IMG/VR virus record: IMGVR_UViG_3300035665_000001
Coordinates: 124,001-188,000 of that record
DNA length: 64,000 nt
Strand: one strand, 5' to 3'
In this document: piece by piece, positions 1 through 64,000 of the stretch
Numbering within the stretch: the first letter of the stretch is position 1
Layout of the letters: every line of letters starts with the position of its first letter
Position numbers and translations under genes: made by a program
Notes under the pieces: model-generated
The model's database searches: none
What the model saw: the letters and a program-made list of their open reading frames with translations, nothing else
Told to the model about the DNA's origin: nothing

Positions 1-744
1 ACAAAATACACATACAGTATTGTTGCCGGTAAAGTAACTAGACAACCTGCATATACATTCACAGCACTTGAAGATTTATTTGATAGATTGAGCACAATTA
101 GTAACATTGATACAATTAATGGTATTGCTTCTAGAACACTTCAAGGTGAATCTGAAAGACCATTGATTGATAAAGAAGATGCTTGGTTTAAAGTACAAAC
201 AAGCATTCAAGATATGGATGCGGAACGTGTTTCATTAGAAGCAAAATTAAAAAGTGGTGATGCTTCTGGTAATCCACTTTCACCAACATTACAAAAAAAT
301 GTTGCTGCTCGTATTGCTGATTTAAAAGCTGGTAGTATTACAGTTACTAAACAGTTCTATAACCACTATACTCGTCAAACTATGTCTGTTGAAGAAGTGG
401 TTCAAACATCATACACTGTTTCTTTGGAAAAAAGAACTGATCTAGAACAAACAACACCATATTTAGCTGGTTTAAGAGGTATTTCTGCGGCTCCAACAAG
501 ACCAGCAGTTACTTTAGATCCTGCTAAAGATGCTGAAATTAGAAAAATTCTAGTTAGACAAAAAATTGGTGTTACCGTTGGTGATGACAAAGATATTATT
601 GCCGATTTGGCAAATGCTTTTAACGCTATTATCAAAAAAGTTGGTGGTCAAGCAGTAACACCTGTGGAAGAAGCACTTATCACTAAATATAGTGCACGTC
701 AAGCTCAAATTGCTACTATTTTAGCAACTGACTATAAAAAATAA
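1..744 (+). CDS. Hypothetical protein, 5'-truncated (possibly virion structural)
   Basis: Frame of ORF 88..744 is open back to base 1; Ala/Thr-rich; followed by a terminator. Confidence 0.6.
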   Translation, partial: TKYTYSIVAGKVTRQPAYTFTALEDLFDRLSTISNIDTINGIASRTLQGESERPLIDKEDAWFKVQTSIQDMDAERVSLEAKLKSGDASGNPLSPTLQKNVAARIADLKAGSITVTKQFYNHYTRQTMSVEEVVQTSYTVSLEKRTDLEQTTPYLAGLRGISAAPTRPAVTLDPAKDAEIRKILVRQKIGVTVGDDKDIIADLANAFNAIIKKVGGQAVTPVEEALITKYSARQAQIATILATDYKK

Positions 745-763
745 AATTTATAGTTAAAAAGTT

Positions 764-793
764 AAAAGGTGGGTTTTTACCCACCTTTTTTTT
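764..793 (+). terminator. Intrinsic terminator
   Basis: AAAAGGTGGGT-tttt-ACCCACCTTTTTTTT hairpin plus T-run. Confidence 0.75.
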
Positions 794-847
794 GCCAAAA
801 ATTTAGTATAATAATTTAAATTTTTTTAAATATATTGAGGTATTACC

Positions 848-1780
848 GTGGATTTACAAACCAACACTAAACACCGATTCATTAAAGATTTTTCTTTGCC
901 TATTCAGGTAATTCAAGAACCAATGTTTATGTATTATATTGATGAATTGGATAGTTATTATTCAACTATTAAAAAACTTCAATATTTGAAAGATGCAATA
1001 AATCTGTTAGGTAGTGAAGATAAAGTTTTTAGTGAATTCAGTAAAATTAAAGATAGTTTGATTGCTGCAGTTACCGAACAAAAAAAATACCAAGAATTAA
1101 GTGTTGATTCACTTGAACAATATACCGTGAAAAATGGTGTTACACAAAAAAATATTTATAGTTTGGAAAATTCGAATAAAGTTTTTATTTCTATCGATTT
1201 AAAACATGCAAATTTTAATGTTTTGAAAATGTATGATAGTAGTTTAGTTTTAGAATCTGAAAATTATGAAGATTTTGTTGGTACTATGACTGATGTGGAA
1301 TATTTTAAAAAATCAAAATATATTAGGCAGTTTATTTTTGGAAATTTGTTACCTAAGAAGCAGCAAAAGTTACAGCATTGGGTTATAGATTCTATAGTTC
1401 AAGTTTTACTTTCATCGGGATTAAAATTACCAGAATTTAATTCTGCTTCAGCTGATGAAATTGTGATACACGTGGATAAAAATCGTGTTGATGATGTTTT
1501 CAATCATATAAAAAATGAATTAAAGACGAATGTAAAAACCTGTGGTTTCTATGAGTGGTTGAAAATAGAAATGTTTGTATTAAAGTCAATTGGTGGTAAA
1601 AGTTATTTTGTAAAAGAAAATATGTTAGATGGTTCGATAGAGTTTAAAGCAATACCATCATTTATCTTCATGCAAGTCTACAAAAAATATGTTGGTAACC
1701 CTGTAGAATATTTTGATAGAATATTTTTTCATGAGGGTTATCTGGCTGAATTTAAACAACCTGTATTTAGTGAGGGGTAA
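848..1780 (+). CDS. Hypothetical protein with DNA-polymerase-palm-like motifs
   Basis: FISIDLKHANF, KSKYIRQFIFG and SADEIVIHV are spaced like polymerase motifs A/B/C; GAGG RBS; TATAAT upstream. Confidence 0.4.
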   Translation: MDLQTNTKHRFIKDFSLPIQVIQEPMFMYYIDELDSYYSTIKKLQYLKDAINLLGSEDKVFSEFSKIKDSLIAAVTEQKKYQELSVDSLEQYTVKNGVTQKNIYSLENSNKVFISIDLKHANFNVLKMYDSSLVLESENYEDFVGTMTDVEYFKKSKYIRQFIFGNLLPKKQQKLQHWVIDSIVQVLLSSGLKLPEFNSASADEIVIHVDKNRVDDVFNHIKNELKTNVKTCGFYEWLKIEMFVLKSIGGKSYFVKENMLDGSIEFKAIPSFIFMQVYKKYVGNPVEYFDRIFFHEGYLAEFKQPVFSEG

Positions 1781-1783
1781 AGA

Positions 1784-2032
1784 ATGTTTGTAGGTGGGAG
1801 TTTTTTTAATATAGAAAATAAATTTTGGGAATTTCAAGTTGAACGATATTCTGAATGGGAAACATATTTTAATTTTCAAATTTGTTTTAATCGCAAATGC
1901 GATCATGCCGGTTTAAGATGTAATGCAGAAATTTGTGGTTATTGGGTCGATTTACAGATTTACGATTGTCGACACTGGGATTATGACCACGATAAATGGT
2001 TCGAATATACATCTGAGGTTGATGGTGATTGA
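1784..2032 (+). CDS. Hypothetical protein
   Basis: 82-aa ORF directly after the previous gene, with GAGGGG RBS. Confidence 0.6.
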   Translation: MFVGGSFFNIENKFWEFQVERYSEWETYFNFQICFNRKCDHAGLRCNAEICGYWVDLQIYDCRHWDYDHDKWFEYTSEVDGD

Positions 2033-2066
2033 TAAGTTATTCCCCACTCTAAGGTGGGGATTTTTT

Positions 2067-2570
2067 TCATTGAATTCTTCTTATTAATTTTTTAAATTTC
2101 CAGGCTGGTGTAGTTTCAGTTTGAATAAAATTCTGTTCTTCTATTAGTTGGAAATCATCATATTTTATTGGTGTTAAAAAGGTATCTGCCTCACCCTCAA
2201 AATCTACTTCACTGACATACATCGTATCTACTAAATTCATAAAATAATTGTAGATCTGAGCACCACCAATAATAAACAATTCGGTTTCATGTTTTTCTTT
2301 TGCAAATTTAATTGCTTCTGAAATATCTGTAAATACGTGCAAATGGTCAATACTACTATCACTATAAAATCCTTGTTTAGAAACAACTAATGAAACTCGA
2401 TTTGGTAGTGGTTTACCAATACTTTCAAAAGTTTTTCTTCCCATCAAAATATGGTGTCCTGTTGTTAATTCTTTGAATATTTTTAAATCCTCTGAAATTC
2501 GCCACAATAGTTGGTTTTTGAAGCCTAACTCATAGTTATTACCATGTGCAACAATCATCGAAATTTTCAT
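2067..2570 (-). CDS. folA: Dihydrofolate reductase
   Basis: [46 protein letters not shown] motifs; ATGA overlap with thyA. Confidence 0.97.
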
Positions 2571-4240
2571 ACTGCCATTTCTCCTTCAATTTTATCATGA
2601 CACTGATAGTTTAATAATTCGAAGTCATTCATAGTAAAATCATTAATATTTTTGGTGTTTGAATTTAGTTTCATTGTGGGTAGTGGAAAGGGAGTTCTAC
2701 TTAATTGTAGTTTACATTGCTCGAAATGATTTTTATAAATATGAGCATCTCCACTGGTATGAATAAATTCTCCTGGAACTAAGTTGCAAACTTGTGCGAT
2801 CATCATCGTAAGGAGTGCATATGATGCAATGTTAAAACCCAACCCTAAAAAACTGTCCACTGATCGTTGGTATAGTTGACAACTTAATTTTCCGTTCACA
2901 ACATAAAATTGAAATAAGGTATGACATGGTGGTAGTGCCATACCATCCAAATCACTTACATTCCACGCACTTAAAATTATTCTCCGACTATCTGGGTTAG
3001 TTTTAATGGTGTTAACAATTTCTGATAATTGGTCAATAATAATTTGTTTTCTAAATGCGTGATTTGGTGATGCACGAACTGTATAAAACTTACAATCTAT
3101 ATGAAATTCTTGTTTACCATCAATACAGGCTTTTATTAAATCTTTATTGAATTTTTTATTTGGAAATTTATTATTGAGATCATTAAATGATAAATATTCA
3201 AAACGCACACCATCTGAAAATTCAACGACCGTCTTTGTATTAAAATCGATTTCGTGAGCACTATAAAATTTATTCACCTTTGATGGTAGAAATATACATG
3301 TGTCCTTTGAATATTTGTTAGAGTTATAGTATTCCCTGTCAAGACACCAATCATTTATATTATCTTTTGTGCCAATTGACCATTCGTAAAAAAATGGTAA
3401 TAATTCTAAATCATATAAAAACTGTTTAAAGTCAAACCATCGAGAATCGACAAATATTCCTTTACCACCATATAGATGGTAGGATACATTATTAACATCG
3501 TAACACCGTTGTATCATGTTGTACCACATAGTTTGTGCTTTTGCATAATACGAAATATTCTTATCTTTTTTTATTGTAGAATAAAATTTACCAAAGTATA
3601 TTTGCTGACCAAATGTATTATTTCTGAGATTATGTTTACTTGCTATTTCCTTATGTCCAGTCAATATGGATTGTATTTCATAAGAACTATTTTTTGATTT
3701 ATCCAACTTTTTCAAAACCTTATATTCTGTACCATATTTGTTAGTCATAATACGACCAATAAATTCATCATTTGGAACTGGTTGATGATTATCAATGGAT
3801 GGTATTGGTATGGATTCTATGAATTTTTTTTCTTCCATTTCTATTAAAGTTGTAGAGTTTAACGCCCCTGTTTTTCTCCAACCAGAACCATATACATTTC
3901 CGAGCAATTTCATAGTATCACTATTGGTGTATCCCAATTTTTTACCTTGATTATCTGCGTTTGCAGTCCATATAGTTTTTTTACCAATGAGATTTTCTCT
4001 ACTATCCCCATAGTGTATTTCTGCTAATCTTCTTTCATCGGTACTACCTTCAATAAACCATAATAATTCGGAAATAATAGCTTTTAAATATGTTTTTTTT
4101 GTAGTGATTAATGGAAACCCTTGTGATAAATCGAATCGCATTTGATAACCAAAAATCGATTTTGTTCCAACGCCAGTTCTATCCGTTTTTTCATCACCAT
4201 CATCAATTATTTTTCTTAATAAGTCCAAATATTGTTGCAT
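2567..4240 (-). CDS. thyA: Thymidylate synthase with an in-frame HNH-type nuclease insertion of about 270 aa
   Basis: [56 protein letters not shown] motifs; insertion lies between YGSGWR and IDQL. Confidence 0.95.
3040..3874 (-). mobile_element. HNH/His-Me-finger homing-endonuclease-like domain inserted in frame in thyA
   Basis: [24 protein letters not shown]...YSKDTCIF motifs typical of phage HNH-like nucleases. Confidence 0.75.
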
Positions 4241-4304
4241 AATATCCTATTCCTTTGTAGTTTAGATGATAATATTATACAATTATTTTAAAATTTTGTT
4301 TTTT

Positions 4305-5585
4305 CTATGTTTTCTTTAAAAATTTATATCTTACTAACATTGGCACATAACTTGAAAAATTATGTCTTACTTGGTCGGATGTATCTTTTATTTTATTTAC
4401 ACTACTGTTATAATTTACAATGATCGCTTTTGCAAATTTAGTATCTTTTATTTTTTCCCATGATTCTTTATTTCTTTTTATCCATATTGCCATTATAGTA
4501 ACCACAGCAGCAATACCTATATTTGTGCTTATATCAAATGATGTTACTGAGTTAACCCCTTTATGACCTGCAAGTAACCATAATAAATTTTCAAACCCTG
4601 TATCATTATTTTTATCATCAGCAGAAAGAAACCAGTCAGCTACGTTAAATTTACCTGCAATTGCATCTACAGCCTGTTCTAAATTGTAATCATATACTAA
4701 ATCACCTTTGAAAACCATAGTTTGCCATGTTTGCCATGCAACCCATGCCATCCCACAACCAATCGCGGTTCTTAATGCTAATCCAGCAGATGTTTTTAAA
4801 AATCCTTTAGATGCTACCGTCAATTTTAAAATTCTTATATCGTTAATAGCTTCATTTTTTTTACCCTGATAGTCATTTTCTATAATTTCTTTTATTTTTG
4901 GGTTGACTAGATCGGGTTTCATCATCATTTTGTCCAAATAATCTTGACCATATTTCTGTAGAAAGTTTTTTAGTGCTACTACTGGTGTTGTTCCCGCAAA
5001 ACTTTCACATACTCCTTTGGATAGAATTTCGTGTAATTTTTTATAAACTACAAAACCATCAATTAATCTTTTTAAAAACCAATTACCTGTAGATTTTACT
5101 AAACCTATGAAATCTTTATTTTTTATCATTAACCATACAGCTTTAAAATCTACATCACTTAAAGATAAACCTTTAATAAAATTAAATAATGCCTTTCCAA
5201 AAACACCAACTGATTTTATAAATGAGATGATGATTTTTTTTACATCACTTATTGTGTTTTGAACAACTGTATTTTTCTGTACTGGTTGACCAAATCGTTC
5301 CATCATAATCGTATTTTCTAAGTTATCTATCAATTCGCTTTTTACTGATTCGGTTAGGGTTTTATCTTTTTTCAATCTGTTAATAACTAACTGATTTTCA
5401 AGTAAATGTATATCAACTATAGATTTTTTATCATTTAAAATTGATGTACCAAATCTATTCACTAGAATTTCTATTGCATTTATAGTTTCTAATATTTTGT
5501 TATACTCGCCGTTGCTAATAGTTTGGTTTGCAACGTCTTTAGGTGGTATTGTGAGTAATGTTAATTGTAGGTCAGTTATATTCAT
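4305..5585 (-). CDS. Putative virion internal protein with hydrophobic helices
   Basis: Late-promoter motif at 5617-5623; LTE/LLE motifs; hydrophobic C-terminal segments; start probably at MNITDL. Confidence 0.45.
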   Translation of the reverse strand: MNITDLQLTLLTIPPKDVANQTISNGEYNKILETINAIEILVNRFGTSILNDKKSIVDIHLLENQLVINRLKKDKTLTESVKSELIDNLENTIMMERFGQPVQKNTVVQNTISDVKKIIISFIKSVGVFGKALFNFIKGLSLSDVDFKAVWLMIKNKDFIGLVKSTGNWFLKRLIDGFVVYKKLHEILSKGVCESFAGTTPVVALKNFLQKYGQDYLDKMMMKPDLVNPKIKEIIENDYQGKKNEAINDIRILKLTVASKGFLKTSAGLALRTAIGCGMAWVAWQTWQTMVFKGDLVYDYNLEQAVDAIAGKFNVADWFLSADDKNNDTGFENLLWLLAGHKGVNSVTSFDISTNIGIAAVVTIMAIWIKRNKESWEKIKDTKFAKAIIVNYNSSVNKIKDTSDQVRHNFSSYVPMLVRYKFLKKT

Positions 5586-5684
5586 TTTCAATCTCAGCAA
5601 GGGGTATGATTACAAATATTTATTGTGCACATTGATAAATTATTGTATAATAGATAAAAAATAATTGAAATAGGAATTTAGTTT

Positions 5685-6005
5685 ATGACTAAAAAATTCA
5701 ACAAGCAACGAACTGATTTATTGCAAACTGTAGACGATTTTGAAAGAGTTATGGAGGATTATTTTGGTATGCCTCCATTTAAATTGGAACTGTTTAAACT
5801 CGACAGAATAACCTATTGGGAATATGAAGATGTTGAAAATTCATTAACTTTACATTTTCGTGATATTTTTGATTTGGATGAATTGGTATCTGGGTTAATG
5901 AGTACACCAGATAGATTATTTATGTTTGAATTTGAAGAATACAAACACGTTGATAGAGAAAATTTAACATTAACTATAATTGGTCGAATGGGTGGATTAA
6001 AATAA
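5685..6005 (+). CDS. Hypothetical protein
   Basis: AGGA RBS; TGTATAAT upstream; stop/start coupled to the ligase fragment. Confidence 0.7.
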   Translation: MTKKFNKQRTDLLQTVDDFERVMEDYFGMPPFKLELFKLDRITYWEYEDVENSLTLHFRDIFDLDELVSGLMSTPDRLFMFEFEEYKHVDRENLTLTIIGRMGGLK

Positions 6006-6811
6006 TGAAACTGAATGCGTTATATGAAAAAATTAATAGTATGGTTTCACTAGAAATATTTCAGTTTGGTGATACACAAAAGATATTGGAACAGGAATTC
6101 GTATCCGAATTCCTATATCTCAATAATATGGTAAATGATGTATTCAAAAATGAAACAACTGAAGCTAAATTTAACATTTTGCGAATTTTTGATGTTTATT
6201 ATCGTAGTGGTGTTCCACTAATAAGCGACAATCATTATGATGGTATGTACAAAATTTATGTAGATTCGATCAAAGAACCCGTTTCACCTATTATGTTTGA
6301 ACCCACAATTAATGCATGGGAAAAAGTTAACCATGATATACCTATGGGATCACTTGATAAACAAACAACGATTGATGAGATTGAAAAATGGTGTATGAAA
6401 AAAGGTATAGCTGGTTTACCATCGGTAGTATCGGAGAAACTAGATGGCATTTCGGCAGAACTTATTTTTAAAAATGGTAAATTCACTCAAGCTATTACCA
6501 GAGGTGATGGTAAAAAAGGTGATGATATTACTGAAAATGCTAAGTATTTTGATGGGGTAGTTAAGGAATTACAGGAACCCTGGGATTGTTCTATACGAGG
6601 TGAAGTAATGATAACTAAAGATAATTTAATATCTATCAATACTATTTTAATGTCTAATGGAAAAGATCCTTTAAAAAATACCAGAAACGGTGTTGCTGGA
6701 TTAGCAACAAAATTCAAAGATAGAAACTTAGAAATTCTATCTTTGATTTCATTTTTAGCTTATGATATTCAAGTATTTGCGGTACATGATACCGGTGAAA
6801 ATGTTGTATAA
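6005..6811 (+). CDS. ligA: NAD-dependent DNA ligase, N-terminal (partial adenylation domain) fragment only
   Basis: YYRSG.P.ISD..YD, H..PMGSLDK, EKLDG, TRGDG..G.DIT, IRGEV, NTRN..AG, F.AYD; ends before motif IV and the OB/Zn/HhH domains. Confidence 0.85.
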   Translation: MKLNALYEKINSMVSLEIFQFGDTQKILEQEFVSEFLYLNNMVNDVFKNETTEAKFNILRIFDVYYRSGVPLISDNHYDGMYKIYVDSIKEPVSPIMFEPTINAWEKVNHDIPMGSLDKQTTIDEIEKWCMKKGIAGLPSVVSEKLDGISAELIFKNGKFTQAITRGDGKKGDDITENAKYFDGVVKELQEPWDCSIRGEVMITKDNLISINTILMSNGKDPLKNTRNGVAGLATKFKDRNLEILSLISFLAYDIQVFAVHDTGENVV

Positions 6812-6819
6812 TTATTATT

Positions 6820-7263
6820 TTACGGTTTAAACCATTCTTGGATTGGGTTGTAATGAGTACCTTCCTCACTAATCCAAGTTTGTTCACTTACTAATCTAAT
6901 TGATATTTCCTCAACGTCCCCATACTCAACATATTTAACCTTTGTGGTTATCACTACTTCGTGTGCTTTATCACCTGTTCCTGCCGTACAAATAACCTCT
7001 AATAATTCAGCTCTTGGTTCGTATTTTTTGATTACGTTAGTTATCTCTGTCTGTGCGATGTTTCTAGTTCGTTGAATATTTGGTTCGTATATTAATAGGT
7101 GTAGATTTGTTCCATAGTCTGGATCATATACCCTAGAACCTTTATGGGTGTTTATCAAATTTTGAATTGATTGTTTGATAACCTCCTTATCATATATAAC
7201 AAAACCATCCTCACTTGAATTAATAGAAGGTGATAGTTTAAACAAACCTAAATATTTTGACAT
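6820..7263 (-). CDS. Baseplate wedge subunit, T4 gp25-like
   Basis: IKQSI.NL..T.KG.RV..P.YG..L..L.YEP and YEPR motifs. Confidence 0.9.
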   Translation of the reverse strand: MSKYLGLFKLSPSINSSEDGFVIYDKEVIKQSIQNLINTHKGSRVYDPDYGTNLHLLIYEPNIQRTRNIAQTEITNVIKKYEPRAELLEVICTAGTGDKAHEVVITTKVKYVEYGDVEEISIRLVSEQTWISEEGTHYNPIQEWFKP

Positions 7264-7265
7264 AA

Positions 7266-7643
7266 TTAAAATCCTAAAGTTTTTTTAAAAAAGTTAAAAT
7301 CCGGTATTTTTAGTTCTCTACCTTTGTAAAATTCAATAAATGGATCCTGTATTTCATTAAATAATGCAATTATCCACCAATATTTTGCGTTTCCATAAAC
7401 ATCATAGGCTATGGCATCTGGTCTGTTTACAAATTTTTCCTGATTTATTATAAAAGTGGTAGAATCTATTTTAACATTGTTGAAATTTAATCTCCAATCA
7501 TATGGTAAATCTTTGTTGCCCGGTTTCATATAAACGAATCTATTGAAATTTGTCCCAGTTGCACTTGAATCCTGTTTTAAAAAATAATCTCGTTTATGTA
7601 CCACCGCTCTTGATAAAGCATCTGTTTCATTTCTTATAGCCAT
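7266..7643 (-). CDS. Baseplate wedge protein, T4 gp53-like (LysM-like)
   Basis: RPDAIAYDVYGNAKYWWIIALFN..DP...G..LKIP; adjacent to the gp25-like gene. Confidence 0.8.
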   Translation of the reverse strand: MAIRNETDALSRAVVHKRDYFLKQDSSATGTNFNRFVYMKPGNKDLPYDWRLNFNNVKIDSTTFIINQEKFVNRPDAIAYDVYGNAKYWWIIALFNEIQDPFIEFYKGRELKIPDFNFFKKTLGF

Positions 7644-7663
7644 TCATAACTCCTTTTTTAAGT

Positions 7664-7697
7664 TATTTATCGTCGCTCTGCCGAAAAACTCCAGGTA
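7664..7697 (-). mobile_element. Degenerate copy of the IS200/IS605-like scar fused to a late promoter
   Basis: Minus strand reads GGAGTTTTTCGGCAGAGCGACG-ATAAATA, matching the copies at 31985 and 46234. Confidence 0.55.
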
Positions 7698-7842
7698 ATA
7701 TTTAACGATAATTCTCATAAAAAAAATTTAATATTCATCCGAATCCCTACTAGTCTTGGAGAAAAGCAGTGAACGCATGATGATTTGGGTTACTATTATT
7801 TCAATTATTTTTAGTATAATATATTTTCAAAAGATAATTTAC

Positions 7843-8256
7843 ATGAGGTTAACAGTGTATAGTCATTTTTACAAAAGAAAATACGTTGTTCGATATGAAT
7901 ATATTGGAACTGATTTAAATATCGATATAGTTGAAGTATTTGAATTGTTGACCTTTGATAAAGGTATTGTCAGTATGTCACTCTATATTGAACCACATAA
8001 ATGGAAAAATATTGCATTATTGTCAATAACTGAAAGTAATAAACAAACACTTTTAAATCATGGTGTTGAAATTTTAGAATCTAAATTTTTGTATGATGAT
8101 GAAATAGATGCTTTGATTCAATTGGCTTTTATTTGTTCTAAATATATGGTTGCACCCAGTAAAATTTTTGATTGTTCGAATGGTAGATTAACTACCATAG
8201 CTTATAAAAAATTGGTAAATACATTTTATGATGATTTCCCAGAGAAATATATTTAA
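7843..8256 (+). CDS. Hypothetical protein ending in FPEKYI
   Basis: Start probably 7843 or GTG 7855 (GAGG RBS; TAGTATAAT at about 7812). Confidence 0.6.
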   Translation: MRLTVYSHFYKRKYVVRYEYIGTDLNIDIVEVFELLTFDKGIVSMSLYIEPHKWKNIALLSITESNKQTLLNHGVEILESKFLYDDEIDALIQLAFICSKYMVAPSKIFDCSNGRLTTIAYKKLVNTFYDDFPEKYI

Positions 8257-8265
8257 GGAGTTTAA

Positions 8266-8829
8266 ATGATTAAAATAGGATTAATTGGAGCCCCAGGTTG
8301 TGGTAAATCGACACTTGCTGCGTATGTATATGCTATGCTAAAAGATAAGGGTGTTGATGGTGAATTAGTTTCAGAATATATTCGTGAACATGTAAATAGG
8401 CATAAGCGAGTTCCCAGCATAACATTTCAGGGCGTTATTTACGAACGCCAATTAGAAAAAGAAAAAATAATTCCACAACATTTGGGTTTTTTTATAACTG
8501 ATAGTCCGCATATTTTATCCTATATTTTCGCATCATTGTATATAGATTATGGTGATCCAGATCAAATTGAATTGTTAGGAGATTTATACCTTAAATTTGT
8601 TAGACAGTCAAGAGATGCCTATGATTTAATTTATGTTTTAGATCATAACCATCCACCTAAAATGGATGATGGTGTGCGTTATCAAAATGATGATGAAATG
8701 GAATTATTAAAACGAGTTATACCTACATTTTTAGATATGCACAAGATTTCATATACAGTATTGGATGGAACAATATCCACAAAAGAACGTGCTGAGATGG
8801 TTGTTAATGATGTTTTGAAATTATTGTAA
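8266..8829 (+). CDS. NadR-like/AAA_28 P-loop nucleotide kinase/ATPase
   Basis: GAPGCGKST, ELVSEYIRE, FITDSP, DDGVRYQ motifs. Confidence 0.8.
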   Translation: MIKIGLIGAPGCGKSTLAAYVYAMLKDKGVDGELVSEYIREHVNRHKRVPSITFQGVIYERQLEKEKIIPQHLGFFITDSPHILSYIFASLYIDYGDPDQIELLGDLYLKFVRQSRDAYDLIYVLDHNHPPKMDDGVRYQNDDEMELLKRVIPTFLDMHKISYTVLDGTISTKERAEMVVNDVLKLL

Positions 8830-8862
8830 TGTATGGGAGAAATTTTTAATTCCTCCCATACA
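8829..8862. terminator. Hairpin between convergent genes
   Basis: ATGTATGGGAG...CTCCCATACAT inverted repeat. Confidence 0.65.
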
Positions 8863-8892
8863 TTACATATCAAGTTAAGCCATTGCTGGAGT

Positions 8893-9552
8893 TTATTTTG
8901 TTGTTTTTGTGAGGGATACTACTTTATTTAACAGTTTGTTGGCTAATGTCAATTGATTTGTTGGTAAAACCTTTTCTATTTTTGATTTCAACGACTTAAT
9001 AATGTCAGTAATACCTGGTTCGTGATGTCCACCTGCATTACCATGTGCAGCATGGGCATCTTTACTTTCCCACGGTAATACTATGTGTACCCCAGTTAAC
9101 GCAGAAACCATATGTAATGGGCCAGTTATTAGATGTGCTGTAGCGGTATCAAGCTGTAATAGAACATCAATTACGTTTTGTTGACTAAACGCTTTTTGAA
9201 TATCCCCTTTAAGATCTTTTGCTTGTATTTGACAATTTTTAAATTTTTCTTTGTCACCCGAAGCTTTTGCTTGAGTTGCAGCTAAACCTAATAGGAAAGA
9301 TTTCACTAATGTCTTTCCACCTTTTGCTAAAACTTGAATTAATCCGGGTTTTGTATTGTGAAATTCAAAACCCCATTCTTTAAATTTATCGGTTAAACCA
9401 TCCAATTTACCTTTTAATAAATCTAAAATTGAACTTTCAGTCAAAATAGATTCATCATCTATGACATCAATTAAAAAAGCATATTCTAATACTAGTAATT
9501 CTTGATTAGTTAAATGAGTACCATCATCAACTAATAATTGTTTTAATTTCAT
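8893..9552 (-). CDS. Putative virion internal/head protein
   Basis: N-terminus MKLKQLL.DDG..LTN.EL..LE shared with the neighbouring gene; ILTE motif. Confidence 0.45.
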   Translation of the reverse strand: MKLKQLLVDDGTHLTNQELLVLEYAFLIDVIDDESILTESSILDLLKGKLDGLTDKFKEWGFEFHNTKPGLIQVLAKGGKTLVKSFLLGLAATQAKASGDKEKFKNCQIQAKDLKGDIQKAFSQQNVIDVLLQLDTATAHLITGPLHMVSALTGVHIVLPWESKDAHAAHGNAGGHHEPGITDIIKSLKSKIEKVLPTNQLTLANKLLNKVVSLTKTTK

Positions 9553-9639
9553 AATAATTTTTTCTCCATGAATATAATTTGTAATTTTTTTTATTTACTT
9601 TGTCTTGTTGTAACTAACTACAATCTTATTTGGTAATGA

Positions 9640-10446
9640 TTATGGTTGTCGTGTTTTGTTTTGATTACTTTTGTTTTTCATAATTGTTTTGATTAAATAT
9701 ACAAAAGTTTTGTTTAGTTTTTCTCTCTGGGGGTTATTTTTATCCCCTGGTAGTAATTTCAAAGTATATGAATATATTTTTTCTAATGTTTCTTTTGCAA
9801 TTATCGGTGTAATTGGTTTTCCTCCAATTTTCCCTTTATTGTTTGTGTTTCCAGTAGTTACAGAATCATCACTCATTGTTGGTTGTGTTGTATCTTGAAC
9901 TTTGGTCGAAGCAATTTTTATAAATTCTTTACCTAGATCAATCAATTTATCGAATCCAGTTTTTTCTAATTCTCCACCAAAGTGTTTCATAGACCAAGAT
10001 GGTATGCTAACTTTAAGTGCTTTACTAAATTCTATTATTTCTGTGACTCTATTGTTGTCTGCGAGAATATCGTTCAGTTTTAAACCTAATGGTGGTGAAG
10101 TGAGTTCTTTTTGTAAAGCGTTTACTGATTTTTTACCTTGTGCAAATGCAGTCATTAATTTTAAAAATACGCCAATTGTTAATGATGAAACTGATAATTT
10201 TTTAAACATTGATTTTACGTTATTTATTGAATCACCAATAAGACCCTCTTCTAAAGTTGATTCATTTTCAAGTGCTTCTAAAATAGTATCAAAAAGTTCT
10301 TGATGTCTTAATGAAACAACATCTATCATTTCTGTGGATTGCAACAAACTATCGGAATAATCGGTAAATAATGTATGTTCTATTATTTGTAATTCTCTAT
10401 TAGTTAGTTGAAAACCATTATCATCCAGTAACCGTTTTAATTTCAT
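9640..10446 (-). CDS. Putative virion internal/head protein
   Basis: MKLKRLLDDNG.QLTNREL..IE leader; TLEE motif; late-promoter motif at 10489-10495. Confidence 0.45.
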   Translation of the reverse strand: MKLKRLLDDNGFQLTNRELQIIEHTLFTDYSDSLLQSTEMIDVVSLRHQELFDTILEALENESTLEEGLIGDSINNVKSMFKKLSVSSLTIGVFLKLMTAFAQGKKSVNALQKELTSPPLGLKLNDILADNNRVTEIIEFSKALKVSIPSWSMKHFGGELEKTGFDKLIDLGKEFIKIASTKVQDTTQPTMSDDSVTTGNTNNKGKIGGKPITPIIAKETLEKIYSYTLKLLPGDKNNPQREKLNKTFVYLIKTIMKNKSNQNKTRQP

Positions 10447-10755
10447 AATAATTTTCCTTTGTAGATATTTTATTTTTCAATGTATATATATTTATTTATT
10501 ATTCATATTGAAAGACCTCAAACTTTAGTTGAAGGTTGATGGATAGTTTTGTAGTTAATTTGTGAAAATAATTGACTTTTTGCATGAATATTTTTCAATT
10601 GTGGTATAATTAGTAATAAATCAGTAATTCTGATTTTGGATAACTGTATATTAATATGAATACTTGTTAGTCTTGGAAACAAGCAGTGGAATCACCATTC
10701 TTTAGATTATTTAATGTAGAATAATAGAAAATGTATAATGCACAAGGAGAAATCG

Positions 10756-11157
10756 ATGCCCAATAAAAAATTTGAAATTCAATTAACACCTCAAAATGAT
10801 GAGTGGATAAACTTAATTCCAAACCCAACACAAAATATGGATGTTATCTTTAACAAAATTGTTGATTTGGTAATCAACGAAGGTATTTTTTTAGAGGTAA
10901 TTTCACAGTCACTAACATTGAATGACTTATCAAAATTTAAAATGACATATGCTAAAATGCAAGCAACTCGGGCAAAACATATGCTAGATTTGGAAATAAC
11001 ACCCACTCAAACTGAAAGAAAGAAAATAACACAAATAAAAACTGTAGAAGTGGAAAAAGAAATTATTATCCCAGATGAAATTAAAGTTCCTGTGGAAACT
11101 AAGATTGAGAAAAAAGAAAAGAAAATGTCTCATGGGTTTTCAGAAGAAAGCTTCTGA
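10756..11157 (+). CDS. Hypothetical protein
   Basis: AGGAG RBS before ATG 10756. Confidence 0.65.
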   Translation: MPNKKFEIQLTPQNDEWINLIPNPTQNMDVIFNKIVDLVINEGIFLEVISQSLTLNDLSKFKMTYAKMQATRAKHMLDLEITPTQTERKKITQIKTVEVEKEIIIPDEIKVPVETKIEKKEKKMSHGFSEESF

Positions 11158-11194
11158 TTGGATATAATTGATTTTTTAAACATAGGAGAAAAAT

Positions 11195-11644
11195 ATGGAT
11201 TTGAAATTAGAGGAACGTTTTAATACAGAAGAACTGAATGAAATAAGAAAACGGGTATTTTCATTTGCCGATCAGATGTTTTTGGAAGGAGTTTCAGTTG
11301 GTCGTGAATTAAATAGAGATTTGATATATGGTGAAACCGAACAATTTGTTCGAGATAAATTATCTGCAATGACTGCATATTTTGTTACAGATTCATTATG
11401 GACTGCAATGCCACCACACGGTTATAATCCTGATCCATCCGTTGATATTCCAAAACCTAGTGATGCCGTAGCATCGACATTTGGAAAATCTATAAAAAGA
11501 TCTATTACTGGAGAATGTAACGCACAACAAAAACCCGAAGATGTTGGTTTGGTTTCGGAAGAAAAACCTGATTGGGTTAAAGAAGTTGAGAAAGCTGGGT
11601 TGCTTCGTGAAGGTGTAGATGTTAACACGTTGGAAAACCTATAA
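11195..11644 (+). CDS. Hypothetical protein
   Basis: AGGAG RBS; 149 aa. Confidence 0.7.
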   Translation: MDLKLEERFNTEELNEIRKRVFSFADQMFLEGVSVGRELNRDLIYGETEQFVRDKLSAMTAYFVTDSLWTAMPPHGYNPDPSVDIPKPSDAVASTFGKSIKRSITGECNAQQKPEDVGLVSEEKPDWVKEVEKAGLLREGVDVNTLENL

Positions 11645-11676
11645 CATCACGATATTTTAGTAAGGTTGTCAAATGT

Positions 11677-11710
11677 ATTGGTGGTTTAACTAATTGATTA
11701 AACCACCAAT
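11677..11710. terminator. Hairpin between convergent genes
   Basis: ATTGGTGGTTTAA...TTAAACCACCAAT. Confidence 0.7.
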
Positions 11711-11713
11711 CAT

Positions 11714-12502
11714 TTAAAAAAATAAGTTTTGTAATTTATCTGGTAATAAATGGGTATTGTTAGTTTTTAATGCATATTTTAGCATATCAGGATAATCTTT
11801 CCAAAAATCACCATCATATCTGTCTACTAATTCATTATCTACAATTAATTTTGGTGATGTAACTTGACCAATTATCATAGAATCATGTATTTTTTCTAAT
11901 TCTGTTATTGCATTATGATTATCCGTGTTTAATGCTACGGTAAATGGACTTTCACCTTTTTTATTTAATGGATTAATAATTGTTTGTTTGGCTAAACTAA
12001 AAAATAAAGATAAATATGGAGTATATAAATTTATACCTGATAAAATATGCAATATATGAGTACCTGTTATACTTTGAGAATTTACATTGATATTTTTATG
12101 TGATATGACAATTTCAAACATTTTATTTGGGTTAAGTGAATTTAAAGCACTTTTCATAAGATTGAAATCGGCAGATCTTTTTTCTGTAGTTTTGTGGTGT
12201 TCTAGCATCGTTTCAATGGTCATTGAATAATCATGTGTCGCTGTTTTTGAAACCGATATTGCAACTTCGATAGGTGATAAAAAGTTACTACCACCAACAT
12301 CAACATTGCATCCTTGATCGATGAATTGAGTTACCTTTTGTAATAATTTTATTTTATCAAGATCCGAATATATTAATGCTTCTAAAAGTGTTATTTTATT
12401 GGCAACTCCTTCTATACTTGAAATATCGATAGTTATATCAGGTTTTATATTACCATTTTTTAATTGTTCTAACCATTGATCAATTTGTTCAATTGAAAAC
12501 AT
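11714..12502 (-). CDS. Ankyrin-repeat protein 1 with C-terminal LPDKLQNLFF tag
   Basis: GCNVDV..SPIEVA, NINVN...G.HILHIL, NPLNKKGESPFTVA repeats. Confidence 0.8.
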   Translation of the reverse strand: MFSIEQIDQWLEQLKNGNIKPDITIDISSIEGVANKITLLEALIYSDLDKIKLLQKVTQFIDQGCNVDVGGSNFLSPIEVAISVSKTATHDYSMTIETMLEHHKTTEKRSADFNLMKSALNSLNPNKMFEIVISHKNINVNSQSITGTHILHILSGINLYTPYLSLFFSLAKQTIINPLNKKGESPFTVALNTDNHNAITELEKIHDSMIIGQVTSPKLIVDNELVDRYDGDFWKDYPDMLKYALKTNNTHLLPDKLQNLFF

Positions 12503-12540
12503 TATTTTTCTCCTTTATAATAAATTGTTAATGTTATTCC

Positions 12541-13305
12541 TCAGAATAAAAGGTTTTGTATTTTTTCTGGCAATAAAAATTTTTTTTCTGATTTAACTGC
12601 GTATGTTAACATTGCTGGGTAATCTTTCCAAAAGTTACCAATATATCTGTCCACAATTTCATATTTCACAATGTGTACTGGTGATTTACCATCATAACCT
12701 ATTAACATTGCGTGTTTGTTTTGTTTCCAGGCTAATATTGTAGCAGTGTTGGTGTTTAATAATGCAACAGTCATTGGACTATATCCATCCTTATTTATTG
12801 GATTAACATCAATATCAGGTCTAAGAGTTAGAATATCGTTAAGATGTTCAACATAATATGCCACTGCAGATAATATATGTAAAATATGAGTATTGTCATC
12901 TATAGAAATTGTGTTAACATTGATGTTTTCATTTGTTACTACTAAATTAAACATAATATTTGCATGTAATGCACCTAACGAACATTTCATAATATTTAAA
13001 TCGTTTTCGTGTTTTTTGTGGTGAGATAATAATAATCTGATTAGATCAACATAATCATTATCCTCAGACCAAAAAATTGCAGTTTCAATAGCAGAACAAC
13101 CGACTTGTACACCATCCACATCACAACCAAGTGATATAAGTTTTTCAATTAGTTTAATTTTTTCATTTGGTGATACATTTGTTACTCGTATAGCTGCATC
13201 AAGTAAGGTTGTTTGAAATTCCGTATCAACCATAAAATCGGGGGTAATCTTATGCTCTTCTAAATCTGAAATCCATCCATTAAGTTCTGTTAAGGTAATA
13301 ATCAT
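12541..13305 (-). CDS. Ankyrin-repeat protein 2 with C-terminal LPEKIQNLLF tag
   Basis: Paralog of its neighbours; DVNPINKDGYSPMTVA. Confidence 0.8.
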   Translation of the reverse strand: MIITLTELNGWISDLEEHKITPDFMVDTEFQTTLLDAAIRVTNVSPNEKIKLIEKLISLGCDVDGVQVGCSAIETAIFWSEDNDYVDLIRLLLSHHKKHENDLNIMKCSLGALHANIMFNLVVTNENINVNTISIDDNTHILHILSAVAYYVEHLNDILTLRPDIDVNPINKDGYSPMTVALLNTNTATILAWKQNKHAMLIGYDGKSPVHIVKYEIVDRYIGNFWKDYPAMLTYAVKSEKKFLLPEKIQNLLF

Positions 13306-13342
13306 TTTTTCACCAATGCTTTTAAATATTCAAATAGGGGTG

Positions 13343-14131
13343 TTAAAAAAACACATTTTTTAATTTTTCTGGTAGTTGATTAAATTTACCATTTTTATAG
13401 GCATAATTTAACATTTTTGGATATTTTTTCCAAAAATCTCCAAAATATCTATCAACTAAATTGTTGTCTATAATGTCAGTTTCAGCACCAGTAAAATTTC
13501 CAATAATCATGGTATATTTTCTTTTTTGTAGTTCCCTGACTGCAACATAATTTTTTATGTTTAATGCCACTGTGAATGGACTATTACCATTGTTATCTAG
13601 TGGGTTTAGATGTACATCTGGTGCATAAGAAAATAAATCGCCAATGAATGCTGCGTGATGTTCAGATTCAACTAAAATATGTAAAATATGTTGGTTGTTA
13701 CTATTTAATGCGTTTACATCCACTTGTTTATTTGATACCACAAGTTTAAATCTGGAATCTGGATCGTAAGAATTTATTGCCGTTATCATTAGACTAAAAT
13801 CTGATTCTTGTGTGGAATTATGTTTTCTTAACATCATATTTAATATAGATGTATTTATAACATCATCTTTTAACTGTAGTGCAATTTCTAATGGTGATCT
13901 ATAATTTTTATCATTTAAACTAGCATAATTAACACCATCAACATCACAACCAAAATCTAATAATTGTTTTATTACGTCAAATTTGACATTTACAGGCTCA
14001 TTACTCAAAATAATACTTTCAAGCATAGTAATGTCACCTTTACTACTACCTATAATTGCTTTATTTGGCTTTAATTCACCAGTTCGCAACATTTCAATCC
14101 ACGAATCAAAATACTTTTTGTTAAAACTCAT
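13343..14131 (-). CDS. Ankyrin-repeat protein 3 with C-terminal LPEKLKNVFF tag
   Basis: Paralog; start at MSFNKK (GAAGG RBS) removes the overlap with the upstream gene. Confidence 0.8.
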   Translation of the reverse strand: MSFNKKYFDSWIEMLRTGELKPNKAIIGSSKGDITMLESIILSNEPVNVKFDVIKQLLDFGCDVDGVNYASLNDKNYRSPLEIALQLKDDVINTSILNMMLRKHNSTQESDFSLMITAINSYDPDSRFKLVVSNKQVDVNALNSNNQHILHILVESEHHAAFIGDLFSYAPDVHLNPLDNNGNSPFTVALNIKNYVAVRELQKRKYTMIIGNFTGAETDIIDNNLVDRYFGDFWKKYPKMLNYAYKNGKFNQLPEKLKNVFF

Positions 14132-14141
14132 ATGCATACCT

Positions 14142-14912
14142 TCAAAATAAAAGACTTGAAATTTTAGGTGGTAGCATATCAAATTTCCCAAATTTATATG
14201 CATATTGTAACATATCTGGATGATCTTTCCAAAAATCCCCATTATATCTATCAACTAATTCATAATGTATTATCTTTTTTGGGTCATTTACTTTTCCAAT
14301 TATTCTGCATTTTATATTGTGTTTTAATGCAGAAATTGCAGATGAATCATCTATGTTGATTGCCAATGTTAATGGACTTTCACCTTCGGAATTTAGTGGA
14401 TTGGATATTGTTTTTGGGTTATCCAAAATTAAATTAACAAACGTTGGGTTATAGATTCCTTCATAAATCATAATATGTAATATGTAATCACCATATATTG
14501 TTTTTTCATTTGTGTTTATATTATCACTACCAACAATTACAGGGAATAATGCTTCTGCATGTGGTGATTTAAACGACGTTTTTATTATTTCTAAATCTAA
14601 ATGGTTAGATTTATGGTGTTGTAACATTAGATATACAACATCTGTATAGTTCATGGTTTGCATAATTGCTCGCTCTATTGGGGTAAATACCCCTTCTGCA
14701 TCAACATCACACCCCAATTCAATTAACTTTTCTACTCTATCTAATAATTCCTTTTTAGTTAATTTACTGCTTATTGCAGCATCTAATAAATTTACGGAAT
14801 TCTTATTTCCCAAACTAACTAACTTATTTGGGTTCATTACACCGCTTTTTATTTTTTTTATCCATTCATCAATTTGTTCTGGAGTATAAACTGTAACTGT
14901 GTTCTTTGTCAT
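14142..14912 (-). CDS. Ankyrin-repeat protein 4 with C-terminal LPPKISSLLF tag
   Basis: Paralog; GCDVDAEG..TPIERA, NPLNSEGESPLTLA. Confidence 0.8.
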   Translation of the reverse strand: MTKNTVTVYTPEQIDEWIKKIKSGVMNPNKLVSLGNKNSVNLLDAAISSKLTKKELLDRVEKLIELGCDVDAEGVFTPIERAIMQTMNYTDVVYLMLQHHKSNHLDLEIIKTSFKSPHAEALFPVIVGSDNINTNEKTIYGDYILHIMIYEGIYNPTFVNLILDNPKTISNPLNSEGESPLTLAINIDDSSAISALKHNIKCRIIGKVNDPKKIIHYELVDRYNGDFWKDHPDMLQYAYKFGKFDMLPPKISSLLF

Positions 14913-14931
14913 TTTATTGCCTTTTGTGAAT

Positions 14932-15795
14932 TCAAATTATATCGCTGATAAAAAATATGTTTCGAATATTTTCTGGTAATGTTTCGGGAATATAAGTCAA
15001 AATTAATTTTATTAATGTTGGTTCTAATTTTATAACATTTTTTACCTGTGTACTGTTGATTTTATCAATCCATACATCTTTACCATCAATAAATTGTAAG
15101 ATGTAATCTTTATTAATTCCTTCCCCGCTAGTAATATAATCATAGACATCTTTTGAACCATTAGTTAAGGCTTCCAATGCTATTCGCTGAACATCACCTA
15201 ATCTTGTCAAACTACTTGTGTTCATTTCACCGTACTGAGAATATTCATAGCCCATGTTTCGAAATAAATTTTCACGATTCTTGTTTTTTTCTGAAAAATT
15301 AAAAATTTCTTTTATGAAATCTAAATCATTATGTTTTGCTGCAATGATACACACTAGATGTAAGAACCCATTATCTCTAATATTTCCCGATTTATGTAAA
15401 TTTCTTAAATTATTTCCAAAACATTTGTCGTTGATACCATACTTATCCATAAATTGAATAATATCTTTTAAGGTTTTAGTTTCCCCACCACTAATTGCGT
15501 GTGATACTGCCGATTGTAATTTTATATTTAAAGATGCGAATAGAATGTTTAACTTTTTTTCTTCATCACGACAATACGCCATAAGTTCCGGTAATATATC
15601 TTTATCCGAAACATTACTAGCCCCGTATTTTGTTTCTAATGATTTTTTAATTTTTTCAAATTTATCATCATAAGACTGATAGTTTGATAAAATTTTTGAA
15701 ATTTCATCCCCAATATTTTCGACACCTGAAAAATTATCTCTTGCATGTTTTTCCTGTGATGAAATTTTTTTAATATTTTTAGTTGCTGTATTCAT
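14932..15795 (-). CDS. Helical (possibly degenerate ankyrin) protein with LPENIRNIFF tag
   Basis: Member of the array; near-terminal motif. Confidence 0.6.
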   Translation of the reverse strand: MNTATKNIKKISSQEKHARDNFSGVENIGDEISKILSNYQSYDDKFEKIKKSLETKYGASNVSDKDILPELMAYCRDEEKKLNILFASLNIKLQSAVSHAISGGETKTLKDIIQFMDKYGINDKCFGNNLRNLHKSGNIRDNGFLHLVCIIAAKHNDLDFIKEIFNFSEKNKNRENLFRNMGYEYSQYGEMNTSSLTRLGDVQRIALEALTNGSKDVYDYITSGEGINKDYILQFIDGKDVWIDKINSTQVKNVIKLEPTLIKLILTYIPETLPENIRNIFFISDII

Positions 15796-15816
15796 AATTT
15801 GTGTCGATTGATTGAG

Positions 15817-16725
15817 TTAAAAAAACAAATTTTTTATTTTTTCCGGTAAATATCTATTATCTTTTGTAATCTTATATAACAATTTACTCACTATTGGGGA
15901 TTGAATATCAACTATGCGTTTTAACCATGGTGTGTAATCTTCTTCAGCAAATTTACCCAATTCTATTAAATTGCAGAATAATATTCCTGTTTCTGTTGTA
16001 TAATAATTTCTTATTAGTGATGCTAAAGTATCCATAGCTTGTTTATCGGTAGATAAAACGGTTTCATACTTTTTCATAATATCGTCGATTGTTTCACCAC
16101 CATTGAAAAATAATATTTCACTTGGAAATGTTTTAATCGCTGATAACATCATTCGAAATAATTCAGGCGAATAATTTGCATCAACCAGAGAATAGTAAAA
16201 ATGTAAGTCTTTAAGTGTTCGGAAAATTGCCCATGACTTATCAGGACTTATTGATTTAGCCTGTTTAACCAATTCTTTTTTAAAAAAGAATTCCATATCA
16301 GAAAACCAAGGTTTTTCCGAGAGAGCCGTAAACCAATGTCCAGAACCGCCACCATCATAGTTCAACACTGCGTAAACTAATATTCCAATGTCATAATTAT
16401 TAAATCTGATTTTATCATTCAGTGAAATATTTTTGTACATGAACTTATAACTCCAGGGTGGTTTATTTTTCCCTTTTATGAGTTTATTGAATTCATTAAA
16501 TATCACCGACCAAATAAATTCACAGTTTTCCGTGTTGTTTGCTATACCGGATGCATATTCATATAATGCTTCATTTTTTGAATTTCGCAGTAATCCTCTC
16601 ACAAACTCAGCTTTTTGTATATAATGAGTATCCTTTAAACTGTCATTACATAATTTAATAAATTCGATTGGGTTTTTGGGTGAATGTAGTTTTTTAGCTT
16701 TTTCACCAGCTTCAAGGTAATCCAT
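15817..16725 (-). CDS. Hypothetical helical protein with LPEKIKNLFF tag
   Basis: GGAG RBS; terminal motif. Confidence 0.65.
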   Translation of the reverse strand: MDYLEAGEKAKKLHSPKNPIEFIKLCNDSLKDTHYIQKAEFVRGLLRNSKNEALYEYASGIANNTENCEFIWSVIFNEFNKLIKGKNKPPWSYKFMYKNISLNDKIRFNNYDIGILVYAVLNYDGGGSGHWFTALSEKPWFSDMEFFFKKELVKQAKSISPDKSWAIFRTLKDLHFYYSLVDANYSPELFRMMLSAIKTFPSEILFFNGGETIDDIMKKYETVLSTDKQAMDTLASLIRNYYTTETGILFCNLIELGKFAEEDYTPWLKRIVDIQSPIVSKLLYKITKDNRYLPEKIKNLFF

Positions 16726-16736
16726 ATTATCTCCAT

Positions 16737-17591
16737 TTAAAAGAAAATTAGATTTTTAACCTTTTCAGGTAAAAAATCGACATTTTTAGTTTTGTTATAT
16801 AATAATTTTTTTATATCATCTGGACAGTTTGGATTTTTACAAAAGTTTAGAATAGTAGCTATTCTAAAATTCGACATCATTGATTGTGAACTTAAAACAC
16901 GAGTCAATAATTTCCCCAACTCTATTCCATTTGCTACTACTCGCCACTCTAAGTTGTGGTTAGTTAATAATGCTTCGACTAAATCATCTGTATCTAATGT
17001 TCGGATTTTCCAATCCTTTGCTTTATCACATACAGCTTCAAAGATTTTTGGCATTTTTAATAATCCTGGGTTTGATGCCATCATAATTAGATTTTTATCA
17101 GATTTTATATTTTTCAATAATATTTTTTCAGGTGCGTTAGGATGTTTGAAAAAATCTGCTCGTTGTCTTTCTAACCAACTTTTATCTACTTGTGGATTAT
17201 TTTTAGGTATTAGCGAACTATAAATTTCTTCTAATTGTTTTGGTGAGGTATGTTTTGATTTCCAAAATTTAAATGGTAGTCCTCTAGCTAAACCATTTTC
17301 CCATACGTCATCGAATAATTCTTTCGAACCATTATCAAATAATTTATAAGTGTCGTTGCCATAAATAATCAAAAATTTTTCAAGATTAATATTTGCCAGT
17401 TCTCTGATAATATCATCTGTACAGTTTTTTTCTTCCGATATTTTTAGATAAATTTCCCATGGAGTGTGGATACTTGTTCCAATTAAGTGGGTTGGGGTAT
17501 TTTTTATGGTTTTTACTAATTCTTCTAATTCAACATGAGAAATACTCGGATTTTTAAGTTTTTCATAGCAATCATCATACATATTTATCAT
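16737..17591 (-). CDS. Helical-repeat (LRV/HEAT-like) protein with LPEKVKNLIFF tag
   Basis: KHPNAP, SNPGL, TNHNL, KNPNCP repeats; terminal motif. Confidence 0.65.
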   Translation of the reverse strand: MINMYDDCYEKLKNPSISHVELEELVKTIKNTPTHLIGTSIHTPWEIYLKISEEKNCTDDIIRELANINLEKFLIIYGNDTYKLFDNGSKELFDDVWENGLARGLPFKFWKSKHTSPKQLEEIYSSLIPKNNPQVDKSWLERQRADFFKHPNAPEKILLKNIKSDKNLIMMASNPGLLKMPKIFEAVCDKAKDWKIRTLDTDDLVEALLTNHNLEWRVVANGIELGKLLTRVLSSQSMMSNFRIATILNFCKNPNCPDDIKKLLYNKTKNVDFLPEKVKNLIFF

Positions 17592-17634
17592 TTTTCGGAC
17601 CTTTTAACATTGTTCTAGACATATTATTATAATA

Positions 17635-17686
17635 TATTTATAGGTGTTTTTAATGTTCACTTTATTTTAAAAGGTCAGTATAAATA
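17635..17686. promoter_or_regulatory. Divergent T4-type late promoters (TATAAATA on both strands)
   Basis: TATAAATA on minus at 17635-17642 and on plus at 17679-17686; related ATAAATA precedes most structural genes. Confidence 0.7.
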
Positions 17687-17739
17687 TTATTTGAATAGTT
17701 TTAAATTATTAAGTTTTAATAACAAAAAGGAGATACAAA

Positions 17740-18555
17740 ATGGTTGATTCAATTTTTAAAAAAATGGGTAGTGTAGTTGCAACCGCTGTTGCAAATGAAG
17801 CATCTGCCAGACAGGCGGCAGTTACTACTTTAACCACTGCATTAGAAACTGCTAATACTAATAGACAAAATGCTATTTCAACTGAAGCATCTGCAAGACA
17901 AGCCGCAGATACTACTTTAACAAATAATCTTGCTTCTGAAGCAACTTCAAGAGCAACTGCTGATAACAATTTGACTACAGCTATCAATACCGAAAAAGCT
18001 AGAATTGATGCTATTTTATCAGCATCATCTGCTGATAAAGATTCATTTGCTGAAATTGTTACTTTGATTAACTCAGTTGATACTACTAATGATAACGCAT
18101 TCGCATCATATGTAACATCTAATAATGCAGCAGTCGCGGCATTAGATACTGCGTATAAAGCTGCTGATACTACATTAACTAATAATTTGGCATTAAAAGC
18201 ACCAATTGCAAACCCAACATTTACTGGTGTTGCAACTTTCGTAGGTATTAAAGAAACTAAAATTGCTATGTCAGCAAACAACATTGATTTAGCTACAGGG
18301 TCTGTATTCAGTAAAACTATTTCAGGTGCTACTACATTAACTATTTCAAATTCACCTACATCTGGTTTAGTAGGAACTTTTATTCTTAACCTTACTAATG
18401 GTGGTTCATCAACTATTACTTGGTTTAGTGGTATTAAATGGGTTGGTGGTACAGCTCCAACTTTAACAACTGCTGGTAGAGATAGATTGGGTTTCATTAC
18501 TGAAGATGGTGGTACAACTTGGGATGGTTTTGTAATGGGTAAAGATCTTAAATAA
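17740..18555 (+). CDS. Tail/whisker fibre shaft or adaptor protein (MVDSIFKK family)
   Basis: EASARQAAD coiled-coil repeats; KAPIANPTFTG; C-terminal ITW...KW.GG.APTLT..G.D...F.T.DGGTTW domain. Confidence 0.75.
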   Translation: MVDSIFKKMGSVVATAVANEASARQAAVTTLTTALETANTNRQNAISTEASARQAADTTLTNNLASEATSRATADNNLTTAINTEKARIDAILSASSADKDSFAEIVTLINSVDTTNDNAFASYVTSNNAAVAALDTAYKAADTTLTNNLALKAPIANPTFTGVATFVGIKETKIAMSANNIDLATGSVFSKTISGATTLTISNSPTSGLVGTFILNLTNGGSSTITWFSGIKWVGGTAPTLTTAGRDRLGFITEDGGTTWDGFVMGKDLK

Positions 18556-18565
18556 GGAGATTTTT

Positions 18566-19807
18566 ATGATTAAAGACATTATATTGTGTGCAAATACCCC
18601 AAAGGTATCTAGTGGAACTACATATGCGAGTAGTTCAAATACTACCGCTAGTACAAACCGTGGAACTCCAGTATCACAAGCCTTTAATACATCGGGATCA
18701 TATTTTATATTTGGGACAACATCTGCTGGAAACTACTTACAGGTATCATTTGGATTTGCAGTATCCGTTACACAGGTAACATATCGAAATGCTGTTGGTA
18801 GTAGCTGGGCACCAACAAGTGTAAAAATTAGGTATAGTAATGATGGCAGTACATGGAATGATGCTGTCACTTACTCTGATAACGCCAGTACATCTTTACA
18901 AACTATATCTGTATCTGGTGGTTCTGGTTCTTATTGGCAGTTATACCAAAATAGTAGCACTCGTGCTGGTAGTGGTGGTTATGAGTGGCACATGGATAGT
19001 TTTTCTATGACTGGTTCGTATGGATTAGTTAATGGTCAGATTTCTTATACTGTTCCAGGTACTTATACATGGGTTTGTCCGCAAGGAATAACTAGTGTTT
19101 GTGCAGTTGCTATTGGTGGTGGTAGTGGAGGCTGTCATTATACTGGTGGTGCTGGTGGCGGTTTATCTTACCAAAATAATATTTCTGTAACGCCAGGTCA
19201 ATCTTATACTGTAGTTGTAGGTGCAGGTGCGGTTGGTACAGGTTGGACTTATGGAAAAGGTGGCGATAGTAGTGTTTTTGGTATGGTTGCTGGTGGCGGT
19301 GGTACAATCGGAGGTTTAGGTTATAATTCTACTCCACCTGGTGGTGTTGGTAATGCTGGAACTGGTGGGTTAGGAGAGGGTTATTTTAGAAATAATTCTG
19401 TCTACAATGTTGGTGGTAGTGGTGCTGGTGGTTACGGATACAATGGTGGCGTAGGTACATATATCACTAGTTCACATGGTAATGGAAATGGTGGTGGTGG
19501 TACTGGTATTTTTGGTGGTACTGTTGGTGGATCTGGTGGTACATATGGGTTTGGTAATGCTGGATATACTGGAAGCGGTGGTGCTGGTGGATCTGGTGGT
19601 ACATCCGGTGGATTAGTAACTGGGTGGACAACAGACAGTAGTGCAAGTAGTGGTTCTGGTACACCTGGCAGTGGCGGTTTATACGGTGGTGGTGGTGGTT
19701 CTGGATGTGGATATGGGTATGTTAGTTCCACTGGTGGAAATGGTGCTATACGTATCATCTGGGGTGCTGGTCGTGCGTTCCCAAATACATTAACTGGAGA
19801 CTTATAA
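18566..19807 (+). CDS. Glycine-rich fibre/receptor-binding protein with discoidin-like N-terminal domain
   Basis: MIKDIIL leader; YLQV.F..V..V...YSNDG.TW; PGTYTWVCP...AIGGG; GGNGAIRIIWG. Confidence 0.75.
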   Translation: MIKDIILCANTPKVSSGTTYASSSNTTASTNRGTPVSQAFNTSGSYFIFGTTSAGNYLQVSFGFAVSVTQVTYRNAVGSSWAPTSVKIRYSNDGSTWNDAVTYSDNASTSLQTISVSGGSGSYWQLYQNSSTRAGSGGYEWHMDSFSMTGSYGLVNGQISYTVPGTYTWVCPQGITSVCAVAIGGGSGGCHYTGGAGGGLSYQNNISVTPGQSYTVVVGAGAVGTGWTYGKGGDSSVFGMVAGGGGTIGGLGYNSTPPGGVGNAGTGGLGEGYFRNNSVYNVGGSGAGGYGYNGGVGTYITSSHGNGNGGGGTGIFGGTVGGSGGTYGFGNAGYTGSGGAGGSGGTSGGLVTGWTTDSSASSGSGTPGSGGLYGGGGGSGCGYGYVSSTGGNGAIRIIWGAGRAFPNTLTGDL

Positions 19808-20091
19808 TGGATATGTATATTGAAGTTAACGATGGTGTTATTCATGGACATCCAATACTTGCAGATAATTTGGGTTATTTAGGGTTAGATCTACACAACT
19901 TACCAAGTAATTATGTAAAATATATCAGAGATGATCATTCTATCTCACCTACAAATGTAAAATCCGGGCAGTGGTTGGAGTATATTAAAGAATATAATCC
20001 TGAATTGGGGGTTGTATTTGAGTATGCTTTAGTTTTGGGAAATCCTGATTCTGATGCAAATCATATACCACCTGCATTACAAACAAATTAA
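19807..20091 (+). CDS. Putative fibre chaperone (paralog of 47086)
   Basis: MYIE..DGVIH.HPIL.DNL; coupled to the Gly-rich gene. Confidence 0.6.
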   Translation: MDMYIEVNDGVIHGHPILADNLGYLGLDLHNLPSNYVKYIRDDHSISPTNVKSGQWLEYIKEYNPELGVVFEYALVLGNPDSDANHIPPALQTN

Positions 20092-20111
20092 TTTTAAAAG
20101 GGAAAACTATT

Positions 20112-20627
20112 ATGCAAATTGCAATTATCGACAACGGTCAAGTCATTAAATTAGGCTACTATAAATCATTATTTCCAAATGTATCTTTTCCAACAACTGG
20201 ACCTGATGCAGAATTTTTACAAGCTAATTCGGCTTTAGAAGTTACTGTTTGGAAACCAACAACAGCAACACAAAAATTAGTTGCATCCGAACCTTATGTT
20301 GAAGGAAATTTTGTTTATACTGTTAGAGTAGAAGACAAAACTGCAGAAGAACTTGCTGCAGAAACAGCTTCAGTAGAAGCAAAAAAAGATGCACAAACAG
20401 TATCAATGAAACAAGCAAGAATTGCTCTTTCAAGACAAGGATTGTTAGATGATGTTACTGCTGCATTATCATTAATTGAAGGTCAAGTTGGTGAAGAAGC
20501 AAGAATTGCTTGGGAATTTGCTACAGAAGTAAAACGTGGTGATAAAGTGTTAAAATCTGTGGCTTATGCTTTAAGCTGGGATGAAAGTAAATTAGATGAA
20601 TTGTTTGAATTAGCTACAACAATTTAA
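20112..20627 (+). CDS. Tail-fibre assembly-like protein
   Basis: VSMKQARIAL...LLD.V, IAWEFATEV.R, LDELF..A motifs. Confidence 0.65.
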   Translation: MQIAIIDNGQVIKLGYYKSLFPNVSFPTTGPDAEFLQANSALEVTVWKPTTATQKLVASEPYVEGNFVYTVRVEDKTAEELAAETASVEAKKDAQTVSMKQARIALSRQGLLDDVTAALSLIEGQVGEEARIAWEFATEVKRGDKVLKSVAYALSWDESKLDELFELATTI

Positions 20628-20825
20628 TAATGTTAAAAAAATAAAACCCCATACAAACTTAATTGTTTTTATGGGGTTTTTCATGCCATCATCAAATCTT
20701 AAATTATTTCCGTGTAACCAAAAATCATATATTTTCAAAAATTTAACTGTCCTAACTGAGCGGATATGTCTTTCGGCAGGAGTGGATAAATAAGATTGAA
20801 ATAATAATTTAGAGGGATATGTTTT

Positions 20826-21737
20826 ATGATTAAACAACTTATAATGGGTGTTGGTGATAGCACTTCTGGTGGGGGTGCGACGTTATTTACTTTTTCATCA
20901 TTCACTTTTACAAACGCCTCATCAACTGGACGAAATGGCCCAACATTAGCTCAATGTACATCTGCCTATTCTACTCAACCATGGGTATCTAGCACTGCAA
21001 ATTTTAATATGGTAACACAAGGAATACAGTTATGGACTGTTCCCTCAACTGGAACATATCGTATACTCGCAACTGGTGCTGCTGGAGCACAAAGTAATCC
21101 AAAAGCATATACTGCAGGTGGTAATGGTGGTTCGGCACAAGGAGATTTTACTTTAACATCTGGAACTATACTAGCAATCCTTGTTGGACAAATGGGAACT
21201 ATACCACAAACATATTCTGGTGGTTGGGCTGCAGGTAGTGGTGGTGGTGGTTCATTTGTAGTATTGAATTCATCAAATACTCCATTAATTGTTGGAGCAG
21301 GTGGTGGCGGTGGTGGTGATGATGGTGCTACGTACCAAACATTTCAACAAGGTGGACAAGGATCGGTTGTTACGAATTATACTGGCTCAAATGGACTTGC
21401 AGGTAACAATGGTGGTGGTAATGGTGGGGCTGCAGGTGGTGGTTTCAATAATAATGGTGTTAGTGGTTATAACAAAGTTGGTGGTCTTTCTTATCTGAAT
21501 GGTGGCACTGGTGGTAATGGAAATGTTGATTATCCATCTGGACAGATTGGAGGATTTGGTGGTGGCGGTCAGGGTGGTGGTTGTCCTGGCGGTGGTGGTG
21601 GTGGTTTTATAGGTGGGGCATATGGTCCAGGAAACGTAAGTGGACGTGGTGCAACCCATTTTAATTCCGGTTCAAACCAAATAAATACAACTGGTGGTAA
21701 TAGTGGGCATGGTTTCGTCACTATTACAAAATTATAA
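20826..21737 (+). CDS. Glycine-rich (ALK/LTK-like Gly-rich domain) receptor-binding protein
   Basis: TFTNA..TGR.GP, GIQLWTVP.TG.Y.I.A.GA.G, L.ILVGQ.G, GGGGSFV, GGFGGGG. Confidence 0.75.
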   Translation: MIKQLIMGVGDSTSGGGATLFTFSSFTFTNASSTGRNGPTLAQCTSAYSTQPWVSSTANFNMVTQGIQLWTVPSTGTYRILATGAAGAQSNPKAYTAGGNGGSAQGDFTLTSGTILAILVGQMGTIPQTYSGGWAAGSGGGGSFVVLNSSNTPLIVGAGGGGGGDDGATYQTFQQGGQGSVVTNYTGSNGLAGNNGGGNGGAAGGGFNNNGVSGYNKVGGLSYLNGGTGGNGNVDYPSGQIGGFGGGGQGGGCPGGGGGGFIGGAYGPGNVSGRGATHFNSGSNQINTTGGNSGHGFVTITKL

Positions 21738-21762
21738 TAAAAGATTAAAAAGGGGAAAATCT

Positions 21763-22344
21763 ATGTATATTAATACATTAACAAAAGAAACATATAACAC
21801 ATTGGATGACATAAGAACAAGTTTTAGTAGTATATCCTTACCCACAAATTTAACAGATTCAGTATTGTTAACATTTAATATTGTAGAAGTATTAAATTTA
21901 CCAGAACCTCAAGTTACAGATTTACAAGTTGCAATCGAAACAAATGATGTAGAATTGGCAAATGATGGAAATTATGTACAAAAATGGGTTATTACTGATA
22001 AGTTTGCAACTTATACTAATTTTCAAGGGGTAATTGTTACTAAAGAAGAACAGGAACAAAATTTTTTATTAGATAAAAATAAACTACGAGTTCCTTATGC
22101 GATTACACCTATACAAGCAAGAATGGGCTTTTTAAATGTTGGTTTACTTGATAAGGTAGAGACTTTAATAAATGCAGATAAAGTTAAAACTATTTGGTGG
22201 GAATACTCATTAGAAATTCATCGCAACAACGAACATATTTTAAGTTTAACACAGGCATTAAATTTAACTGATACAGAAATGGATGATATTTTTATTTCTG
22301 GTAGAAATTTGGTTCCAGACGTTCTCGCAGATGTTGTTCAGTAA
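21763..22344 (+). CDS. Tail-fibre assembly-like protein
   Basis: VP..ITP.QAR, WWEYS.E..R, L.LTD.EMDDIF; start at MYINT. Confidence 0.65.
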   Translation: MYINTLTKETYNTLDDIRTSFSSISLPTNLTDSVLLTFNIVEVLNLPEPQVTDLQVAIETNDVELANDGNYVQKWVITDKFATYTNFQGVIVTKEEQEQNFLLDKNKLRVPYAITPIQARMGFLNVGLLDKVETLINADKVKTIWWEYSLEIHRNNEHILSLTQALNLTDTEMDDIFISGRNLVPDVLADVVQ

Positions 22345-22451
22345 ATAACATTCTGTTATAATTGACATTTTGTCCCCACTCAAAATTAAATTTGTCTGGG
22401 GATTTTTTGTGCTCGCCGATAAATAATTTTTAATATAATGTGGAGTATAAA

Positions 22452-25139
22452 ATGATTAAAGATATTATTTTGGGTGTTGAATCACCATATACAGTAAGTG
22501 GTAGTAGTGCTGGTGATAAAAATTGGGATAAAGTAAGTTTATTATTGAATGGGGATGATTTGTTTGATCATTCATCAAATACTAAAACTATAAGCAATAC
22601 ATTAACAACCGTTAACAATGCAACAAAAAAATTTGGTAGTGGCAGTTTATCATTTTCATCTTTAGCAACTATGGTTGTACATTCACCTTCTGATAATTTA
22701 ATAAATTGGTTTTCTGGTGGGACTTATACTTTTGAATGTTGGGTTTATCCTACATCAATAACAGATGCAAATTCTGGTGGATCGTTAGTTGGAAATGGGT
22801 GTTCGGATGGATCTAATGGATATAATTATTGGTCATTTGGACCTAAGTCTGATGGTAGACTCGGTTTGTATTATTATACAGGTGGGTTAAACAATGTTTA
22901 TTCAAACTCAACAATCCCGTTTAATGCTTGGACTCATATTGCTTTCACATGTGATGGAACTAATATAAAATTTTGGATAAATGGCAACTTAGATACCAAT
23001 ACCACCATAGTAGGTTCGCCACAAATTTCTAATGCTGCAAACACTGGTGATTTTTCTATGGGTAGATTAGCCGCAGGTGTATTTAGTGGTTACGTTGACG
23101 ATGTTCGAATTACAAAAGGTATTGATAGATATACAGCTAATTTTACGCCACCAACAGCAGCATTGCCAACTTCCATGTTTGTGGCTGATTCATCAGCAAC
23201 ACCTGTTTCTGATCCCAATACATCAAAATATGTTTCTTTGTTATTAAATGGCGATGGTACAAATGGTTCACAAAATAACACTTTCATTGATGGTAGTGTT
23301 AACAATGTAACCATTACTAAGTATGGTGATGCTACTCAAGGTTCTTTTAGTCCTTTCGGTAATTCGTGGAGTGTTTATTTTGATGGCAATGGGGATTATT
23401 TAAGTTTGCAAAATAGTGTTACCAATCAACCAGGCAATGGAGATTTTACTATAGAATGTTGGGTTAACGTAGATTACATTTCTTCGTATCAAATTATATT
23501 TTGTAAAGGTGAAGGGATAACTTCGGGTGAAATGTTTTTTGCTGTTACTGCATCTGGTTATATTGTATTGTATAACCCCTCAGTAACAAGTTCAAATACA
23601 ATTACTCCAGGTTTATGGAATCATGTAGCATTAGTTAGACAATCCGGAGTAATAAAAATATTCGTAAATGGTGTTGGTGGGACAGGTGTAAATGATTCGA
23701 CAAATTTCAATTCTACAAGCTATTTTAATTTAGGAGATAGAAATGCAGGTGCTAGTTATTTAAACTATCCGTTAAAGGGTGCAATATCAAATTTTAGAAT
23801 GGTGAAAGGTAGTGCACTTTATACTGCTAACTTTACACCATCTACAGCACCATTAGTTGCAGTAACGGGAACAACATTATTGATGTGTCAATCAAACGGG
23901 TTTATTGATAACAGCTCTAATAATTCTTTGATTACTGTTTATGGTGAAACTAAAATTATTAAAAGTAGTCCATTTCCCGAAATATATGATAAGAATGTTC
24001 ATGGAGGCAGTGTTTATTTTGATGGAACTGGTGATTATTTGAGTATGCCTAGTTCTGCTAATTATGCGTTTGATACCAGTGATTTTACAGTGGAAGCCTG
24101 GGTTAACCCAGCTACTGTTGGGTTATTGTGTGTTTTTCAATGTAGAGATACTGCATCTAATGGTATGTGGTTGGGATTATATAATGGTAACGTATTTTGG
24201 TATGATTCGGCAATTGGTACATGGAGTGGTACTGCGGTAAAATTAAATAGCTGGACACATTTAGCTTGGTCGAGAAATTCTAGTACATGCAGAATGTTTG
24301 TAAATGGTGATGATGTTGGAGTTACAAAAACATCAAATGCAAATTATACAAGCACTAATGCGAAAATAAGTTATGATGCTAGTAATAATGGTAATTATTT
24401 TAATGGTTATATTTCAAATTTGCGAGCAGTAAAAGGAACCGCACTTTACACTGTAAATTTTACACCAGGTACAAGTCCATTAAGTCAGGTATCCAATACG
24501 ATTTTACTGTTAAAATTTGATAATGCCGGGATTTATGATGCAATAGGTAAAAACGATTTAATAACTTATGGCAACTCTCAAATTAGTACAACCCAAAAGA
24601 AATATGGTACAGGTGCTATGTATTTTGATGGTAGTAGTTATGTAAAAATTCCAACTAGTGTTGGTGGAGATTTAGATTTTCAATCTATTGATTTTACTAT
24701 AGAATTTTGGGCAAATAGTCCAATGAGTGCAAATCAAGGATGGGTTGATAAGTGGGGAAGTAGTAGTAGCAGATCTGTGTTCATAGGATACTCAAATTCA
24801 TCACCTAGTTCAGGTGTGAATTTTAACTGGACTACTAATGGTACTAATTGGAGTGCAATTAATTCTTTATCTATCCCATCTGCAAATGTATGGCATCATT
24901 ACGCTGCAATTAGAAATGGTAATACATTAAACTTTTTTATTGATGGTGTTTCTCAAGGTACTGCATCGATAAGTGGTTCTATATATTCTAGTTCATCACC
25001 GTTTATTATTGGTTGTAATGGTGAAACACTAGGTTCTAGTTGGTATTATACGGGGTATATTGATGATTTGCGTATAATCAAAGGGAAAGCACTTTATACT
25101 GCAAATTTTACCCCTCCATCTGCACCATTATCATTATAA
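22452..25139 (+). CDS. Four-domain LamG/concanavalin-A-like receptor-binding protein 1
   Basis: Four repeats of FT.E.W...W.H.A..R...G.I...R..KG..YT.NFTP; MIKDIILG leader. Confidence 0.85.
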   Translation: MIKDIILGVESPYTVSGSSAGDKNWDKVSLLLNGDDLFDHSSNTKTISNTLTTVNNATKKFGSGSLSFSSLATMVVHSPSDNLINWFSGGTYTFECWVYPTSITDANSGGSLVGNGCSDGSNGYNYWSFGPKSDGRLGLYYYTGGLNNVYSNSTIPFNAWTHIAFTCDGTNIKFWINGNLDTNTTIVGSPQISNAANTGDFSMGRLAAGVFSGYVDDVRITKGIDRYTANFTPPTAALPTSMFVADSSATPVSDPNTSKYVSLLLNGDGTNGSQNNTFIDGSVNNVTITKYGDATQGSFSPFGNSWSVYFDGNGDYLSLQNSVTNQPGNGDFTIECWVNVDYISSYQIIFCKGEGITSGEMFFAVTASGYIVLYNPSVTSSNTITPGLWNHVALVRQSGVIKIFVNGVGGTGVNDSTNFNSTSYFNLGDRNAGASYLNYPLKGAISNFRMVKGSALYTANFTPSTAPLVAVTGTTLLMCQSNGFIDNSSNNSLITVYGETKIIKSSPFPEIYDKNVHGGSVYFDGTGDYLSMPSSANYAFDTSDFTVEAWVNPATVGLLCVFQCRDTASNGMWLGLYNGNVFWYDSAIGTWSGTAVKLNSWTHLAWSRNSSTCRMFVNGDDVGVTKTSNANYTSTNAKISYDASNNGNYFNGYISNLRAVKGTALYTVNFTPGTSPLSQVSNTILLLKFDNAGIYDAIGKNDLITYGNSQISTTQKKYGTGAMYFDGSSYVKIPTSVGGDLDFQSIDFTIEFWANSPMSANQGWVDKWGSSSSRSVFIGYSNSSPSSGVNFNWTTNGTNWSAINSLSIPSANVWHHYAAIRNGNTLNFFIDGVSQGTASISGSIYSSSSPFIIGCNGETLGSSWYYTGYIDDLRIIKGKALYTANFTPPSAPLSL

Positions 25140-25194
25140 TTTTTAGTTTGATTAATACCCTTCATATCGATTAAGATGGGAAGGGTATTTTTAA

Positions 25195-25371
25195 TTAACT
25201 GATATTATACTTAGAAGGGTAGATTAAGGTTATAACAAAATGAGGATATTTTTTATCAACAATTTTCCTAACATCCTGTGGATTATCAGCAATAATTGCA
25301 AAATGGGTCTCTGAACTAGGAGTTGTATCTTTGTTATATCTACCAAAAACTTCAAAACTACTTTTACACAT
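25195..25371 (-). CDS. Small hypothetical protein (58 aa, not in ORF track)
   Basis: ATG at 25371 with AGAGGG RBS; reads MCKSSFEVFGRY...YNIS*. Confidence 0.4.
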   Translation of the reverse strand: MCKSSFEVFGRYNKDTTPSSETHFAIIADNPQDVRKIVDKKYPHFVITLIYPSKYNIS

Positions 25372-25404
25372 AACAATCGGCCCTCTAAAAAATAATTTAA
25401 CTTA

Positions 25405-26019
25405 TCAAAATAATATATCTGTTGTTTTTTGATTTTTGAATTCTTGTAATTCTTTTACATTATATGACATGCGATGTACTTCACAATAACCATAATTTTT
25501 TATAGCAGAAATATGTTCTTTGGTAGCATAACCAACATTATTTAAAAAATTATAATTTGGATATTTTTTATGATGTTCACTCATAAGTGAATCTTTAGTA
25601 TGTTTTGCGATGATAGATGCTGCACCAACACCTTTTACTAATGCGTCTGCTTTTATTAACGTTGTTAAGTTTTTATTGGTTACACCGAACGTTTTATTTC
25701 CATCATATAAGTAATTTTCATTTTTACCAAAATGGTCAATAATATTCTCTAATGATCTTTTAATCATTGCAGACAATCCAAACACATCAATATCTTTTGC
25801 AGTTGTTATTACTGAAAAATATTCACTATTAGATTTGATTTTATCAACTAAGTCATTTCGTTGTTTAGTGGATAATTTTTTAGAATCATTAGCAAAAGAA
25901 ACATCACCAGTTATTTTTAATCCAGTAAATACCATTTCAGCTGCTAAACACCCTCTACCTGCTTCGTCTATGAATACATAATTCTTATAAATTTCATCAT
26001 AATTTGTTACATCAATCAT
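25405..26019 (-). CDS. rnhB: Ribonuclease HII
   Basis: IDEAGRG, DSKKLS, DG, KAD...V.AASIIAK, N.GY.T.EH, HR.SY motifs. Confidence 0.93.
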   Translation of the reverse strand: MIDVTNYDEIYKNYVFIDEAGRGCLAAEMVFTGLKITGDVSFANDSKKLSTKQRNDLVDKIKSNSEYFSVITTAKDIDVFGLSAMIKRSLENIIDHFGKNENYLYDGNKTFGVTNKNLTTLIKADALVKGVGAASIIAKHTKDSLMSEHHKKYPNYNFLNNVGYATKEHISAIKNYGYCEVHRMSYNVKELQEFKNQKTTDILF

Positions 26020-26126
26020 AGATTATATCCTTATTTCTAAAAAATTACCCGTTAATATTTATTTAACATTTTTTCAGATTCACTGAAAAACTTTCAACAG
26101 TCGACAATTTTTTTTGTTATCAAATT

Positions 26127-26321
26127 TTAAACATTATCCCATTGTAAACCTTCTACTAATTTTTCTACAGCTAGATTTTTGGCTTTAGATTCACACATCA
26201 TATCTGCCCACGATAGATGAGTTAAAGCCCAATCATTAACAGCTATATTCCAGTAGAAATCGGAATGAGCACGCAATTTGGATTTAGTGTAACCGGCGGC
26301 AACTAATGAAGGTAAATCTGG
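26127..26321 (-). pseudogene. uvsE: C-terminal remnant of UV-damage endonuclease
   Basis: Manual translation PDL..LVAAGY.KSKLRAHSDFYWN.AVNDWAL....ADMMCESKAKNLA; in-frame stop upstream and no start codon before the conserved part. Confidence 0.75.
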
Positions 26322-26403
26322 AAAACTCCAGTTAAAAAAAGAATATAAATATTATACCATATATCTTTAACTGTGTCAAGATATGTTACCAATTGTTTTA
26401 GTT

Positions 26404-26724
26404 TCACCATTCAATCATGACTTTGGTGTTGATTTGAGTATTGCGTAAAGCATGTTCGACATAAACAACATCAAAATTTCGACTTAACATTTCTATACAA
26501 ATTAAACGAGTTAACACTTTTCTATGTTGTTCATCTGAAACGATAAAAGTGTGATTTCCATCATGTATAGTGTTTGTTGAAATGTTAAAGCCCACTGCAT
26601 TCCTTGAAGGTTTAATAGCTAATATCATCGATTTTATTTCATCGAGAATTGATGAAAATCCCTCATAGTAACAATCTTTTGATGGTGGTTCGGGGGTTTT
26701 TCTAAGTGCGTCAGCATTTATCAT
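26404..26724 (-). CDS. Hypothetical protein
   Basis: AGGA RBS; in an operon. Confidence 0.6.
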   Translation of the reverse strand: MINADALRKTPEPPSKDCYYEGFSSILDEIKSMILAIKPSRNAVGFNISTNTIHDGNHTFIVSDEQHRKVLTRLICIEMLSRNFDVVYVEHALRNTQINTKVMIEW

Positions 26725-26746
26725 TTTTTGAATATCCTACTAATTT

Positions 26747-27094
26747 TCACATCATTGCAAATGATAAACTATTTAAGATTTGCAATGATGTTTTATTTAA
26801 TGCATATTGAAAGTTGGTGTTGTCAAAATTTAAAAGTTCCCATAGAGTTAAATCTATATCACCACCACACACAGTCATATTTTTAAATGCACTACTAAAC
26901 GTATATTCGATTTCTGATATTAAATACTGTTTAGTAAAGTCCTCATCACATTCTTTAACCACATGATTAACACATTCGTTAAAATGTGGGCAAATTTTTG
27001 AATAATGTCCATCAAACATTTTTATCAGTGCATTATCACCCGAAGTTTGATTTCTTAAACTTAATTCAGAGTATAAAATAGCAAAATAATTCAT
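26747..27094 (-). CDS. Hypothetical protein
   Basis: AAGG RBS. Confidence 0.6.
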   Translation of the reverse strand: MNYFAILYSELSLRNQTSGDNALIKMFDGHYSKICPHFNECVNHVVKECDEDFTKQYLISEIEYTFSSAFKNMTVCGGDIDLTLWELLNFDNTNFQYALNKTSLQILNSLSFAMM

Positions 27095-27168
27095 GTAGTT
27101 TTTTACCTTTTTTTGACGTTTTTTGTATTTAGTGGATATAGTTAAAAATTCTTTTGATTAAAAAATTT

Positions 27169-29193
27169 TCAATCTATATGATTTGTATAGAAATTTTGTT
27201 CTTCATTATACAAAGAATCTAACATCATTTCAATTCGAACTAATTCTAATTCGTCTTTGGTTGTGTTTAAACTTGTTTTTTTCAATTTATCTAATTTAAA
27301 CTCATATAAATTAATTTTATCTTTAATTTCATATTTACTTTTTTCCAAGTTTATAAATTCATCACTCACCATTTTCTGTGAAAATACAGTCGAATTTAAA
27401 GATTTTGAATTTGTTAGATTCAAGTATTTCTTAAAATCAGCAGATGATAATAGATATTGTAAGTTATCATTGGTTGATTTAATAAAAATACCATTTTGTT
27501 CACTTTCATAATATTCGGTATTATGTTGAAAACTACCAAATTCATCTTTTTTATAAACTTCATGTAAATAGGGATTATATAATAAATCGGCGTCACTAGG
27601 GTTATCGACAACTACACCATACTCACCGAATTTTACAGAATTGGTATTGTAATTCTGTAACCAAATTTTTTCATCTACATTTAAAATTTTTATTTTATCA
27701 GTTATTTCAGATTTAACAATCGCAAAACAGTCCCCGTAATTATCAATATGAATACTTTTCGATTTTGTAGAGTTAAACCCTAAAAGAACATAGGCTTTCT
27801 CATCAATATCAATAAGTTGCATGTTATCAATGTGAGGCATTATATGTTTGATTACGTCCTCATCTTCCAAATCCGCTTTTTCAATAATTGAAAACCATTT
27901 TGAATAATTGAATACTTTATTATATTCCATTGAAAAATAATCGGTTTTTGAGCTGGAAACAATTTTTTCTAATGATAGTTGGTTAAACAATTCAATTAGT
28001 GGGTGGTTAATATCATTAGTTTCACCAATTAAAAATGATGTACACAGGTTTAATGGGCAGTATTTTTCCTGTATAATTTTTTTATAAAATGAATATTGGT
28101 CCTGTTTATTTTCATCAACCCAATCATAAAAATCTACACCATGATAAGGATTAAAGATCTTTTTTGTTAATGAGAAAAACAATTTATTTAAATTTGTTGA
28201 TTTTAGATTATATTCACTTAATAATACCACTTGATCGATTATAGATTTTGGTATTTTTACTCTTCCTAGATATGAAATATCTTGCCATACGGGTAATTTT
28301 GCAATTTCATCGGAAATATGTAAATTTTCTCGACTGTTTTTATTATTTTTCATAGTTTGAAAAAATAACGAAAACACATTCCAGTGGGATTTTAAATTTT
28401 GGTCGAAATCATTTTTTCGATTGTATATAGTTTTGATTAATAATGGAGGTAATTTAGAACAATCCTCTAAATATGCCATTGCTAAAAATTTATTGAATAA
28501 ATCGTCAGCATACGCAGGTTTTATTTGATTGTGTATAGATTTATAAATGCTAGATGCAATTAAATAGAAATCTTCATCAATTTCTTTTTCAGTCTCACCA
28601 CTTTGTGCTATCATCAATTTAGTTAAATTTCCATAGAAACTATTATAACTCATTACTAGATAAAATTCTTTAAAATCATCGTAACTCATGTTGAAAATTG
28701 ACCATGATTGGCGAAATTCTTCTTTTCTATTGAATACTACAAAACTATCAAAATTACTCACCACTGCTAATTCTGAATTAGATGTTTGAAACAAATATTT
28801 AGCACCCTGTGTGATTGGTGATAATTTACCACTCTTTTTAAATAAGTCCGGTGTATCTAACGCTTTTAATTCGATAACAACTTTGATTGTTTTTTTATCA
28901 TTTGCATAAAAAACACCATCAATTCTCTCTTCCTTTTTTCCAGCACCATTGGTAGTCCAACTTTCTCTGGATTTTAATTTTTTTGGATAACCTAAAATTT
29001 CACAAAAAATTTCATCGATCCATTCTGCATCAAAAGTTGATTCTGAGTATAATCGTTTATCATTTTTGTATTCGTTTCTGAAAGTTTGGAGTTTATTCCA
29101 AGCATCACTATATTCTGTTTCGGAATAATTATCAATAAATTTGTTGAGCACTAATTCAGTAATTAAAGTTTTGTTGTTAAACATTTTTATCAC
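27169..29193 (-). CDS. Type I/IIG restriction-endonuclease-like (HsdR_N PD-(D/E)xK) protein lacking methyltransferase motifs
   Basis: IF..ILGY, RIDG, VIELKA, Q..KY, AVVSNF, FL...YLED..LP; no FxGxG or NPPY seen. Confidence 0.6.
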   Translation of the reverse strand: MIKMFNNKTLITELVLNKFIDNYSETEYSDAWNKLQTFRNEYKNDKRLYSESTFDAEWIDEIFCEILGYPKKLKSRESWTTNGAGKKEERIDGVFYANDKKTIKVVIELKALDTPDLFKKSGKLSPITQGAKYLFQTSNSELAVVSNFDSFVVFNRKEEFRQSWSIFNMSYDDFKEFYLVMSYNSFYGNLTKLMIAQSGETEKEIDEDFYLIASSIYKSIHNQIKPAYADDLFNKFLAMAYLEDCSKLPPLLIKTIYNRKNDFDQNLKSHWNVFSLFFQTMKNNKNSRENLHISDEIAKLPVWQDISYLGRVKIPKSIIDQVVLLSEYNLKSTNLNKLFFSLTKKIFNPYHGVDFYDWVDENKQDQYSFYKKIIQEKYCPLNLCTSFLIGETNDINHPLIELFNQLSLEKIVSSSKTDYFSMEYNKVFNYSKWFSIIEKADLEDEDVIKHIMPHIDNMQLIDIDEKAYVLLGFNSTKSKSIHIDNYGDCFAIVKSEITDKIKILNVDEKIWLQNYNTNSVKFGEYGVVVDNPSDADLLYNPYLHEVYKKDEFGSFQHNTEYYESEQNGIFIKSTNDNLQYLLSSADFKKYLNLTNSKSLNSTVFSQKMVSDEFINLEKSKYEIKDKINLYEFKLDKLKKTSLNTTKDELELVRIEMMLDSLYNEEQNFYTNHID

Positions 29194-29260
29194 CTAAACA
29201 AATGAAACTAAGACAAATGACCATCATATTAAAGATGGTCATTAAACCATAAAATTCGTA

Positions 29261-29452
29261 TCACCCTTCACATTTACAAACTTTTACAACTTCGAGTAAC
29301 GCATCATATTTCCCAGTGTAATATTGAACAAGTTCATTTATTTCATCTCTAGTTTTACCCGAACCATCTATTGCTGTTTGGTCGTTTAATACTTTACTCC
29401 AGTTATTTTTTTTTGCTTCGGCTGCATAAATCATTGATTTGATTGTATTCAT
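29261..29452 (-). CDS. Hypothetical protein
   Basis: Short ORF followed by a hairpin at about 29218-29243. Confidence 0.5.
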   Translation of the reverse strand: MNTIKSMIYAAEAKKNNWSKVLNDQTAIDGSGKTRDEINELVQYYTGKYDALLEVVKVCKCEG

Positions 29453-29609
29453 AATCTTTTGATGTCCTTAAAATGTTGCTACGTTAAAACCTAAAAAATT
29501 TTGATGTTAGATTTAATTTATTTTCAGAGCATTTGAAATAATTCAACGCCATTTTTAGTTCAGTTTTATAAGTTGAACAAACCTTATTAGATTATTTTAC
29601 CAAATTTTT

Positions 29610-29873
29610 TCACTTAGTAAGTCTTTTATTATGCACTACATACGGTGTTTCTCCACTATGAATTGTTGTATCATCATATGTTTTCGTGTCATATGTTGGT
29701 AAATTTTCATTTTTTGGTGGTATTGATGAACTCCTTGTATGCACAAATTTACGCCCAGATTCCGAATTAGTAGATTCTGGTGTTTTTTGTAATACTTCAT
29801 CTTTAATTTTTGATGATTGTGAGTTATCTATTGTTTTTTTAGTATGCACTAAAACCATTCCTTTTTGAGTCAT
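29610..29873 (-). CDS. Low-complexity hypothetical protein
   Basis: AAGGA RBS; coupled to the upstream gene. Confidence 0.55.
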   Translation of the reverse strand: MTQKGMVLVHTKKTIDNSQSSKIKDEVLQKTPESTNSESGRKFVHTRSSSIPPKNENLPTYDTKTYDDTTIHSGETPYVVHNKRLTK

Positions 29874-29877
29874 ATGA

Positions 29878-30306
29878 TTATCCTTTTAAATCAGCTGTAA
29901 GTAACTCCAATTTTTTTTCCCAATCGAGAATATCTTCCAAAAAAAATGGTTCGTTATTGTCAAATGTAGTATATTCATCACCTAAAGAATCGGAATAAAG
30001 CACTCCATCATCATGTTTTTTATTAGTTTTTTCCACTACTCTGGTTGGTGGTGTAGTATTTTCATGAACTATTACATTCTGTTTCAAATTCAAAACTTTA
30101 TTGGGTTCGGTAATCATTATTTTACCAGGCTCAACAGTCTCACGCATTTGCTGGATTATTTCTGCATGTGGTGAAGGTTTTGTTTCTGAAACATACACAC
30201 TATCAATCTTTTTTACTTCATCGACCAAATCAGAATCGGTTCGTTTATGTTTATCTGATCGTCCCCATTGACTTTTACCATGGGTAATAATTATTCCCAT
30301 ATTCAC
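29878..30306 (-). CDS. Low-complexity hypothetical protein
   Basis: GGAG RBS. Confidence 0.6.
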   Translation of the reverse strand: MNMGIIITHGKSQWGRSDKHKRTDSDLVDEVKKIDSVYVSETKPSPHAEIIQQMRETVEPGKIMITEPNKVLNLKQNVIVHENTTPPTRVVEKTNKKHDDGVLYSDSLGDEYTTFDNNEPFFLEDILDWEKKLELLTADLKG

Positions 30307-30339
30307 TCCAATAATAATTTTAATATTTTTTGGTTATAT

Positions 30340-30606
30340 TTATATTAATTTTTCGGGGTAATGTAATTCTAACTGTTTTGTAAATTGTGGTTTTATTTTT
30401 ATTTCAATTGGAGTTATCACATCTATAGTTCCGTCAGTGTTATATCTTATACATATACTGACATATTTTTCATTCATAATATGTACATAATTTGATGAAA
30501 TAAAATTATTAATATTATGTTCCATATTATGAATTAGATTCTCAGTCAATAATTCAAATGATGAACTATCGGTTAATTGTTCGATGTAATCAATCAAACT
30601 TTTCAT
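30340..30606 (-). CDS. Hypothetical protein ending in YPEKLI
   Basis: ORF in a tight operon. Confidence 0.6.
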   Translation of the reverse strand: MKSLIDYIEQLTDSSSFELLTENLIHNMEHNINNFISSNYVHIMNEKYVSICIRYNTDGTIDVITPIEIKIKPQFTKQLELHYPEKLI

Positions 30607-30607
30607 T

Positions 30608-31135
30608 TTAAATTGGTGATCTATTGATGAAACTATGAATCTTATATGAAATTATATTTGTGATGAATCCTACGGTTTCAACAAACAAATAATGGGAATC
30701 AATCGTTTCATCGGATACTAATTTATTTAGATTTTTAATTTTTTGTGAACACAAATCCATATCATCTAAGGCAACTACTTTATATCCATCATTAAGTAAA
30801 TTAATAATGTCGTTAAATCTGCAACCTGACGATAAACCAATTATTCGATTACCGATACCATCACTGATAGTTTGAAAAGCTTCATATTCATCTTTTTGAT
30901 TTTTGTGTGAAATTTTTCGATTATATGCTAGACAATTTGTTACTTCGTCAATTTTCAAAATTGAATACCACGATGATGTTATGAACACACCCATATTATA
31001 CTTTTCCAACATCATTGATATTCTTTTCATGTTTAACTGTAACAAATGTAATGAATCATCAACTTGTCCAAAACAAGTATAGTCGGATGGAAGGATACAA
31101 TCATCTATATCTAAGCACAAAATATGTTGGTACAT
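30608..31135 (-). CDS. HAD-superfamily protein (RNA-repair-associated HAD-like)
   Basis: LCLDIDD, FITSSW, VALDD motifs. Confidence 0.7.
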   Translation of the reverse strand: MYQHILCLDIDDCILPSDYTCFGQVDDSLHLLQLNMKRISMMLEKYNMGVFITSSWYSILKIDEVTNCLAYNRKISHKNQKDEYEAFQTISDGIGNRIIGLSSGCRFNDIINLLNDGYKVVALDDMDLCSQKIKNLNKLVSDETIDSHYLFVETVGFITNIISYKIHSFINRSPI

Positions 31136-31136
31136 G

Positions 31137-31409
31137 TTAAAAATGTTCCTCTGATGAAAAATTTGAATGGATGTTATTTGAAATGTAAAAATTTTCTACG
31201 ATTTTTCGTTCTTTTGGTATAGTAGATAGTTTCATATCTATTACACTTTTTTGAATGTAACCTAACCATCGGTTTGCTTTACCTTCGGGCATTGAATCAA
31301 TCTTATCAATTATGGTTAAGCACATATTTCTAAGATGTTGATCTCTATTAAAACCAAGCATTTTTAAATATCTATTTGCAAGTAGTAATATTATATCTTT
31401 TTCATTCAT
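31137..31409 (-). CDS. Hypothetical phage protein
   Basis: HL..MC...KANRWLGYIQ motif; TAGTATAAT upstream. Confidence 0.65.
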   Translation of the reverse strand: MNEKDIILLLANRYLKMLGFNRDQHLRNMCLTIIDKIDSMPEGKANRWLGYIQKSVIDMKLSTIPKERKIVENFYISNNIHSNFSSEEHF

Positions 31410-31456
31410 TTAATAAATCCTTTAGTTATTAATATTATACTATAATTAATTGGATT

Positions 31457-31942
31457 TTAATCACTTGTTTTTTCTAATTTCGATTTTATTGCAAATGTTA
31501 AAATACCACCTAAGTAACTAGGAGCAATATTATAGTTATTTGCTTGTGAACCTAAACTAGACATAATTATCGTTGTTATATGGTTTGTTACATCTTCTTG
31601 ACTGATTTCCTGGTTGGTTTGTCTCACAATAAATTTTCCAGGATTATTAGAAAAATTGAATATTACTGTAACTATGTTGTTTGCAACTTTTACTTCCTTA
31701 ACATTTAATTCATTAGTTAGAGTTTTTTGTAAGTTAACACCCAGTTGTGATGAAACTTTATAACTTTCTTTACCAATACCATCACTCGAACTTTTTATTT
31801 TATCCGTTATACGTTGTGGTTTATTTGTAGGTGCTGTTGATGTTGGTTTATTAGTACCTGCATCTGTTGGTTTTACATCTGTAGAAACCGCAGGTTGTGT
31901 ATCATCCTCGAATATAATATTCTTTAAATCTTTAAGTAGCAT
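31457..31942 (-). CDS. Putative late/virion protein
   Basis: Start at MLLKDLKNIIFED, downstream of the late motif at 31978-31984. Confidence 0.55.
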   Translation of the reverse strand: MLLKDLKNIIFEDDTQPAVSTDVKPTDAGTNKPTSTAPTNKPQRITDKIKSSSDGIGKESYKVSSQLGVNLQKTLTNELNVKEVKVANNIVTVIFNFSNNPGKFIVRQTNQEISQEDVTNHITTIIMSSLGSQANNYNIAPSYLGGILTFAIKSKLEKTSD

Positions 31943-31984
31943 ATGGTATATCCTATTTAGTTTACTGTTATATCTTATATTTAT

Positions 31985-32031
31985 CCTCGCTCTACCGAAA
32001 AACCCCATCCCTTTAGGGTGGGGTAATTGAC
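31985..32031 (-). mobile_element. IS200/IS605-type (IscB-like end) miniature scar
   Basis: GTCAATTACCCCACCCTAAAGGGATGGGGTTTTTCGGTAGAGCGAGG then ATAAATA; near-identical to 46234-46279. Confidence 0.65.
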
Positions 32032-32038
32032 CTGACTA

Positions 32039-33223
32039 TTAACAAATAATTTCTAGTCCTTCCATATTTTTCAATCTTGAATAATCGGGATTCAACCAGC
32101 AAATGTGATGTGCATCAACCCAAGGATAGTATCCATTAACAGTATTTCCTTCTAAAACCAGCGAATAAAACATTTCAGTTCTATATCTATGTTCAACTTT
32201 AATTTTTTTACTTCCATCTGTAAGGCTAAGTATTTTTTCATCTCTTGATAAATCCAATGCAGGGACATATCCTTTATTTGGTACTGACACTAACGTATCT
32301 CTGGAAACCGAATAAACGTACTCATAATTAACTTTTTTAGAATTTTTAGATGAGTGCATTTGTATTATTATATTTTGATCTCTTTTACCAACAATACCTT
32401 GTATTCGATAAATTGTATTAAATGGTCCTGGAACATATAAACCTAAATTTGGATGATGTGATAAAACCTCTTTAAGGAAAAAAAAGTTTGTTTGAATTTG
32501 CATCATTTCTCTACGGTTTGTATCAATAAATTTATTATAGTAGTTGGTTATGAAATTATATTCATTGACATCAGGTGGATTATTAGCTAATGCACTGTTT
32601 CTATAGACGATTTCAACAATTCGTAAAGCTTCGTGGTATGCATCATCTCTTTCCATACCTTCAGAAATATTGAAATCGGTTAATCCATAAATTAATTCTG
32701 TGTTGAGTGCTTTACCTTTAAAGGTTGAAGTAACTGCATCTTCATAAGTCATACCACCCATATATATTTTTTCCATTACGGATCTAGAATCAAATCCCAT
32801 GGAAACATTTAACATTGGTGAATTTGGTATCGATATGGTGTTTCTCATTTTTTTTGCAGTTTTTGCAGTTCTATCAAATTTACCACCAACTCCCCACCAA
32901 CCTAAAACATAACTGTTGAATTTTTCATTATAATCATAATATATGTTGCCTACAACATCTGCATAGTTGGATTCTTTTTTTTCATATTGTTTTCCATTAG
33001 CAAATACGTTTGATTCTTGATGCCACCCCATGATTTTTAATGGTCTCGTGTAACCAGTATCATGTTTGCGATTGTTTTCCAATACTTTTACTTCATCAAC
33101 TCCTAGAACATCCGCTGTTCTCCATCGCCTTTTTGTTCTCTCATGCCAATTCTTAAAATTATAATATGTGTAAGTATCTTTTGGTGCTATCCAAATTTTT
33201 AACAATGTTGATGCAGAAAACAT
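32039..33223 (-). CDS. Hypothetical protein
   Basis: 394-aa ORF; AAGGAG RBS; TGTATAAT upstream. Confidence 0.7.
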   Translation of the reverse strand: MFSASTLLKIWIAPKDTYTYYNFKNWHERTKRRWRTADVLGVDEVKVLENNRKHDTGYTRPLKIMGWHQESNVFANGKQYEKKESNYADVVGNIYYDYNEKFNSYVLGWWGVGGKFDRTAKTAKKMRNTISIPNSPMLNVSMGFDSRSVMEKIYMGGMTYEDAVTSTFKGKALNTELIYGLTDFNISEGMERDDAYHEALRIVEIVYRNSALANNPPDVNEYNFITNYYNKFIDTNRREMMQIQTNFFFLKEVLSHHPNLGLYVPGPFNTIYRIQGIVGKRDQNIIIQMHSSKNSKKVNYEYVYSVSRDTLVSVPNKGYVPALDLSRDEKILSLTDGSKKIKVEHRYRTEMFYSLVLEGNTVNGYYPWVDAHHICWLNPDYSRLKNMEGLEIIC

Positions 33224-33269
33224 AAAACTCCTTAGTTAAATAAAACATATTCTATTATTATACAATTTA

Positions 33270-34082
33270 TCAAAATATTAATAGTTGTTTCAGTTTTTTA
33301 GGTAATATAGTTTCATCTTTAGTGTACTTATACATTTCAATTTTTATTTTATCTGGACTGTTTTTATGTTTTGCAATGGCAATTTTTCTTGATGTTGTGG
33401 TACATTTATCAAAAAAATCAACTAAAATTTTTGTTGATGTATCTTTGAATTGTGTTAAAACGTTAACAATCTGGTCTTCAAATACATCATCATCCGATAA
33501 CTGATATTCCACTTCATCTCGATACCAATCATACATGTCATCGTCAGACATAGAACTGAATAATTTATGTAAAAAAACAATTGTTTCTTTGTTTGCTATG
33601 TTATACGAGATAGTTATAGTTGCGAATATTCGGTTAAAAGGCTCATCTGTAATATCAAACCATAATGGTCTCCCTAAAACACAATAATGTAAAAAACTAT
33701 ATGGGGATTTTGAATTAAAATACTTGATCCAGTCCAATTTATTACTGGTACCTACACCAGGGGTAAGTTTAAATAGGTGATTTAAAGTATTAAAATGATC
33801 ATCTGTATTTACAAAATTATCAAGATAAACAACATTCGCAAATTTATTCAAAACATCTAAATTGAATGGTCCCTGTTGACTACATATTAAACTTTTATAA
33901 AAAGAGATTCTATTAGACGCTTTTTCTATATTCTCCGATATTTCAAAAATCTCCAATAATTCTGTATTTGAAAAAGTGAATTTACTTAGAAATTCACTAT
34001 TCCTCGCAGTTATAGATGTATTAAAAAATTCTTTGATCTGTTTTGATTTATCCACAATATCACTTTTTTTTAATTTACTCAT
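33270..34082 (-). CDS. Helical-repeat protein with C-terminal LPKKLKQLLIF tag
   Basis: Tail IAKHKNSP..IK..MYKYTKD...LP matches the 15817 and 16737 tails; TAAATA repeats upstream. Confidence 0.65.
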   Translation of the reverse strand: MSKLKKSDIVDKSKQIKEFFNTSITARNSEFLSKFTFSNTELLEIFEISENIEKASNRISFYKSLICSQQGPFNLDVLNKFANVVYLDNFVNTDDHFNTLNHLFKLTPGVGTSNKLDWIKYFNSKSPYSFLHYCVLGRPLWFDITDEPFNRIFATITISYNIANKETIVFLHKLFSSMSDDDMYDWYRDEVEYQLSDDDVFEDQIVNVLTQFKDTSTKILVDFFDKCTTTSRKIAIAKHKNSPDKIKIEMYKYTKDETILPKKLKQLLIF

Positions 34083-34258
34083 AAACACCCTCGTTTGTTT
34101 TTTTATTTATTTATTTATTTGTTATTCTCTTGTCATAAGACCTCACACTTTAATTCGTTGCACAAGTTAAAAAAATTGATGGTGTACATTCATATACCAA
34201 ACGTGAATCGTGAAAAAATCATCAACTCTAAATTAAAGTTGATGATTTTGATTAGATG

Positions 34259-34648
34259 TTAAATCTTTCTACCTTTACCCATTTTTTCTAACTTAGCTAT
34301 CTTTCGCAACAATGCAAATTCAATAGTATCGAAGTCGTGAGGTAAAACCAAATGATCCATAATATTTCCTAAAAAGGCTTCATTTTGAGTAAGTGAATAT
34401 TCAATTTGTTCTGATGTACCAATCAATAGAAATTTAACATTATTATTTCTACCAAATTTACGAAATACAAATCTAACATCCAACCCTATCAAATCAAAGG
34501 TAATAACGGGTAGGATTATGATAGTTTTTTCCGACGTTTCCCAGTTTTCATGAAATTCAGTCCATTTTGAAAATTTCTGTATTTCTTTTTCATTCGAAAA
34601 TAAGTTTCTAAATGGTCTATAGTAATTGTAGAATATTTTTTTCATCAA
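34259..34648 (-). CDS. Hypothetical protein, possibly a degenerate receiver-like fold
   Basis: IIILP...DLIGLD...KFLLIG pattern only; weak. Confidence 0.4.
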   Translation of the reverse strand: MMKKIFYNYYRPFRNLFSNEKEIQKFSKWTEFHENWETSEKTIIILPVITFDLIGLDVRFVFRKFGRNNNVKFLLIGTSEQIEYSLTQNEAFLGNIMDHLVLPHDFDTIEFALLRKIAKLEKMGKGRKI

Positions 34649-34998
34649 CGTTCAAATGTTTTGAATAATTTTTCTCGATTACCTAATTTAATTTTATATG
34701 TATCACAGGTATTTTTTACTAGAAATACCTCCTCTTTAATTTGTACATTGGTAATATCTCTAATATAGTAAATGCCCGTATTTATACCATTAATATCTGC
34801 AACAGTAAGTTGCATTCTTGGTAAATCGTTGAAAGATGTGGGTATTTCTTTCGCATCACTTAAAAATCCAACAGATGTTTTACTTGCAATATCACACACG
34901 GTTGGTACGTTAAATGGAAATAAAATAAATGTTGCAAAACCAACTATAAGTATGATTGGAGTTAAAACTTTGCATGTTTCCCATAAAATTTTTTTCAT
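34645..34998 (-). CDS. Membrane-anchored hypothetical protein
   Basis: N-terminal hydrophobic helix; GAGG RBS. Confidence 0.6.
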   Translation of the reverse strand: MKKILWETCKVLTPIILIVGFATFILFPFNVPTVCDIASKTSVGFLSDAKEIPTSFNDLPRMQLTVADINGINTGIYYIRDITNVQIKEEVFLVKNTCDTYKIKLGNREKLFKTFER

Positions 34999-35018
34999 TT
35001 TTTTCCTCGTTATATTTT

Positions 35019-35591
35019 CTACATAAGTCTCAAACCCTTATTGAATGAGTTTTTACCTTTTAAATTGTTGATGATTGTTTTTGGTGATTTTTGTGGTTTT
35101 TCACTGTTGTCATCATTATCTGTTGTGGAGTCGTTATATTGTGAATCATTATTTTCTTTGTTTTTAGTGAGTTTAGTATATTCTTTTTGTTTTGAATTTG
35201 CCCTTACATCAGTATAAGCATTTTTATCGTGTGATACCGTTTCTTCTCCATTTTCATTTGTAGTTGGGATAAATGATAATGTTCCCCAATCAGTTTTAAA
35301 AAAAACATATGAACCAACACCGGATGAATCTCTGGTTTTTAATAATTTTGCTCTAATAATTCCTGAATCTCTTGATGCTGAATTTGGGATGAACGCTAAT
35401 ACATTATCAGCACTTTGAATTTTTGCGATACCACCTTGAATATTTTCTTCTGAAATATCATTGGTATCACCACTAGCACTATTATGGGTAAGTATGTCAT
35501 TAGTAAAAAATAAGTGATCACCATCAACAGTAATATCTCTGGTTTTTCTAATACCAATTTTTTGAATATTTACGATTTCATCCAATACCAT
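35019..35591 (-). CDS. Split-intein IntC (37 aa) fused to the C-terminal extein of a T4 gp41/DnaB-like helicase
   Basis: MVLDEIV.I..IG...T.DITVDGDHLFFTNDILTHN|S resembles gp41-type IntC; extein has ISEENIQGG..KIQSAD and KLLKTR; own RBS and TGTATAAT. Confidence 0.85.
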   Translation of the reverse strand: MVLDEIVNIQKIGIRKTRDITVDGDHLFFTNDILTHNSASGDTNDISEENIQGGIAKIQSADNVLAFIPNSASRDSGIIRAKLLKTRDSSGVGSYVFFKTDWGTLSFIPTTNENGEETVSHDKNAYTDVRANSKQKEYTKLTKNKENNDSQYNDSTTDNDDNSEKPQKSPKTIINNLKGKNSFNKGLRLM

Positions 35592-35675
35592 TATTTCTCC
35601 CAATTAAATTGATTTAGTTGTTTTTAAGAATTATACAATAGTTTTACTTGTAATGATATTAGAAATATGATGCTA

Positions 35676-35736
35676 TGAGAGTTCATTTACCAATGCTCTG
35701 CAGAAATGCCACGTCTTGTAGGGTGGGGTGGTTCAC
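35676..35736 (+). mobile_element. TnpB/IS605-type right-end remnant inside a hairpin
   Basis: GAAATGCCACGTCTTGTAGGGTGGGGTGGTTCAC flanked by a perfect 15-bp inverted repeat (35658-35672 / 35739-35753). Confidence 0.5.
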
Positions 35737-35762
35737 AACATCATATTTCTAATGTAATGGTG

Positions 35763-36863
35763 TTAAGTGTTATTCTGATTGACTTGTGATATTTCTTGAA
35801 GACCAACTTTTTTAATTTCTTCAAAACATTTTTCAAACGCTTCTACTATAGTAGGATCAAATTGTGTTCCTGCACCTGCTATGATAATTTCTTTTGCCTC
35901 GTCAAAACTTACTTTTTCTCGGTATGGTCTTTTTGAAATTAAAGCCTCTAAAGTATCAATTATGTGAATTAATCTTGCAGATATTGGTATTTCAAATCCA
36001 CTCAATCCTTCTGGATACCCTGTTCCATCCCATTTCTCATGATGATAATGTGCCATTTCAATCGCAGTATCAATGTATGTAGTTACTTCTGGTTTCATCA
36101 ATAGTTCGTCTTTAACAAATTCTAATGCAACACATCCCAATCGTGTATGTTCCTGCATGATATGATTTTCATTTTCTGTATATTTATCCCTTTTTAAGAG
36201 TGTATTGTCTCGAATACCTACCATACCTATGTCATATAATGTCGCAGATAAACAGATATGTTCAACAAATTCAGATGTTAAATCATAAATATATTCTTTA
36301 TTTTTAGTAAGCTGATTGACTAAAATTTTAATATACTCTTTTATGAGTGAACTATGTTCAAATGCATTAGCGTGGTTAAATTTTGTCAAGTATGACACCG
36401 CCAATAATACTACATCGGTAAATTTATTATAATCCGTTTGAAATCGATTATTGTCATTCTCTAATTTCACAATGTATTCTTGTAATTCTTTTATTTTTGT
36501 GTTTGCTTTTATCTGATTGTTGACCCTAGCTAAAAAAATCAATGGTGTAATTGGTTTACGCATATAATCTACTGCACCTAATTCAAATCCTCGAAATTCA
36601 TCGGAAATATCATCTAATTCAGATATAAAAATTACGGGTGTGTTTTTATATCTGGAATCGTTTTTCAACAGTTCAAACATATCATACCCAGTTTCAAAAG
36701 GCATGATTACATCTATTACAAAAAGTGATATGTTATTAGCTACGGATATTATTTTTTTTGCTGATTTAACAGAGCTTGCAGTTTTAACTTTGTAAAATGG
36801 TTTTAAAATTCCACGAATGGTATCGACACTTTCACCATCATCATCGATTATCAATATAGTCAT
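35763..36863 (-). CDS. Response regulator REC + HD-GYP (RpfG-like) with degenerate catalytic site
   Basis: ILIIDDD, IDVIMP..TGY, GAVDYMRKP; LYDIGM replaces LHDIGK; HHEKWDGTGYP, RPYR, G.QFDP intact. Confidence 0.9.
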   Translation of the reverse strand: MTILIIDDDGESVDTIRGILKPFYKVKTASSVKSAKKIISVANNISLFVIDVIMPFETGYDMFELLKNDSRYKNTPVIFISELDDISDEFRGFELGAVDYMRKPITPLIFLARVNNQIKANTKIKELQEYIVKLENDNNRFQTDYNKFTDVVLLAVSYLTKFNHANAFEHSSLIKEYIKILVNQLTKNKEYIYDLTSEFVEHICLSATLYDIGMVGIRDNTLLKRDKYTENENHIMQEHTRLGCVALEFVKDELLMKPEVTTYIDTAIEMAHYHHEKWDGTGYPEGLSGFEIPISARLIHIIDTLEALISKRPYREKVSFDEAKEIIIAGAGTQFDPTIVEAFEKCFEEIKKVGLQEISQVNQNNT

Positions 36864-36893
36864 AATTTCCCCACTTGGTTTGAATGAACTTGG

Positions 36894-37244
36894 TTAGTTA
36901 TTGAAATTTAACAGATTATTATTTTGTTCCAATGGTTTCCACATTTTTGCAAATTTCAAAACTTTCGGGACATCATCTTTTTGTGTTGGACAAACAACTA
37001 TACTTGAGTCTTTACCACCTAAAGTATGTAATTCATGACCGATACACACATTAGGTAATTCTTTTATTTTATCAAACTCTTTTTGTGTAACTCGAAGAAC
37101 AACTTTTCGAAATGATTCAGATAACCATTGTTGATAATTTTCATTATCGCTAAATTTAATATGTGCCCATAAAACACTATGTGCAACTAATGTTGGTGTC
37201 ATAAAATCAGGAAATTCATCCAAAACGGCAATATACATCTTCAT
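36894..37244 (-). CDS. Peptidyl-tRNA hydrolase 2-like phage protein
   Basis: KMYIAV, VAHS, WL..SFRKVVLRV...EF, CP motifs. Confidence 0.6.
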   Translation of the reverse strand: MKMYIAVLDEFPDFMTPTLVAHSVLWAHIKFSDNENYQQWLSESFRKVVLRVTQKEFDKIKELPNVCIGHELHTLGGKDSSIVVCPTQKDDVPKVLKFAKMWKPLEQNNNLLNFNN

Positions 37245-37337
37245 AATTTTCTCTTTTTAAGATTTAATATGTTGATTATTTATAAGTTCACCGATTAACT
37301 CAATTAATATCATTTTTTTGTAAAAAAATAGTTTAAA

Positions 37338-38189
37338 TTATTTTTTCATATCAAAATTTTTGATAAAGTATTCTTCTCTGAGCACTTCAATGGTATTGTC
37401 TTTTTTCCATTGAATTGCCACGGTTTTTTTAACTAATGCATCATCTCTTTCTTTTCCTAATCCAATCACTATTACGTAATTAGATTTAGATTCTAAATGT
37501 GCTGATGATTTTGACCATAAACTACCTATCTCAATATTACAAGTTGTGTTGGGGTTTTCTTCTTGAAAGAGTATTTCTGTTTTTAATATGTTTGAATTTC
37601 TATCTGCCCAATGAACTACAACACACATTTCTTCTGCTTTTGGTGGTGCGGTATTCCAATCAGGAATAAATTTTTCATATTTGGTGAATGATTGATAATT
37701 AAGAAATTCTTTAATATCTTCGACAGAATGAAAATGTTTATTCTCTGTAAAATGATAAACCATTTTGTTTATTTGGTCTTCATTCAAACCAACTGCAACT
37801 TCAACCGTAGTAGGTTTAACAAAATCATCTCGATTATTTACCAACCATTTTTTTATTTTGGTAATATTTGAGTTTATATCACCATCTAAAAATCGTGCTA
37901 AACGATGTACTTGTTCATTTGTCAACCCAACCGCAACTTCTTTCTCCACCACATCGTCAAATTTCTGTAAATTTAAATAAGATTTAATGCACTCTAAAAT
38001 AGTTATCGTGCCTTTTCTTTGCCATATTGCATTTTCTAAATCTATGATTTGACTATCACTCAAGCCAACAACAGACTTGGTTGGTTTAGGGTTATTTAAT
38101 TCTACCCACCGGGTAATAGCTTTCTTATAATCGAAAATTGTATCAACTGATAAAAATTTTGCTAAACTTTCAATTTCCAATGAATTCAT
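37338..38189 (-). CDS. Hypothetical protein with internal repeats
   Basis: Three V(A/V)GL...Q(I/V) units. Confidence 0.6.
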   Translation of the reverse strand: MNSLEIESLAKFLSVDTIFDYKKAITRWVELNNPKPTKSVVGLSDSQIIDLENAIWQRKGTITILECIKSYLNLQKFDDVVEKEVAVGLTNEQVHRLARFLDGDINSNITKIKKWLVNNRDDFVKPTTVEVAVGLNEDQINKMVYHFTENKHFHSVEDIKEFLNYQSFTKYEKFIPDWNTAPPKAEEMCVVVHWADRNSNILKTEILFQEENPNTTCNIEIGSLWSKSSAHLESKSNYVIVIGLGKERDDALVKKTVAIQWKKDNTIEVLREEYFIKNFDMKK

Positions 38190-38343
38190 TTTTTCTCTCT
38201 TTTAAGGTTATTTTTGCAAATTAGTTTGATGAGGAGTGTTTTTTAAATGTTAAAATGTGGCATTTTTTTGGTTTTCGTAGGGAAGGATTGTAGTATCTTA
38301 ATGTTGATGGATAACACCAACATTAAGATGTAATTTTTGTTGC

Positions 38344-38829
38344 TTAATCAATAAATGATGATGCTTTTCCATTATCATCAATTAGAATATAAGCCGAACT
38401 TCTACCGGCATATGCCCTAACAACAATAGAACCGTTTGCTCGATAAGGAGGAACAGTATCTAATGACCACCCTTTATTTTCTTCAACATATTTTTTTGCG
38501 ATACTCAAAGCATCATCTTTTTCTTTTTTTGATAACTCAGTAGTTTTATCATCTTTAACACTATCGGCAGTTTGAGATTTTTTTGTTATTTCTGATACAG
38601 GTTTATCAACACCTTCACCAAACTTTTCATCTGCCGCAGAAATATTTTGTTTAGCAGTAGCACCACTGGTATTGTAGATTCCATAAAACCAACTTTTTTC
38701 TTCTGCATCCCATTTCAAACCCATTTTTTTTGCAATTTCTTTATCTTTGAAATCAACTTTATAATACCGTTTTGTTACCAAAGTGGGGGCTTGTTTTGTT
38801 TCATTAATCAATAATTCACGAACTTTCAT
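38344..38829 (-). CDS. Late protein with DUF5710-like domain
   Basis: Y.V.FKDKE.AKK.G.KWD...KSWF; MKVRELLINE leader; late motif at 38861. Confidence 0.55.
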   Translation of the reverse strand: MKVRELLINETKQAPTLVTKRYYKVDFKDKEIAKKMGLKWDAEEKSWFYGIYNTSGATAKQNISAADEKFGEGVDKPVSEITKKSQTADSVKDDKTTELSKKEKDDALSIAKKYVEENKGWSLDTVPPYRANGSIVVRAYAGRSSAYILIDDNGKASSFID

Positions 38830-38907
38830 TTAGAATTCTCCATTTACTATATTTTATCAGTATTTATATTTTTCATCAAAAAAAGTGAATGATTTTCTGT
38901 GATTTCA

Positions 38908-39990
38908 TTACACTATTTTCGTTTTATTTTCGAAGATATACTGAATTTCATCAAATTCATCAAAATTTGGTAGTTCAAAGTTTTTTACCTGGTTTGAAAT
39001 AATATTATACTCTAATTTTTTATGATCTCGGTTATTTAAATTTTGAGTTATTTGTTTTTCACCAATTAAGAAAACCACAGCCTTATGATTATACTGTGTG
39101 GTTGGTATTTTAATAAGTTTATTCAAGCGATGTTCCTTAGTTAAATTTGTCATATCAACTAAAATGTTTTCTTTGTTTTTTACTGCATTTAGTAAATCTT
39201 TTAAACTCTGGTCGTGAGCTTTTTTAATATTTTTTTTATAATCGACAGAATCGTATCCCATTTTTTTATTATAAAAAAAGTTGTCAACTGATATTATACT
39301 ATAATTTGAAAAATCTGAATTGTTTTTGACAAACGTTGATTTTCCACTACCAGATAACCCAATTAAAAATACAGCATCCAATTTTCTTTTTTCCCTAAAC
39401 TGTTGTTTATTATATGGGATATAGTTTTCTAAATGAGTGAACTGGTTGTCAATAAATACCAGCTCATCATTAAAATCGGGTGAAATTTCTCTACCGTACG
39501 CATCAGCCTTAACAAAATCAATAAGTTCTTTTAAAAATTCCGGTTGGTGTCCATAACATAAATCCAAATTTTTTATTTTTTCCTCAATAGGAATTTTGTT
39601 CCAAAGAGTACCGTGTCTAGCAATTAATTGCAATGTTAATAAAAAATCGATTTCAAATTCTGTTGAGGCATGTTTTAGAATATCTATACTTTTGACCATT
39701 GATACGTTTTCATGGTCATAAAACGCTACTCGCCCGTTCTCTTTTTCATATCTTACATAAACTTTACCGATATCATGCAGTATTGCCGCAAAAATATGGT
39801 TATTATTATTTAATGCTAAATCCAATACCATTTCAGTATGACACCATACAGTTCCTTCAAAATGAAAAGGATTTTTACTACCATTACTATGTGTATGATC
39901 ACATAATACCATAGCATTGTATAATTCAACATAATTGGTTTTAAACCAATTCACAATTTTTTGTTTTTCAACTGTCATTAGATTAGCCAT
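38908..39990 (-). CDS. HD-domain phosphohydrolase fused to a P-loop (polynucleotide-kinase-like) domain
   Basis: H.EG.VW.HT.MV, LHDIGK, F..HE..S, AD..GR; GLSGSGKST, VDMTNL. Confidence 0.85.
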   Translation of the reverse strand: MANLMTVEKQKIVNWFKTNYVELYNAMVLCDHTHSNGSKNPFHFEGTVWCHTEMVLDLALNNNNHIFAAILHDIGKVYVRYEKENGRVAFYDHENVSMVKSIDILKHASTEFEIDFLLTLQLIARHGTLWNKIPIEEKIKNLDLCYGHQPEFLKELIDFVKADAYGREISPDFNDELVFIDNQFTHLENYIPYNKQQFREKRKLDAVFLIGLSGSGKSTFVKNNSDFSNYSIISVDNFFYNKKMGYDSVDYKKNIKKAHDQSLKDLLNAVKNKENILVDMTNLTKEHRLNKLIKIPTTQYNHKAVVFLIGEKQITQNLNNRDHKKLEYNIISNQVKNFELPNFDEFDEIQYIFENKTKIV

Positions 39991-40343
39991 TCTGGATTTT
40001 CTATTTGGATTTTTTTATATAATTCTATAAAATGTGAAAAATCTATACCATTGATTGACTCAAAATTTTTGAAAAATTCTTTAGCCCATAATTTTTCAGC
40101 TATCTCTTTATCTTGTATTTTAAACAGATAATTATAATTTGCAGGTGGAATATCAATATATACTGTAAGAAATTCCATATTATCGCTTTTGTCAAACTTA
40201 ACTGTGCGAAATGTGGCGGATTTATCTTGCAGTAAATCTACTAAAAATACTTTTTCAAGTTTAATAGTTTGTACCGCGGTATACGTTGGAATAAAAACAT
40301 ACCAATAGTAATTATGTGGCACTAGATCACTGGGTTTTATCAT
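39978..40343 (-). CDS. Hypothetical protein ending in NPEWLI
   Basis: ORF in an operon. Confidence 0.6.
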   Translation of the reverse strand: MIKPSDLVPHNYYWYVFIPTYTAVQTIKLEKVFLVDLLQDKSATFRTVKFDKSDNMEFLTVYIDIPPANYNYLFKIQDKEIAEKLWAKEFFKNFESINGIDFSHFIELYKKIQIENPEWLI

Positions 40344-40349
40344 AACATA

Positions 40350-40610
40350 TTATTCCAAATAGTCATTTGTTTTAACTGGGTGTTTAAATGTTGATACCCA
40401 TTTTTCAATACAGTCATCACAAATTTCAAAATCCCAGGTATCCATATCAAATTTTGAACCATATCCAAATAAAATTGAAAAATTGGTTATGTTTGAACAT
40501 ACAAATTGATATTCATCTGTGATATGGGTTTCTTTACCACAACAATCACAAGCCACCATAGATACTATTTTTTCTGTTGTAGTTACTTCTTTTTCAATGT
40601 ATTTAATCAT
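40350..40610 (-). CDS. Small zinc-finger protein
   Basis: CDCC...GYGSKFD.....ICDDC. Confidence 0.7.
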   Translation of the reverse strand: MIKYIEKEVTTTEKIVSMVACDCCGKETHITDEYQFVCSNITNFSILFGYGSKFDMDTWDFEICDDCIEKWVSTFKHPVKTNDYLE

Positions 40611-40911
40611 GATTAATTTTCTTTTTTTTGGTTTTAATTTTAGAATCACATAGAGAAGACATTAGATCCTCCTGTTGTACCATATATTCTATAAATTTTT
40701 TATGAGACATAACATCGAAACAAACATAATCAATTATATTTTTAAAATTTGGAATTGCAACTATTAATTCTTCATCATTTGATAGAGTTTCAATGGCATA
40801 TTTAAATTCTAAAATTGATGGTTTGTGGTTATATCCATACGCCATAACATAATTATAATTATTATCCATAAACACCAAATAATATTCGAACTCTTTAAAA
40901 GTTGTTGTCAT
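40603..40911 (-). CDS. Hypothetical protein
   Basis: AGGA RBS. Confidence 0.6.
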   Translation of the reverse strand: MTTTFKEFEYYLVFMDNNYNYVMAYGYNHKPSILEFKYAIETLSNDEELIVAIPNFKNIIDYVCFDVMSHKKFIEYMVQQEDLMSSLCDSKIKTKKKKINHD

Positions 40912-40988
40912 TTTTTAATCCTGTAGAGTTATTGAAAAAACACTCCCATAACTGGGTTAAGTAGATGCAATGTATTATTTTCAATTCA

Positions 40989-41249
40989 TTATACATTTTT
41001 TTTAAAAACAATTGGATCTGACGCTTTTCCTTTTTCACGAGTATTGGAAACCTGAAATTTTCTTTGGTGGTTATTATCAACAGCAACACCCGACCATTCA
41101 ATACTTTCTGAAAAATCACCATAAAAATTACTTTCATTGTTATGGATTGCTTCATAATTTACAACATATTCTCTACCACCCACAATGAATATATCACCAC
41201 TTTTTAACTCTTTAAGTTCATCAAAAGTATATCTGACCATGTTTTTCAC
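40989..41249 (-). CDS. Hypothetical protein
   Basis: ORF coupled to the upstream gene. Confidence 0.5.
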   Translation of the reverse strand: MKNMVRYTFDELKELKSGDIFIVGGREYVVNYEAIHNNESNFYGDFSESIEWSGVAVDNNHQRKFQVSNTREKGKASDPIVFKKNV

Positions 41250-41250
41250 A

Positions 41251-41880
41251 TTATAATTTAAAATTTGATGTAATGTTTAATAAACTACTAAACAAATTAA
41301 GTATATTCAAATATAAATCCATTGCTGCCTCTATTGGAGTAACATCGGTGTATAGAACTCGCTGTGTATCATAAATCATGTAAAATGAAAACATAATAGC
41401 CACACAATATGAAATATATAATGATAGTAATGAACTTCCTATAAATATGTTGATTACCATTAATAGTAACATACCAATTAACACCCAAAATAAATAAGTG
41501 CCCATAGTTAAGAAATTTTTACGAGTGGTTGATGCGTAAAGTGTCAAACCACCAGTGATAAACGTTGTTAATGTTAATGATTGTATAATCACATCACTTG
41601 ATCCAATACTGATAAAATGATTTAATGTAGGTACTAAAGTTATACCTGTAAATAAAGTAAAAAGATAATATGCCACTGGAACTTTTTTAAATATAAACCA
41701 AAAAAGAATCAAAAATTCCAACAATATTAAAATGAAAAATGTAACAGCTGTCAATACATGTGTGTATGGTAATATTGCCCATGATCCAAGCATTGCCAAT
41801 AAGACCCCATTAAACACATACGAGTATGTTTTTCCTAATTTTTGTAAATTGTCACTTGTAGTATTACTAACTAATTGCAT
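41251..41880 (-). CDS. BAX inhibitor-1/YccA family membrane protein
   Basis: About 7 hydrophobic segments; FT..TG.TL.P, YDTQ, AA..LYL.ILNLF. Confidence 0.88.
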   Translation of the reverse strand: MQLVSNTTSDNLQKLGKTYSYVFNGVLLAMLGSWAILPYTHVLTAVTFFILILLEFLILFWFIFKKVPVAYYLFTLFTGITLVPTLNHFISIGSSDVIIQSLTLTTFITGGLTLYASTTRKNFLTMGTYLFWVLIGMLLLMVINIFIGSSLLSLYISYCVAIMFSFYMIYDTQRVLYTDVTPIEAAMDLYLNILNLFSSLLNITSNFKL

Positions 41881-41912
41881 GTTTGTACCCTCTATATATT
41901 AAAATTAATTTT

Positions 41913-42206
41913 TCACCTATTTATCAATTCGTACAGTTCGTCACGTAAAGTTTCGATTTCAAATTCCATTGCATTAATTTTTGCTTTCAATTCATTAATC
42001 TTTTCTTCTGAAATACGTTCCTCTAAAAATAAATCAATCATATCATTTATTAATACTAGTTCTGAAAAATCAGTTTTAAAAATCAACTCCGATTTAACAT
42101 TATTCCTTGTTCGATACACCGAAATTCCAGAATCTTCTTTTTCAATACACAAGGTAAAAATTGTTTTACTGTTTTCTGATAAGAAACTATTGTCATCTCT
42201 TAACAA
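41913..42206 (-). CDS. Hypothetical coiled-coil protein
   Basis: ORF in an operon; start uncertain. Confidence 0.5.
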   Translation of the reverse strand: MLRDDNSFLSENSKTIFTLCIEKEDSGISVYRTRNNVKSELIFKTDFSELVLINDMIDLFLEERISEEKINELKAKINAMEFEIETLRDELYELINR

Positions 42207-42219
42207 TGGTTCGAGTGAT

Positions 42220-43080
42220 TTAGGAATCTGTTTTTTCCTTTTCTAACGTATTTTTAATGATGGTAGTGTCAAATACTTGACCTCTATAAATTACTCCCGC
42301 AAAACCATCGTTTATTACCTCTGTATTTAATTCATCAAAAGTTTTACCATTTAACATATAATGGTATAACCACATTTTTTTCTTATATACCTCAGGAATA
42401 TCTTTTAATTGGTGGTATTGACAATGTACACCATTTTCATAATTTGCAAATTCACATTCTTGGAAAATAATATCGGCATATTCCCAGAATGACATTAATC
42501 GCCAAAAATCAAATTGTGTGTCCCCACTGTAAAAAAACTTAATTCCATCTTCCTGCCATTTCAAACCAAATGCAGGTACTTCATCTTCATCATCAACAAT
42601 ATGTGGTAGTCTAACTGGATAAAATTCAGTTCCTAGAAATTGAAATCCATCTCTAGGTCTAATACGTCTAACATCGAAGTAATCATCCAATCCAACTTTA
42701 CTATTTTTATTATGACACCCCATATTTCCTTTTAAAACATTCTCCCATAAAACATCCATTACCTTTGGGTTTGCAAATAACATAGGTTTTTCTGCGTTAG
42801 GATTAAAAAATGTTTTGAATCCAATAAGTTCGAGACCACCATTATGGTCGCCATGGTTGTGCGTAATAAAAATATGTTTAATATCTGTTACATCAATATT
42901 GTTATACTCTAAAGCCTCACCAATATGATAACCTACATCAATTAACAGATTAGAAGTAACTACTTCAGTTACTCCTTCCTCTGATACAATAGTTCCTGTC
43001 TTGGTTATTAAAATGTTGGAATGGAAATTTTCTTTTATTGAAACAAATGCACTTCCACTACCTAAAAATTTAATTATCAT
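42220..43080 (-). CDS. Metallo-beta-lactamase-fold hydrolase (RNase Z/phosphodiesterase-like)
   Basis: FLGSGSAF, LLIDVG, ITHNHGDHNGG, YSGDT, IFQEC, H, LYHY. Confidence 0.88.
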   Translation of the reverse strand: MIIKFLGSGSAFVSIKENFHSNILITKTGTIVSEEGVTEVVTSNLLIDVGYHIGEALEYNNIDVTDIKHIFITHNHGDHNGGLELIGFKTFFNPNAEKPMLFANPKVMDVLWENVLKGNMGCHNKNSKVGLDDYFDVRRIRPRDGFQFLGTEFYPVRLPHIVDDEDEVPAFGLKWQEDGIKFFYSGDTQFDFWRLMSFWEYADIIFQECEFANYENGVHCQYHQLKDIPEVYKKKMWLYHYMLNGKTFDELNTEVINDGFAGVIYRGQVFDTTIIKNTLEKEKTDS

Positions 43081-43092
43081 TCATTTTCACCA

Positions 43093-43386
43093 TTATGACC
43101 CAGTAAAATAACCCATTTCATCTTCATCACCATCATATTCTTCATTACCATAATTTTCTTCATCTGCAAGATCTTCTAAGATTTCTTGTAGATTATATTG
43201 TGTATCAGAAATTTTTTCTGAAATTTTTTGATATTCAAAATCATCAATATCATCAATAATGGTATCTAATTGAGTTACTAAATCGTCTAAAGTATTCAAT
43301 AATTGTTCAATAATATGTTCGTCTTTAATTGTTTCTGCTTCTAATGAGATTTCTGCCAAAGTTGATTTAATGGTTGCAATAGTCAT
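43093..43386 (-). CDS. Highly acidic small protein
   Basis: About 29 Asp/Glu versus 4 Lys in 97 aa; GGAG RBS. Confidence 0.65.
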   Translation of the reverse strand: MTIATIKSTLAEISLEAETIKDEHIIEQLLNTLDDLVTQLDTIIDDIDDFEYQKISEKISDTQYNLQEILEDLADEENYGNEEYDGDEDEMGYFTGS

Positions 43387-43427
43387 AAACTGTCTCCAAG
43401 TTTTTATGTTATTTAAAAATAGTTGTT

Positions 43428-43976
43428 TTAAAGACCGATGAGTGGTGGAACATCATCATCGGAATAGTCTGAGTTTGGGTTCATCATATGTTTAATCTGA
43501 TCTAAAATCTCTTTTTGAGTCCCTTTTATACCTGGTTGATCCATATTTAAATTGTTGATGGTTACTGATTTTATTTCAAGTTTCTGTTTTTCAATTTCCA
43601 TTTTCTCTTTTTGTAGAGTGAAATTCAAAAGAGCCTTCGATGCGTCACTAGCATTTCCCAATGCTTGTTGTGCTACCTCCGAAATTCTCGCAGCAGATTT
43701 ATCATCAATTTTACCCATAATTTCAATTAATTCATCATGATCGTTTAAACTTTTTTGTGCTACTTTCATTAGAATTATTTTTGAAAAATCTGCAAGACCA
43801 AGATCTGTTTCCATTGCTCGAAACATTGAAATATCTTGATCCGTAATCAATGAAGAGGAATAAATGGGTTGGTTTGTCAAAGGATTTATAGAAACTACTG
43901 ATTCTTCAATTTTTTTATCGTCAACTATATTATCGATATTGAGCATCTTTGATAATTTCTTACTTACTATATCCAA
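43428..43976 (-). CDS. Probable terminase small subunit (T4 gp16-like)
   Basis: AARISEVAQQ.L..A.DA...LL, NNL...GTQKEIL pattern; late motif at 44009; AGGAG RBS before TTG 43976; near a terL piece. Confidence 0.55.
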   Translation of the reverse strand: MDIVSKKLSKMLNIDNIVDDKKIEESVVSINPLTNQPIYSSSLITDQDISMFRAMETDLGLADFSKIILMKVAQKSLNDHDELIEIMGKIDDKSAARISEVAQQALGNASDASKALLNFTLQKEKMEIEKQKLEIKSVTINNLNMDQPGIKGTQKEILDQIKHMMNPNSDYSDDDVPPLIGL

Positions 43977-44169
43977 AATGAATCTCCTTTTTATTGTTAT
44001 AAAATACCTATTTATCCAAAATACAAAACCATTATACAAAAAATATTTATTTTTTTGCGTTTATTATTTTAAAAAATAATCATTAACGTCAACATATAGT
44101 AAATTTTGTGGGACGGTGCTTTTTTGTAAAATAGGTAAAAACAACGTGTGGTTACACTGGAAAAAATAT

Positions 44170-45351
44170 ATGAAATCCGATAATTCAATCAGCTATCATT
44201 ATGTTTACAAAATTACAAATATTAATCCTCCTGATGAAAAAAAGTATTACATTGGTGTTAGAACAACCAAAAATAGAACACCTCAAGAGGATAGTAGTTA
44301 CATGGGATCATCAAAACATTTAAAATCCGCGATTAAAAAACAAGGAAAACAACATTTTTTTAAGGAAATATTATCTACTTGGAATTCAAGGGATGAAGCA
44401 AATGTAGAAGAAATAAGATTACATTCATTGTACTCAGTTTCGAGTAATGTCGAATATTACAATATGGCAGAAGCTGTAAGTGTTGGGTTTTGTACATACG
44501 GAAATGTTCCCGTTATCGATACAAATACGGGTAAAACACTTTCAGTGTCGTTAAAAAATTTTAATGAAACTTGTCATTATGTAACAAATTCAAAAGGTTG
44601 GGTATCTGTTATTGATACCCGAACAAATGAAACTACAAGAGTAACAGTGGAAAATTATCATCGATATGGATATTATAAGTGTATCAACACAGGTACCTTA
44701 GTGGTTATTGATACTCGAGACAAAAAGCGAAAAAAAGTGTCGGTAGAAGATTATTACAAACACGAACATTTTGAATGTTTGAGTGTGGGAAAATTAACGG
44801 TTAAAGATACTCGCACAAACAAACTAGTTAAAGTTTCAGTTGATGATTACTATAGATATGATTATTTTCAACATCCCTTCATAGGTCAAGTTACAGTAAT
44901 TGATACACGTGATGGAACAGTGAAAAATGTAAGTAGAGAAGAATTTTTAAATAATAATCATTTTGTTTCACCCTCAAAAGGTAGAGTCAGTGTTATCGAT
45001 TTGCGAGATGGTGTTAAAAAAATGGTTTCACAAGATGAATATCAAAATAATGAGTATTTCGTTTCTCCTGTCAAAGGGTTAGTTACAGTTATTGATACTC
45101 GTGATGGAGTAACTAAAAATGTCACGAGAATGGAATATCAAAGCACCGATAATTATATTTCGGTGGCAAGTAAAAAAGTGAATATTTACAATGCCTCACA
45201 TGAGTTAAAATATACCATTTGGGGAAAATTTAGAGAAACCTGTGTCAAACTAAAAATCCCTGCGAGATTATTTAAAGAATCGTGTAACAATAACTCAAAA
45301 CCCATTGTACACAAAAAATTTAATGGTTGGTATGCGATTGAAGTAAAATAA
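44170..45351 (+). CDS. Free-standing GIY-YIG homing endonuclease with seven 32-aa repeats
   Basis: YVYKITN...YYIG.R, YMGSS..L..AI.K.G...F.KEIL, YYN; repeats every 96 nt from 44500. Confidence 0.85.
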   Translation: MKSDNSISYHYVYKITNINPPDEKKYYIGVRTTKNRTPQEDSSYMGSSKHLKSAIKKQGKQHFFKEILSTWNSRDEANVEEIRLHSLYSVSSNVEYYNMAEAVSVGFCTYGNVPVIDTNTGKTLSVSLKNFNETCHYVTNSKGWVSVIDTRTNETTRVTVENYHRYGYYKCINTGTLVVIDTRDKKRKKVSVEDYYKHEHFECLSVGKLTVKDTRTNKLVKVSVDDYYRYDYFQHPFIGQVTVIDTRDGTVKNVSREEFLNNNHFVSPSKGRVSVIDLRDGVKKMVSQDEYQNNEYFVSPVKGLVTVIDTRDGVTKNVTRMEYQSTDNYISVASKKVNIYNASHELKYTIWGKFRETCVKLKIPARLFKESCNNNSKPIVHKKFNGWYAIEVK

Positions 45352-45357
45352 TCCAGC

Positions 45358-46110
45358 TTATTGGTATTCATCCCCATAGTACAAATCCTGAATATCGATT
45401 TCTCTGATTTCACCTGTTTTTTTGTTTCTAATAGTAATCTGTGTTTTACCATCCAGACAGTAAACAAATTTTAGCGATTTACCCCTAGCTGCGTTCGCAG
45501 TTGTAGCTTCCGCAATGATACGCATACCATTATCAAATTCTACCGAGGTTTCATTGTTCTTAATCATCCCAGGTTTTAACCAGTTTGGAGCAGAATAATA
45601 CATATCTTTTATTCGCTTCAATACTTCAACAGAATGTGCTTGTTTGTGAGCAACAATTAAAATATCCCCTTTTGCTACAGGAAAACATGCTTCATAAAGT
45701 AAATAAAAAGCACCAATGGTTGTATTATGACTGAGAATGCCATTCGTATAATATCGATGATCTTCACTTTCTACCGAAAGGTCATACATAGGTGTTGATT
45801 CGATTGTTTTCTTTACAGAAATTATTTTTTCTAATCCATCTTCTGTTACAATGAAATCATCAACGGTTAAATCTTTTACAAAAATTGAATTGTAATTACT
45901 ATCAAAAACAATATGATTATCTGCACATTCCAATATGTGATTTTCAGTAATCACTTCCCATACACAATAATCAACGGTCTTATTACTACCAATTATTTTT
46001 TGAAATCCCGTGTCTGTATTTACTGACCACCCATCAACTAAAAGTTGTTCAATAAATTTTTGTTTTTCATTCATACTGTATCCATTAAGTTTTTCACAAT
46101 TCAAAATCAT
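45358..46110 (-). CDS. terL: Terminase large subunit piece 2: IntC - ATPase extein (88 aa) - IntN
   Basis: ECADNH, MYDLSV...YYTNGILSHN|TT; extein AHK, NETSVEFDNG.RI.A.AT...A.RGKS; then CLDGKTQITIRNKKTGEI..IDI.DLY*. Confidence 0.9.
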   Translation of the reverse strand: MILNCEKLNGYSMNEKQKFIEQLLVDGWSVNTDTGFQKIIGSNKTVDYCVWEVITENHILECADNHIVFDSNYNSIFVKDLTVDDFIVTEDGLEKIISVKKTIESTPMYDLSVESEDHRYYTNGILSHNTTIGAFYLLYEACFPVAKGDILIVAHKQAHSVEVLKRIKDMYYSAPNWLKPGMIKNNETSVEFDNGMRIIAEATTANAARGKSLKFVYCLDGKTQITIRNKKTGEIREIDIQDLYYGDEYQ

Positions 46111-46233
46111 CGATTATTTCTAATTATACAATTGGTTGTGAAATAATTACAAAAACAGTCAAATTTTTTTGATGATTAGCTATCAAATATCTATACCACA
46201 TCGGTAAAAGTTTGATGACTTATGGTTGGGGTT

Positions 46234-46279
46234 GTCAATTACCCCAACCTAAAGGTCGGGGTTTTTCGGCAGAGCGAGG
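46234..46279 (+). mobile_element. IS200/IS605-type (IscB-like end) miniature scar
   Basis: GTCAATTACCCCAACCTAAAGGTCGGGGTTTTTCGGCAGAGCGAGG then ATAAATA. Confidence 0.65.
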
Positions 46280-46318
46280 ATAAATATCAATATGGTTCAC
46301 TTTAAATGGGTGGTAACA

Positions 46319-47086
46319 ATGATTAAAGATATTATAGTTGGTTCAAGTAGTTATACAGGTGTTCCTGCAACTGGTGCACAAATTACGTTCACAACACCTG
46401 GAACTTATACGTGGATATGTCCATCCAATGTAACTACGGTTTGTGCAGTTGCCATTGGTGGTGGTGGTAGTAGTGGAGCATACTATACTGGTGGTGCTGG
46501 TGGTGGATTATCTTATTTAAACAATATCGCTGTAACGCCAGGTCAATCTTATACCGTAGGTGCAGGTGGTATCGGTTCAGGTGGTATCGGTTGTATTGCA
46601 GGTGGTATCGGTTCAGGTGGTATCGGTTGTATTGCAGGTGGTATCGGTTCAGGTGGTATCGGTTGTATTGCAGGTGGGAATAGTTCAGTATTTGGTATGG
46701 TAGCTGGTGGAGGTGGTGGAAATAGTGCCCCTGGTTATAATAATGCACCACCACAAGGTGGTTATGATAATGCGGGAACTAGCGGGAGATCACCATACAA
46801 CTACTCTACTAACAGTTCAATTTACAACGTAGGTGGTGCTGGTGCTGGTGGTACTGGCATTTTTGGTGGAACAGGTGGTGGAACAGGTGGTGGAACAGGT
46901 GGTTTGCCTGGCGGTATAGATAACTCCAATAATACAACTACTATCAGTGGTTCGGTTGGTATTGGTGGTGGTGGCGGATCAGGGTGTGGATATGACTATA
47001 TAGATTCAAAAGGTGGGAATGGAGCAGTTAGAATAATTTGGGGTTCTGGTAGAGCTTTTCCTAATACAAATACGGAGGATTTATAA
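46319..47086 (+). CDS. Glycine-rich fibre protein (rearranged paralog of 18566)
   Basis: MIKDIIVG leader; PGTYTWICP...; GGNGAVRIIWGSGRAFPNT. Confidence 0.7.
   Translation: MIKDIIVGSSSYTGVPATGAQITFTTPGTYTWICPSNVTTVCAVAIGGGGSSGAYYTGGAGGGLSYLNNIAVTPGQSYTVGAGGIGSGGIGCIAGGIGSGGIGCIAGGIGSGGIGCIAGGNSSVFGMVAGGGGGNSAPGYNNAPPQGGYDNAGTSGRSPYNYSTNSSIYNVGGAGAGGTGIFGGTGGGTGGGTGGLPGGIDNSNNTTTISGSVGIGGGGGSGCGYDYIDSKGGNGAVRIIWGSGRAFPNTNTEDL
46562..46677 (+). repeat. Perfect 36-bp tandem repeat, three copies plus a partial
   Basis: GCAGGTGGTATCGGTTCAGGTGGTATCGGTTGTATT at 46562, 46598, 46634. Confidence 0.95.
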
Positions 47087-47379
47087 TGAAAATGTATATT
47101 GAACTTAAAGATGGAGTTATTCACAATCATCCTATTTTGGAAGATAATTTAATTCATTTAGGCTTTGATATTAATAACTTACCAAATAATTATGTTGAGT
47201 TTGTTAGAGATGATTATTCCATTTCATCCACAAAATTAAAAGCTGGACAATGGTTGGAATATTATGCAGAATATAATGAAGCAAATAAAATAGTGTATGA
47301 ATATTCTATAGTTATGGGTGAGGCTATTCCTGCAGATCCAAATATGTTTCCTCCAGGGTTACTGATTGGTCGTGAATAG
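47086..47379 (+). CDS. Putative fibre chaperone (paralog of 19807)
   Basis: MYIE..DGVIH.HPIL.DNL; RDD.SIS. Confidence 0.6.
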   Translation: MKMYIELKDGVIHNHPILEDNLIHLGFDINNLPNNYVEFVRDDYSISSTKLKAGQWLEYYAEYNEANKIVYEYSIVMGEAIPADPNMFPPGLLIGRE

Positions 47380-47448
47380 TTTAGGGTGGTGAAGTAATTT
47401 TTTTTTTAATCATAAATAATTCAAATCGGGTAAATTAGAGGGTATGTT

Positions 47449-50082
47449 ATGATTAAGGATATTATATTAGGTTCATCAGAAACATTGACATCGACAGGCA
47501 GTGGTTCTGGTGATTCAAATTGGGATAAGGTAAGTTTATTATTAACCGGAAACAGTTTGTTAGATAGTAGTTTGTCAAACAATACTGTTTCTATTGTAGG
47601 CAACACGACTACATCATCTACACAGAAAAAATACAATAACACTAGTATTTATTTTGATGGTAGTGGTGATGAACTGTATGTTTCAAAAACAACTAGTCAG
47701 TTGATTGGACTATCAAATGATTTTACTGTTGAATTATGGTATTATGCTGATGGTAATCAATCTGCGTGGACGGGTATTATAAACAACTATCAAAGTGGTG
47801 GTTGGGGTTCAAATTCTAGTTGGTGGCTTGGATATGATGGTTCAGGTAGTAATGTACAAATTGGTGTAAAAACGGATTCTTCTCAAACATCAACTACACC
47901 AGTAAATGTTTCAGTTAATACATGGCATCATATTGCGTTTGTGCGTTATGGAAACAATTATACCATGTATCTTGATGGTGTTGGTGTAGGAACAGTTACT
48001 AATTCGGGTACGATAGTAGATACCAGCACAAAATTGGAAATTGGTGCCTGGGGTAATAATGTATATAATGTTAAAGCTTATATGAGTGACATTAGAATTA
48101 CAAAAGGTGTTGCTAGATATACTACAACATTTACACCACCTATTTCATCATTACCAACAGCAGCATTTGTTGCGACATTAGCAACACCAGCTTCCGATCC
48201 TAATACATCTAAATATGTTACTCTCCTATTAAATGGTGAGGGAACAAATGGATCTCAAAACAATACGTTTATTGATTCATCCTCTAATAACGCAACCGTC
48301 ACTAAATATGGTGATGTTACTCAAGGTTCATTTGGACCATTTGGTAATTCGTGGAGTGTTTATCTTGATGGTGCTGGGGATGATTTATATATACCTACTT
48401 CTTATGGTATTGGAGTTGGAGATTTTACTGTTGAAGCCTGGGGATATTTAAATGTACTATCTTCATGGAGTGATATTATCTGTTTTATTGGTAGTACATC
48501 ATGGGGATTAACCACGAATAACGGTGATATTGGTGCTTATAACATTGGTATAAACACATCGGGCACTATAATACCTACAAATTCATGGAACCATTTATCA
48601 ATTACGAGACAATCGGGTACAGTTAGATTATTTTTAAATGGTAGTCTTATAGGATCATCCACAAATAACACATCATTGGATAATACAAGTGTTAGAATTG
48701 GTGCCTGGGTATCATCTGGTACTGAAAACTGGAACGGTTATATTTCAAATCTTAGAGTAGTAAAAGGTACTGCACTTTATACCTCTAATTTTACTCCACC
48801 AACATCACCTTTAACAGCAGTTTTGGGAACAGTATTGTTGACTTGTCAATCAAATTGGATAAAAGATAATTCAGTCAATAATGTAACAATAACAGTAAAT
48901 GGTGATACTAAAGTAGTTAAAGATAGTCCTTTTCCTGAAGTTTATGATAAAACTGTTCATGGTGCAAGTGTTTATATACCATCAACGAGTTATTTGTCCA
49001 TACCTACCTTAGCAAATTATGGATTAGATGGGGATTTTACTGTTGAGGCATGGATTTATCCAAATAGTTATTCGACGTACGCCTATATTTTTTCAGTTAC
49101 TAACAATCCTAATGGGTTTGTATTTTATATTAATGGTGGTTATCTTAAAGTTCGAGCATATTATAACACTGATTTATTGTCCGTAACTGCACCACCATTA
49201 AATGTATGGTCTCACGTTGCCGCAACCAGAAGTGGTTCAACACTTAAAATTTTTATAAATGGTGTTCAAATGGGCAGTGTATCCAATTCAACCATTTTTC
49301 CTGCAAATGCTATTAGAGTTGGTGTGGATGGTACTGGTGGTGACTGGAATGGATATATATCAAATTTAAGAGTAGTGAAAGGAAGTGCACTCTATACTAA
49401 CAATTTCACTCCACCATCATCACCACTAAACATCGTTACAAATACATCAGTTTTATTGAAATTCGATAATGCTGGAATTATTGATTCTAGTGGGAAAACT
49501 GATTTAACAACTTATGGAAATGCTCAAATTAGTACAACATCAAAAAAATTTGGTACAGGTGCTATCTACTTTGATGGTAGTGGTGATTATCTAATAACAC
49601 CTCCAATATCAAGTAGTTATTTGATTGACACCACTGTTAACTACACTATAGAATGTTGGGTAAATATTACTGCAAATCCAAATACAGGTTATGGTCCTGT
49701 ATTTGTTTTAAATGGTGGTAGTTCAGGTACAAATGGCATTAGTGTTTGGATTTATAATAGTACCATCAATTTTTGGAATAATGGTTATTCTGCACCATTT
49801 GGTACATCAGGAAGTATTAGTTTTAATACCTGGTACCATATCGCTTATGTAAAAAATGGAACTACACTTACAGGTTATGTGAATGGTATATCTGTTGGAA
49901 CTGCAACTACGGTTACTGCAAACGGTGCTACTAATCAAATATATATTGGTGGAACATCCGCCGGTAAATCGTGGGATGGTAATTATTCATATTTGGGTTA
50001 TATTGATGATTTTAGAATTACTAAAGGAAAAGCTCTTTATACTAGTAATTTTACACCACCCACAACATCATTAACATTATAA
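47449..50082 (+). CDS. Four-domain LamG-like receptor-binding protein 2
   Basis: Same framework as 22452; MIKDIILG leader; late motif at 47412. Confidence 0.85.
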   Translation: MIKDIILGSSETLTSTGSGSGDSNWDKVSLLLTGNSLLDSSLSNNTVSIVGNTTTSSTQKKYNNTSIYFDGSGDELYVSKTTSQLIGLSNDFTVELWYYADGNQSAWTGIINNYQSGGWGSNSSWWLGYDGSGSNVQIGVKTDSSQTSTTPVNVSVNTWHHIAFVRYGNNYTMYLDGVGVGTVTNSGTIVDTSTKLEIGAWGNNVYNVKAYMSDIRITKGVARYTTTFTPPISSLPTAAFVATLATPASDPNTSKYVTLLLNGEGTNGSQNNTFIDSSSNNATVTKYGDVTQGSFGPFGNSWSVYLDGAGDDLYIPTSYGIGVGDFTVEAWGYLNVLSSWSDIICFIGSTSWGLTTNNGDIGAYNIGINTSGTIIPTNSWNHLSITRQSGTVRLFLNGSLIGSSTNNTSLDNTSVRIGAWVSSGTENWNGYISNLRVVKGTALYTSNFTPPTSPLTAVLGTVLLTCQSNWIKDNSVNNVTITVNGDTKVVKDSPFPEVYDKTVHGASVYIPSTSYLSIPTLANYGLDGDFTVEAWIYPNSYSTYAYIFSVTNNPNGFVFYINGGYLKVRAYYNTDLLSVTAPPLNVWSHVAATRSGSTLKIFINGVQMGSVSNSTIFPANAIRVGVDGTGGDWNGYISNLRVVKGSALYTNNFTPPSSPLNIVTNTSVLLKFDNAGIIDSSGKTDLTTYGNAQISTTSKKFGTGAIYFDGSGDYLITPPISSSYLIDTTVNYTIECWVNITANPNTGYGPVFVLNGGSSGTNGISVWIYNSTINFWNNGYSAPFGTSGSISFNTWYHIAYVKNGTTLTGYVNGISVGTATTVTANGATNQIYIGGTSAGKSWDGNYSYLGYIDDFRITKGKALYTSNFTPPTTSLTL

Positions 50083-50242
50083 TACAAATTTAATCATTTT
50101 AATCCTATTACATTTTTTTAAGTGTGATAGGATTTTTTACTCTCGCAATTGACTTAAAAACACATACCCTAATTGTGATGAATGTTTCCTATAGGATGAA
50201 GATAAATAACTGTATCGACTAATTACAAATGAGGAGTAATAC

Positions 50243-52855
50243 ATGATTAAAGATATTATATTAGGTTCATCCGAAATAGTAACAGTAAGTGGTACAGGTG
50301 ATCCAAATTGGAGTAACGTTGCGTTGTTATTAAATGGTGATGATTTATTGGATCATTCGAGTAATTCTAAAACCATAACTGTTAATGGTACTATATCAAT
50401 TAATACAACTACAAAGAAATACGGAACAGGTTCATATTATAGTTCATCTGCTGGAAATTATTTAACAGTTACAAATATGGGTTTATTTGGATCTTCTAAT
50501 TTTACAATGGAAGGATGGTTTTATAAGATAGCTAGCACTGGAAATGGGTTGACAAGTTATTTTTCATATAACCAATATACGGATGGTATTTTATTCCGCG
50601 ACGATTGTTTATATATTAATGGTTTGAATTTAGGTTCATTTTCATCAGGTTTATCAACAAACACTTGGCACCATATAGCATTAGTCCGTGATGGAAACAC
50701 TTTTACAATTTATTTAGATGGTGTGTCGACTAAACAATATAGTAGTAATGCTGTTATTTCACCATCATCCACAACAACATTATGGGTGGGTGCGGCATCA
50801 CATAATGCAGGTAGTGAAGGGTTTTATGGGTATATTGATGATGTAAGAGTAACTAAAGGGGTTGCGGTTTATACTGCAAATTTTACACCAACACAATTAC
50901 AGATTGGAGCTTTCACAACTTCACCTGTTTCTGCTTCCGATCCAAATACATCGAGATATGTTTCTTTATTATTAAATGGTGATGGTACAAACGGTGCACA
51001 AAATAATACTTTTGTTGATAGTAGTTCAAGTAATTTGACTGTTACTAGGTATGGTGATTCAACACAGGGCTCATTTGGACCTTTTGGTAATAGTTGGGGT
51101 GTTTCTTTTAATGGTGCATCCGATTATTTAGAGGTACCAACAGCTTTTGCAGGTTTAACAAATACAACATCACCATTTACAGTCGAAGGTTGGTTTAATA
51201 GTAATATATCTATTTCTGGTATTTGTCCAATCGGTATGAATAGTAAGAGTTCAGGGACAAATGTTTTATTATGGGGTGGTGATTTATGGGTAAATAATAC
51301 GAATGTATTTTCATTTAGTACAAACCATACCGATGTAGTAAAATATAATTGGTATCATGTTGCTATTTGTTACAATGGATCAACAGTAAAATGGTATGAA
51401 AATGGTAATTTAATTTATACTTATAATGGGGCATTAACAGTTGCACCTAATGATTGTACATTAGGAATTGGTGCTGAATTTGACGCTGCAAATGGTGGCA
51501 GTCCAGGCAATTATCATAATGGTTACATAAGTAATTTTAGAGTTAGTAATATCGTTCGTTATACATCGAACTTTACACCACCAACATCTAATTTTGTTTC
51601 AGATACAAATACTTTACTATTAACCTGTAGTGGTAATATGTTTAAAGATTATTCATCACTTAATAAAACAATATCAATTTTTAATACACCAAAAATTGTA
51701 AAGGAATGTCCATTTCCAGAAGTGTATGATAAAACTGTTCAAGGTGGAAGTGCTTATTTTGATGGTACAGGTGATTATTTGACTACTAATGGAGTATCTA
51801 TTTCATCAGCAACAAATTATACCTTAGAATTCTGGTTTTATACCACCGATGTAACTGCAAGTTATCACAGAATTATTCATAATAACTCCAATGGTAATAT
51901 TTATTATTGGTACACCAATGGGACAACATTATATGGTTATAATGCTGACATTGGTACCCTTATTTCTGCAGGGACATTTGTTCCAGGTCAATGGACTCAT
52001 GTTGCGATTAGTAGAGTGAGTACAACGACCACGGTGTATTTAAATGGGGTTTCTACAAAAACGTATTCTGGTTCAAGTGCATTCACTACGATTGGTAATA
52101 CAATTGGTGGCGGTCCAGCTTCAGAATATTTTACTGGATACTTATCTAATATTCACATTGTAAATGGTACAGCATTATATACCTCCAATTTTACACCATC
52201 AACATCTCCATTAACAGCAATTGCAAACACCTCATTACTATTGAAGTGTGATAATGCTGGTATTATCGATGCAATAGGTAAAAATGATTTGGTTACTTAT
52301 GGTAATGCTCAAATTAGTACAGCTAAGAAAAAATATGGTACAGGCAGTATGTATTTCGATGGTTCAAATGGTTATTTGGTAATACCCCACAATACCAATT
52401 TAAATATGGTAGGAGGTAATTTTACTATTGAGTTTTGGGCTAATTTTGCGGCAAATCAAAACGGTCCTGTTATTTCGAAATGGATAAATGGTAAAGGTGA
52501 ATTTTATTTTGGTATTCATAATTCAGCAGTACAATGTGCAATTTTAAATAGTTCCAGTGCTGGGAATACCTCTGGTGGTACATTTTGTTCAGCAGGTGCA
52601 TTTACAACGAATGTTTGGAATCATTGGGCTGCGGTTAGAAATGGTGATAATATTTTAATGTTTAAAGATGGTGTTTTACAATCAACTACATCATTTACTG
52701 GTAATATTTTTACATCTGATTCAAAATTAACATGTGGGTATAATTTAGACAATGGTTGGACAATAAACGGTTACATAGATGATTTAAGAATCACAAAAGG
52801 GAAAGCGTTGTACACATCAAACTTTACACCTCCATCTACACCACTAACACCATAA
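50243..52855 (+). CDS. Four-domain LamG-like receptor-binding protein 3
   Basis: Same framework; MIKDIILG leader; late motif at 50202. Confidence 0.85.
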   Translation: MIKDIILGSSEIVTVSGTGDPNWSNVALLLNGDDLLDHSSNSKTITVNGTISINTTTKKYGTGSYYSSSAGNYLTVTNMGLFGSSNFTMEGWFYKIASTGNGLTSYFSYNQYTDGILFRDDCLYINGLNLGSFSSGLSTNTWHHIALVRDGNTFTIYLDGVSTKQYSSNAVISPSSTTTLWVGAASHNAGSEGFYGYIDDVRVTKGVAVYTANFTPTQLQIGAFTTSPVSASDPNTSRYVSLLLNGDGTNGAQNNTFVDSSSSNLTVTRYGDSTQGSFGPFGNSWGVSFNGASDYLEVPTAFAGLTNTTSPFTVEGWFNSNISISGICPIGMNSKSSGTNVLLWGGDLWVNNTNVFSFSTNHTDVVKYNWYHVAICYNGSTVKWYENGNLIYTYNGALTVAPNDCTLGIGAEFDAANGGSPGNYHNGYISNFRVSNIVRYTSNFTPPTSNFVSDTNTLLLTCSGNMFKDYSSLNKTISIFNTPKIVKECPFPEVYDKTVQGGSAYFDGTGDYLTTNGVSISSATNYTLEFWFYTTDVTASYHRIIHNNSNGNIYYWYTNGTTLYGYNADIGTLISAGTFVPGQWTHVAISRVSTTTTVYLNGVSTKTYSGSSAFTTIGNTIGGGPASEYFTGYLSNIHIVNGTALYTSNFTPSTSPLTAIANTSLLLKCDNAGIIDAIGKNDLVTYGNAQISTAKKKYGTGSMYFDGSNGYLVIPHNTNLNMVGGNFTIEFWANFAANQNGPVISKWINGKGEFYFGIHNSAVQCAILNSSSAGNTSGGTFCSAGAFTTNVWNHWAAVRNGDNILMFKDGVLQSTTSFTGNIFTSDSKLTCGYNLDNGWTINGYIDDLRITKGKALYTSNFTPPSTPLTP

Positions 52856-52871
52856 TTATGTGTTGAAATTT

Positions 52872-52910
52872 AAAACCCCTTCCATTTAAATAATTGGCGA
52901 AGGGGTTTTA
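52872..52910. terminator. Bidirectional terminator
   Basis: AAAACCCCTTC...GAAGGGGTTTT between convergent genes. Confidence 0.7.
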
Positions 52911-52914
52911 ATCA

Positions 52915-53790
52915 TCATTGTATAGTTAATACTGTATAGTAATTTTTTGGTTCATGAAAAAATGTAGTGTAATCAGAAACAACATTTACCAAAGAAAGTG
53001 TATTGTTTGTGGATTCAATTTTCTCAATTTTTTCTAAATCAAACATAATGTATGGAATAAAATATCCACCCCCATCTGCCATAATTTTAATAGTATTACC
53101 TACGTTATTATAGGCTAACAAAATTTTATCACCAATTGCCTCATGTATTCGGATTTTAATATTCTGATTGATGTAAAAAGAACCATCATCTTTACAATTT
53201 AAAAATTTTTTCTCTACATCCAAGATTTTAAAGTTACTAAATGTTTTTGATGATATTACTATCACATTTGCAGTACCTCTTCGATTTTTTCTACCAATGT
53301 TATTTGCTTCATTTTGAATGATACCAAAAATTTTAATATCAACATCATCCACAAAAGTAAATTTTTCTGCACGATCAACAATTTCACATAACATCTTATT
53401 TTCGATTGATTCATATAAAACTGAAAAGGTGTCATGTAAATTATGTTGTGGTGTTTTATCTTGTTGCAATGTATCTAAAAAGTCTAAAGTAATTTGACAT
53501 ACAGATTCATTATCTGTTTCTACCACAATATCATCGGTTTGTAATGAAAAAGAAGTGTTGGAATCATTAGAAACATACATAAATTTTATGGTATCCTGTT
53601 TTTTTGATACAGGTTGTATCTGCATAATATCATTAATGATTGATTTTTTTAAAAAATTAACTACAGCATTCAAAAATATATTCTTAGTATCTTCAGTCTG
53701 AGATATTAACAGTTGGTTTGATAGTAGTTGTATTGCAACATTATGTTTACCGCAACCTGGTGTAAAATCAATTTTTTCTACAATTTGCAT
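52915..53790 (-). CDS. Shortened T4 gp23/gp24-like capsid protein paralog
   Basis: IMQIQPV, I.NEAN.I.R.NRRG.AN.I..S, L.Y.....DGGGYF.PY, NYY motifs; only 291 aa. Confidence 0.65.
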   Translation of the reverse strand: MQIVEKIDFTPGCGKHNVAIQLLSNQLLISQTEDTKNIFLNAVVNFLKKSIINDIMQIQPVSKKQDTIKFMYVSNDSNTSFSLQTDDIVVETDNESVCQITLDFLDTLQQDKTPQHNLHDTFSVLYESIENKMLCEIVDRAEKFTFVDDVDIKIFGIIQNEANNIGRKNRRGTANVIVISSKTFSNFKILDVEKKFLNCKDDGSFYINQNIKIRIHEAIGDKILLAYNNVGNTIKIMADGGGYFIPYIMFDLEKIEKIESTNNTLSLVNVVSDYTTFFHEPKNYYTVLTIQ

Positions 53791-53799
53791 AATTTTCCT

Positions 53800-54414
53800 C
53801 TAACGATTTTTAATTAATGGTTGTGTTTCTTCACCAAAAAATAATTTTTCAGTTTTATATTTTTTTAGCCAATTAGCGGTATCTTTAGCTTGTTCAATAA
53901 ATTCTGGTGACACCTTCTCCCATCGCTCATCTGATTCAGAATCCCAACCACCTTTTGTTTTATCAGGAACATAATTTTCCAATGAATGAATTACTTCATC
54001 AATAGTTTTATATTCACTAAAGGCACTTTCAATCATGCTCGCAGAATGTTGTTTTAACCCAGGAATTGTATTAATACCCAACAATTCTTCTGCATGACAT
54101 TTAGTACAACTGCACGGAACACAAGTGCAATCACCAATATGAATGCCACTTAATTCAGTTAGGAATATATCAAATAATTCATCAACTCTTTCATCTAATT
54201 TAGATTTTATATTATCTTCTGGACACCAATAATCAATATCTAAATCTTTTCGGATTTTTTCAATATCATAATCTGTTTTTTTAGATTCAAACCAAGCAAA
54301 TTCAATAATATTTTCCATTCTGGAAATTTTTATCTTTAACCAAAATTCTTTTTTGTCTGATTCTGTTAATTCAACTATCGAATCTAGTGGATTATCTTTA
54401 TATATTATATGCAT
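53800..54414 (-). CDS. Hypothetical protein with HxGDC..VPCSC.KC metal motif
   Basis: Cys/His cluster; TAGTATAAT upstream. Confidence 0.65.
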   Translation of the reverse strand: MHIIYKDNPLDSIVELTESDKKEFWLKIKISRMENIIEFAWFESKKTDYDIEKIRKDLDIDYWCPEDNIKSKLDERVDELFDIFLTELSGIHIGDCTCVPCSCTKCHAEELLGINTIPGLKQHSASMIESAFSEYKTIDEVIHSLENYVPDKTKGGWDSESDERWEKVSPEFIEQAKDTANWLKKYKTEKLFFGEETQPLIKNR

Positions 54415-54535
54415 GTTATGTAAGTTTTGTAATAATTAAATGGTTATCAATGTCAATTATACTATATTCTTTTAGAGGTAAAAAAAACCTAACAAGTTAT
54501 TTGTTAGGCTTTTTAATTATGATGTTAACTAAGAT

Positions 54536-54982
54536 TTAAACAAAAAGTTTATTTCTTTCACCAGCAAACCATGATGCGAATTTCATCCAATCTTTATCAC
54601 TGATAGGCATAGATACACCATTTTCCATTTTTAATACAGTAGAATTAAACGCATTATTCATGATTGCAATTGTAATTGCAGCCACTGTATCCTGTGTTTC
54701 TTTAGTTAATGTAATTTTATAAGTTTTACCATTCAACTCATAATCTACACCAGCTCTTTTAGCATCTAAAGCCGCTAAATCTGCAGCTACTTTTTCTTCT
54801 TGTGCTTTAAGTTCTGCAGCTGTAAACGCTCTAATGTCACCATTAGTTTCTTTAATTAATCTTCCTTGGAAAGTAAAACCTTCTTGAAGTGTATCAAAAC
54901 CAGTGGTATCAAAATCTTCTGCAGGATTAACAATAATTTCTGTTGATATACCATCTTTACCAAATTTAACGTATGTAGTCAT
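54536..54982 (-). CDS. Tail-fibre assembly-like protein
   Basis: Downstream of a fibre gene; GV.Y.....Y.I, NG...I...D...F..WF..ERN.LF. Confidence 0.55.
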   Translation of the reverse strand: MTTYVKFGKDGISTEIIVNPAEDFDTTGFDTLQEGFTFQGRLIKETNGDIRAFTAAELKAQEEKVAADLAALDAKRAGVDYELNGKTYKITLTKETQDTVAAITIAIMNNAFNSTVLKMENGVSMPISDKDWMKFASWFAGERNKLFV

Positions 54983-55009
54983 TTTAAATATCTCCTTTTT
55001 TTAGTTTAA

Positions 55010-56341
55010 TTATCTATTGCCATAATCTCTGGCACATGCAGTCCAGATATTTGCAAAGTTAGCAGTAGTATAACCTAAATTCCATTTTGATGAATTTAAC
55101 GTTGCTAACATTCTTAAATCACAAATAGTAGATGAACCATCAATTAATGTGGAAAGATTGTAAATTTTATTAATATCAACAAATGTTTCACCACCATTAC
55201 TACTAGTCCATTTATACATTGAAGCAGATAGTAAAATAATAACTGTAGTATTGGCAGGAATAGTAACAGTCATAGATGAATTGTTAGGTGTATTTCCACC
55301 TGTATATTGATATACATACGAATGACTTGTATTTGTAACAGAATTATAAGTTGTGGCATTTGGCGTAATAACTACTGCACCAGATCCTTCATGACCATAC
55401 ACCCACCCTGCAGCAAAATCCCAATACAACGTTTTATTTAATGATGACCCTGTTGTGTTTCTAACTGGTATTGCTAGGAATGAGTTTGGACAGTAACCAC
55501 CGTTATTGTAGGAGCCGTTGTATGCCGCTTGATAACTTCTATCTGTACCAACGATGTTATCGTGTCTAGCCCATAGAATTTGTGGACCTGGTTGTGCATC
55601 CGAACCAGAAAAACCATCATGTGTTGAATGTGAGGTTCCCAAACCATAACCAGATAATAAACACATTGCCTGAATTAATGAGGTATCACCATTTCCAGAT
55701 AGATAAGAATAATATGTTGTCCATGGTCCACTACTTGAACTTACTGGATAACCAGAAGCTCTATCCCATACGTTGTATAACGCACCTACAGAATAACCTT
55801 CTTTACCTTGATAACTGGATGCACTTGTTGATGCACTGCTAGCATTAACAACAGTAGTAGAAATAGATGCATTTCCAGTTCCATCAAATGAAACTGAACC
55901 AGTAACGTCCCCAGTTAATGCGATTGTTCTTGCAGTTGCTAATTTAGTGGCAGCAGCAGCAGTTGCAGTTAGACCTAATTTACCATCAATGTTTGTTTGT
56001 AATGTTGTAACTGCTGAAGCTCTTGTAGATACTTCACTTGCCAAATTGTTGGTTAAAGTGGTAATTGCTGAAGCTCTTGTAGATGCTTCAGTTGCCAAAT
56101 TATTGGTTAAAGTAGTATCTGCGTTTTGTCTTGCGGTTACTTCCGCAGTCAAATTATTGGTTAAAGTGGTATCTGCTGCTTGTCTTGCAGTTGCCTCAGT
56201 AGTAATCGCTGTTGAACGAGCAGTTTCAGCTGCGGTAATAGCAGTTTGCAATGCAGTGTCTGCTGCTTGTCTTGCAGTTGCCTCATTTGCGATATTAGTA
56301 GCAACAACACTACCGATTTTTTTAAATATTGAATCGACCAT
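55010..56341 (-). CDS. Tail/whisker fibre (MVDSIFKK family) with a unique tip domain
   Basis: EATARQAAD repeats; ATKLATARTI.LTGDVTGSVSFDG motif. Confidence 0.8.
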   Translation of the reverse strand: MVDSIFKKIGSVVATNIANEATARQAADTALQTAITAAETARSTAITTEATARQAADTTLTNNLTAEVTARQNADTTLTNNLATEASTRASAITTLTNNLASEVSTRASAVTTLQTNIDGKLGLTATAAAATKLATARTIALTGDVTGSVSFDGTGNASISTTVVNASSASTSASSYQGKEGYSVGALYNVWDRASGYPVSSSSGPWTTYYSYLSGNGDTSLIQAMCLLSGYGLGTSHSTHDGFSGSDAQPGPQILWARHDNIVGTDRSYQAAYNGSYNNGGYCPNSFLAIPVRNTTGSSLNKTLYWDFAAGWVYGHEGSGAVVITPNATTYNSVTNTSHSYVYQYTGGNTPNNSSMTVTIPANTTVIILLSASMYKWTSSNGGETFVDINKIYNLSTLIDGSSTICDLRMLATLNSSKWNLGYTTANFANIWTACARDYGNR

Positions 56342-56847
56342 TTGTATCTCCTATTTAATAATTTTTAATTTCAATAAATCATTTCATTTTTTAAAATGAA
56401 ACATCACCTAAATAGTGAAGTTTCTATACCTATTTCTAGGTCTTATAAAGATTTTTATTCCCTAAGAAAACCATAATATTTTCTATTTCAAGGACACACA
56501 TTGTTTTAATTTCTTAGAAAATACAATGACCATGAATTAAAAATATTATGATTTTCTCATCCTTTATATCCATACAAAAAGTGGTATTTTAGAAAAGGGA
56601 TGATAAAAAATTAAATAATTCCACTTTTATTTATTCACAAACATCAAAATGATGATGAGTTGATGGGAAAATAACCATGAATCCAAAATATAGTATTTCT
56701 AAATTTTAGTTTTGTTGGTATTAAATTTTTAATATATCAACTATTTTACATTTGACCACTTAATTGACTAAAAATATTTATTTTTTGAAGTTAAAAAAAC
56801 TCCAACATATTAAACATTGGAGTTTTTAGTAGAGTAAATATTAACTA

Positions 56848-57210
56848 TTATTTACTTGGTTCTACAGGCCATGCAATTTGCTCAGGTGTTGTAACATAGG
56901 GTTGAACACTTGGAAAATTACGTAATGCATTACGATAAGCTGCCCATTCTGCTTTTTTTGCATCTGATAATGCCGCGTCTGGAAGTTGTGTCCAATCAGA
57001 CATTTTCAATAAATCTGTACGAACAGTTCTAATATAATTAAAGAACTGTTCGTTGGTTGGAGGAACGATTGTTTCCGCCTCAAAATATTCAACATACCCT
57101 AATTCAGCTAAACCGACTTGGTCTTTTAAACCTGTTCTAGCTAATACATCCAAATATGGTATTTTACTTTCTGTAACAATACCACCAACTTCTAAATTAT
57201 AATAAACCAT
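56848..57210 (-). CDS. Tail-fibre assembly chaperone
   Basis: R..R..LL..SDWTQLPD...WA.YR.ALR..P...I.WP..P; start at MVYYN. Confidence 0.85.
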   Translation of the reverse strand: MVYYNLEVGGIVTESKIPYLDVLARTGLKDQVGLAELGYVEYFEAETIVPPTNEQFFNYIRTVRTDLLKMSDWTQLPDAALSDAKKAEWAAYRNALRNFPSVQPYVTTPEQIAWPVEPSK

Positions 57211-59381
57211 TACATATCTCCTGTACCTGTTGATGGGAATGAACGACCAGATCCCCAAATTATACGAACGCAACCACGACCACCTTTATTTAATCCGTAA
57301 CCCATTGGACTACTACTACCAGTTCCGCCACCGCCACCGCCATATAAACCACCTACTTTTGTACCAAAAACACCTATACTCCACCATGGGTTTTCACCAA
57401 TGTCACCATCTGTACCACCGGAACCACACATACCACCCGAATGTGCCCGTGAACTTCCTGATGTACCTTGACCAAATGGACCAACACCACCACCTGCACC
57501 TGTACCATAAGTAGAAGAGTACATATAACCACCTGCTGCACCGCCACCAGATCCATTGTGATTGGCACCATTTTCTCCAGATCCACCGTTTCCTGTATAA
57601 CCGCCGGCACCACCACCAGAACAAGCCCATTGTCCTGAACCATAACCACCATTACCACCACCACCTCTATATGCTCCACCACCACCAGCATTACTACCAT
57701 TGGAACCGCCATTAGCATAGAGTGTAGATGTATTTATGAAGTATGATTGACCACCGGATAAATCACCACCATTCCCATCACCACCTTTACCAACTTGAAC
57801 CGTATAATCTGTACCTGGTGTTACTGGAATGTTATTACCCCACGATAAAGCTCCACCAGCTCCACCACCATAAGACCATTGTGAACCACCACCAGCTCCA
57901 CCACCGATACAAACTACAGAAACAGATGTTACCCCAGGAGGACATCTCCATGTATAAGTACCATGTCCAGAACCATAGAAAGCTTGTCCAACTAATGAAC
58001 CACTACCACCAACAACAGTTCCAGAAACAGTAGTAGAAATAGATGCATTTCCTGTTCCATCGAATGAAACCGAACCAGTGACGTCACCAGTTAAAGAGAT
58101 AGTTCTTGCAGTTGCTAATTTAGTTGCTGCTGCTGCAGTTGCAGTTAGACCTAATTTACCATCAATGTTTGTTTGTAATGTTGTAACTGCTGAAGCTCTT
58201 GTAGATACTTCACTTGCCAAATTGTTGGTTAAAGTGGTAATTGCTGCTTGTCTTGCAGATGTTTCAACAGCTATAGCAGCTGCTTGTGCAGTTGAAACAG
58301 GTTTTGATAAGTCGGCTGTATTATCAACGTTAGTTAAACCAATTGCTGATTTATCTAATACACCATTTACAAAATTAGTACCATTCCATTTAATAATGTC
58401 GTTCACTTGTTTATTTGAAATTAATACATCATTTAATGAACCTAAAGCATGGTTATGATTGGTTTTACTATAGGTAAGATTTGTAAACTCTCTAGTTGCG
58501 ATAGTTTCAAATGTTCCACCAATTTGACCAACTTTGAAGAAATCATCTAATTCATCAAATAATAGAGCAAAATCAGACATATCACCACGATCAACTTGGA
58601 TACCAGCTTTACCTAAAGTAACACCTGAACCAATTTCTCCGGAATTAACTACAATAATGTTATCTTTAACATTTACAATTGTTGAGTTTACAGATGTTTG
58701 TGTACCGTTAACTGTTAAGTTACCACCAATAGTTAAATTACCACTCAATTGTTGACTAGTTCCAGAAATAGTGCTACTAAACACAGTTGGTGCAGATACT
58801 TGTACCTCATTAGTTGCACCAATACGAACATTAGAACCGGTACCAACTGCATTTAAAAATACGTCAGCGTTAATTCCTGATGTAGATATATTTACTGATT
58901 TTTCAGATTCAACTGTAGTTGTGCCAGTCCCAGAAGTTTTCATATCAATTGACTGATTACTATCTGAATGAATGTTAATTGTAGTTGCAGTTGTACCCAA
59001 AATAGCTGTATCACCAATATACAATGTATTTGTCGATAATTTGGCTTCATCAACGAAGATTGTTTTAAATCTTTGTGTTACTGAACCAATATCAATGTTA
59101 GCACCGCTTGGTAAAATTGTACTTGCTACAGTAAGTGATTTTGCATTGAAATCTTGTAACACGCTACCTGCTAAATTGGCTTTTAATGCATCTGCAGCTT
59201 TATAGGCTGTATCCAGTGCATTAACTGTATTCGATAATGTAGTAATAGCAGTTGTTCTAGATGTATTTGCAGAGGCAATATCAGCAGATAAACTATTATC
59301 AGCTGCCTGTCTTGCAGATGCTTCATTTGCAACAGCGGTTGCAACTACACTACCAATTTTTTTAAAAATTGAATCAACCAT
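57210..59381 (-). CDS. Tail/whisker fibre (MVDSIFKK family) with a glycine-rich tip
   Basis: GNLTVNGT, DNII..N, GLTNVDNTADL.KPVSTAQ, ARTISLTGD, Gly-rich GCVRIIWG tip. Confidence 0.82.
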   Translation of the reverse strand: MVDSIFKKIGSVVATAVANEASARQAADNSLSADIASANTSRTTAITTLSNTVNALDTAYKAADALKANLAGSVLQDFNAKSLTVASTILPSGANIDIGSVTQRFKTIFVDEAKLSTNTLYIGDTAILGTTATTINIHSDSNQSIDMKTSGTGTTTVESEKSVNISTSGINADVFLNAVGTGSNVRIGATNEVQVSAPTVFSSTISGTSQQLSGNLTIGGNLTVNGTQTSVNSTIVNVKDNIIVVNSGEIGSGVTLGKAGIQVDRGDMSDFALLFDELDDFFKVGQIGGTFETIATREFTNLTYSKTNHNHALGSLNDVLISNKQVNDIIKWNGTNFVNGVLDKSAIGLTNVDNTADLSKPVSTAQAAAIAVETSARQAAITTLTNNLASEVSTRASAVTTLQTNIDGKLGLTATAAAATKLATARTISLTGDVTGSVSFDGTGNASISTTVSGTVVGGSGSLVGQAFYGSGHGTYTWRCPPGVTSVSVVCIGGGAGGGSQWSYGGGAGGALSWGNNIPVTPGTDYTVQVGKGGDGNGGDLSGGQSYFINTSTLYANGGSNGSNAGGGGAYRGGGGNGGYGSGQWACSGGGAGGYTGNGGSGENGANHNGSGGGAAGGYMYSSTYGTGAGGGVGPFGQGTSGSSRAHSGGMCGSGGTDGDIGENPWWSIGVFGTKVGGLYGGGGGGTGSSSPMGYGLNKGGRGCVRIIWGSGRSFPSTGTGDM

Positions 59382-59570
59382 TTTGTATCTCCTTTTAAAT
59401 AATTTTGGGTTAATAGATTTTTTTTCATTTGAAATTTGAATAAATCCAACTTTATTTATCCAAATTTCAAAATATACATGATATTTATTTTTTAAAAAAA
59501 TATCACAAAATTCATATTTTAATATGATTTACTTTTATTATTTTACATTCACAGCGATAAAAATAACAAA

Positions 59571-60890
59571 TTATTTTTTTAAAATTAATGGGTTTTGACT
59601 ACCATATATTAATGCCGAATCAATATCCTCAATATCAAATGTTCTTTCACATTCATGACACTGATAACATTGTGATTTACATACAGATAATATTTTTTCT
59701 AATCTTATTCCTTTTTCAGTCATCCAAATATTATTATATAGATATTTTTCTTTAATTTCGGTGTAAATGTCGGGTGTTAAGTATCTATATTCATGATCAT
59801 CTGTTACTCGATTTAGTTTCCAGGTACTCATTGGAGCTGCTTCTAAATTATAAATATTTTCAAAGGTTTTGTCGATGATGATATAATCTTTTTCACCAGT
59901 CAAACCAAATTTTTTTGTTGCACTAACTGCTGCCGCACCAAATGTCCAGGCTAAATGAATGTTTTTATCTATTATATCCTGTTCACTGAAAGTTGAAAAA
60001 CTATCTAATCTACCCGAATATTTTAAAATATCTACATTTTCAAAATATTGGTCTTGTGTTTCTCTATGATTTGCTTCAATATTAACACCATTTCTAGGTA
60101 GTTGACCAAATATTGGATTTCTCCAATTGTTACATGTAAAATTGGCTAATGTTCTAAAATAATTAACACTGATCGATGAACCAATATCATCATGTTCCTT
60201 TTTAAAGGGGCATCTATACAAACATCCTTCAGTAACTAACAGTGATGTTTTTAATTGTTTTGCATTAGGATCTAATTCTTTTTTTATGGTATTATATTTA
60301 TCAATGATTTTCTTTGTTTTTTTAAGTTCTGGTATATTTCTATTATAGGATCTGTCTAATAATATGGTATCATATCCCAAACTGATAAATTCGACCACCT
60401 GTTGTGTATCTGAAACAATATGATTGACCGTGTTTTTCCAACGCATTTCTGGACATCTATGTTGTAATGCACCACTTCTTAATAAATGTGTCCAAGCAAT
60501 TGTACAACTTCTTAACCCTCTGTCATAAAAAGCACCAATCCAATCGAGAAATTGGTTTCCAATTTCAGGATTAGTTTGTAGTTCTTCAGGCACTTCTAAA
60601 GTGTTTAATGTCAAAGAAATTTGTACACCTGTTTCTTCTTGAATTTTAAATAAATTGTCTACCTGTGCATCTGTTGCTTCAACACCCATACAATTACCAT
60701 ATTTCTTTTTTGTACCATTACTTTCAAAATAGAAATATTTACCGAAATAAATGTCTTCAATTTCAGCCAATGTTTCTTTTGGTGTTTGTTTTATAAGAAG
60801 ATAAAAATGGTTGGGTGCATTTTCCATATGTAGTTCTGGATGTGCTATCGAAAATCTTTTTTTAAAATTTTGTGTCTGGGTATGTTCCAT
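59571..60890 (-). CDS. U32-peptidase-like (possible Fe-S) protein
   Basis: LTLN, NTVN, I.LDR..NRN, LLVTEGCLYRCPFKKEHD, DILKYSGR, C-terminal C..QC..CH.CE. Confidence 0.5.
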   Translation of the reverse strand: MEHTQTQNFKKRFSIAHPELHMENAPNHFYLLIKQTPKETLAEIEDIYFGKYFYFESNGTKKKYGNCMGVEATDAQVDNLFKIQEETGVQISLTLNTLEVPEELQTNPEIGNQFLDWIGAFYDRGLRSCTIAWTHLLRSGALQHRCPEMRWKNTVNHIVSDTQQVVEFISLGYDTILLDRSYNRNIPELKKTKKIIDKYNTIKKELDPNAKQLKTSLLVTEGCLYRCPFKKEHDDIGSSISVNYFRTLANFTCNNWRNPIFGQLPRNGVNIEANHRETQDQYFENVDILKYSGRLDSFSTFSEQDIIDKNIHLAWTFGAAAVSATKKFGLTGEKDYIIIDKTFENIYNLEAAPMSTWKLNRVTDDHEYRYLTPDIYTEIKEKYLYNNIWMTEKGIRLEKILSVCKSQCYQCHECERTFDIEDIDSALIYGSQNPLILKK

Positions 60891-60956
60891 AATTTTCGTT
60901 CCAATTTTAATTTGATATTATTATATTATTTTACATTAAAAATCATTTTCATGTGA

Positions 60957-61298
60957 TTAATGTTTGGTCATATCATGAAATTCTTTAATAGTAAACTCCA
61001 TTATTTCACCAGTTAAATCATTCCTTACAGTGATGATTGAATTTCCTTTTACACATTTACTCATTTGACGACTAGCTAAAAGAATAGATCTTTCAGAATT
61101 TTGAAAAAGATCTAACATTTCAAATTGATATGGTTTGATAACCTTTGCAAAATTAACAGGTCCATCGGATGTATTAATATCACAATAATAAGTAAACCGT
61201 TTTAATCCTGTTGGTCTTCTCATTAATCTAGCCATTTCCATAGTTTGTTCTAATGAAAGTGATATTTCCTGATTTGCTCTCCTAATATAATCTGCCAT
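60957..61298 (-). CDS. terL: Terminase large subunit piece 1: N-terminal extein (81 aa) plus 32-aa IntN
   Basis: PYQ..ML, SILLASRQMSK| followed by CVKGNSIITVRNDLTGEI..FTI.EF*; late motif at 61331. Confidence 0.88.
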   Translation of the reverse strand: MADYIRRANQEISLSLEQTMEMARLMRRPTGLKRFTYYCDINTSDGPVNFAKVIKPYQFEMLDLFQNSERSILLASRQMSKCVKGNSIITVRNDLTGEIMEFTIKEFHDMTKH

Positions 61299-61589
61299 AA
61301 TATGGTATCCTTTTGTTGTATGATTTATGCTATTTATTTTACATTTGATTTGGTGGTGTAATAATCTATATTTATAAGGTGTTAAAACATGATTATTATC
61401 TTATGGTGATAAATTCTATTTTAGATGATATTTTCTTTTTCTTTTTGCTGAAAGCAGATGTTATCCTCAAGGGAGCTTCTTAAAAAGAAGCTCCTCTTTA
61501 AGATTCTTTAATATCTATTCTTTAGGAAAATATTTTTCGTTTTTATACTATATTAATAAGGGGTTTTTTCGAGGGTGTTCAAAAAAATT

Positions 61590-61787
61590 CATTTTCTATT
61601 GGGAGAAATCAATTTTTTTTCATTTTCTATTGGGAGGAAATAACGAAAATTCATTTTCTATTGGGAAAGATTCAAATATCATTTTCTATTGGGAAGTTAT
61701 TTTTCATTTTCTAAGGTATAATAATATGTAAAATATTTCATTCTATTCTTTGAATGAAAATGAAAAATAACTTCCCAATAGAAAATG
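61590..61787. repeat. Iteron-like array (putative replication origin)
   Basis: CATTTTCTATTGGGA at 61590, 61621, 61652, 61680; partial at 61705; inverted copy at 61773-61787. Confidence 0.85.
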
Positions 61788-61792
61788 AAAAA

Positions 61793-62962
61793 ATGAAAAT
61801 AAATAAGCACAATTTTGAAATCAATAAACCCTCCGAACTATGTCAAGTAGTTTTTTTTGAAAATTATAAAAAAGGTATTTTTGCATACTTAACACCAACA
61901 CAAATTGACCTGATTAATATTTTATTTTATCAGGTTAAAAAAGAGATATTAACTGATAAAACATCAACCGATGATTTAGATAGTATAATTATGGTAGATA
62001 TTGAATTGACTGAAATTCACAGAATGTTAAATTATAAGTATAATAAGGATAGTGAAGCCTTACTAAATTACCTCTATGAGTTAAAGAAAGTTGATGTTAT
62101 GGTTAATACTTTAGGTAAAGTAAAAGACAGAATTGATTATAAACTAACATCAATAATCCATACACTAGAATGGTCAAAACATAAGAATATTTTAGATAAG
62201 AAAATAAAAATTGGTATAGACCGAGATATTATTCTATCTTTCATTGATAGAAAGGATTATTTTGCAAAGATGCATCTTTCATTACAATTATCAATGGTTT
62301 CAAAATATTCTAAGTTGTTATATGAGATATTGAAAGATTACGCTGGACTAAAAACGATTACTGTTGATTTTGGAATATTATTACCATTACTAAATGTTAA
62401 TTTTGAAAATACTAGGAATGGTGAATGGTCTATGTTTAATCAAAACATTTTAATGAAATCGGTTAATGAAATCAATGAAAAATCTGATATTGTAGTTTCT
62501 TATGAAGCGATTAAAGAAAAACCAGAAGGTGGTAGATTGCAAGTAACTAAAATAAAATTTACTATTGAAAAACAACCAGAAATAAGATTGTGTGAATTGG
62601 GTTTAATTCCACCAAGAATTGATAATAATAAATTTTATAATAAATCAAAAACTAAACTAGATAAATTGATTAGTAGTGGTTATAAAGTTATTGATGAGGA
62701 AAAATGGATTGAAACAGATATTACCAATAATGAAGAAAGATATGATGCAGAAATGCGTGTAGATATGTGGTTGAAAAGCACACCACGAGAAGATAGAAAT
62801 AAGATTTATGAATTACTTGCAACAAATTTAGATGAATGTCATGAGCAATTTATCACCATTGAAGGCTATTTAATTAAAGGTATTTTTTCAAATGAAGCCT
62901 ATACTAAGAATCCAATGGAAACTATTGCTGTTATGAATGATTTTTTGAGCAAAATAACATAA
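61793..62962 (+). CDS. Rep3/RepB-type plasmid replication initiator
   Basis: LT..Q..L...L, SKYSKLLYEILKDY, FNQ.IL..SV.EINEKSDI.V.Y, GR...I.F.I; start may be 61754 or 61793. Confidence 0.82.
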   Translation: MKINKHNFEINKPSELCQVVFFENYKKGIFAYLTPTQIDLINILFYQVKKEILTDKTSTDDLDSIIMVDIELTEIHRMLNYKYNKDSEALLNYLYELKKVDVMVNTLGKVKDRIDYKLTSIIHTLEWSKHKNILDKKIKIGIDRDIILSFIDRKDYFAKMHLSLQLSMVSKYSKLLYEILKDYAGLKTITVDFGILLPLLNVNFENTRNGEWSMFNQNILMKSVNEINEKSDIVVSYEAIKEKPEGGRLQVTKIKFTIEKQPEIRLCELGLIPPRIDNNKFYNKSKTKLDKLISSGYKVIDEEKWIETDITNNEERYDAEMRVDMWLKSTPREDRNKIYELLATNLDECHEQFITIEGYLIKGIFSNEAYTKNPMETIAVMNDFLSKIT

Positions 62963-62997
62963 ATAAACATATTAAAATAATAAAAAGGTATTCACAT

Positions 62998-63513
62998 ATG
63001 GCTGACGAAAAACTTAGTGCAAAATTTGCAAAATATTGTGGAGAAGGCAAACTTACCATGGTTAAAAAATATATTGCTGATAAAAATGTCGATGTTAATT
63101 GGAATATGAGTTCACCATTAACAAAAGCAGTTAAATATGATAAAATTGAAGTTGTGAAACTTTTACTATCTGACCCTCGATTACAAACCGATTTTGAGAA
63201 TAAAAAAGAGTTGCGTGGATCGTTAATGTATAATAACCCACCATTAGTTTTAAATAATGTTATTATCAATCCATTTACTGAGGCAATGTTTACTAAAAAG
63301 TATGATATTCTCGATTTATTTTTATCAGATGGTAGATTTACAACTAATCGAACTGAATATTTGGATATTTTATTAAAAATTGATGATGATGAATTGAACA
63401 ATTACTTTAAAAAAATTCCAGGGTTTAAAGAATATGCTGTTTCCAAAGTTAAAGAAAACAATGATTATGTTAAGATAATTTCTAAATCTGTTGCATCCAT
63501 TATGATGTTTTAA
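62998..63513 (+). CDS. Ankyrin-repeat protein with divergent terminal tag (ISKSVASIMMF)
   Basis: C.EGKL.MVK, VDVN...SPL..AV......VVKLLL.DPR; late motif at 62959. Confidence 0.75.
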   Translation: MADEKLSAKFAKYCGEGKLTMVKKYIADKNVDVNWNMSSPLTKAVKYDKIEVVKLLLSDPRLQTDFENKKELRGSLMYNNPPLVLNNVIINPFTEAMFTKKYDILDLFLSDGRFTTNRTEYLDILLKIDDDELNNYFKKIPGFKEYAVSKVKENNDYVKIISKSVASIMMF

Positions 63514-63605
63514 GAGTTTAACCACTAACTATTTGAATAATGAAATATCTAGTTTTTTGAAGTGGTGAGGATAAATAATTAAAACAAAAATATATAGGGG
63601 AAAAT

Positions 63606-64000
63606 ATGCGTATATTAGATTTAATTTTGGAATTCCAATTTGAAGAATTAGCTCAAGCATTATTTGAAAAAACAGGTGATGGTAAGAATGCAACAGTTGT
63701 CGCATGGGCTAAAAAATTAGATATGACTTATGAAGAATTACATAAAGTATGGGATAAATCTAAAAAAATAGCAAAAAGTGATACTGATTATGGTTTGATT
63801 ATGACTATTTTTAAAAGACAGGTTACCTCACTTAAAGGCGTAACTAAAAAACAACTTAAAGATGGTGGCGATGCTAAATTTAATTATAAAGTTAGAACAC
63901 AACAAACAATAGATCAGTTATTAGACGATAAACCTGCACCAAAATCCACAAATCGAGTTGAAGTTAAAAAAGCAGCAGTAAAACTTAAAAAAATTAGTCA
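63606..64000 (+). CDS. Putative late/virion protein, 3'-truncated
   Basis: ATG 63606 (MRILDLILEFQFEE...) open to the window end; late motif at 63571. Confidence 0.6.
   Translation, partial: MRILDLILEFQFEELAQALFEKTGDGKNATVVAWAKKLDMTYEELHKVWDKSKKIAKSDTDYGLIMTIFKRQVTSLKGVTKKQLKDGGDAKFNYKVRTQQTIDQLLDDKPAPKSTNRVEVKKAAVKLKKIS

What the first reader, a model, noticed from the sequence alone, without database searches (positions are those of the whole stretch)
2567..4240. thyA with an in-frame homing-nuclease domain but no intein or visible intron
Seen: about 270 extra aa (roughly residues 123-400) with HNH-like motifs sit in the loop between YGxxWR and IDQ. There is no C/S intein start block, no HN-C/S/T end and no non-coding space for a ribozyme. 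Both ThyA halves look intact. Inferred: a splicing-free selfish element tolerated as a fused domain in a surface loop, or one removed by an unrecognised mechanism.
Basis: partly seen in the sequence, partly recalled or inferred. Interest (0 to 1): 0.75.

Follow-up and report, generated by a model that had tools for sequence, protein, structure and literature searches.

The report
Unspliced homing-endonuclease domain inside phage thyA
A lake jumbo phage's only thymidylate synthase gene carries, in frame in a surface loop, a complete I-HmuI-like homing-endonuclease module with no intein or intron parts, and the same arrangement recurs in many phages, so a selfish DNA element appears to survive inside an essential enzyme without any splicing.

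Summary
Window 2567-4240 (-) is one 557-aa ORF. ThyA residues 1-122 and 401-557 flank a 278-aa insert between YGxxWR and IDQ, where insert-less relatives have about 8 residues.

The insert is a complete I-HmuI-like modular endonuclease protein, homologous to free-standing 227-310-aa phage proteins. Two of these sit directly beside thyA.

No HINT domain, conserved junction nucleophile or group I/II intron signal was found. The frame stays open in at least 56 representative clusters and five cultured phages.

The element moves. In coliphage UE-S1 a 121Q-type thyA has its centre (insert plus about 27 upstream and 80 downstream codons) replaced by Klebsiella-phage-type sequence. Phage ph0011 shows a second, independent event.

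The best reading is an in-frame homing element tolerated as an extruded domain. Absence of splicing is inferred, not shown, because the RNA data were uninformative.

The nuclease motif is non-canonical: Lys replaces the catalytic His. The window's copy deviates further (D-R-E instead of D-K-D), so it may be inactive.

This is a new variant of a known kind; interest 0.68.

The parts
2567..4240 (-). thyA ORF with in-frame insertion, 557 aa. It is the only thymidylate synthase gene in the 306-kb phage record.
3875..4240 (-). ThyA N-terminal part, aa 1-122, ending in YGSGWR (Pfam PF00303 positions 1-104).
3041..3874 (-). 278-aa inserted module (aa 123-400): an I-HmuI-like homing-endonuclease-type protein. 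GC is 26-28% against 32-36% in the thyA flanks.
3833..3847 (-). Outgoing beta-strand of the insert (aa 132-136). With the return strand it is the likely two-stranded stalk that carries the module out of the ThyA loop. The pairing is inferred from secondary structure only.
3605..3778 (-). SH3/Tudor-like beta-barrel (insert residues 33-90). It resembles the N-domain of Hpy99I, Tudor domains and VapX.
   Evidence: Z 4.9-7.0
3371..3580 (-). Helical domain with the family signature W..M..RCY ... Y.YGG.G..V...W..F..F..D (insert residues 99-168).
3260..3349 (-). Beta-beta-alpha (His-Me-finger-like) element, insert residues 176-205. The family motif is L-D-K-D ... N, with the same 22-residue D-to-N spacing as D74...N96 of I-HmuI. 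This copy reads D301-R302-E303 ... N323.
   Evidence: PacI HNH match Z 4.6
3068..3253 (-). I-HmuI-type C-terminal DNA-binding domain (insert residues 208-269).
   Evidence: 1u3e, E 1.4e-5; Z 7.2, rmsd 1.9; hhalign prob 93.9; PF22083 in 42/109 relatives
3047..3061 (-). Return beta-strand (aa 394-398, F-R-K-Q-I) leading back into ThyA at IDQ.
2567..3040 (-). ThyA C-terminal part, aa 401-557 plus stop, with the catalytic Cys439 (Pfam positions 105-266).
2067..2570 (-). frd (dihydrofolate reductase). Its ATG overlaps the thyA stop (ATGA), which fits a translationally coupled thyA-frd pair.

Best explanation
An in-frame, splicing-free homing element. A complete I-HmuI-like endonuclease protein is inserted in frame at the tip of a variable surface loop of ThyA, between YGxQWR and xDQ. 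Its parts are an SH3-like barrel, a helical domain, a beta-beta-alpha nuclease-like motif and an I-HmuI-type DNA-binding domain.

It is transcribed and translated as part of thyA, so it needs no promoter, ribosome-binding site, ribozyme or HINT domain. It stays in the mature protein as an extruded domain on a two-stranded stalk, while the two ThyA parts fold into a normal thymidylate synthase.

In mixed infections the module, or an active relative, recognises the uninterrupted thyA sequence of an insert-less phage and nicks or cuts it. Recombinational repair then copies the insert and neighbouring thyA sequence into the recipient.

Shown here:
- the anatomy of the insert;
- the absence of intein and intron signatures;
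- recurrence at one site in many thyA lineages;
- purifying selection in frame;
- gene-conversion mosaics in cultured phages.

Inferred:
- no splicing;
- ThyA activity of the fusion;
- nuclease activity and its target.

The window's own copy (D-R-E instead of D-K-D) may be catalytically weakened.
For: Anatomy:
- The insert is homologous over its whole length to free-standing 227-310-aa proteins.
- The AF2 model of the insert has pLDDT 95.6.
- Its best PDB match is I-HmuI (Foldseek prob 0.90).
- The C-terminal domain matches I-HmuI by sequence profile (E 1.4e-5; hhalign 93.9%) and by structure (Z 7.2).

No splicing apparatus.

Recurrence:
- At least 56 of the best 150 representative clusters (50% identity) are ThyA-N + insert + ThyA-C.
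- Five cultured phages in three groups carry it, as do two MAG contigs.
- The site is always the same.

Selection:
- dN/dS is 0.16 in the insert against 0.06 in ThyA for UE-S1 versus phiKp_21. Insert dS (0.54) is lower than ThyA dS (1.1-1.6).
- All ThyA catalytic residues are kept.
- This is the only TS gene in the record.
- The TS fold is complete in the full-length model.

Mobility:
- UE-S1 thyA codons 1-90 and 469-517 are 95-98% identical to 121Q.
- Codons 91-438 are about 50% identical to 121Q but 85-97% identical to Klebsiella phage phiKp_21.
- ph0011 shows a second conversion with a different insert.
- 75 of 76 close IMG/VR relatives lack the insert.
- Free-standing homologues lie directly upstream of thyA (C30-1) and between thyA and frd (L011).
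- Co-conversion of flanks is the established hallmark of homing (PMC2988022).
Against: - No RNA or protein data. The one metatranscriptome holding the sequence gave only a 155-nt contig inside the C half, so splicing is not excluded experimentally.
- The catalytic His of HNH enzymes is Lys in 105/109 family members, and no member is known to me to have been assayed. Nuclease activity is therefore unproven. hhalign does not align the nuclease region to I-HmuI.
- The window's copy has Arg and Glu at two near-invariant positions.
- The deep insert and ThyA trees look different, but AU tests do not reject congruence (p 0.15-0.47). Horizontal movement is demonstrated only for the cultured coliphages.
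- In the window's clade the insert is as conserved as ThyA (59 vs 62% mean identity), which would also fit a domesticated function.
- The full-length model is only moderate (pLDDT 68.8).
Confidence: 0.62

Rival explanations
1. A domesticated DNA-binding or nuclease domain. The module began as a homing element but is now kept in this lake-phage clade because it gives ThyA a useful property, for example tethering to DNA or the replication complex, autoregulation, or attack on competing genomes.
For: In the window's clade of seven proteins the insert is about as conserved as ThyA (59% vs 62% mean pairwise identity). All nine nearest insert relatives keep the insert. Three of them, the window (DRE), P0003 (DTE) and P0011 (DIF..H), have lost the near-invariant D-K-D / N pattern while the rest of the domain is kept.
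Against: 75 of 76 IMG/VR relatives with similar ThyA identity lack the insert. Cultured phages show recent gain by gene conversion. Free-standing copies sit next to thyA. All three are typical of selfish homing. No function-specific evidence exists.
Confidence: 0.15
2. An atypical intein. The insert is removed after translation by protein splicing with a divergent or unrecognised splicing domain.
For: It is an in-frame insertion at one conserved site of a nucleotide-metabolism enzyme, with sporadic distribution, as for inteins. Inteins with HNH endonucleases and non-canonical classes exist (bioRxiv 10.1101/2025.01.02.630785).
Against: No HINT or intein family matches in Pfam or NCBIfam for the window protein (E<=1) or for 109 relatives. 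A high-confidence model shows only SH3-like, helical/beta-beta-alpha and I-HmuI-type domains, with no HINT among the matches from 48,161 chains. The whole insert aligns to free-standing proteins. Junction residues are variable, with no conserved Cys/Ser/Thr at either junction and no terminal His-Asn.
Confidence: 0.06
3. A group I or II intron, or translational bypass, removes or skips the insert at the RNA level, and the open frame is incidental.
For: Phage thyA/td genes are classic hosts of group I introns with endonuclease ORFs (PMC3943268, PMC3984707).
Against: No intron family matches at E<=10 in window 2000-4800 or at E<=1 in four homologous loci. The frame stays open through both junctions, with insert lengths of about 165-295 aa, in at least 56 diverged clusters. 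dN/dS is 0.26-0.32 even in the first and last 40 codons of the insert. There is no in-frame stop or non-coding space, both of which gene-60-type bypass and ribozyme cores require.
Confidence: 0.04
4. An assembly chimera or sequencing artefact of a metagenomic contig.
For: The window comes from a lake-water metagenome assembly.
Against: Both junctions are covered without differences by contigs of three other metagenomes from 2016-2024 and by a second IMG/VR contig. The same architecture is present in finished genomes of cultured phages.
Confidence: 0.01

Closest known systems
ShiLan domain in mycobacteriophage DNA methylase (Arsenault, Gosselin & Gogarten 2025, PMC11855218)
   Same: A homing insertion inside a phage enzyme gene that reads through in frame. 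It has no detectable intein or intron features and is proposed to remain in the protein as a loop.
   Different: In ShiLan the HNH endonuclease is encoded in another reading frame, and the in-frame product is a featureless hairpin. Here the endonuclease-like protein itself is the in-frame domain, and no substantial alternative-frame ORF exists. The host gene here is thyA, the phage's only TS gene, whereas the methylase is dispensable.
Inteins with homing endonuclease domains
   Same: In-frame insertion at one conserved site of a nucleotide-metabolism gene, translated with the host protein, sporadically distributed and spread by homing.
   Different: There is no HINT splicing domain and no junction nucleophile. 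The element is predicted to stay in the mature enzyme.
Free-standing HNH homing endonucleases of phages, such as T4 MobE/MobA. In phage Aeh1 a mobE-type insertion splits nrdA into genes-in-pieces (PMC2790892, PMC3045599, PMC2988022).
   Same: No splicing element. They target nucleotide-metabolism genes, spread with co-conversion of flanks, and the cost to the host is solved structurally. Free-standing homologues of this insert sit beside thyA.
   Different: Those elements have their own ORF and lie between genes or split the host gene into two polypeptides. Here the host polypeptide stays continuous, and the endonuclease has no start or stop codon of its own.
I-HmuI (SPO1 DNA polymerase intron endonuclease, PDB 1U3E)
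   Same: Best structural match overall. The C-terminal DNA-binding domain is homologous, and the Asp...Asn spacing of 22 residues in the beta-beta-alpha element is the same.
   Different: I-HmuI is intron-encoded, has the catalytic His75, and has a different N-terminal domain. This family has Lys (Arg in the window) at that position, plus an SH3-like barrel and a W..M..RCY helical domain.
td / thyA group I introns with I-TevI or I-BmoI
   Same: Same host gene and same lifestyle: homing into conserved thyA sequence.
   Different: Those are ribozyme introns carrying GIY-YIG enzymes at another site, in sequence that encodes active-site residues (my recollection of the literature). No ribozyme is present here.

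Membership tests
Intein (HINT protein-splicing element) | HINT fold / splicing blocks A, B, F, G | tested here: not met
   No HINT or intein family matches in Pfam (E<=1) or NCBIfam (E<=1) for the protein. None matches in 109 relatives. The insert model (pLDDT 95.6) has no HINT match among 48,161 chains.
Intein (HINT protein-splicing element) | Conserved nucleophile at the N junction, and His-Asn followed by Cys/Ser/Thr at the C junction | tested here: not met
   The junction sequences of 49 fusions are variable. Only R(x5)DQ of the ThyA side is conserved.
Intein (HINT protein-splicing element) | Excision and ligation of the host protein | not testable with these tools
   Needs western blot or MS.
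Group I / II intron | Ribozyme core detectable by covariance model | tested here: not met
   No intron family at E<=10 (window 2000-4800) or E<=1 (L001, L002, L003, L006, L007).
Group I / II intron | RNA lacking the insert | tested here: inconclusive
   The only RNA run gave one 155-nt contig in the C half and nothing across the junctions.
HNH / His-Me-finger homing endonuclease (I-HmuI-like) | Beta-beta-alpha-metal fold | tested here: inconclusive
   The model has a beta-hairpin plus helix at insert residues 176-205. I-HmuI is the top Foldseek hit (prob 0.90, TM low), and PacI matches at Z 4.6. hhalign does not align this region.
HNH / His-Me-finger homing endonuclease (I-HmuI-like) | Catalytic His (general base) after the metal-binding Asp | tested here: not met
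   Lys in 105/109 members, Arg in the window. I-HmuI has D74-H75.
HNH / His-Me-finger homing endonuclease (I-HmuI-like) | Metal-ligand Asp and Asn at I-HmuI spacing | tested here: met
   D179 is invariant (109/109) and N201 near-invariant (100/109), 22 residues apart. D74...N96 of I-HmuI has the same spacing. The correspondence is by position, not by a significant alignment.
HNH / His-Me-finger homing endonuclease (I-HmuI-like) | I-HmuI-type C-terminal DNA-binding domain | tested here: met
HNH / His-Me-finger homing endonuclease (I-HmuI-like) | Site-specific nicking or cleavage of the insert-less allele | not testable with these tools
   The complex-prediction job with DNA was not folded. An enzyme assay is needed.
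Homing (gene-conversion) mobile element | Present or absent among close relatives at one fixed site | tested here: met
   UE-S1 and ph0011 against 121Q and many Asteriusvirus genomes. 75 of 76 IMG/VR relatives are insert-less. The site is the same in all fusions.
Homing (gene-conversion) mobile element | Co-conversion of flanking host sequence | tested here: met
   Mosaic thyA in UE-S1 and in ph0011. Shown for relatives, not for the window's own phage.
Thymidylate synthase ThyA | Family profile above cut-off, catalytic residues, and fold | tested here: met
   PF00303 341.6 bits; NF002497 360 bits over the 327-bit cut-off; invariant catalytic residues; TS fold Z 23-24. Enzyme activity was not tested.

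The most novel reading that the evidence does not exclude
These inserts could represent a distinct, widespread class of gene-invading homing elements: in-frame 'domain-insertion' homing endonucleases. They would achieve phenotypic neutrality by structural tolerance in a protein loop rather than by RNA or protein splicing.

They would borrow the host gene's transcription and translation. Because ThyA is an obligate dimer, they might also gain a paired arrangement of two nickase-type modules that could cut both DNA strands.

The family would additionally use a Lys-for-His variant of the His-Me-finger active site.
Probability: 0.45. Interest if true: 0.82.

Novelty: new variant of a known kind. 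Interest (0 to 1): 0.68.

Why it matters
Homing endonuclease genes are thought to persist inside essential genes only when shielded by a self-splicing intron or intein, or else to sit between genes. A complete endonuclease protein that stays in the host enzyme would be a third solution.

The arrangement is not a one-off. It occurs in dozens of diverged thyA lineages and in cultured E. coli, Klebsiella and Bacillus phages. That makes it directly testable with UE-S1 and 121Q-type phages.

It also has practical consequences:
- It flags a permissive insertion site in thymidylate synthase for protein engineering.
- It points to a possibly new catalytic variant of the His-Me-finger nucleases.
- It shows a routine annotation gap, since these genes are deposited as plain 'thymidylate synthase' or 'hypothetical protein'.

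I found no description of it in the searchable literature. The nearest report is the ShiLan domain paper of 2025.

Tried and rejected
- Megablast of window 1-8000 against cultured phages found no match.
- The word-indexed protein search with the insert alone found nothing new. The exhaustive profile search was needed.
- Read laying. The RNA run gave only a 155-nt contig in the C half, so splicing was not tested. The 'joint' 2926->4127 with 360 letters between is another abundant organism's ordinary thyA, matching two 28-33-nt conserved motifs with 3 mismatches each. It is not an insert-less allele of this phage.
- Tree incongruence between insert and ThyA. Few starred splits are shared, but AU tests did not reject congruence for three named groups (p 0.34, 0.47, 0.15). 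I do not claim deep horizontal transfer from the trees.
- hhalign of the family profile against I-HmuI aligned only the C-terminal domain. The D-K-D = D-H-K correspondence rests on equal spacing and predicted topology.
- Complex prediction of the insert with 75 bp of an insert-less thyA site was not folded by the tool. It is no evidence either way.
- Promoter-like sites in 1900-4400 are not above the shuffled expectation (19 vs 15.6 +/- 3.1). There is no evidence for an internal promoter.
- Hidden out-of-frame endonuclease as in ShiLan: the other frames of the insert hold only ORFs of 73 aa or fewer.
- Other host proteins for this module: nine long 'insert-only' proteins gave no informative Pfam host domain.
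- A genome-contig scan with the wide alignment failed for lack of conserved stretches. With the narrow alignment it found five loci. The two I checked are further ThyA fusions on MAG contigs.
Full report
**1. What is there**

The window is bases 124001-188000 of a 306-kb IMG/VR virus record, 85% complete by CheckV. The same sequence is held by lake-water metagenome runs.

On the minus strand, 2567-4240 is one open reading frame of 557 codons. Pfam finds only thymidylate synthase (PF00303, 341.6 bits) in two stretches, and the model is interrupted between positions 104 and 105. NCBIfam equivalog models agree.

Residues 123-400 (window 3041-3874) are extra. 75 complete insert-less relatives from IMG/VR are 61-68% identical in the N half and 284-299 aa long. 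They have about eight residues between YGxQWR and VDQI.

The stretch has 26-28% G+C against 32-36% in the thyA flanks. At that composition, 278 codons without a stop would occur by chance with a probability near 3e-11 (my arithmetic). Another frame of the same DNA has 16 stops.

The thyA stop overlaps the ATG of the dihydrofolate reductase gene as ATGA. The record has no second thyA and no thyX.

The sequence is not an assembly artefact. Contigs from three other lake metagenomes cover both junctions without a difference. A second IMG/VR contig is identical over 6366 nt.

**2. What the insert is**

PHROGs match residues 154-411 to families annotated as HNH endonuclease (phrog_2081, E 7e-27). 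Pfam and NCBIfam have nothing for the insert.

A profile of ten inserts was searched against 1.84 billion representative proteins. It found 65,070 proteins at E<=1e-3 and 201 at E<=1e-30.

Among the 150 best hits:
- At least 56 have a ThyA N part, the insert and a ThyA C part in that order.
- 44 are free-standing proteins of 227-310 aa that consist of this module alone.

The insert is therefore a complete protein of a family that also exists on its own. That leaves no room for a splicing domain of about 130 residues.

With 109 family members as alignment, AlphaFold gives a confident model of the insert (pLDDT 95.6, pTM 0.89). Its parts are:
- an outgoing strand;
- an SH3/Tudor-like barrel, insert residues 33-90 (Z 5-7 to Tudor domains, VapX and the N-domain of the beta-beta-alpha-Me enzyme Hpy99I);
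- a helical domain carrying the family signature W..M..RCY ... YGG.G..V...W;
- a beta-hairpin plus helix, residues 176-205;
- a domain at residues 208-269 that matches the C-terminal DNA-binding domain of I-HmuI;
- a return strand.

The I-HmuI match for residues 208-269 is supported four ways:
- by sequence profile (1u3e, E 1.4e-5);
- by hhalign (93.9%);
- by structure (Z 7.2, rmsd 1.9 Å);
- by PF22083, which matches 42 of 109 relatives.

I-HmuI is also the best overall Foldseek match (prob 0.90). No HINT fold appears among the matches.

**3. The nuclease motif is not a canonical HNH**

In the family, D179 is invariant. K180, D181 and N201 (insert numbering) are near-invariant, at 105, 105 and 100 of 109 members.

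The real I-HmuI sequence, taken from SPO1, has D74-H75 and N96. These are the metal ligands and general base as I recall the literature. The Asp-to-Asn distance is 22 residues in both proteins, and the predicted topology is strand, strand, helix.

I therefore read the family as an I-HmuI-like His-Me-finger derivative in which Lys stands where the catalytic His should be. This rests on position and topology, because hhalign does not align the region. Whether such proteins cut DNA has not, to my knowledge, been tested.

The window's copy reads D-R-E. It is the only Arg at that position among 109. Its relatives P0003 (D-T-E) and P0011 (D-I-F, with His for the Asn) also deviate. This particular copy may be weakened or inactive.

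**4. Not an intein, not an intron**

- No intein or HINT family matches the window protein at E<=1 or any of 109 relatives at E<=0.01.
- In 49 fusions whose junctions a simple pattern could locate, the residues after WR and before DQ vary freely. There is no conserved Cys/Ser/Thr and no His-Asn. Only an Arg six residues before DQ recurs.
- Rfam covariance models give no intron match at E<=10 in window 2000-4800, or at E<=1 in the homologous loci of four cultured phages and the window's own locus.
- The frame is kept through both junctions in all fusions, although insert length varies from about 165 to 295 residues.
- Between UE-S1 and phiKp_21, dN/dS is 0.16 over the insert and 0.26-0.32 in its first and last 40 codons. 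Selection therefore acts on the translated sequence right up to the junctions.
- Unlike the ShiLan domain (PMC11855218), the other reading frames hold no hidden endonuclease.

**5. ThyA looks functional**

All catalytic residues are invariant in nine insert-bearing proteins. dN/dS of the ThyA parts is 0.06.

In the full-length model the two parts form a complete thymidylate synthase fold, although the model is only moderate (pLDDT 68.8). E. coli TS aligns over 264 of 264 residues (Z 23.6, 53% identity).

The loop is naturally variable. It has about 8 residues in the lake relatives and 37 in phage 121Q.

**6. It moves**

Cultured phages with the same arrangement are:
- Bacillus phage 015DV002 (Herelleviridae);
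- E. coli phages UE-S1 and ph0011 (Asteriusvirus);
- Klebsiella phages phiKp_21 and KP13-7 (phiKp_21 is an Alcyoneusvirus; KP13-7's record was not opened).

Most Asteriusvirus genomes, including 121Q, lack the insert.

A codon-by-codon comparison shows a mosaic in UE-S1 thyA (blastn):
- Codons 1-90 and 469-517 are 95-98% identical to 121Q.
- Codons 91-438 are about 50% identical to 121Q but 85-97% identical to phiKp_21.
- This central block is the 243-codon insert plus about 27 upstream and 80 downstream codons.

ph0011 shows the same pattern with a different insert that resembles neither, so the genus was invaded at least twice.

This is the co-conversion signature of homing (PMC2988022). The lower dS of the insert than of the flanking thyA (0.54 against 1.1-1.6) points the same way.

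Free-standing homologues lie immediately upstream of an intact thyA in Bacillus phage C30-1, and between the end of thyA and frd on a metagenomic contig. In the family tree, free and inserted forms are clustered, but at least three switches are required.

The deep trees of insert and ThyA differ in most well-supported splits. AU tests do not reject congruence for the three groups I tested, so I rest the mobility claim on the recent events only.

**7. How it most likely works**

Best explanation (confidence 0.62): an in-frame homing element that is never spliced. It is expressed as part of ThyA and tolerated because it projects from a variable loop. It spreads when the module, or an active relative, breaks the uninterrupted thyA of a co-infecting phage and repair copies the insert with its flanks.

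Two further points are inference. The insertion would destroy the recognition site, which would protect carriers. ThyA's dimeric state would bring two modules together, which might matter for an enzyme family whose known members nick one strand.

Rivals:
- domestication in the window's clade (0.15), supported by equal conservation of insert and ThyA (59 vs 62%) together with decay of the motif;
- an atypical intein (0.06);
- RNA-level removal (0.04);
- an artefact (0.01).

**8. Comparison with what is known**

The nearest precedent is the ShiLan domain. It is also an unspliced read-through insertion, but its HNH lies out of frame and it sits in a dispensable methylase.

Phage Aeh1, where a mobE-type insertion splits nrdA, shows an essential enzyme accommodating an endonuclease gene without splicing, but as two polypeptides (PMC3045599).

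Inteins share the in-frame lifestyle but not the mechanism. The td and thyA introns share the host gene but not the site or the chemistry.

Papers on jumbo phages and on UE-S1 itself do not mention the insertion. The deposited records call these genes 'thymidylate synthase' or 'hypothetical protein'.

I rate it a new variant of a known kind. The open-access library is incomplete, so an earlier description cannot be excluded.

**9. Limits**

- No expression or protein data exist for any member.
- The one metatranscriptome was uninformative.
- Nuclease activity, target site and ThyA activity of the fusion are inferences.
- Mobility is shown for relatives, not for the window's phage.

Noticed in passing
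window 6005-6811 (+): This 268-aa ORF matches only positions 3-164 of the 253-position NAD-dependent DNA ligase adenylation domain. The 306-kb record has no ligase OB domain, and the next genes are baseplate genes on the other strand. It is either a truncated ligase remnant or a minimal adenylation-domain protein.
   Followed up: partly
L005 1501-2430 (Escherichia phage 121Q thyA): The insert-less 121Q-type ThyA has 37 residues in the same loop where E. coli-like and lake-phage enzymes have about 8-9. Its last part (..SHGVVMKRTTDQ) resembles the C-terminal junction of the inserts (..THVVRPKIYIDQ in UE-S1). It could be a scar of an earlier insertion, or simply a variable loop.
   Followed up: no
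L004 1492-2214 (Bacillus phage C30-1) and L011 174-1001: Free-standing homologues of the insert sit directly upstream of an intact thyA (C30-1), and between the thyA 3' end and frd (L011). P0042 in L011 even carries the N-terminal linker and a C-terminal tail like the inserted forms.
   Followed up: partly
window 2041-2060: A strong terminator-like hairpin (8 pairs, 5 G-C, followed by T7) lies between the convergent + strand genes ending at 2032 and the 3' end of frd at 2067. Rfam's weak 'NsiR1' match (20 bits, E 0.86) at 2020-2068 is this terminator.
   Followed up: no
window 2658-2812: The only RNA-library contig (155 nt, identical) lies in the thyA C half. This may mean the gene is transcribed in the lake, or that DNA was carried over into the library.
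   Followed up: no
window 2899-2926 and 4127-4159: All four lake runs hold a far more abundant contig (depth 5-57) of another organism's ordinary thyA. It matches these two conserved motifs with 3 mismatches each and has 360 nt between them, and it shows up as a false 'joint'.
   Followed up: yes
L097 2075-3697 and L098 1853-3418: Two further ThyA-insert fusions (540 and 521 aa) lie on contigs binned into MAGs labelled Thaumarchaeota and 'Candidatus Scybalousia'. Thaumarchaeota are archaea. The second is followed by a DHFR-like ORF. These may be phage or prophage contigs in the bins.
   Followed up: partly
window 4305-5600 (-), 88-744 (+), 848-1780 (+): The neighbouring ORFs of 431, 218 and 310 aa have no Pfam match. 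Baseplate genes gp25-like (6820-7263) and gp53-like (7266-7643) follow, so the thyA-frd pair sits next to a structural module.
   Followed up: partly

What the first reader, a model, noticed from the sequence alone, without database searches (positions are those of the whole stretch)
7843..40343. Second, shorter terminal tag (F/Y/N)PE(K/W)(Y/L)I on dispersed small proteins
Seen: three unrelated proteins end FPEKYI (stop 8256), YPEKLI (30340) and NPEWLI (39978), each after a predicted helix. At least two lie behind TATAAT-type rather than late motifs. Inferred: an early-class counterpart of the LPEK tag, possibly binding a shared hub or protease.
Basis: partly seen in the sequence, partly recalled or inferred. 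Interest (0 to 1): 0.6.

Follow-up and report, generated by a model that had tools for sequence, protein, structure and literature searches.

The report
Shared C-terminal tag on phage proteins
Many unrelated small proteins of this uncultured jumbo phage and its relatives end in the same conserved six-residue tail (aromatic-Pro-Glu-x-hydrophobic-Ile/Val), which looks like a portable address label whose reader is still unknown.

Summary
The three window proteins end FPEKYI, YPEKLI and NPEWLI. The 306-kb phage has two more strict cases and two variants, against 0.04-0.13 expected. A relative with 83% capsid identity has 26 such ends against 0.19 expected, and 24 of its 39 motif copies sit exactly at the C-terminus. 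The 41 tagged proteins form 33 BLAST families. With the tag trimmed, the one family with a deep profile matches none of the others. They are soluble and 77-300 aa long. In two families with 30-36 homologues, the Pro and its neighbour are among the best-conserved positions, and the stop codon is fixed three residues after Glu/Gln. Synonymous codons vary, so selection acts on the peptide. AlphaFold2 models of both families show a long last helix, a break at the aromatic residue, and a one-turn helix starting at Pro. All three window genes lie in units headed by GTATAAT-type boxes. The longer LPEK-type tag, partly on ankyrin proteins, is partly behind T4-type late boxes. My best reading is a portable C-terminal recognition peptide read by one shared partner. 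That partner was not identified. Candidates are the phage DnaJ/Hsp70 set, a conserved double-AAA+ ATPase, or a host protease. A cis-acting structural cap is the main rival.

The parts
7843..8256 (+). Gene for a 137-aa protein ending FPEKYI. Tag codons are 8236-8253 and the stop is 8254-8256.
   Evidence: The ORF is and the start is set by homologue N-termini. The family has 37 homologues, with only the tag's P and E invariant. The AF2 model has pLDDT 95 and shows helix 118-131, a break at F132 and a turn at 133-136.
30340..30606 (-). Gene for an 88-aa protein ending YPEKLI. Tag codons are 30343-30360 and the stop is 30340-30342.
   Evidence: The ORF is. It is found only in this phage, and no confident fold was obtained.
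39978..40343 (-). Gene for a 121-aa protein ending NPEWLI. Tag codons are 39981-39998.
   Evidence: The ORF is, and it is an orphan in the word-indexed database. Its orthologue in G001 (27% identity) keeps YPELIV followed by 3 extra residues. The Atlas model weakly resembles SH3/Agenet barrels.
38908..39990 (-). Downstream HD + kinase-like gene whose ATG lies inside the E-W codons of the NPEWLI tag, giving a 13-nt overlap.
   Evidence: The overlap is shown, and the Pfam hits HD and AAA_33 are. The same PEWL[IV]-stop/MA.. junction recurs in G001.
8266..8829 (+). AAA_28 P-loop gene, the conserved downstream neighbour of the FPEKYI family.
   Evidence: The Pfam hit is. The synteny gp25/gp53 <-> [tagged]-AAA_28 is seen in four other contigs and in G001.
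7814..7820 (+). GTATAAT box, early-type and sigma-70-like, 23 nt before the ATG at 7843.
   Evidence: The box is read, and the motif class is enriched about 8-fold upstream of genes. This is a consensus match only.
31434..31440 (-). GTATAAT box in the intergenic gap heading the minus-strand unit 31409 -> 30340, which ends with the YPEKLI gene.
   Evidence: This is a consensus match only.
40988..40994 (-). GTATAAT box heading the minus-strand unit that contains the NPEWLI gene.
   Evidence: This is a consensus match only.
30337..30344 (-). T4-type late box TATAAATA overlapping the Ile codon and stop of the YPEKLI gene. It presumably serves the next gene, 29878-30306.
   Evidence: None of the other four G000 tags shows a late box at the stop.
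11714..17591 (-). Array of five long-tag genes (11714-12502, 12541-13305, 13343-14254, 15817-16725, 16737-17591) ending in the LPEK-type tail. The first three are ankyrin-like paralogues.
   Evidence: A late box lies about 50 nt upstream of 17591.
33270..34088 (-). A further long-tag gene, with a tail of the LP..L..LLIF type.
   Evidence: It is a paralogue of G000 12293-13060.

Best explanation
The tail [Y/F/H/N]-P-[E, rarely Q]-x-hydrophobic-[I/V/L]-COOH is a lineage-wide, portable C-terminal short linear motif. It sits on at least 33 BLAST-distinct families of small, soluble proteins. The genes lie in tightly packed early-type arrays in a T4-related, uncultured jumbo-phage lineage, probably the 'moraphages'.

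Shown: the motif is strongly enriched and tied to the exact chain end. It is kept in orthologues while the rest of the protein drifts. It is selected at the peptide level, not the DNA level. It follows a terminal helix: the helix breaks at the aromatic residue, Pro starts a one-turn helix, and the last two hydrophobic side chains and the free carboxylate end the chain.

Inferred: this hook is read in trans by one common partner, so that many different proteins are docked to, sorted by or handed over to the same machine. I rank proteostasis machinery first. The candidates are the phage J-protein with phage or host Hsp70, the conserved phage double-AAA+ ATPase, or a host AAA+ protease that would clear early proteins on schedule.

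The longer late-class LP..[VI]K[DN].F.F tail, found on larger proteins that are partly ankyrin-repeat proteins, would be a second label of the same general type.
For: Enrichment in this genome: 5 observed against 0.04-0.13 expected, and PE..I is the top pattern in an unbiased scan.

Related phages: G001 has 26 ends against 0.19 expected, 24 of its 39 motif copies lie exactly at the C-terminus, and 19 of 44 ORFs in one array are tagged. Seven of 36 ORFs in 20 kb of another related contig are tagged.

Carriers without detectable kinship: there are no pairwise hits. The 41 tagged proteins form 33 BLAST families. With the tag trimmed, the profile of one family matches no other tagged protein (hhalign probability under 2%). 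The two AF2 models differ in the order of their secondary-structure elements.

Purifying selection on the tag: in 36 homologues at 25-63% identity, the only invariant columns are the tag's P and E, and every full-length member stops 3 residues after E. In a second family of 30 sequences, F and P of the tag are invariant, the third position is Q, E or H, and 29 of 30 end at the same place. All 7 cross-genome families keep the tag.

Peptide level, not DNA level: Pro, Glu and stop codons vary much as in the genome at large, and downstream DNA is not conserved.

Compartment: only 2 of 41 carriers have a TM-like segment, and one of those is an over-long ORF call.

Context: one tagged gene sits in a conserved Hsp20 - tagged - Hsp70 block next to DnaJ in G000 and G003. 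DnaJ was found in three of the four related records and the two-ring AAA+ protein in all four.
Against: No receptor was found. The single complex prediction (DnaJ + Hsp70 substrate-binding domain + AAA+ N-domain + the 88-aa protein) gave no answer.

G001, which has the most tags, lacks Hsp70 and a clear Hsp20 in its recovered 87%, so the phage Hsp70 cannot be the general reader.

In both AF2 models the tail is ordered (last-block pLDDT 90 and 78). This fits a tail packed in cis at least as well as a free docking peptide.

An invariant acidic residue is not what general DnaK substrates favour; this rests on my knowledge of DnaK binding motifs, not on a test here.

The temporal class rests on consensus boxes only.
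Confidence: 0.55

Rival explanations
1. The tail is a cis-acting structural cap. It would be a helix stop with Pro at the first position of a final turn, folding two hydrophobic residues back onto the protein's own core. This would stabilise small fast-evolving proteins or hide their C-termini from host proteases that read free non-polar ends.
For: Both AF2 models place the tail right after the last helix with fairly high confidence (last-block pLDDT 90 and 78). The 18 residues before the tag are poor in Pro/Gly and rich in helix formers. E and Q interchange, as expected for a helix-start position; that expectation is established helix-capping knowledge.
Against: A generic capping device need not sit exactly at the chain end, yet 24 of 39 copies in G001 do. 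The stop position is fixed across two families. The motif is confined to one phage lineage and, within it, to small proteins of particular arrays. AF2 confidence may simply reflect the strong conservation in the alignments. Tail-to-core contacts could not be inspected because no coordinates are returned.
Confidence: 0.25
2. The shared tail is a relic of common descent. All carriers would belong to one hyper-divergent superfamily, for example a small beta-barrel plus C-terminal helices, and only its last six residues remain recognisable.
For: Two window proteins weakly resemble Tudor/chromo/SH3/Agenet-type barrels followed by helices (Z about 5, TM about 0.5). The genes lie in tandem arrays, which is typical of duplication.
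Against: No similarity is detectable once the tag is trimmed. Lengths range from 77 to 300 aa. The two confident models differ in the order of their secondary-structure elements, strands first in one and a helix followed by four strands and a helical hairpin in the other. The barrel matches are within the noise range the tool itself states. Even if this were true, it would not explain why only the tail is held constant.
Confidence: 0.1
3. The tail is a by-product of nucleotide-level signals at gene ends, such as ribosome-binding sites, overlapping start codons, promoters for the next gene, or recombination linkers between cassettes.
For: Trp in the tag often supplies the ATG of an overlapping downstream gene: PELW[IV]-stop with a 10-nt overlap and PEWL[IV]-stop with a 13-nt overlap. 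Odd residues such as Gly in PEGVL coincide with an AAGGAG box for the next gene. One tag overlaps a late box.
Against: The Pro codons are CCA 23, CCT 4, CCG 4 and CCC 2, and the Glu codons are GAA 26 and GAG 7, close to genome-wide usage. Stops are TAA, TGA or TAG. CCNGAR is not SD-like. About 13 of 33 tags have a called same-strand downstream start within 10 nt after the stop or overlapping it by up to 13 nt, and downstream DNA is not conserved. These signals explain some choices at the variable positions but not the invariant P-E or the terminal I/V.
Confidence: 0.03
4. The tail is specifically a degron. The non-polar end would be read by a host AAA+ protease (ClpXP, ClpAP, FtsH or Lon), giving early proteins a short life. 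This is a special case of the best explanation and is listed separately because it makes distinct predictions.
For: The free non-polar C-terminus is the classic determinant of C-terminal degradation in bacteria; this is established knowledge from the ssrA tag and non-polar C-terminal tails. The carriers are cytoplasmic and lie in early-type units.
Against: The invariant Pro-Glu and the aromatic residue are not part of any degron I know. The late-class long tag on about 40 proteins of G001 would be odd for a clearance signal. Nothing was tested.
Confidence: 0.2

Closest known systems
C-terminal peptide signals read at the free chain end (ssrA/ClpX-type degrons; Hsp70 EEVD tail read by TPR and class-B J-protein domains; class II PDZ ligands of the E-hydrophobic-hydrophobic-I/V type)
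   Same: It is a short motif of about 6 residues, tied to the extreme C-terminus, with hydrophobic last residues and an acidic residue a few positions upstream. It is portable between unrelated proteins.
   Different: The aromatic-Pro-Glu core matches none of these motifs as I recall them. No PDZ domain is encoded by the phages, and the carriers are cytoplasmic. The tail appears ordered after a helix rather than floppy.
Chaperone-addiction (ChAD) C-terminal extensions of TAC antitoxins, bound by SecB-like chaperones (Guillet et al. 2019, cited in PMC12619734)
   Same: It is a C-terminal extension that hands a small protein to a dedicated chaperone. The phage lineage here carries its own chaperone genes, and one tagged gene lies between Hsp20 and Hsp70.
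   Different: ChAD segments are longer and occur in one protein family. Here one hexapeptide sits on at least 33 families. No SecB search was run.
Poxvirus/Orientia ankyrin proteins with a C-terminal PRANC/F-box-like adaptor motif
   Same: This comparison concerns the companion long tag. Variable ankyrin or helical-repeat bodies carry one constant C-terminal LP-acidic-hydrophobic tail, in large tandem families.
   Different: The host is bacterial, as shown by Shine-Dalgarno boxes, T4-type late boxes and tailed-phage structural genes. The tail is only 10-12 residues long. No F-box or PRANC Pfam hit appears among 49 proteins. The short tag studied here has no ankyrin carriers.
T4 sliding-clamp-binding C-terminal tails of gp43, gp33 and gp55
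   Same: The lineage is T4-related, and the tails are hydrophobic or aromatic at the extreme C-terminus and shared by different proteins.
   Different: No gp45-type clamp was detected. The carriers are dozens of small proteins of unknown function, not the polymerase or late transcription factors. The motif sequence differs.
Moraphages (Perez-Hernandez et al. 2025, PMC12619734)
   Same: This is an uncultured aquatic jumbo-phage lineage of 200-307 kb that is T4-related and encodes DnaK, DnaJ and HSP20. This contig is 306,333 bp and encodes all three.
   Different: The paper does not mention any C-terminal motif, ankyrin proteins or paralogue arrays. Whether this contig is one of their 25 genomes was not checked.

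Membership tests
C-terminal short linear motif / sorting tag (generic class) | The motif is restricted to the extreme C-terminus. | tested here: met
   In G001, 24 of 39 copies of [YFHN]PE..[ILV] lie exactly at the end. In G000 the figure is 5 of 13.
C-terminal short linear motif / sorting tag (generic class) | The motif is carried by proteins that are otherwise unrelated. | tested here: met
   There are no pairwise hits. The 41 carriers form 33 BLAST families. The hhalign probability is under 2% with the tag trimmed.
C-terminal short linear motif / sorting tag (generic class) | The motif is conserved more strongly than the flanking sequence in orthologues. | tested here: met
   In A3, only P and E of the tag are invariant among 36 sequences. 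In A4, F and P of the tag are invariant and the stop is fixed in 29 of 30.
C-terminal short linear motif / sorting tag (generic class) | A receptor that reads the motif has been identified. | tested here: inconclusive
   The complex prediction gave no answer, and no candidate has direct support.
Class II PDZ ligand | The last residue is hydrophobic. | tested here: met
   The last residue is I in 22, V in 8 and L in 3 of 33 tags.
Class II PDZ ligand | The residue two positions before the last is hydrophobic. | tested here: not met
   Only 21 of 33 have L, Y or W there. The rest have K, R, N, H, E or G.
Class II PDZ ligand | A PDZ-domain reader is available in the same compartment. | tested here: not met
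   PDZ_2 and PDZ_6 are not found in G000-G003, while the controls are positive. The carriers lack signal or TM segments. Host PDZ proteins were not examined.
ssrA-type non-polar C-terminal degron | The last residues are non-polar and the carboxylate is free. | tested here: met
   The last two positions are almost always L, W, F, Y, I or V.
ssrA-type non-polar C-terminal degron | The tag confers protease-dependent instability. | not testable with these tools
   This needs half-life assays.
T4-type clamp-binding tail | A gp45-family sliding clamp is encoded by the phage. | tested here: not met
   PF09116 and PF02916 are absent from the contig, which is estimated 85% complete.
T4-type clamp-binding tail | The tail is carried by the polymerase or late transcription factors. 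| tested here: not met
   All carriers are 77-300 aa. The only Pfam hit among the 33 tagged proteins scanned is one weak phiKZ_IP match (E 1.7e-4).
ANK-PRANC / F-box-like adaptors (long tag only) | The N-terminal part contains ankyrin repeats. | tested here: met
   Seven of 49 long-tag proteins have them, with a best E-value of 1.8e-11.
ANK-PRANC / F-box-like adaptors (long tag only) | A C-terminal F-box/PRANC domain is recognisable. | tested here: not met
   No such Pfam family appears among the hits of the 49 proteins.
Moraphage lineage | The genome is a jumbo genome of 200-307 kb with DnaK, DnaJ and HSP20 and a T4-related capsid. | tested here: met
   The contig is 306,333 bp. It has a gp23-family capsid protein and Hsp70, DnaJ and Hsp20, matching the description in PMC12619734.
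Moraphage lineage | The genome is placed inside the published clade by phylogeny. | not tested
   The published genomes were not available to the tools.
Helix stop with Pro-initiated terminal turn (structural cap) | The motif directly follows an alpha-helix. | tested here: met
   The arrangement is H118-131, break, H133-136 in one model and H114-130, break, 132-134 in the other.
Helix stop with Pro-initiated terminal turn (structural cap) | The terminal hydrophobic residues are buried in the protein's own core. | not testable with these tools
   Model coordinates are not returned.

The most novel reading that the evidence does not exclude
Moraphage-like jumbo phages run a two-label C-terminal address code. 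A short label (aromatic-P-E-x-hydrophobic-I/V) marks small early proteins, and a long label (LP..[VI]K[DN].F.F) marks larger late proteins with ankyrin or helical repeats. Together the two labels mark about 20% of the predicted proteome of one member: 26 plus about 40 of 333 ORFs. In this reading each label is read by a dedicated phage-encoded receptor, such as the conserved double-AAA+ ATPase or the J-protein. The tagged proteins would then act as exchangeable adaptors or clients of one virus-encoded machine. That would be a bacterial-virus analogue of the constant-motif, variable-binder logic of eukaryotic viral ANK/F-box adaptors.
Probability: 0.25. Interest if true: 0.85.

Novelty: new variant of a known kind. 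Interest (0 to 1): 0.7.

Why it matters
Most phage early genes are orphans with no handle for study. Here one six-residue tail links dozens of them across a whole uncultured lineage. A single peptide bait could therefore identify a shared receptor and give a first functional foothold for about 8% of a jumbo phage's genes, or about 20% with the companion long tag. It could also provide a portable tag for engineering. If the tail proves to be only a structural cap, it is still an unusual case of convergent or retained end-capping under strong selection.

Tried and rejected
1. Chance was rejected by composition, internal-rate, column-shuffle, six-frame and unbiased-pattern controls.

2. Simple paralogy was rejected.

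3. A DNA-level cause was rejected for the invariant core, although Trp and Gly choices at the variable positions do track overlapping starts and SD boxes.

4. Near relatives among cultured phages: none was found for the region, the 88-aa protein or the FPEKYI family. The closest cultured capsids are only 31-33% identical.

5. The word-indexed protein search found only self-hits for the 121-aa and 159-aa proteins.

6. A codon-pattern scan of IMG/VR for YPELW[IV]-stop hit only G001 and G002 plus three contigs where the match is not an ORF end.

7. Candidate readers sought in the phage genomes and not found: gp45 clamp, PDZ and the Rce1-like/CPBP protease, which is present only in the separate contig L081 next to tagged genes.

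8. The prohead-protease-site idea for LPE|K was dropped because the acidic residue shifts register between G000 (LPEK) and G001 (LPxE).

9. The phage Hsp70 as a universal reader was dropped because G001 and G002 lack it.

10. Complex prediction (DnaJ + Hsp70 substrate-binding domain + AAA+ N-domain + the 88-aa protein) returned no answer, with a score of 0.24 against a mark of 0.34. It is not used as evidence either way.

11. Fold searches of both AF2 models gave only weak, generic matches.

Full report
**What the window is**

The window is bases 124,001-188,000 of a single 306,333-bp, 30% G+C virus record rated 85% complete. It is a tailed phage of the T4 kind. It has a gp23-family capsid protein, a gp24-like vertex protein, gp25/gp53 baseplate genes, a gp15-like sheath stabiliser, an SbcC-like nuclease, ribonucleotide reductase, and large Laminin_G_3 virion proteins.

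Upstream of genes, two box types are enriched 8-12-fold: TATAAATA, the T4 late type, and GTATAAT, which is sigma-70-like. AAGGAG boxes are also enriched.

The nearest cultured capsids are only 31-33% identical. The contig carries Hsp20, Hsp70 (split into two ORFs) and DnaJ. Its size and gene content fit the 'moraphages' described in 2025 (PMC12619734). That paper mentions no C-terminal motif and no ankyrin proteins.

**The observation**

Genome-wide, five of 374 ORFs end in PE..I. The two outside the window are YPENFI at 17,898-18,395(-) and YPERLI at 198,480-198,728(+). The controls were:
- Expectation is 0.04-0.13 by three different nulls, and none of 20,000 column shuffles reached five.
- Of about 7,200 non-gene frames that are open before a stop, one ends this way.
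- In an unbiased scan of all three-position patterns in the last seven residues, PE..I ranks first; 1% of full shuffles do as well.

There are also two variants. FPQFVI ends the gene at 197,221-197,679. A YPELV motif lies seven residues from the end of the gene at 24,272-24,679.

**Relatives**

A capsid-based search found related IMG/VR contigs, and I fetched four of them whole.

G001 is 289,880 bp with a capsid 83% identical to ours. It has 26 proteins ending [YFHN..]PE..[ILV], against 0.19 expected. Of its 39 copies of the motif anywhere in the proteome, 24 lie exactly at the C-terminus. In one 21-kb co-directional array, 19 of 44 ORFs are tagged. Another related contig, L081, has 7 tagged ORFs among 36.

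An end-anchored logo of 33 tails gives:
- aromatic/His/Asn at -6 (Y15, F9, H4, N3)
- Pro 33/33 at -5
- Glu 33/33 at -4
- L/K/Y/W/R at -3
- L/W/F/Y/I at -2
- I22/V8/L3 at -1

There is only faint amphipathic periodicity further upstream.

**Are the carriers related?**

Not detectably.
- The five G000 proteins do not hit each other.
- The 41 tagged proteins from five contigs fall into 33 BLAST families.
- With the last six residues trimmed, the 36-sequence profile of the FPEKYI family matches its own three members at 99.7-100% and every other tagged protein at under 2%.
- Pfam finds essentially nothing in them.
- They are 77-300 aa long (median 121), mildly acidic, and lack TM-like segments.

Two window proteins weakly resemble small Tudor/SH3/Agenet-type barrels followed by helices. 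I treat this only as a lead toward very remote kinship.

**Is the tail under selection?**

Yes, and more strongly than the rest of each protein. An exhaustive HMMER search with the FPEKYI protein gave 37 homologues. In the 36-sequence alignment the mean column identity is 32%. The only invariant columns are the tag's Pro and Glu. The Lys is at least 90% conserved, and every full-length member stops exactly three residues after Glu.

A second family was built around the G000 FPQFVI protein, with 30 sequences. It has invariant Phe-Pro. The third position is Q in 22, E in 7 and H in 1. Twenty-nine of 30 end at the same place.

All seven families that span two or more contigs keep the tag at 27-44% overall identity. 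One orthologue has three extra residues after it.

Codon choice at Pro, Glu, Ile and the stop is close to genome-wide usage, and downstream DNA is not conserved. The constraint is therefore on the peptide.

There is a side effect. Trp in the tag frequently supplies the ATG of an overlapping downstream gene, and rare residues at the variable positions coincide with the next gene's SD box. This explains some variation but not the core.

**Structure**

AlphaFold2 with the two family alignments gave confident models (pLDDT 95 and 91, pTM 0.83 and 0.80). Their secondary-structure elements come in different orders, but the ending is the same in both. A long last helix breaks at the aromatic residue. 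Pro then starts a one-turn helix. The last one or two residues are extended. The last-block pLDDT is 90 and 78.

The tail is predicted to be ordered. Whether it packs on its own protein could not be checked because coordinates are not returned.

**Temporal class**

Each of the three window genes lies in a unit headed by a GTATAAT-type box, at window 7814-7820(+), 31434-31440(-) and 40988-40994(-). The two tagged genes outside the window also have TATAAT-type boxes.

The long-tag genes are partly behind TATAAATA boxes. Examples are the head of the window array at about 17,640 and three genes outside the window. In G001 the short-tag array at 219-239 kb runs straight into a long-tag array at 239-273 kb whose first gene has a late box. 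These are consensus matches only.

**The companion long tag**

About 11 G000 proteins and about 40 G001 proteins end in LP + two charged or polar residues + [VIL] + [KQ] + [ND] + three or four hydrophobic residues ending in Phe. Seven of 49 carry ankyrin repeats.

Both tags place an acidic or amide residue before a bulky hydrophobic end with a free carboxylate. That is the only concrete link between them.

**Mechanism**

One hexapeptide is pinned to the chain end of dozens of proteins with no detectable kinship. It is the best-conserved element in one family and among the invariant positions in the other. It is confined to one lineage and to particular gene arrays. This pattern is what is expected of a portable recognition signal read by a common partner. 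I put this at 0.55.

The partner is unknown. The context offers three leads:
- A conserved Hsp20 - tagged gene - Hsp70 block next to DnaJ in G000 and G003.
- A J-protein in three of four genomes.
- A 1,055-aa protein with two AAA+ modules in all four, split into two ORFs in G000.

G001 lacks Hsp70, so any Hsp70 role would have to pass through the host's DnaK. The one complex prediction gave no answer and is not used as evidence.

A timed-degradation signal is a natural sub-case at 0.2. The main rival, at 0.25, is a cis-acting helix-stop and hydrophobic cap. The ordered tails in the models favour it. The strict end position and the lineage and array restriction count against it. Hyper-divergent common descent (0.1) and nucleotide-level causes (0.03) are less likely.

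**Comparison and novelty**

The tag behaves like known C-terminal peptide signals, namely degrons, EEVD tails, PDZ ligands and chaperone-addiction extensions. It matches none of their defining sequences or readers where I could test them (see the membership table).

I found no description of it in the one paper on this lineage or in the literature searches. I rate it a new variant of a known kind. There is a 0.25 chance that it is part of a dedicated, phage-encoded two-label sorting or adaptor system.

Noticed in passing
window 11714-17591(-) and 33270-34088(-); G000 12293-13060, 188164-190335, 193781-194593, 201604-202422; G001 about 239.9-283.6 kb: There is a second, longer C-terminal tag (LP, two charged residues, V/I/L, K/Q, N/D, then 3-4 hydrophobic residues ending in F). 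It is on about 11 proteins here and about 40 in relative G001, in long tandem arrays. Seven of 49 carriers have ankyrin repeats. The consensus differs slightly between the two phages.
   Followed up: partly
G000 13483-18841(-) (loci L001/L004): This is a phage chaperone block: Hsp20 (ending with an IPI-type motif), the tagged YPENFI gene, an HNH/NUMOD3 endonuclease, Hsp70 split into two ORFs (residues 1-195 and 191-597 of the Pfam model, with a 273-nt gap), and DnaJ. In G003 the Hsp70 is one intact 632-aa ORF and the Hsp20 - tagged - Hsp70 order is kept.
   Followed up: partly
G000 1110-5032(-); G001 154016-157183(+): A protein of about 1,055 aa with two AAA+ modules is conserved at 55-63% identity in all four related phages. 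In G000 it is split into two ORFs of 539 and 676 aa. It has no PDB sequence match.
   Followed up: partly
window 39978-39990; G001 222874, 232097, 232333, 238630, 191907 junctions: Trp codons inside the tag supply the ATG of the overlapping next gene. PELW[IV]-stop gives a 10-nt overlap with the next protein starting MG. PEWL[IV]-stop gives a 13-nt overlap with the next protein starting MA.
   Followed up: yes
window 30337-30344(-): A T4-type late box TATAAATA overlaps the last codon and stop of the YPEKLI gene, 31 nt before the next gene.
   Followed up: partly
G000 285997-305996(+): There is a possible third C-terminal class. Five proteins of 247-551 aa end in a polar run followed by ..LF (TDFLF, SDGLF, SNSLF, TSELF, TNLLF). 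This pattern was flagged by the unbiased scan.
   Followed up: no
window 2567-4240(-): A 557-aa ORF has thymidylate synthase matched in two stretches, with an HNH endonuclease region (about residues 154-411) in the same frame between them. It may be an intein-like or fused homing endonuclease. In related contigs ThyA is 284 aa.
   Followed up: no
window 6005-8829; L080, L081, L082, L083: A conserved local order is seen across related contigs: DNA ligase, then gp25 and gp53 on the other strand, then the FPEKYI-family gene and an AAA_28 P-loop gene. In L083 the tagged gene's place is taken by an AAA_33 gene.
   Followed up: partly
proteins P0030 (2229 aa) and P0039 (2613 aa): Two very large proteins from the representative library match the middle of the FPEKYI family (query residues about 40-119) in up to 8 separate stretches. 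This suggests that part of the fold also exists as a repeat in giant proteins.
   Followed up: no
L081 4030-4707; L082 8096-9325; unnamed JGI contig: Related contigs carry an Rce1-like/CPBP protease gene directly after two tagged genes, an IS605 OrfB/TnpB element, and, in a third contig, a flagellin gene and an anti-Pycsar Apyc1-like gene.
   Followed up: partly
window 22440-25139, 47449-50082, 50243-52855(+): There are three paralogous proteins of about 870-900 aa, each with four Laminin_G_3 domains. They are similar to virion and baseplate-wedge proteins of other large phages.
   Followed up: no

Follow-up and report, generated by a model that had tools for sequence, protein, structure and literature searches.

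Seven consecutive genes of an uncultured lake virus encode proteins of differing repeat folds that all end in a similar short peptide. What does such a common ending do, and what might recognise it? The genes lie in a 64,000-nucleotide stretch (IMGVR_UViG_3300035665_000001:124001-188000, called the window below). Its source is a freshwater giant (jumbo) phage related to T4, known from a 306-kb record that is 85% complete. Most likely the tail serves to dock its carriers on a single partner shared by all of them, which may be the virus head during assembly.

The kinship with T4 is seen in gp55, gp46/47 and the head and tail genes. The head module is of the T4 type, with a portal, a gp21-type prohead protease and a gp23-type major capsid protein; in a tblastn search with T4 proteins, gp21 was matched at 41% identity (E 5e-24), gp23 at E 8e-29 and gp20 at E 1e-11. 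One related phage with at least 17 tagged genes served as the second genome for comparison, and three complete phages, the nearest by capsid protein, made up the cultured set.

The tagged genes and their scaffolds

Translation of the seven tandem reading frames of the first array gave, in each case, the terminus quoted in the first-pass annotation, and all seven fit the pattern LPxx[ILV]xx[ILV][FLI]F. The two distant carriers named there were also borne out. Gene 33270..34082, which groups in family B with two genes beyond the window, ends in LPKKLKQLLIF, and the divergent tail of gene 62998..63513 is recognised by a tail HMM built without that gene (13.5 bits, E 0.002); its orthologue in the related phage has a canonical tail, VSKDLKDIFFF. 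Gene 62998..63513 adjoins a second tagged array that begins just past the window end. The 306-kb record holds about 16 carriers in total, against 0.02 expected by chance. They are 150-470 residues long and are not basic (median pI 6.4).

Table 1. Features of the tagged genes, in window coordinates or their equivalents
Feature	Position	Strand	Description	C-terminus
Late promoter core	17635..17642	-	TATAAATA, T4-type, 51 nt upstream of gene 16737..17591	
Array 1, carrier	16737..17591	-	First gene of the late operon; 284-aa all-helical alpha-solenoid	...NCPDDIKKLLYNKTKNVDFLPEKVKNLIFF
Array 1, carrier	15817..16725	-	302-aa helical protein	...TKDNRYLPEKIKNLFF
Array 1, carrier	14932..15795	-	287-aa repeat protein	LPENIRNIFF, then 5 extra residues, ISDII
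Array 1, carrier	14142..14912	-	Ankyrin paralogue, 256 aa; Ank_2 just under Pfam threshold	LPPKISSLLF
Array 1, carrier	13343..14137	-	Ankyrin paralogue, ~262 aa	LPEKLKNVFF
Array 1, carrier	12541..13305	-	Ankyrin paralogue, 254 aa	LPEKIQNLLF
Array 1, carrier	11714..12502	-	Ankyrin paralogue, 262 aa	LPDKLQNLFF
Tail-fibre-like genes	17740-25139		Adjoin array 1	
Single carrier	33270..34082	-	270 aa; late motifs AATAAATA 28-36 nt upstream	...NSPDKIKIEMYKYTKDETILPKKLKQLLIF
Ankyrin carrier	62998..63513	+	171 aa; CATAAATA 39 nt upstream	IISKSVASIMMF (degenerate)
Second tagged array	64164-70593		Seven genes; outside window	
Single carrier	77616-78422		Outside window	
Single carrier	-111707..-110940		Outside window	

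The presence of the tail on different scaffolds holds for at least two folds, ankyrin (by Foldseek) and alpha-solenoid. The AF2 model of gene 11714..12502 has a mean pLDDT of 88.8, and its top Foldseek matches in the PDB are AnkB and DARPins (E 6.6e-5, probability 1.00), which identifies the ankyrin fold. A Pfam search with the same protein gave no Ank match; its three paralogues reach 21.5-25.7 bits with Ank_2, against a threshold of 27.3. Conservation among the four ankyrin paralogues peaks at the C-terminal VDRYxGDFWKDYPxML.YA.K....LP.K....F. A longer reading frame for gene 13343..14137, extending to 14254, overlaps the upstream gene, and the true start is probably not there; the database version of the protein (P0016) has 262 residues.

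The solenoid of gene 16737..17591 was modelled with a mean pLDDT of 82.6, its tail forming a short terminal helix (residues 276-282) with pLDDT below 50. Foldseek returned weak ARM/HEAT matches with this model and nothing else, and the orthologue in the related phage is 36-39% identical. The product of gene 15817..16725 found no match in Pfam or PHROG and resembles the other carriers over the last ~25 residues only; it has a reciprocal-best orthologue in the related phage.

The helical carriers, earlier described as unrelated proteins, probably form one loose solenoid superclass, because the tail module resembles a truncated helical half repeat of the LRV/DUF4116/HEAT type. The 35-residue module aligns to such repeat units, Y-L-P-x-E-x-K-D corresponding to the start of a repeat helix. 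In the carriers, unlike in these repeats, the last unit is truncated after one helix, a hydrophobic run stands at the end, and the tails evolve in concert within a genome. No carrier or metagenomic relative matched LRV (PF01816) or DUF4116 (PF13475) above the Pfam threshold, and the only tie to these families is a reciprocal cross-match of the tail profile, a sign of resemblance and not of membership.

Position and extent of the tail

A regular-expression search of the whole genome gave 13 matches, none farther than 5 residues from a C-terminus; proteomes with shuffled residues gave 0.018 C-terminal matches and 0.58 matches anywhere. The HMM scan suggested in the first-pass annotation set 17 reading frames of the genome apart from the background. 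Among 1.84 billion proteins searched, 42 gave significant matches, 32 of them at the C-terminus or at most two residues from it. In all but one of ~50 sequences read, the frame stops at the terminal Phe or one or two residues off. The terminal Phe is invariant, with an acidic or amide residue 4-5 positions earlier.

The C-terminal tag reported previously is indeed shared, but the conserved unit spans ~30 residues rather than 10. All-against-all BLASTP confines the similarity between families to the last 25-35 residues, and a comparison of the carriers' N-termini revealed no common motif. The clade consensus of the last ~30 residues reads H-P-N-C-P-x-x-I-K-x-x-L-Y-E-x-T-K-D-x-x-Y-L-P-x-x-x-K-[DN]-h-F-h-F-COOH, and 10-11 residues follow the LP in the tags.

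Concerted evolution of the tails

Tails from one genome resemble each other far more closely than the tails of orthologues from the two genomes do. All 17 tails of the related phage read [DE][IV]FhF, with an identity of 0.78 over the last five residues, and at these positions the identity is just 0.27 across nine pairs of reciprocal-best orthologues from the two phages. Synonymous codons are mixed (GAT 6, GAC 9; TTC 9, TTT 8), in agreement with the earlier claim that the constraint acts on the protein. The homogeneity within a genome together with the mixed codons indicates that the tails are selected to match a partner specific to their genome, and not homogenised by gene conversion. The proposal of a portable docking signal keeps its protein-level module and its diverse scaffolds, and the evolution of the tails in concert points to one shared partner.

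Late promoters

The T4-type late promoter motif NATAAATA is enriched at -35 to -55 upstream of reading frames. It heads six of six independent carrier transcription units (both arrays and all single genes), and it also precedes the genes for the tail sheath and the sheath stabiliser. The array of the related phage is likewise headed by a late motif, TATAAATAG. An early-type motif, TGTA[TA]AAT, heads gp55, ThyA, RNR, Rep3 and the DpdA-like genes. The TAAATA late motif noted previously is therefore real and precedes both the array and the distant genes; within array 1 it stands before the first gene only, and nothing else there looks like a promoter, from which it follows that the seven genes form one late operon. 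Judging from the promoter motifs, the carriers would be expressed late and made alongside the virion proteins.

A possible route into the virion

Of the three functions offered in the first-pass annotation, capsid loading appears to fit best. In this reading, to which we would give somewhat less than an even chance, the tail is a C-terminal virion or prohead loading tag, an analogue of the N-terminal capsid targeting sequence of T4. The following observations were counted in its favour: the strict C-terminal position, the occurrence on at least two folds, the concerted evolution, the late promoters, the T4-type head module and the low-confidence terminal tail helix in the model of the solenoid carrier.

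The process might then be described as follows. The last ~30 residues would act as a portable docking module on diversified protein-binding scaffolds, ankyrin and alpha-solenoid, and would consist of one LRV/DUF4116-like repeat helix, a turn, a truncated 'LP' helix and a hydrophobic run with an obligatory terminal Phe. This tail may insert into a hydrophobic pocket on a single late partner encoded by the phage, the likeliest candidate being a component of the assembling T4-like prohead, either the scaffolding core or the capsid interior. In this way some 16-19 scaffolds could be packed into the virion and enter the host along with the DNA, ready to bind host proteins such as those of defence. 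The fully specified version, according to which an uncleaved C-terminal peptide, YLPQEAKDIFLF-COOH, derived from a solenoid half-repeat loads 16-19 injected anti-defence ankyrin and solenoid binders into the capsid or virion of freshwater T4-like jumbo phages, is more doubtful.

Several observations stand against loading. A cleavage site of the LxE or [LI]PE type occurs in about half of the tags of this genome and is unconserved in the relative, and the sole PHROG match to an 'internal head protein' is insignificant (E 0.0065). The likeness of the tag to an ordinary solenoid half repeat means that its conservation could in part be structural. In the ankyrin model the tail helix has a pLDDT of 84 falling to 68, and the predicted helix may therefore pack onto its own domain.

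The closest parallel is found in the internal proteins of T4 (IPI, IPII, IPIII and Alt), where a short peptide is likewise common to otherwise unrelated, diversified proteins, transcription is late with the virion genes (here as judged from the promoter motif) and the prohead genes are of the same type. They are proposed to be made in advance and injected, and then to bind or inhibit host proteins (PMC3012670). The T4 internal proteins are small and basic, whereas the present carriers are large repeat scaffolds. The T4 targeting sequence has ~10 residues, is N-terminal and is cut off by gp21 at an L/I-x-E site; the signal described here is C-terminal, 11-30 residues long and without a consistent cleavage site. 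C-terminal peptides that send diverse cargo inside an HK97-fold shell are familiar from the cargo-loading peptides of encapsulins and from the C-terminal coat-binding helix-turn-helix of the P22 scaffolding protein, but neither bears any sequence resemblance to the carrier tails.

As a loading or docking signal, the tail would be a new address label, short and transferable, for phage particles or a hub protein of the phage, and the large, fast-diversifying set of repeat binders would be probable host-manipulating effectors of abundant uncultured lake phages. Should loading in particular be true, tailed phages would have a second protein-packaging code of independent origin, which would also be a natural way of displaying DARPin-like binders. 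Because a peptide of ~12-35 residues can be fused to a reporter, the tag is easily tested, and it might find use in the cargo loading of capsids. Whatever the partner, the co-evolution of 17 tails within a genome offers a tractable case of a short linear motif with one hub and many clients in a virus.

Other possible readings of the tail

The [DN]-h-h-F-COOH ending could instead tether the carriers to a sliding clamp (the host's beta clamp, or a phage clamp that escaped recognition) or to another DNA-bound hub; we consider this rather improbable. In T4 many proteins share one docking peptide of this kind, [ST]LDFL[FYL], with an acidic residue followed by hydrophobic and aromatic residues at or close to the C-terminus (gp43 ends in ASLDFLFG, gp55 in PSLDFLYEAND and gp33 in NTLDFLL), and the phage is a relative of T4. 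The tag termini NLLF, NLFF and DIFLF belong to the same acidic-plus-hydrophobic class, although the tags, ending in K[ND]LFF or KDIFLF, differ in consensus and length. The present genome has LF tails of its own: RNase HII ends in TTDILF, a DUF5591 protein in SNSLF and four DpdA/TGT-like paralogues in TTDFLF, TTNLLF, SDGLF and SELF. Charged linkers precede these tails in the cases read upstream (RNase HII and the 441- and 503-aa paralogues). Against a clamp, the tag abuts its scaffold without a flexible linker and has additional conserved LP and K positions. The LF-tailed DpdA-like genes have early promoters and the carriers late ones, and the tail of RNase HII does not track the tag consensus of its lineage (in the relative, TDLLF against DIFLF), a hint that it has another partner. 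Searches of the record for a clamp or its loader with Pfam profiles, phrog_223, phrog_168 and tblastn were all negative or spurious: gp45 (PF02916, PF09116, phrog_223), the beta clamp N-domain (PF00712), gp44, gp62 and gp33 were not found, an absence that is no proof in a record 85% complete. The single phrog_223 match, a spurious Cys-rich reading frame of 170 residues, was rejected as a clamp. Phrog_223 is likewise absent from all three cultured phages. The motif of the bacterial beta clamp is a pentapeptide, Q-L-[SD]-L-F, or a hexapeptide, QLxLxL; neither occurs in any tail read in this genome or the relative. The earlier suggestion of a T4-type LxxLF clamp motif is weakened accordingly.

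With about the same low probability, the tag might be nothing but the C-terminal capping half-repeat of a fast-evolving LRV/DUF4116/HEAT-like superfamily, acquired by the ankyrin genes through fusion. The tail profile does cross-match internal repeats of LRV and DUF4116 proteins, and also a STAND NTPase with internal repeats of the sequence DKLPEKVKNLLFQL; in the carriers the tag and the helix preceding it share the pattern P-x-x-[IV]-K-x-x-L-[YF], and AF2 models the tail as a helix that continues the stack. A cap leaves unexplained, however, why the tails of non-homologous families are alike within a genome while those of orthologues differ, why frames stop so close to the terminal Phe, why 4-5 hydrophobic residues stand in a row at the free terminus, and why ankyrin proteins, which own caps already, should retain it. 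Another reader of free hydrophobic C-termini is a little less improbable, though still unlikely: a protease or unfoldase of host or phage (the tail being a timing degron), a PDZ- or TPR-type receptor, or a site for adhesin display on the virion exterior. The strict C-terminality, the invariant Phe with its preceding acidic or amide residue and the neighbouring tail-fibre-like genes agree with it, but there is no candidate receptor and no datum specifically in its favour; the carrier tail matches neither the known ClpX-type tags (LAA) nor the consensus of encapsulin cargo peptides. Least credible by far is the recruitment of a eukaryotic Skp1-type ubiquitin ligase by a remnant of the F-box/PRANC kind. 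Ankyrin repeats with a conserved C-terminal LP motif in multigene families recall the ANK-PRANC proteins of poxviruses and Orientia, and LPxE[IA]xx[IL]F is loosely like the first helix of an F-box. The first-pass annotation had named such a remnant, which is effectively refuted by profile, length, spacing and setting: no F-box or PRANC match was found in Pfam at E up to 0.1 (nine carriers) or 0.01 (seven more), a single helix follows the LP, there being 10-11 residues after it where a three-helix F-box has ~40, the hydrophobic residues are spaced one position off, and the host of a tailed T4-like phage from lake water is a bacterium, which has no Skp1.

Variation at gene 14932..15795

The product of gene 14932..15795 may be ankyrin-like according to language-model features, which we treat as a lead. 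Its orthologue in the related phage has nothing after the tag, IPQTIQDVFLF. Two lake runs contain a variant of gene 14932..15795 with a 323-bp skip.

Occurrence of the C-terminal tag

The seven minus-strand tandem genes at 11714-17591 (array 1) end exactly as the first-pass annotation had quoted, in the shared ending LPxx[ILV]xx[ILV][FLI]F, and synonymous codons differ among the tags, as it had also stated. A scan of all genome ORFs with the pattern [LI]P..[ILVM]..[ILVM][ILVMF]{1,2}F resulted in 13 matches, none of them further than 5 residues from a C-terminus, compared to 0.018 C-terminal matches and 0.58 matches anywhere in shuffled proteomes. A second array of seven genes (array 2) starts just past the end of the window. 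Five of its tails are canonical and two are degenerate, the degenerate ones being also Phe-terminal. Single carriers of the tag are positioned at 33270, at 62998 and, beyond the window, at the window-equivalent positions 77616 and -111707. Once slightly degenerate tails are counted, the genome has about 16 carriers, and 34 of 342 ORFs are Phe-terminal, compared to 17 expected. The original observation is confirmed and extended.

Two array 2 genes end in Phe yet have no LP motif (their endings are listed in the table); they may carry degenerate tags. The array 1 gene 14932-15795 (minus strand) has five residues (ISDII) beyond its tag, which are absent from its orthologue. A degenerate DNA pattern for LPxK.KN.FF-stop was run against IMG/VR. 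Apart from another assembly of this phage, it matched just one contig, by chance: an unrelated viral one with 29% G+C. An ORF on that contig ends in RLPPMLSSIIF, similar to the tail of 14142-14912; the likeness may be coincidental, or the ORF may be a tag carrier at a greater distance.

Families and folds of the carriers

According to BLASTP, the four ankyrin-like genes, at 31-41% identity, are paralogues of one another, a second family is made up of the single carriers 33270, 77616 and -111707, and 16737 of array 1 is weakly related to 64164 of array 2. The likeness of 15817, 14932 and 65604 to other carriers is limited to the last 25-35 residues. A shared N-terminal motif or signal was looked for among the carriers and none was found; their net charge was uninformative as to whether they are packaged together with DNA. 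The tails align across about 30 residues, not 10, in the form ...H/N-x-N-x-P-x-x-I-K-x-x-L-Y-x-x-T-K-D-x-x-F/Y-L-P-x-x-x-K-[ND]-h-F-F. A tail HMM, as the first-pass annotation had proposed, was built from 24 tails and separates 17 ORFs, at 13.5-47 bits, from the rest of the genome, at 8 bits or less. The ankyrin gene 62998, which was left out of the building, falls among these 17.

AF2 models, which rest on alignments of 4-5 sequences, show two folds. Gene product 11714-12502 is modelled as an ankyrin protein (mean pLDDT 88.8), with AnkB and DARPins as its Foldseek matches (E 6.6e-5, probability 1.00), and 16737-17591 as a solenoid that is helical throughout (mean pLDDT 82.6), for which Foldseek gave only weak ARM/HEAT matches. 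The tag is modelled both times as a short helix at the end of the chain, with a pLDDT below 50 on the solenoid and of 84 falling to 68 on the ankyrin protein. Carrier 16737 has no tblastn match in 50,697 cultured phage records, and PHROGs has no family for any carrier, the sole exception being one insignificant 'internal head protein' match.

Tails in a related phage and possible origin of the module

Among 5.8 billion proteins, 16737 has a single non-self homologue, which a related phage encodes on a metagenome contig at NCBI. This phage has a G+C content of about 37%, and contigs of 208 kb and 261 kb carry it too. Its genes form one long plus-strand array, syntenic with both arrays here and with the adjoining Rep3 gene, and 17 tagged ORFs lie within the stretches read. 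All 17 end in [DE]-[IV]-F-h-F, with LP six residues upstream in most.

When the last 35 residues are left out, reciprocal-best orthologues of nine carriers exist in the related phage, with bodies that are 31-43% identical; the carrier families are therefore older than the split of the two phages. The last five residues behave differently: they are 78% identical among the 17 carriers of the related phage, and only 27% identical between orthologues across the two genomes. The tail consensus here is K-N-L-F-F, one residue shorter than that of the relative, K-D-I-F-L-F. As the tails of the relative use synonymous codons in a full mixture (GAT 6 / GAC 9, TTC 9 / TTT 8, ATA/ATT/ATC), the uniformity of the tails is kept at the protein level and not by recent gene conversion. 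Such uniformity within a genome would be expected if every tail must fit one genome-specific receptor.

The tail profile was also searched against 1.84 billion representative proteins (E 1e-3 or better). Among the 42 matches, 32 are single, full-length and end within 2 residues of the C-terminus; they are spread over several families, one of them ankyrin (P0036), and have the consensus H-P-N-C-P-x-x-I-K-x-x-L-Y-E-x-T-K-D-E-K-Y-L-P-Q-E-A-K-D-I-F-L-F. The remaining 10 are internal and multi-copy. A Pfam scan of five of these gave two LRV (PF01816), two DUF4116 (PF13475) and one STAND NTPase, the internal repeats of which are DKLPEKVKNLLFQL. Because the profile matches these internal repeats, the module looks like one helix of an LRV/DUF4116-type repeat followed by a truncated next helix. 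The helical carriers, which had been called unrelated at first pass, are probably a loose solenoid superclass and not wholly unrelated. The ankyrin carriers are a different fold with the same 1.5-repeat ending.

The phage and the predicted timing of its genes

The IMG/VR virus record that contains the window, as its bases 124001-188000, is linear, 306,333 bp long and about 85% complete, with a G+C content of about 29%. Its source is a jumbo myovirus, tailed and a distant relative of T4. By PHROG and Pfam matches, its tail genes include those for the sheath, a gp15-like sheath stabiliser, and baseplate and tail-fibre proteins; a gp46-like SbcC, ribonucleotide reductase and thymidylate synthase were matched as well. 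With T4 proteins as tblastn queries, the prohead protease gp21 (41% identity, E 5e-24), the capsid protein gp23 (E 8e-29; genome 71716-72948), gp55 (E 2e-6), gp46, gp47, UvsX and the portal gp20 (genome 63460-66627) were found. By capsid protein, the closest cultured phages are the jumbo phages PA5oct, XaC1, RsoM2USA and Asteriusvirus-like coliphages, which are 31-33% identical. The same sequence has been seen again in metagenomes of lakes and fresh water that date from 2016 to 2025.

Two classes of upstream motif are prominent in the genome, NATAAATA and TGTA[TA]AAT. The late promoter of T4 is TATAAATA, which NATAAATA matches. As many as 108 of the 201 copies of NATAAATA lie no more than 100 nt upstream of an ORF and in its sense orientation, with a peak at -35 to -55; TATAAATA is depleted overall (57 copies, with about 136 expected from base composition). 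NATAAATA precedes the genes for the tail sheath and its stabiliser, both arrays, and each of the singles 33270, 62998, 77616 and -111707; the late motif that the first-pass annotation placed before array 1, 33270 and 62998 is thereby borne out. TATAAATAG precedes the array of the related phage. TGTA[TA]AAT, an extended -10-like motif of early type, precedes gp55, ThyA, RNR, Rep3 and two DpdA-like genes. Since NATAAATA heads the carrier units as well as the sheath genes, the carriers are predicted, from motifs only, to be late proteins made alongside virion parts.

Possible role of the tag

A second C-terminal motif, [ST]x[DN]hLF-COOH, is found on a set of DNA enzymes: RNase HII ends in TTDILF, four TGT/DpdA-like paralogues (phrog_10773) in TTDFLF, TTNLLF, SDGLF and SELF, and a DUF5591 protein in SNSLF. 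A charged linker comes before the tail in RNase HII and in the 441-aa and 503-aa paralogues, the cases read upstream. KVP40 and pf16 have phrog_10773 homologues within gene clusters for 7-deazaguanine; these homologues are without the tail, and an ancestral origin of the DpdA-like 'LF' tail was rejected. The enzyme tails closely resemble the clamp-binding ends of T4 gp43 and gp33 (the T4 record gives gp43 ASLDFLFG, gp55 PSLDFLYEAND and gp33 NTLDFLL), and this is the best argument for the first-pass suggestion that the tag is a T4-type clamp-binding motif. Yet no gp45, beta-clamp N-domain, gp44, gp62 or gp33 was found in the record, about 85% complete: searches of the genome with PF02916, PF09116, PF00712, phrog_223, phrog_168 and phrog_254 found no clamp, the single phrog_223 match (E 0.003) being a 170-aa Cys-rich ORF and not a clamp, and tblastn with T4 gp45/44/62/33/41/61/32/59 was negative throughout. 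The clamp family is also absent from three complete cultured relatives. Moreover, by their motifs the DpdA-like genes are early and the tag carriers late, and in the related phage the RNase HII tail, STDLLF, departs from the tag consensus DIFLF of that genome. Because of the lack of clamp matches, the difference in promoters and that between STDLLF and DIFLF, the enzyme tails are treated as a separate, unexplained motif, and clamp binding by the tag is possible but weakened.

The F-box/PRANC option of the first-pass annotation is rejected because there is no profile match, the motif is too short and the host is a lake bacterium. The reading that accounts for more of the facts than any other is that the tag would dock its carriers onto, or load them into, a partner made late; a T4-type prohead is the most plausible one. 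We hold this reading tentatively, giving it somewhat less than an even chance. The tail would dock its carriers onto one genome-specific late receptor, the prohead being the most plausible. The internal proteins of T-even phages form a very varied, defence-countering set with a capsid targeting sequence as their sole common feature (PMC3012670). The carriers would parallel them as diverse proteins with a short shared peptide. The differences are substantial: the tag here is C-terminal, the tags have no consistent gp21 site, and the carriers are large and not basic. Part of the remaining probability belongs to other hubs as the partner of the tail, and part to a mainly structural role, in which the tail caps the repeats. 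A structural cap alone is hard to square with tails that follow the genome rather than the family.

Other features and variation of the array

The Rep3/tagged-array neighbourhood is kept in the related phage. T4-type helicase, primase, gp32 and clamp loader were not detected in the record, about 85% complete. The similarity to Family B DNA polymerase is scattered over three separate ORFs, none of which has an LF-type tail, and this scatter suggests that the polymerase is split or highly divergent. All three Laminin_G_3 paralogues have matches in PHROG, to families of baseplate-wedge and of virion structural proteins, and those at 47449-50082 and 50243-52855 start with MIKDIILG.

Coordinates of features in the window and beyond it
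Feature	Coordinates	Strand	Remarks
Thymidylate synthase ORF	2567-4240	-	557 aa; ThyA domain in two stretches, with an in-frame HNH endonuclease-like segment between (residues ~154-411)
Late promoter motif of array 1	17635-17642	-	a single TATAAATA, 51 nt upstream of 16737-17591; no copy within the array
Antisense ORF	17709-18497		overlaps 17740-18555; probably not a gene
Glycine-rich proteins (Gly_rich_2, tail-fibre-like)	18566-19807 (+), 57210-59381 (-)		G+C locally higher, about 0.37-0.40
Laminin_G_3 paralogues, three	22440-25139, 47449-50082, 50243-52855	+	~870-900 aa; four Laminin_G_3 (concanavalin-like) domains each
RNase HII	25405-26019	-
Rep3 plasmid-type initiator	61754-62962	+	Rep3_N + Rep3_C; early-type promoter in front; adjoins array 2
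Array 2	64164-70593 (window-equivalent)		seven genes
Array 2 gene ending in …KKLSNVLAF	67170-68612 (window-equivalent; genome 191170-192612)
Array 2 gene ending in …KVLSCFTF	68634-69122 (window-equivalent; genome 192634-193122)
Family B polymerase-like ORFs	genome 246953-248692, 257123-257830, 279267-280169
TGT/DpdA-like paralogues and DUF5591 protein	genome 285997-287322, 287360-288916, 300400-301131, 302763-304418, 304485-305996
Chance match to the tag pattern	IMGVR_UViG_3300027892_000060, L020:10-525	+

Four further lake runs contain the array, most pieces of which are at least 99% identical. The contigs from those runs break at several points inside the array and then run into unlike sequence, and contigs from two other lake runs have a 323-bp skip, 15319-15643, in gene 14932-15795. 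The breaks and the skip are consistent with a plastic locus, and because of the skip this gene may be decaying or polymorphic.
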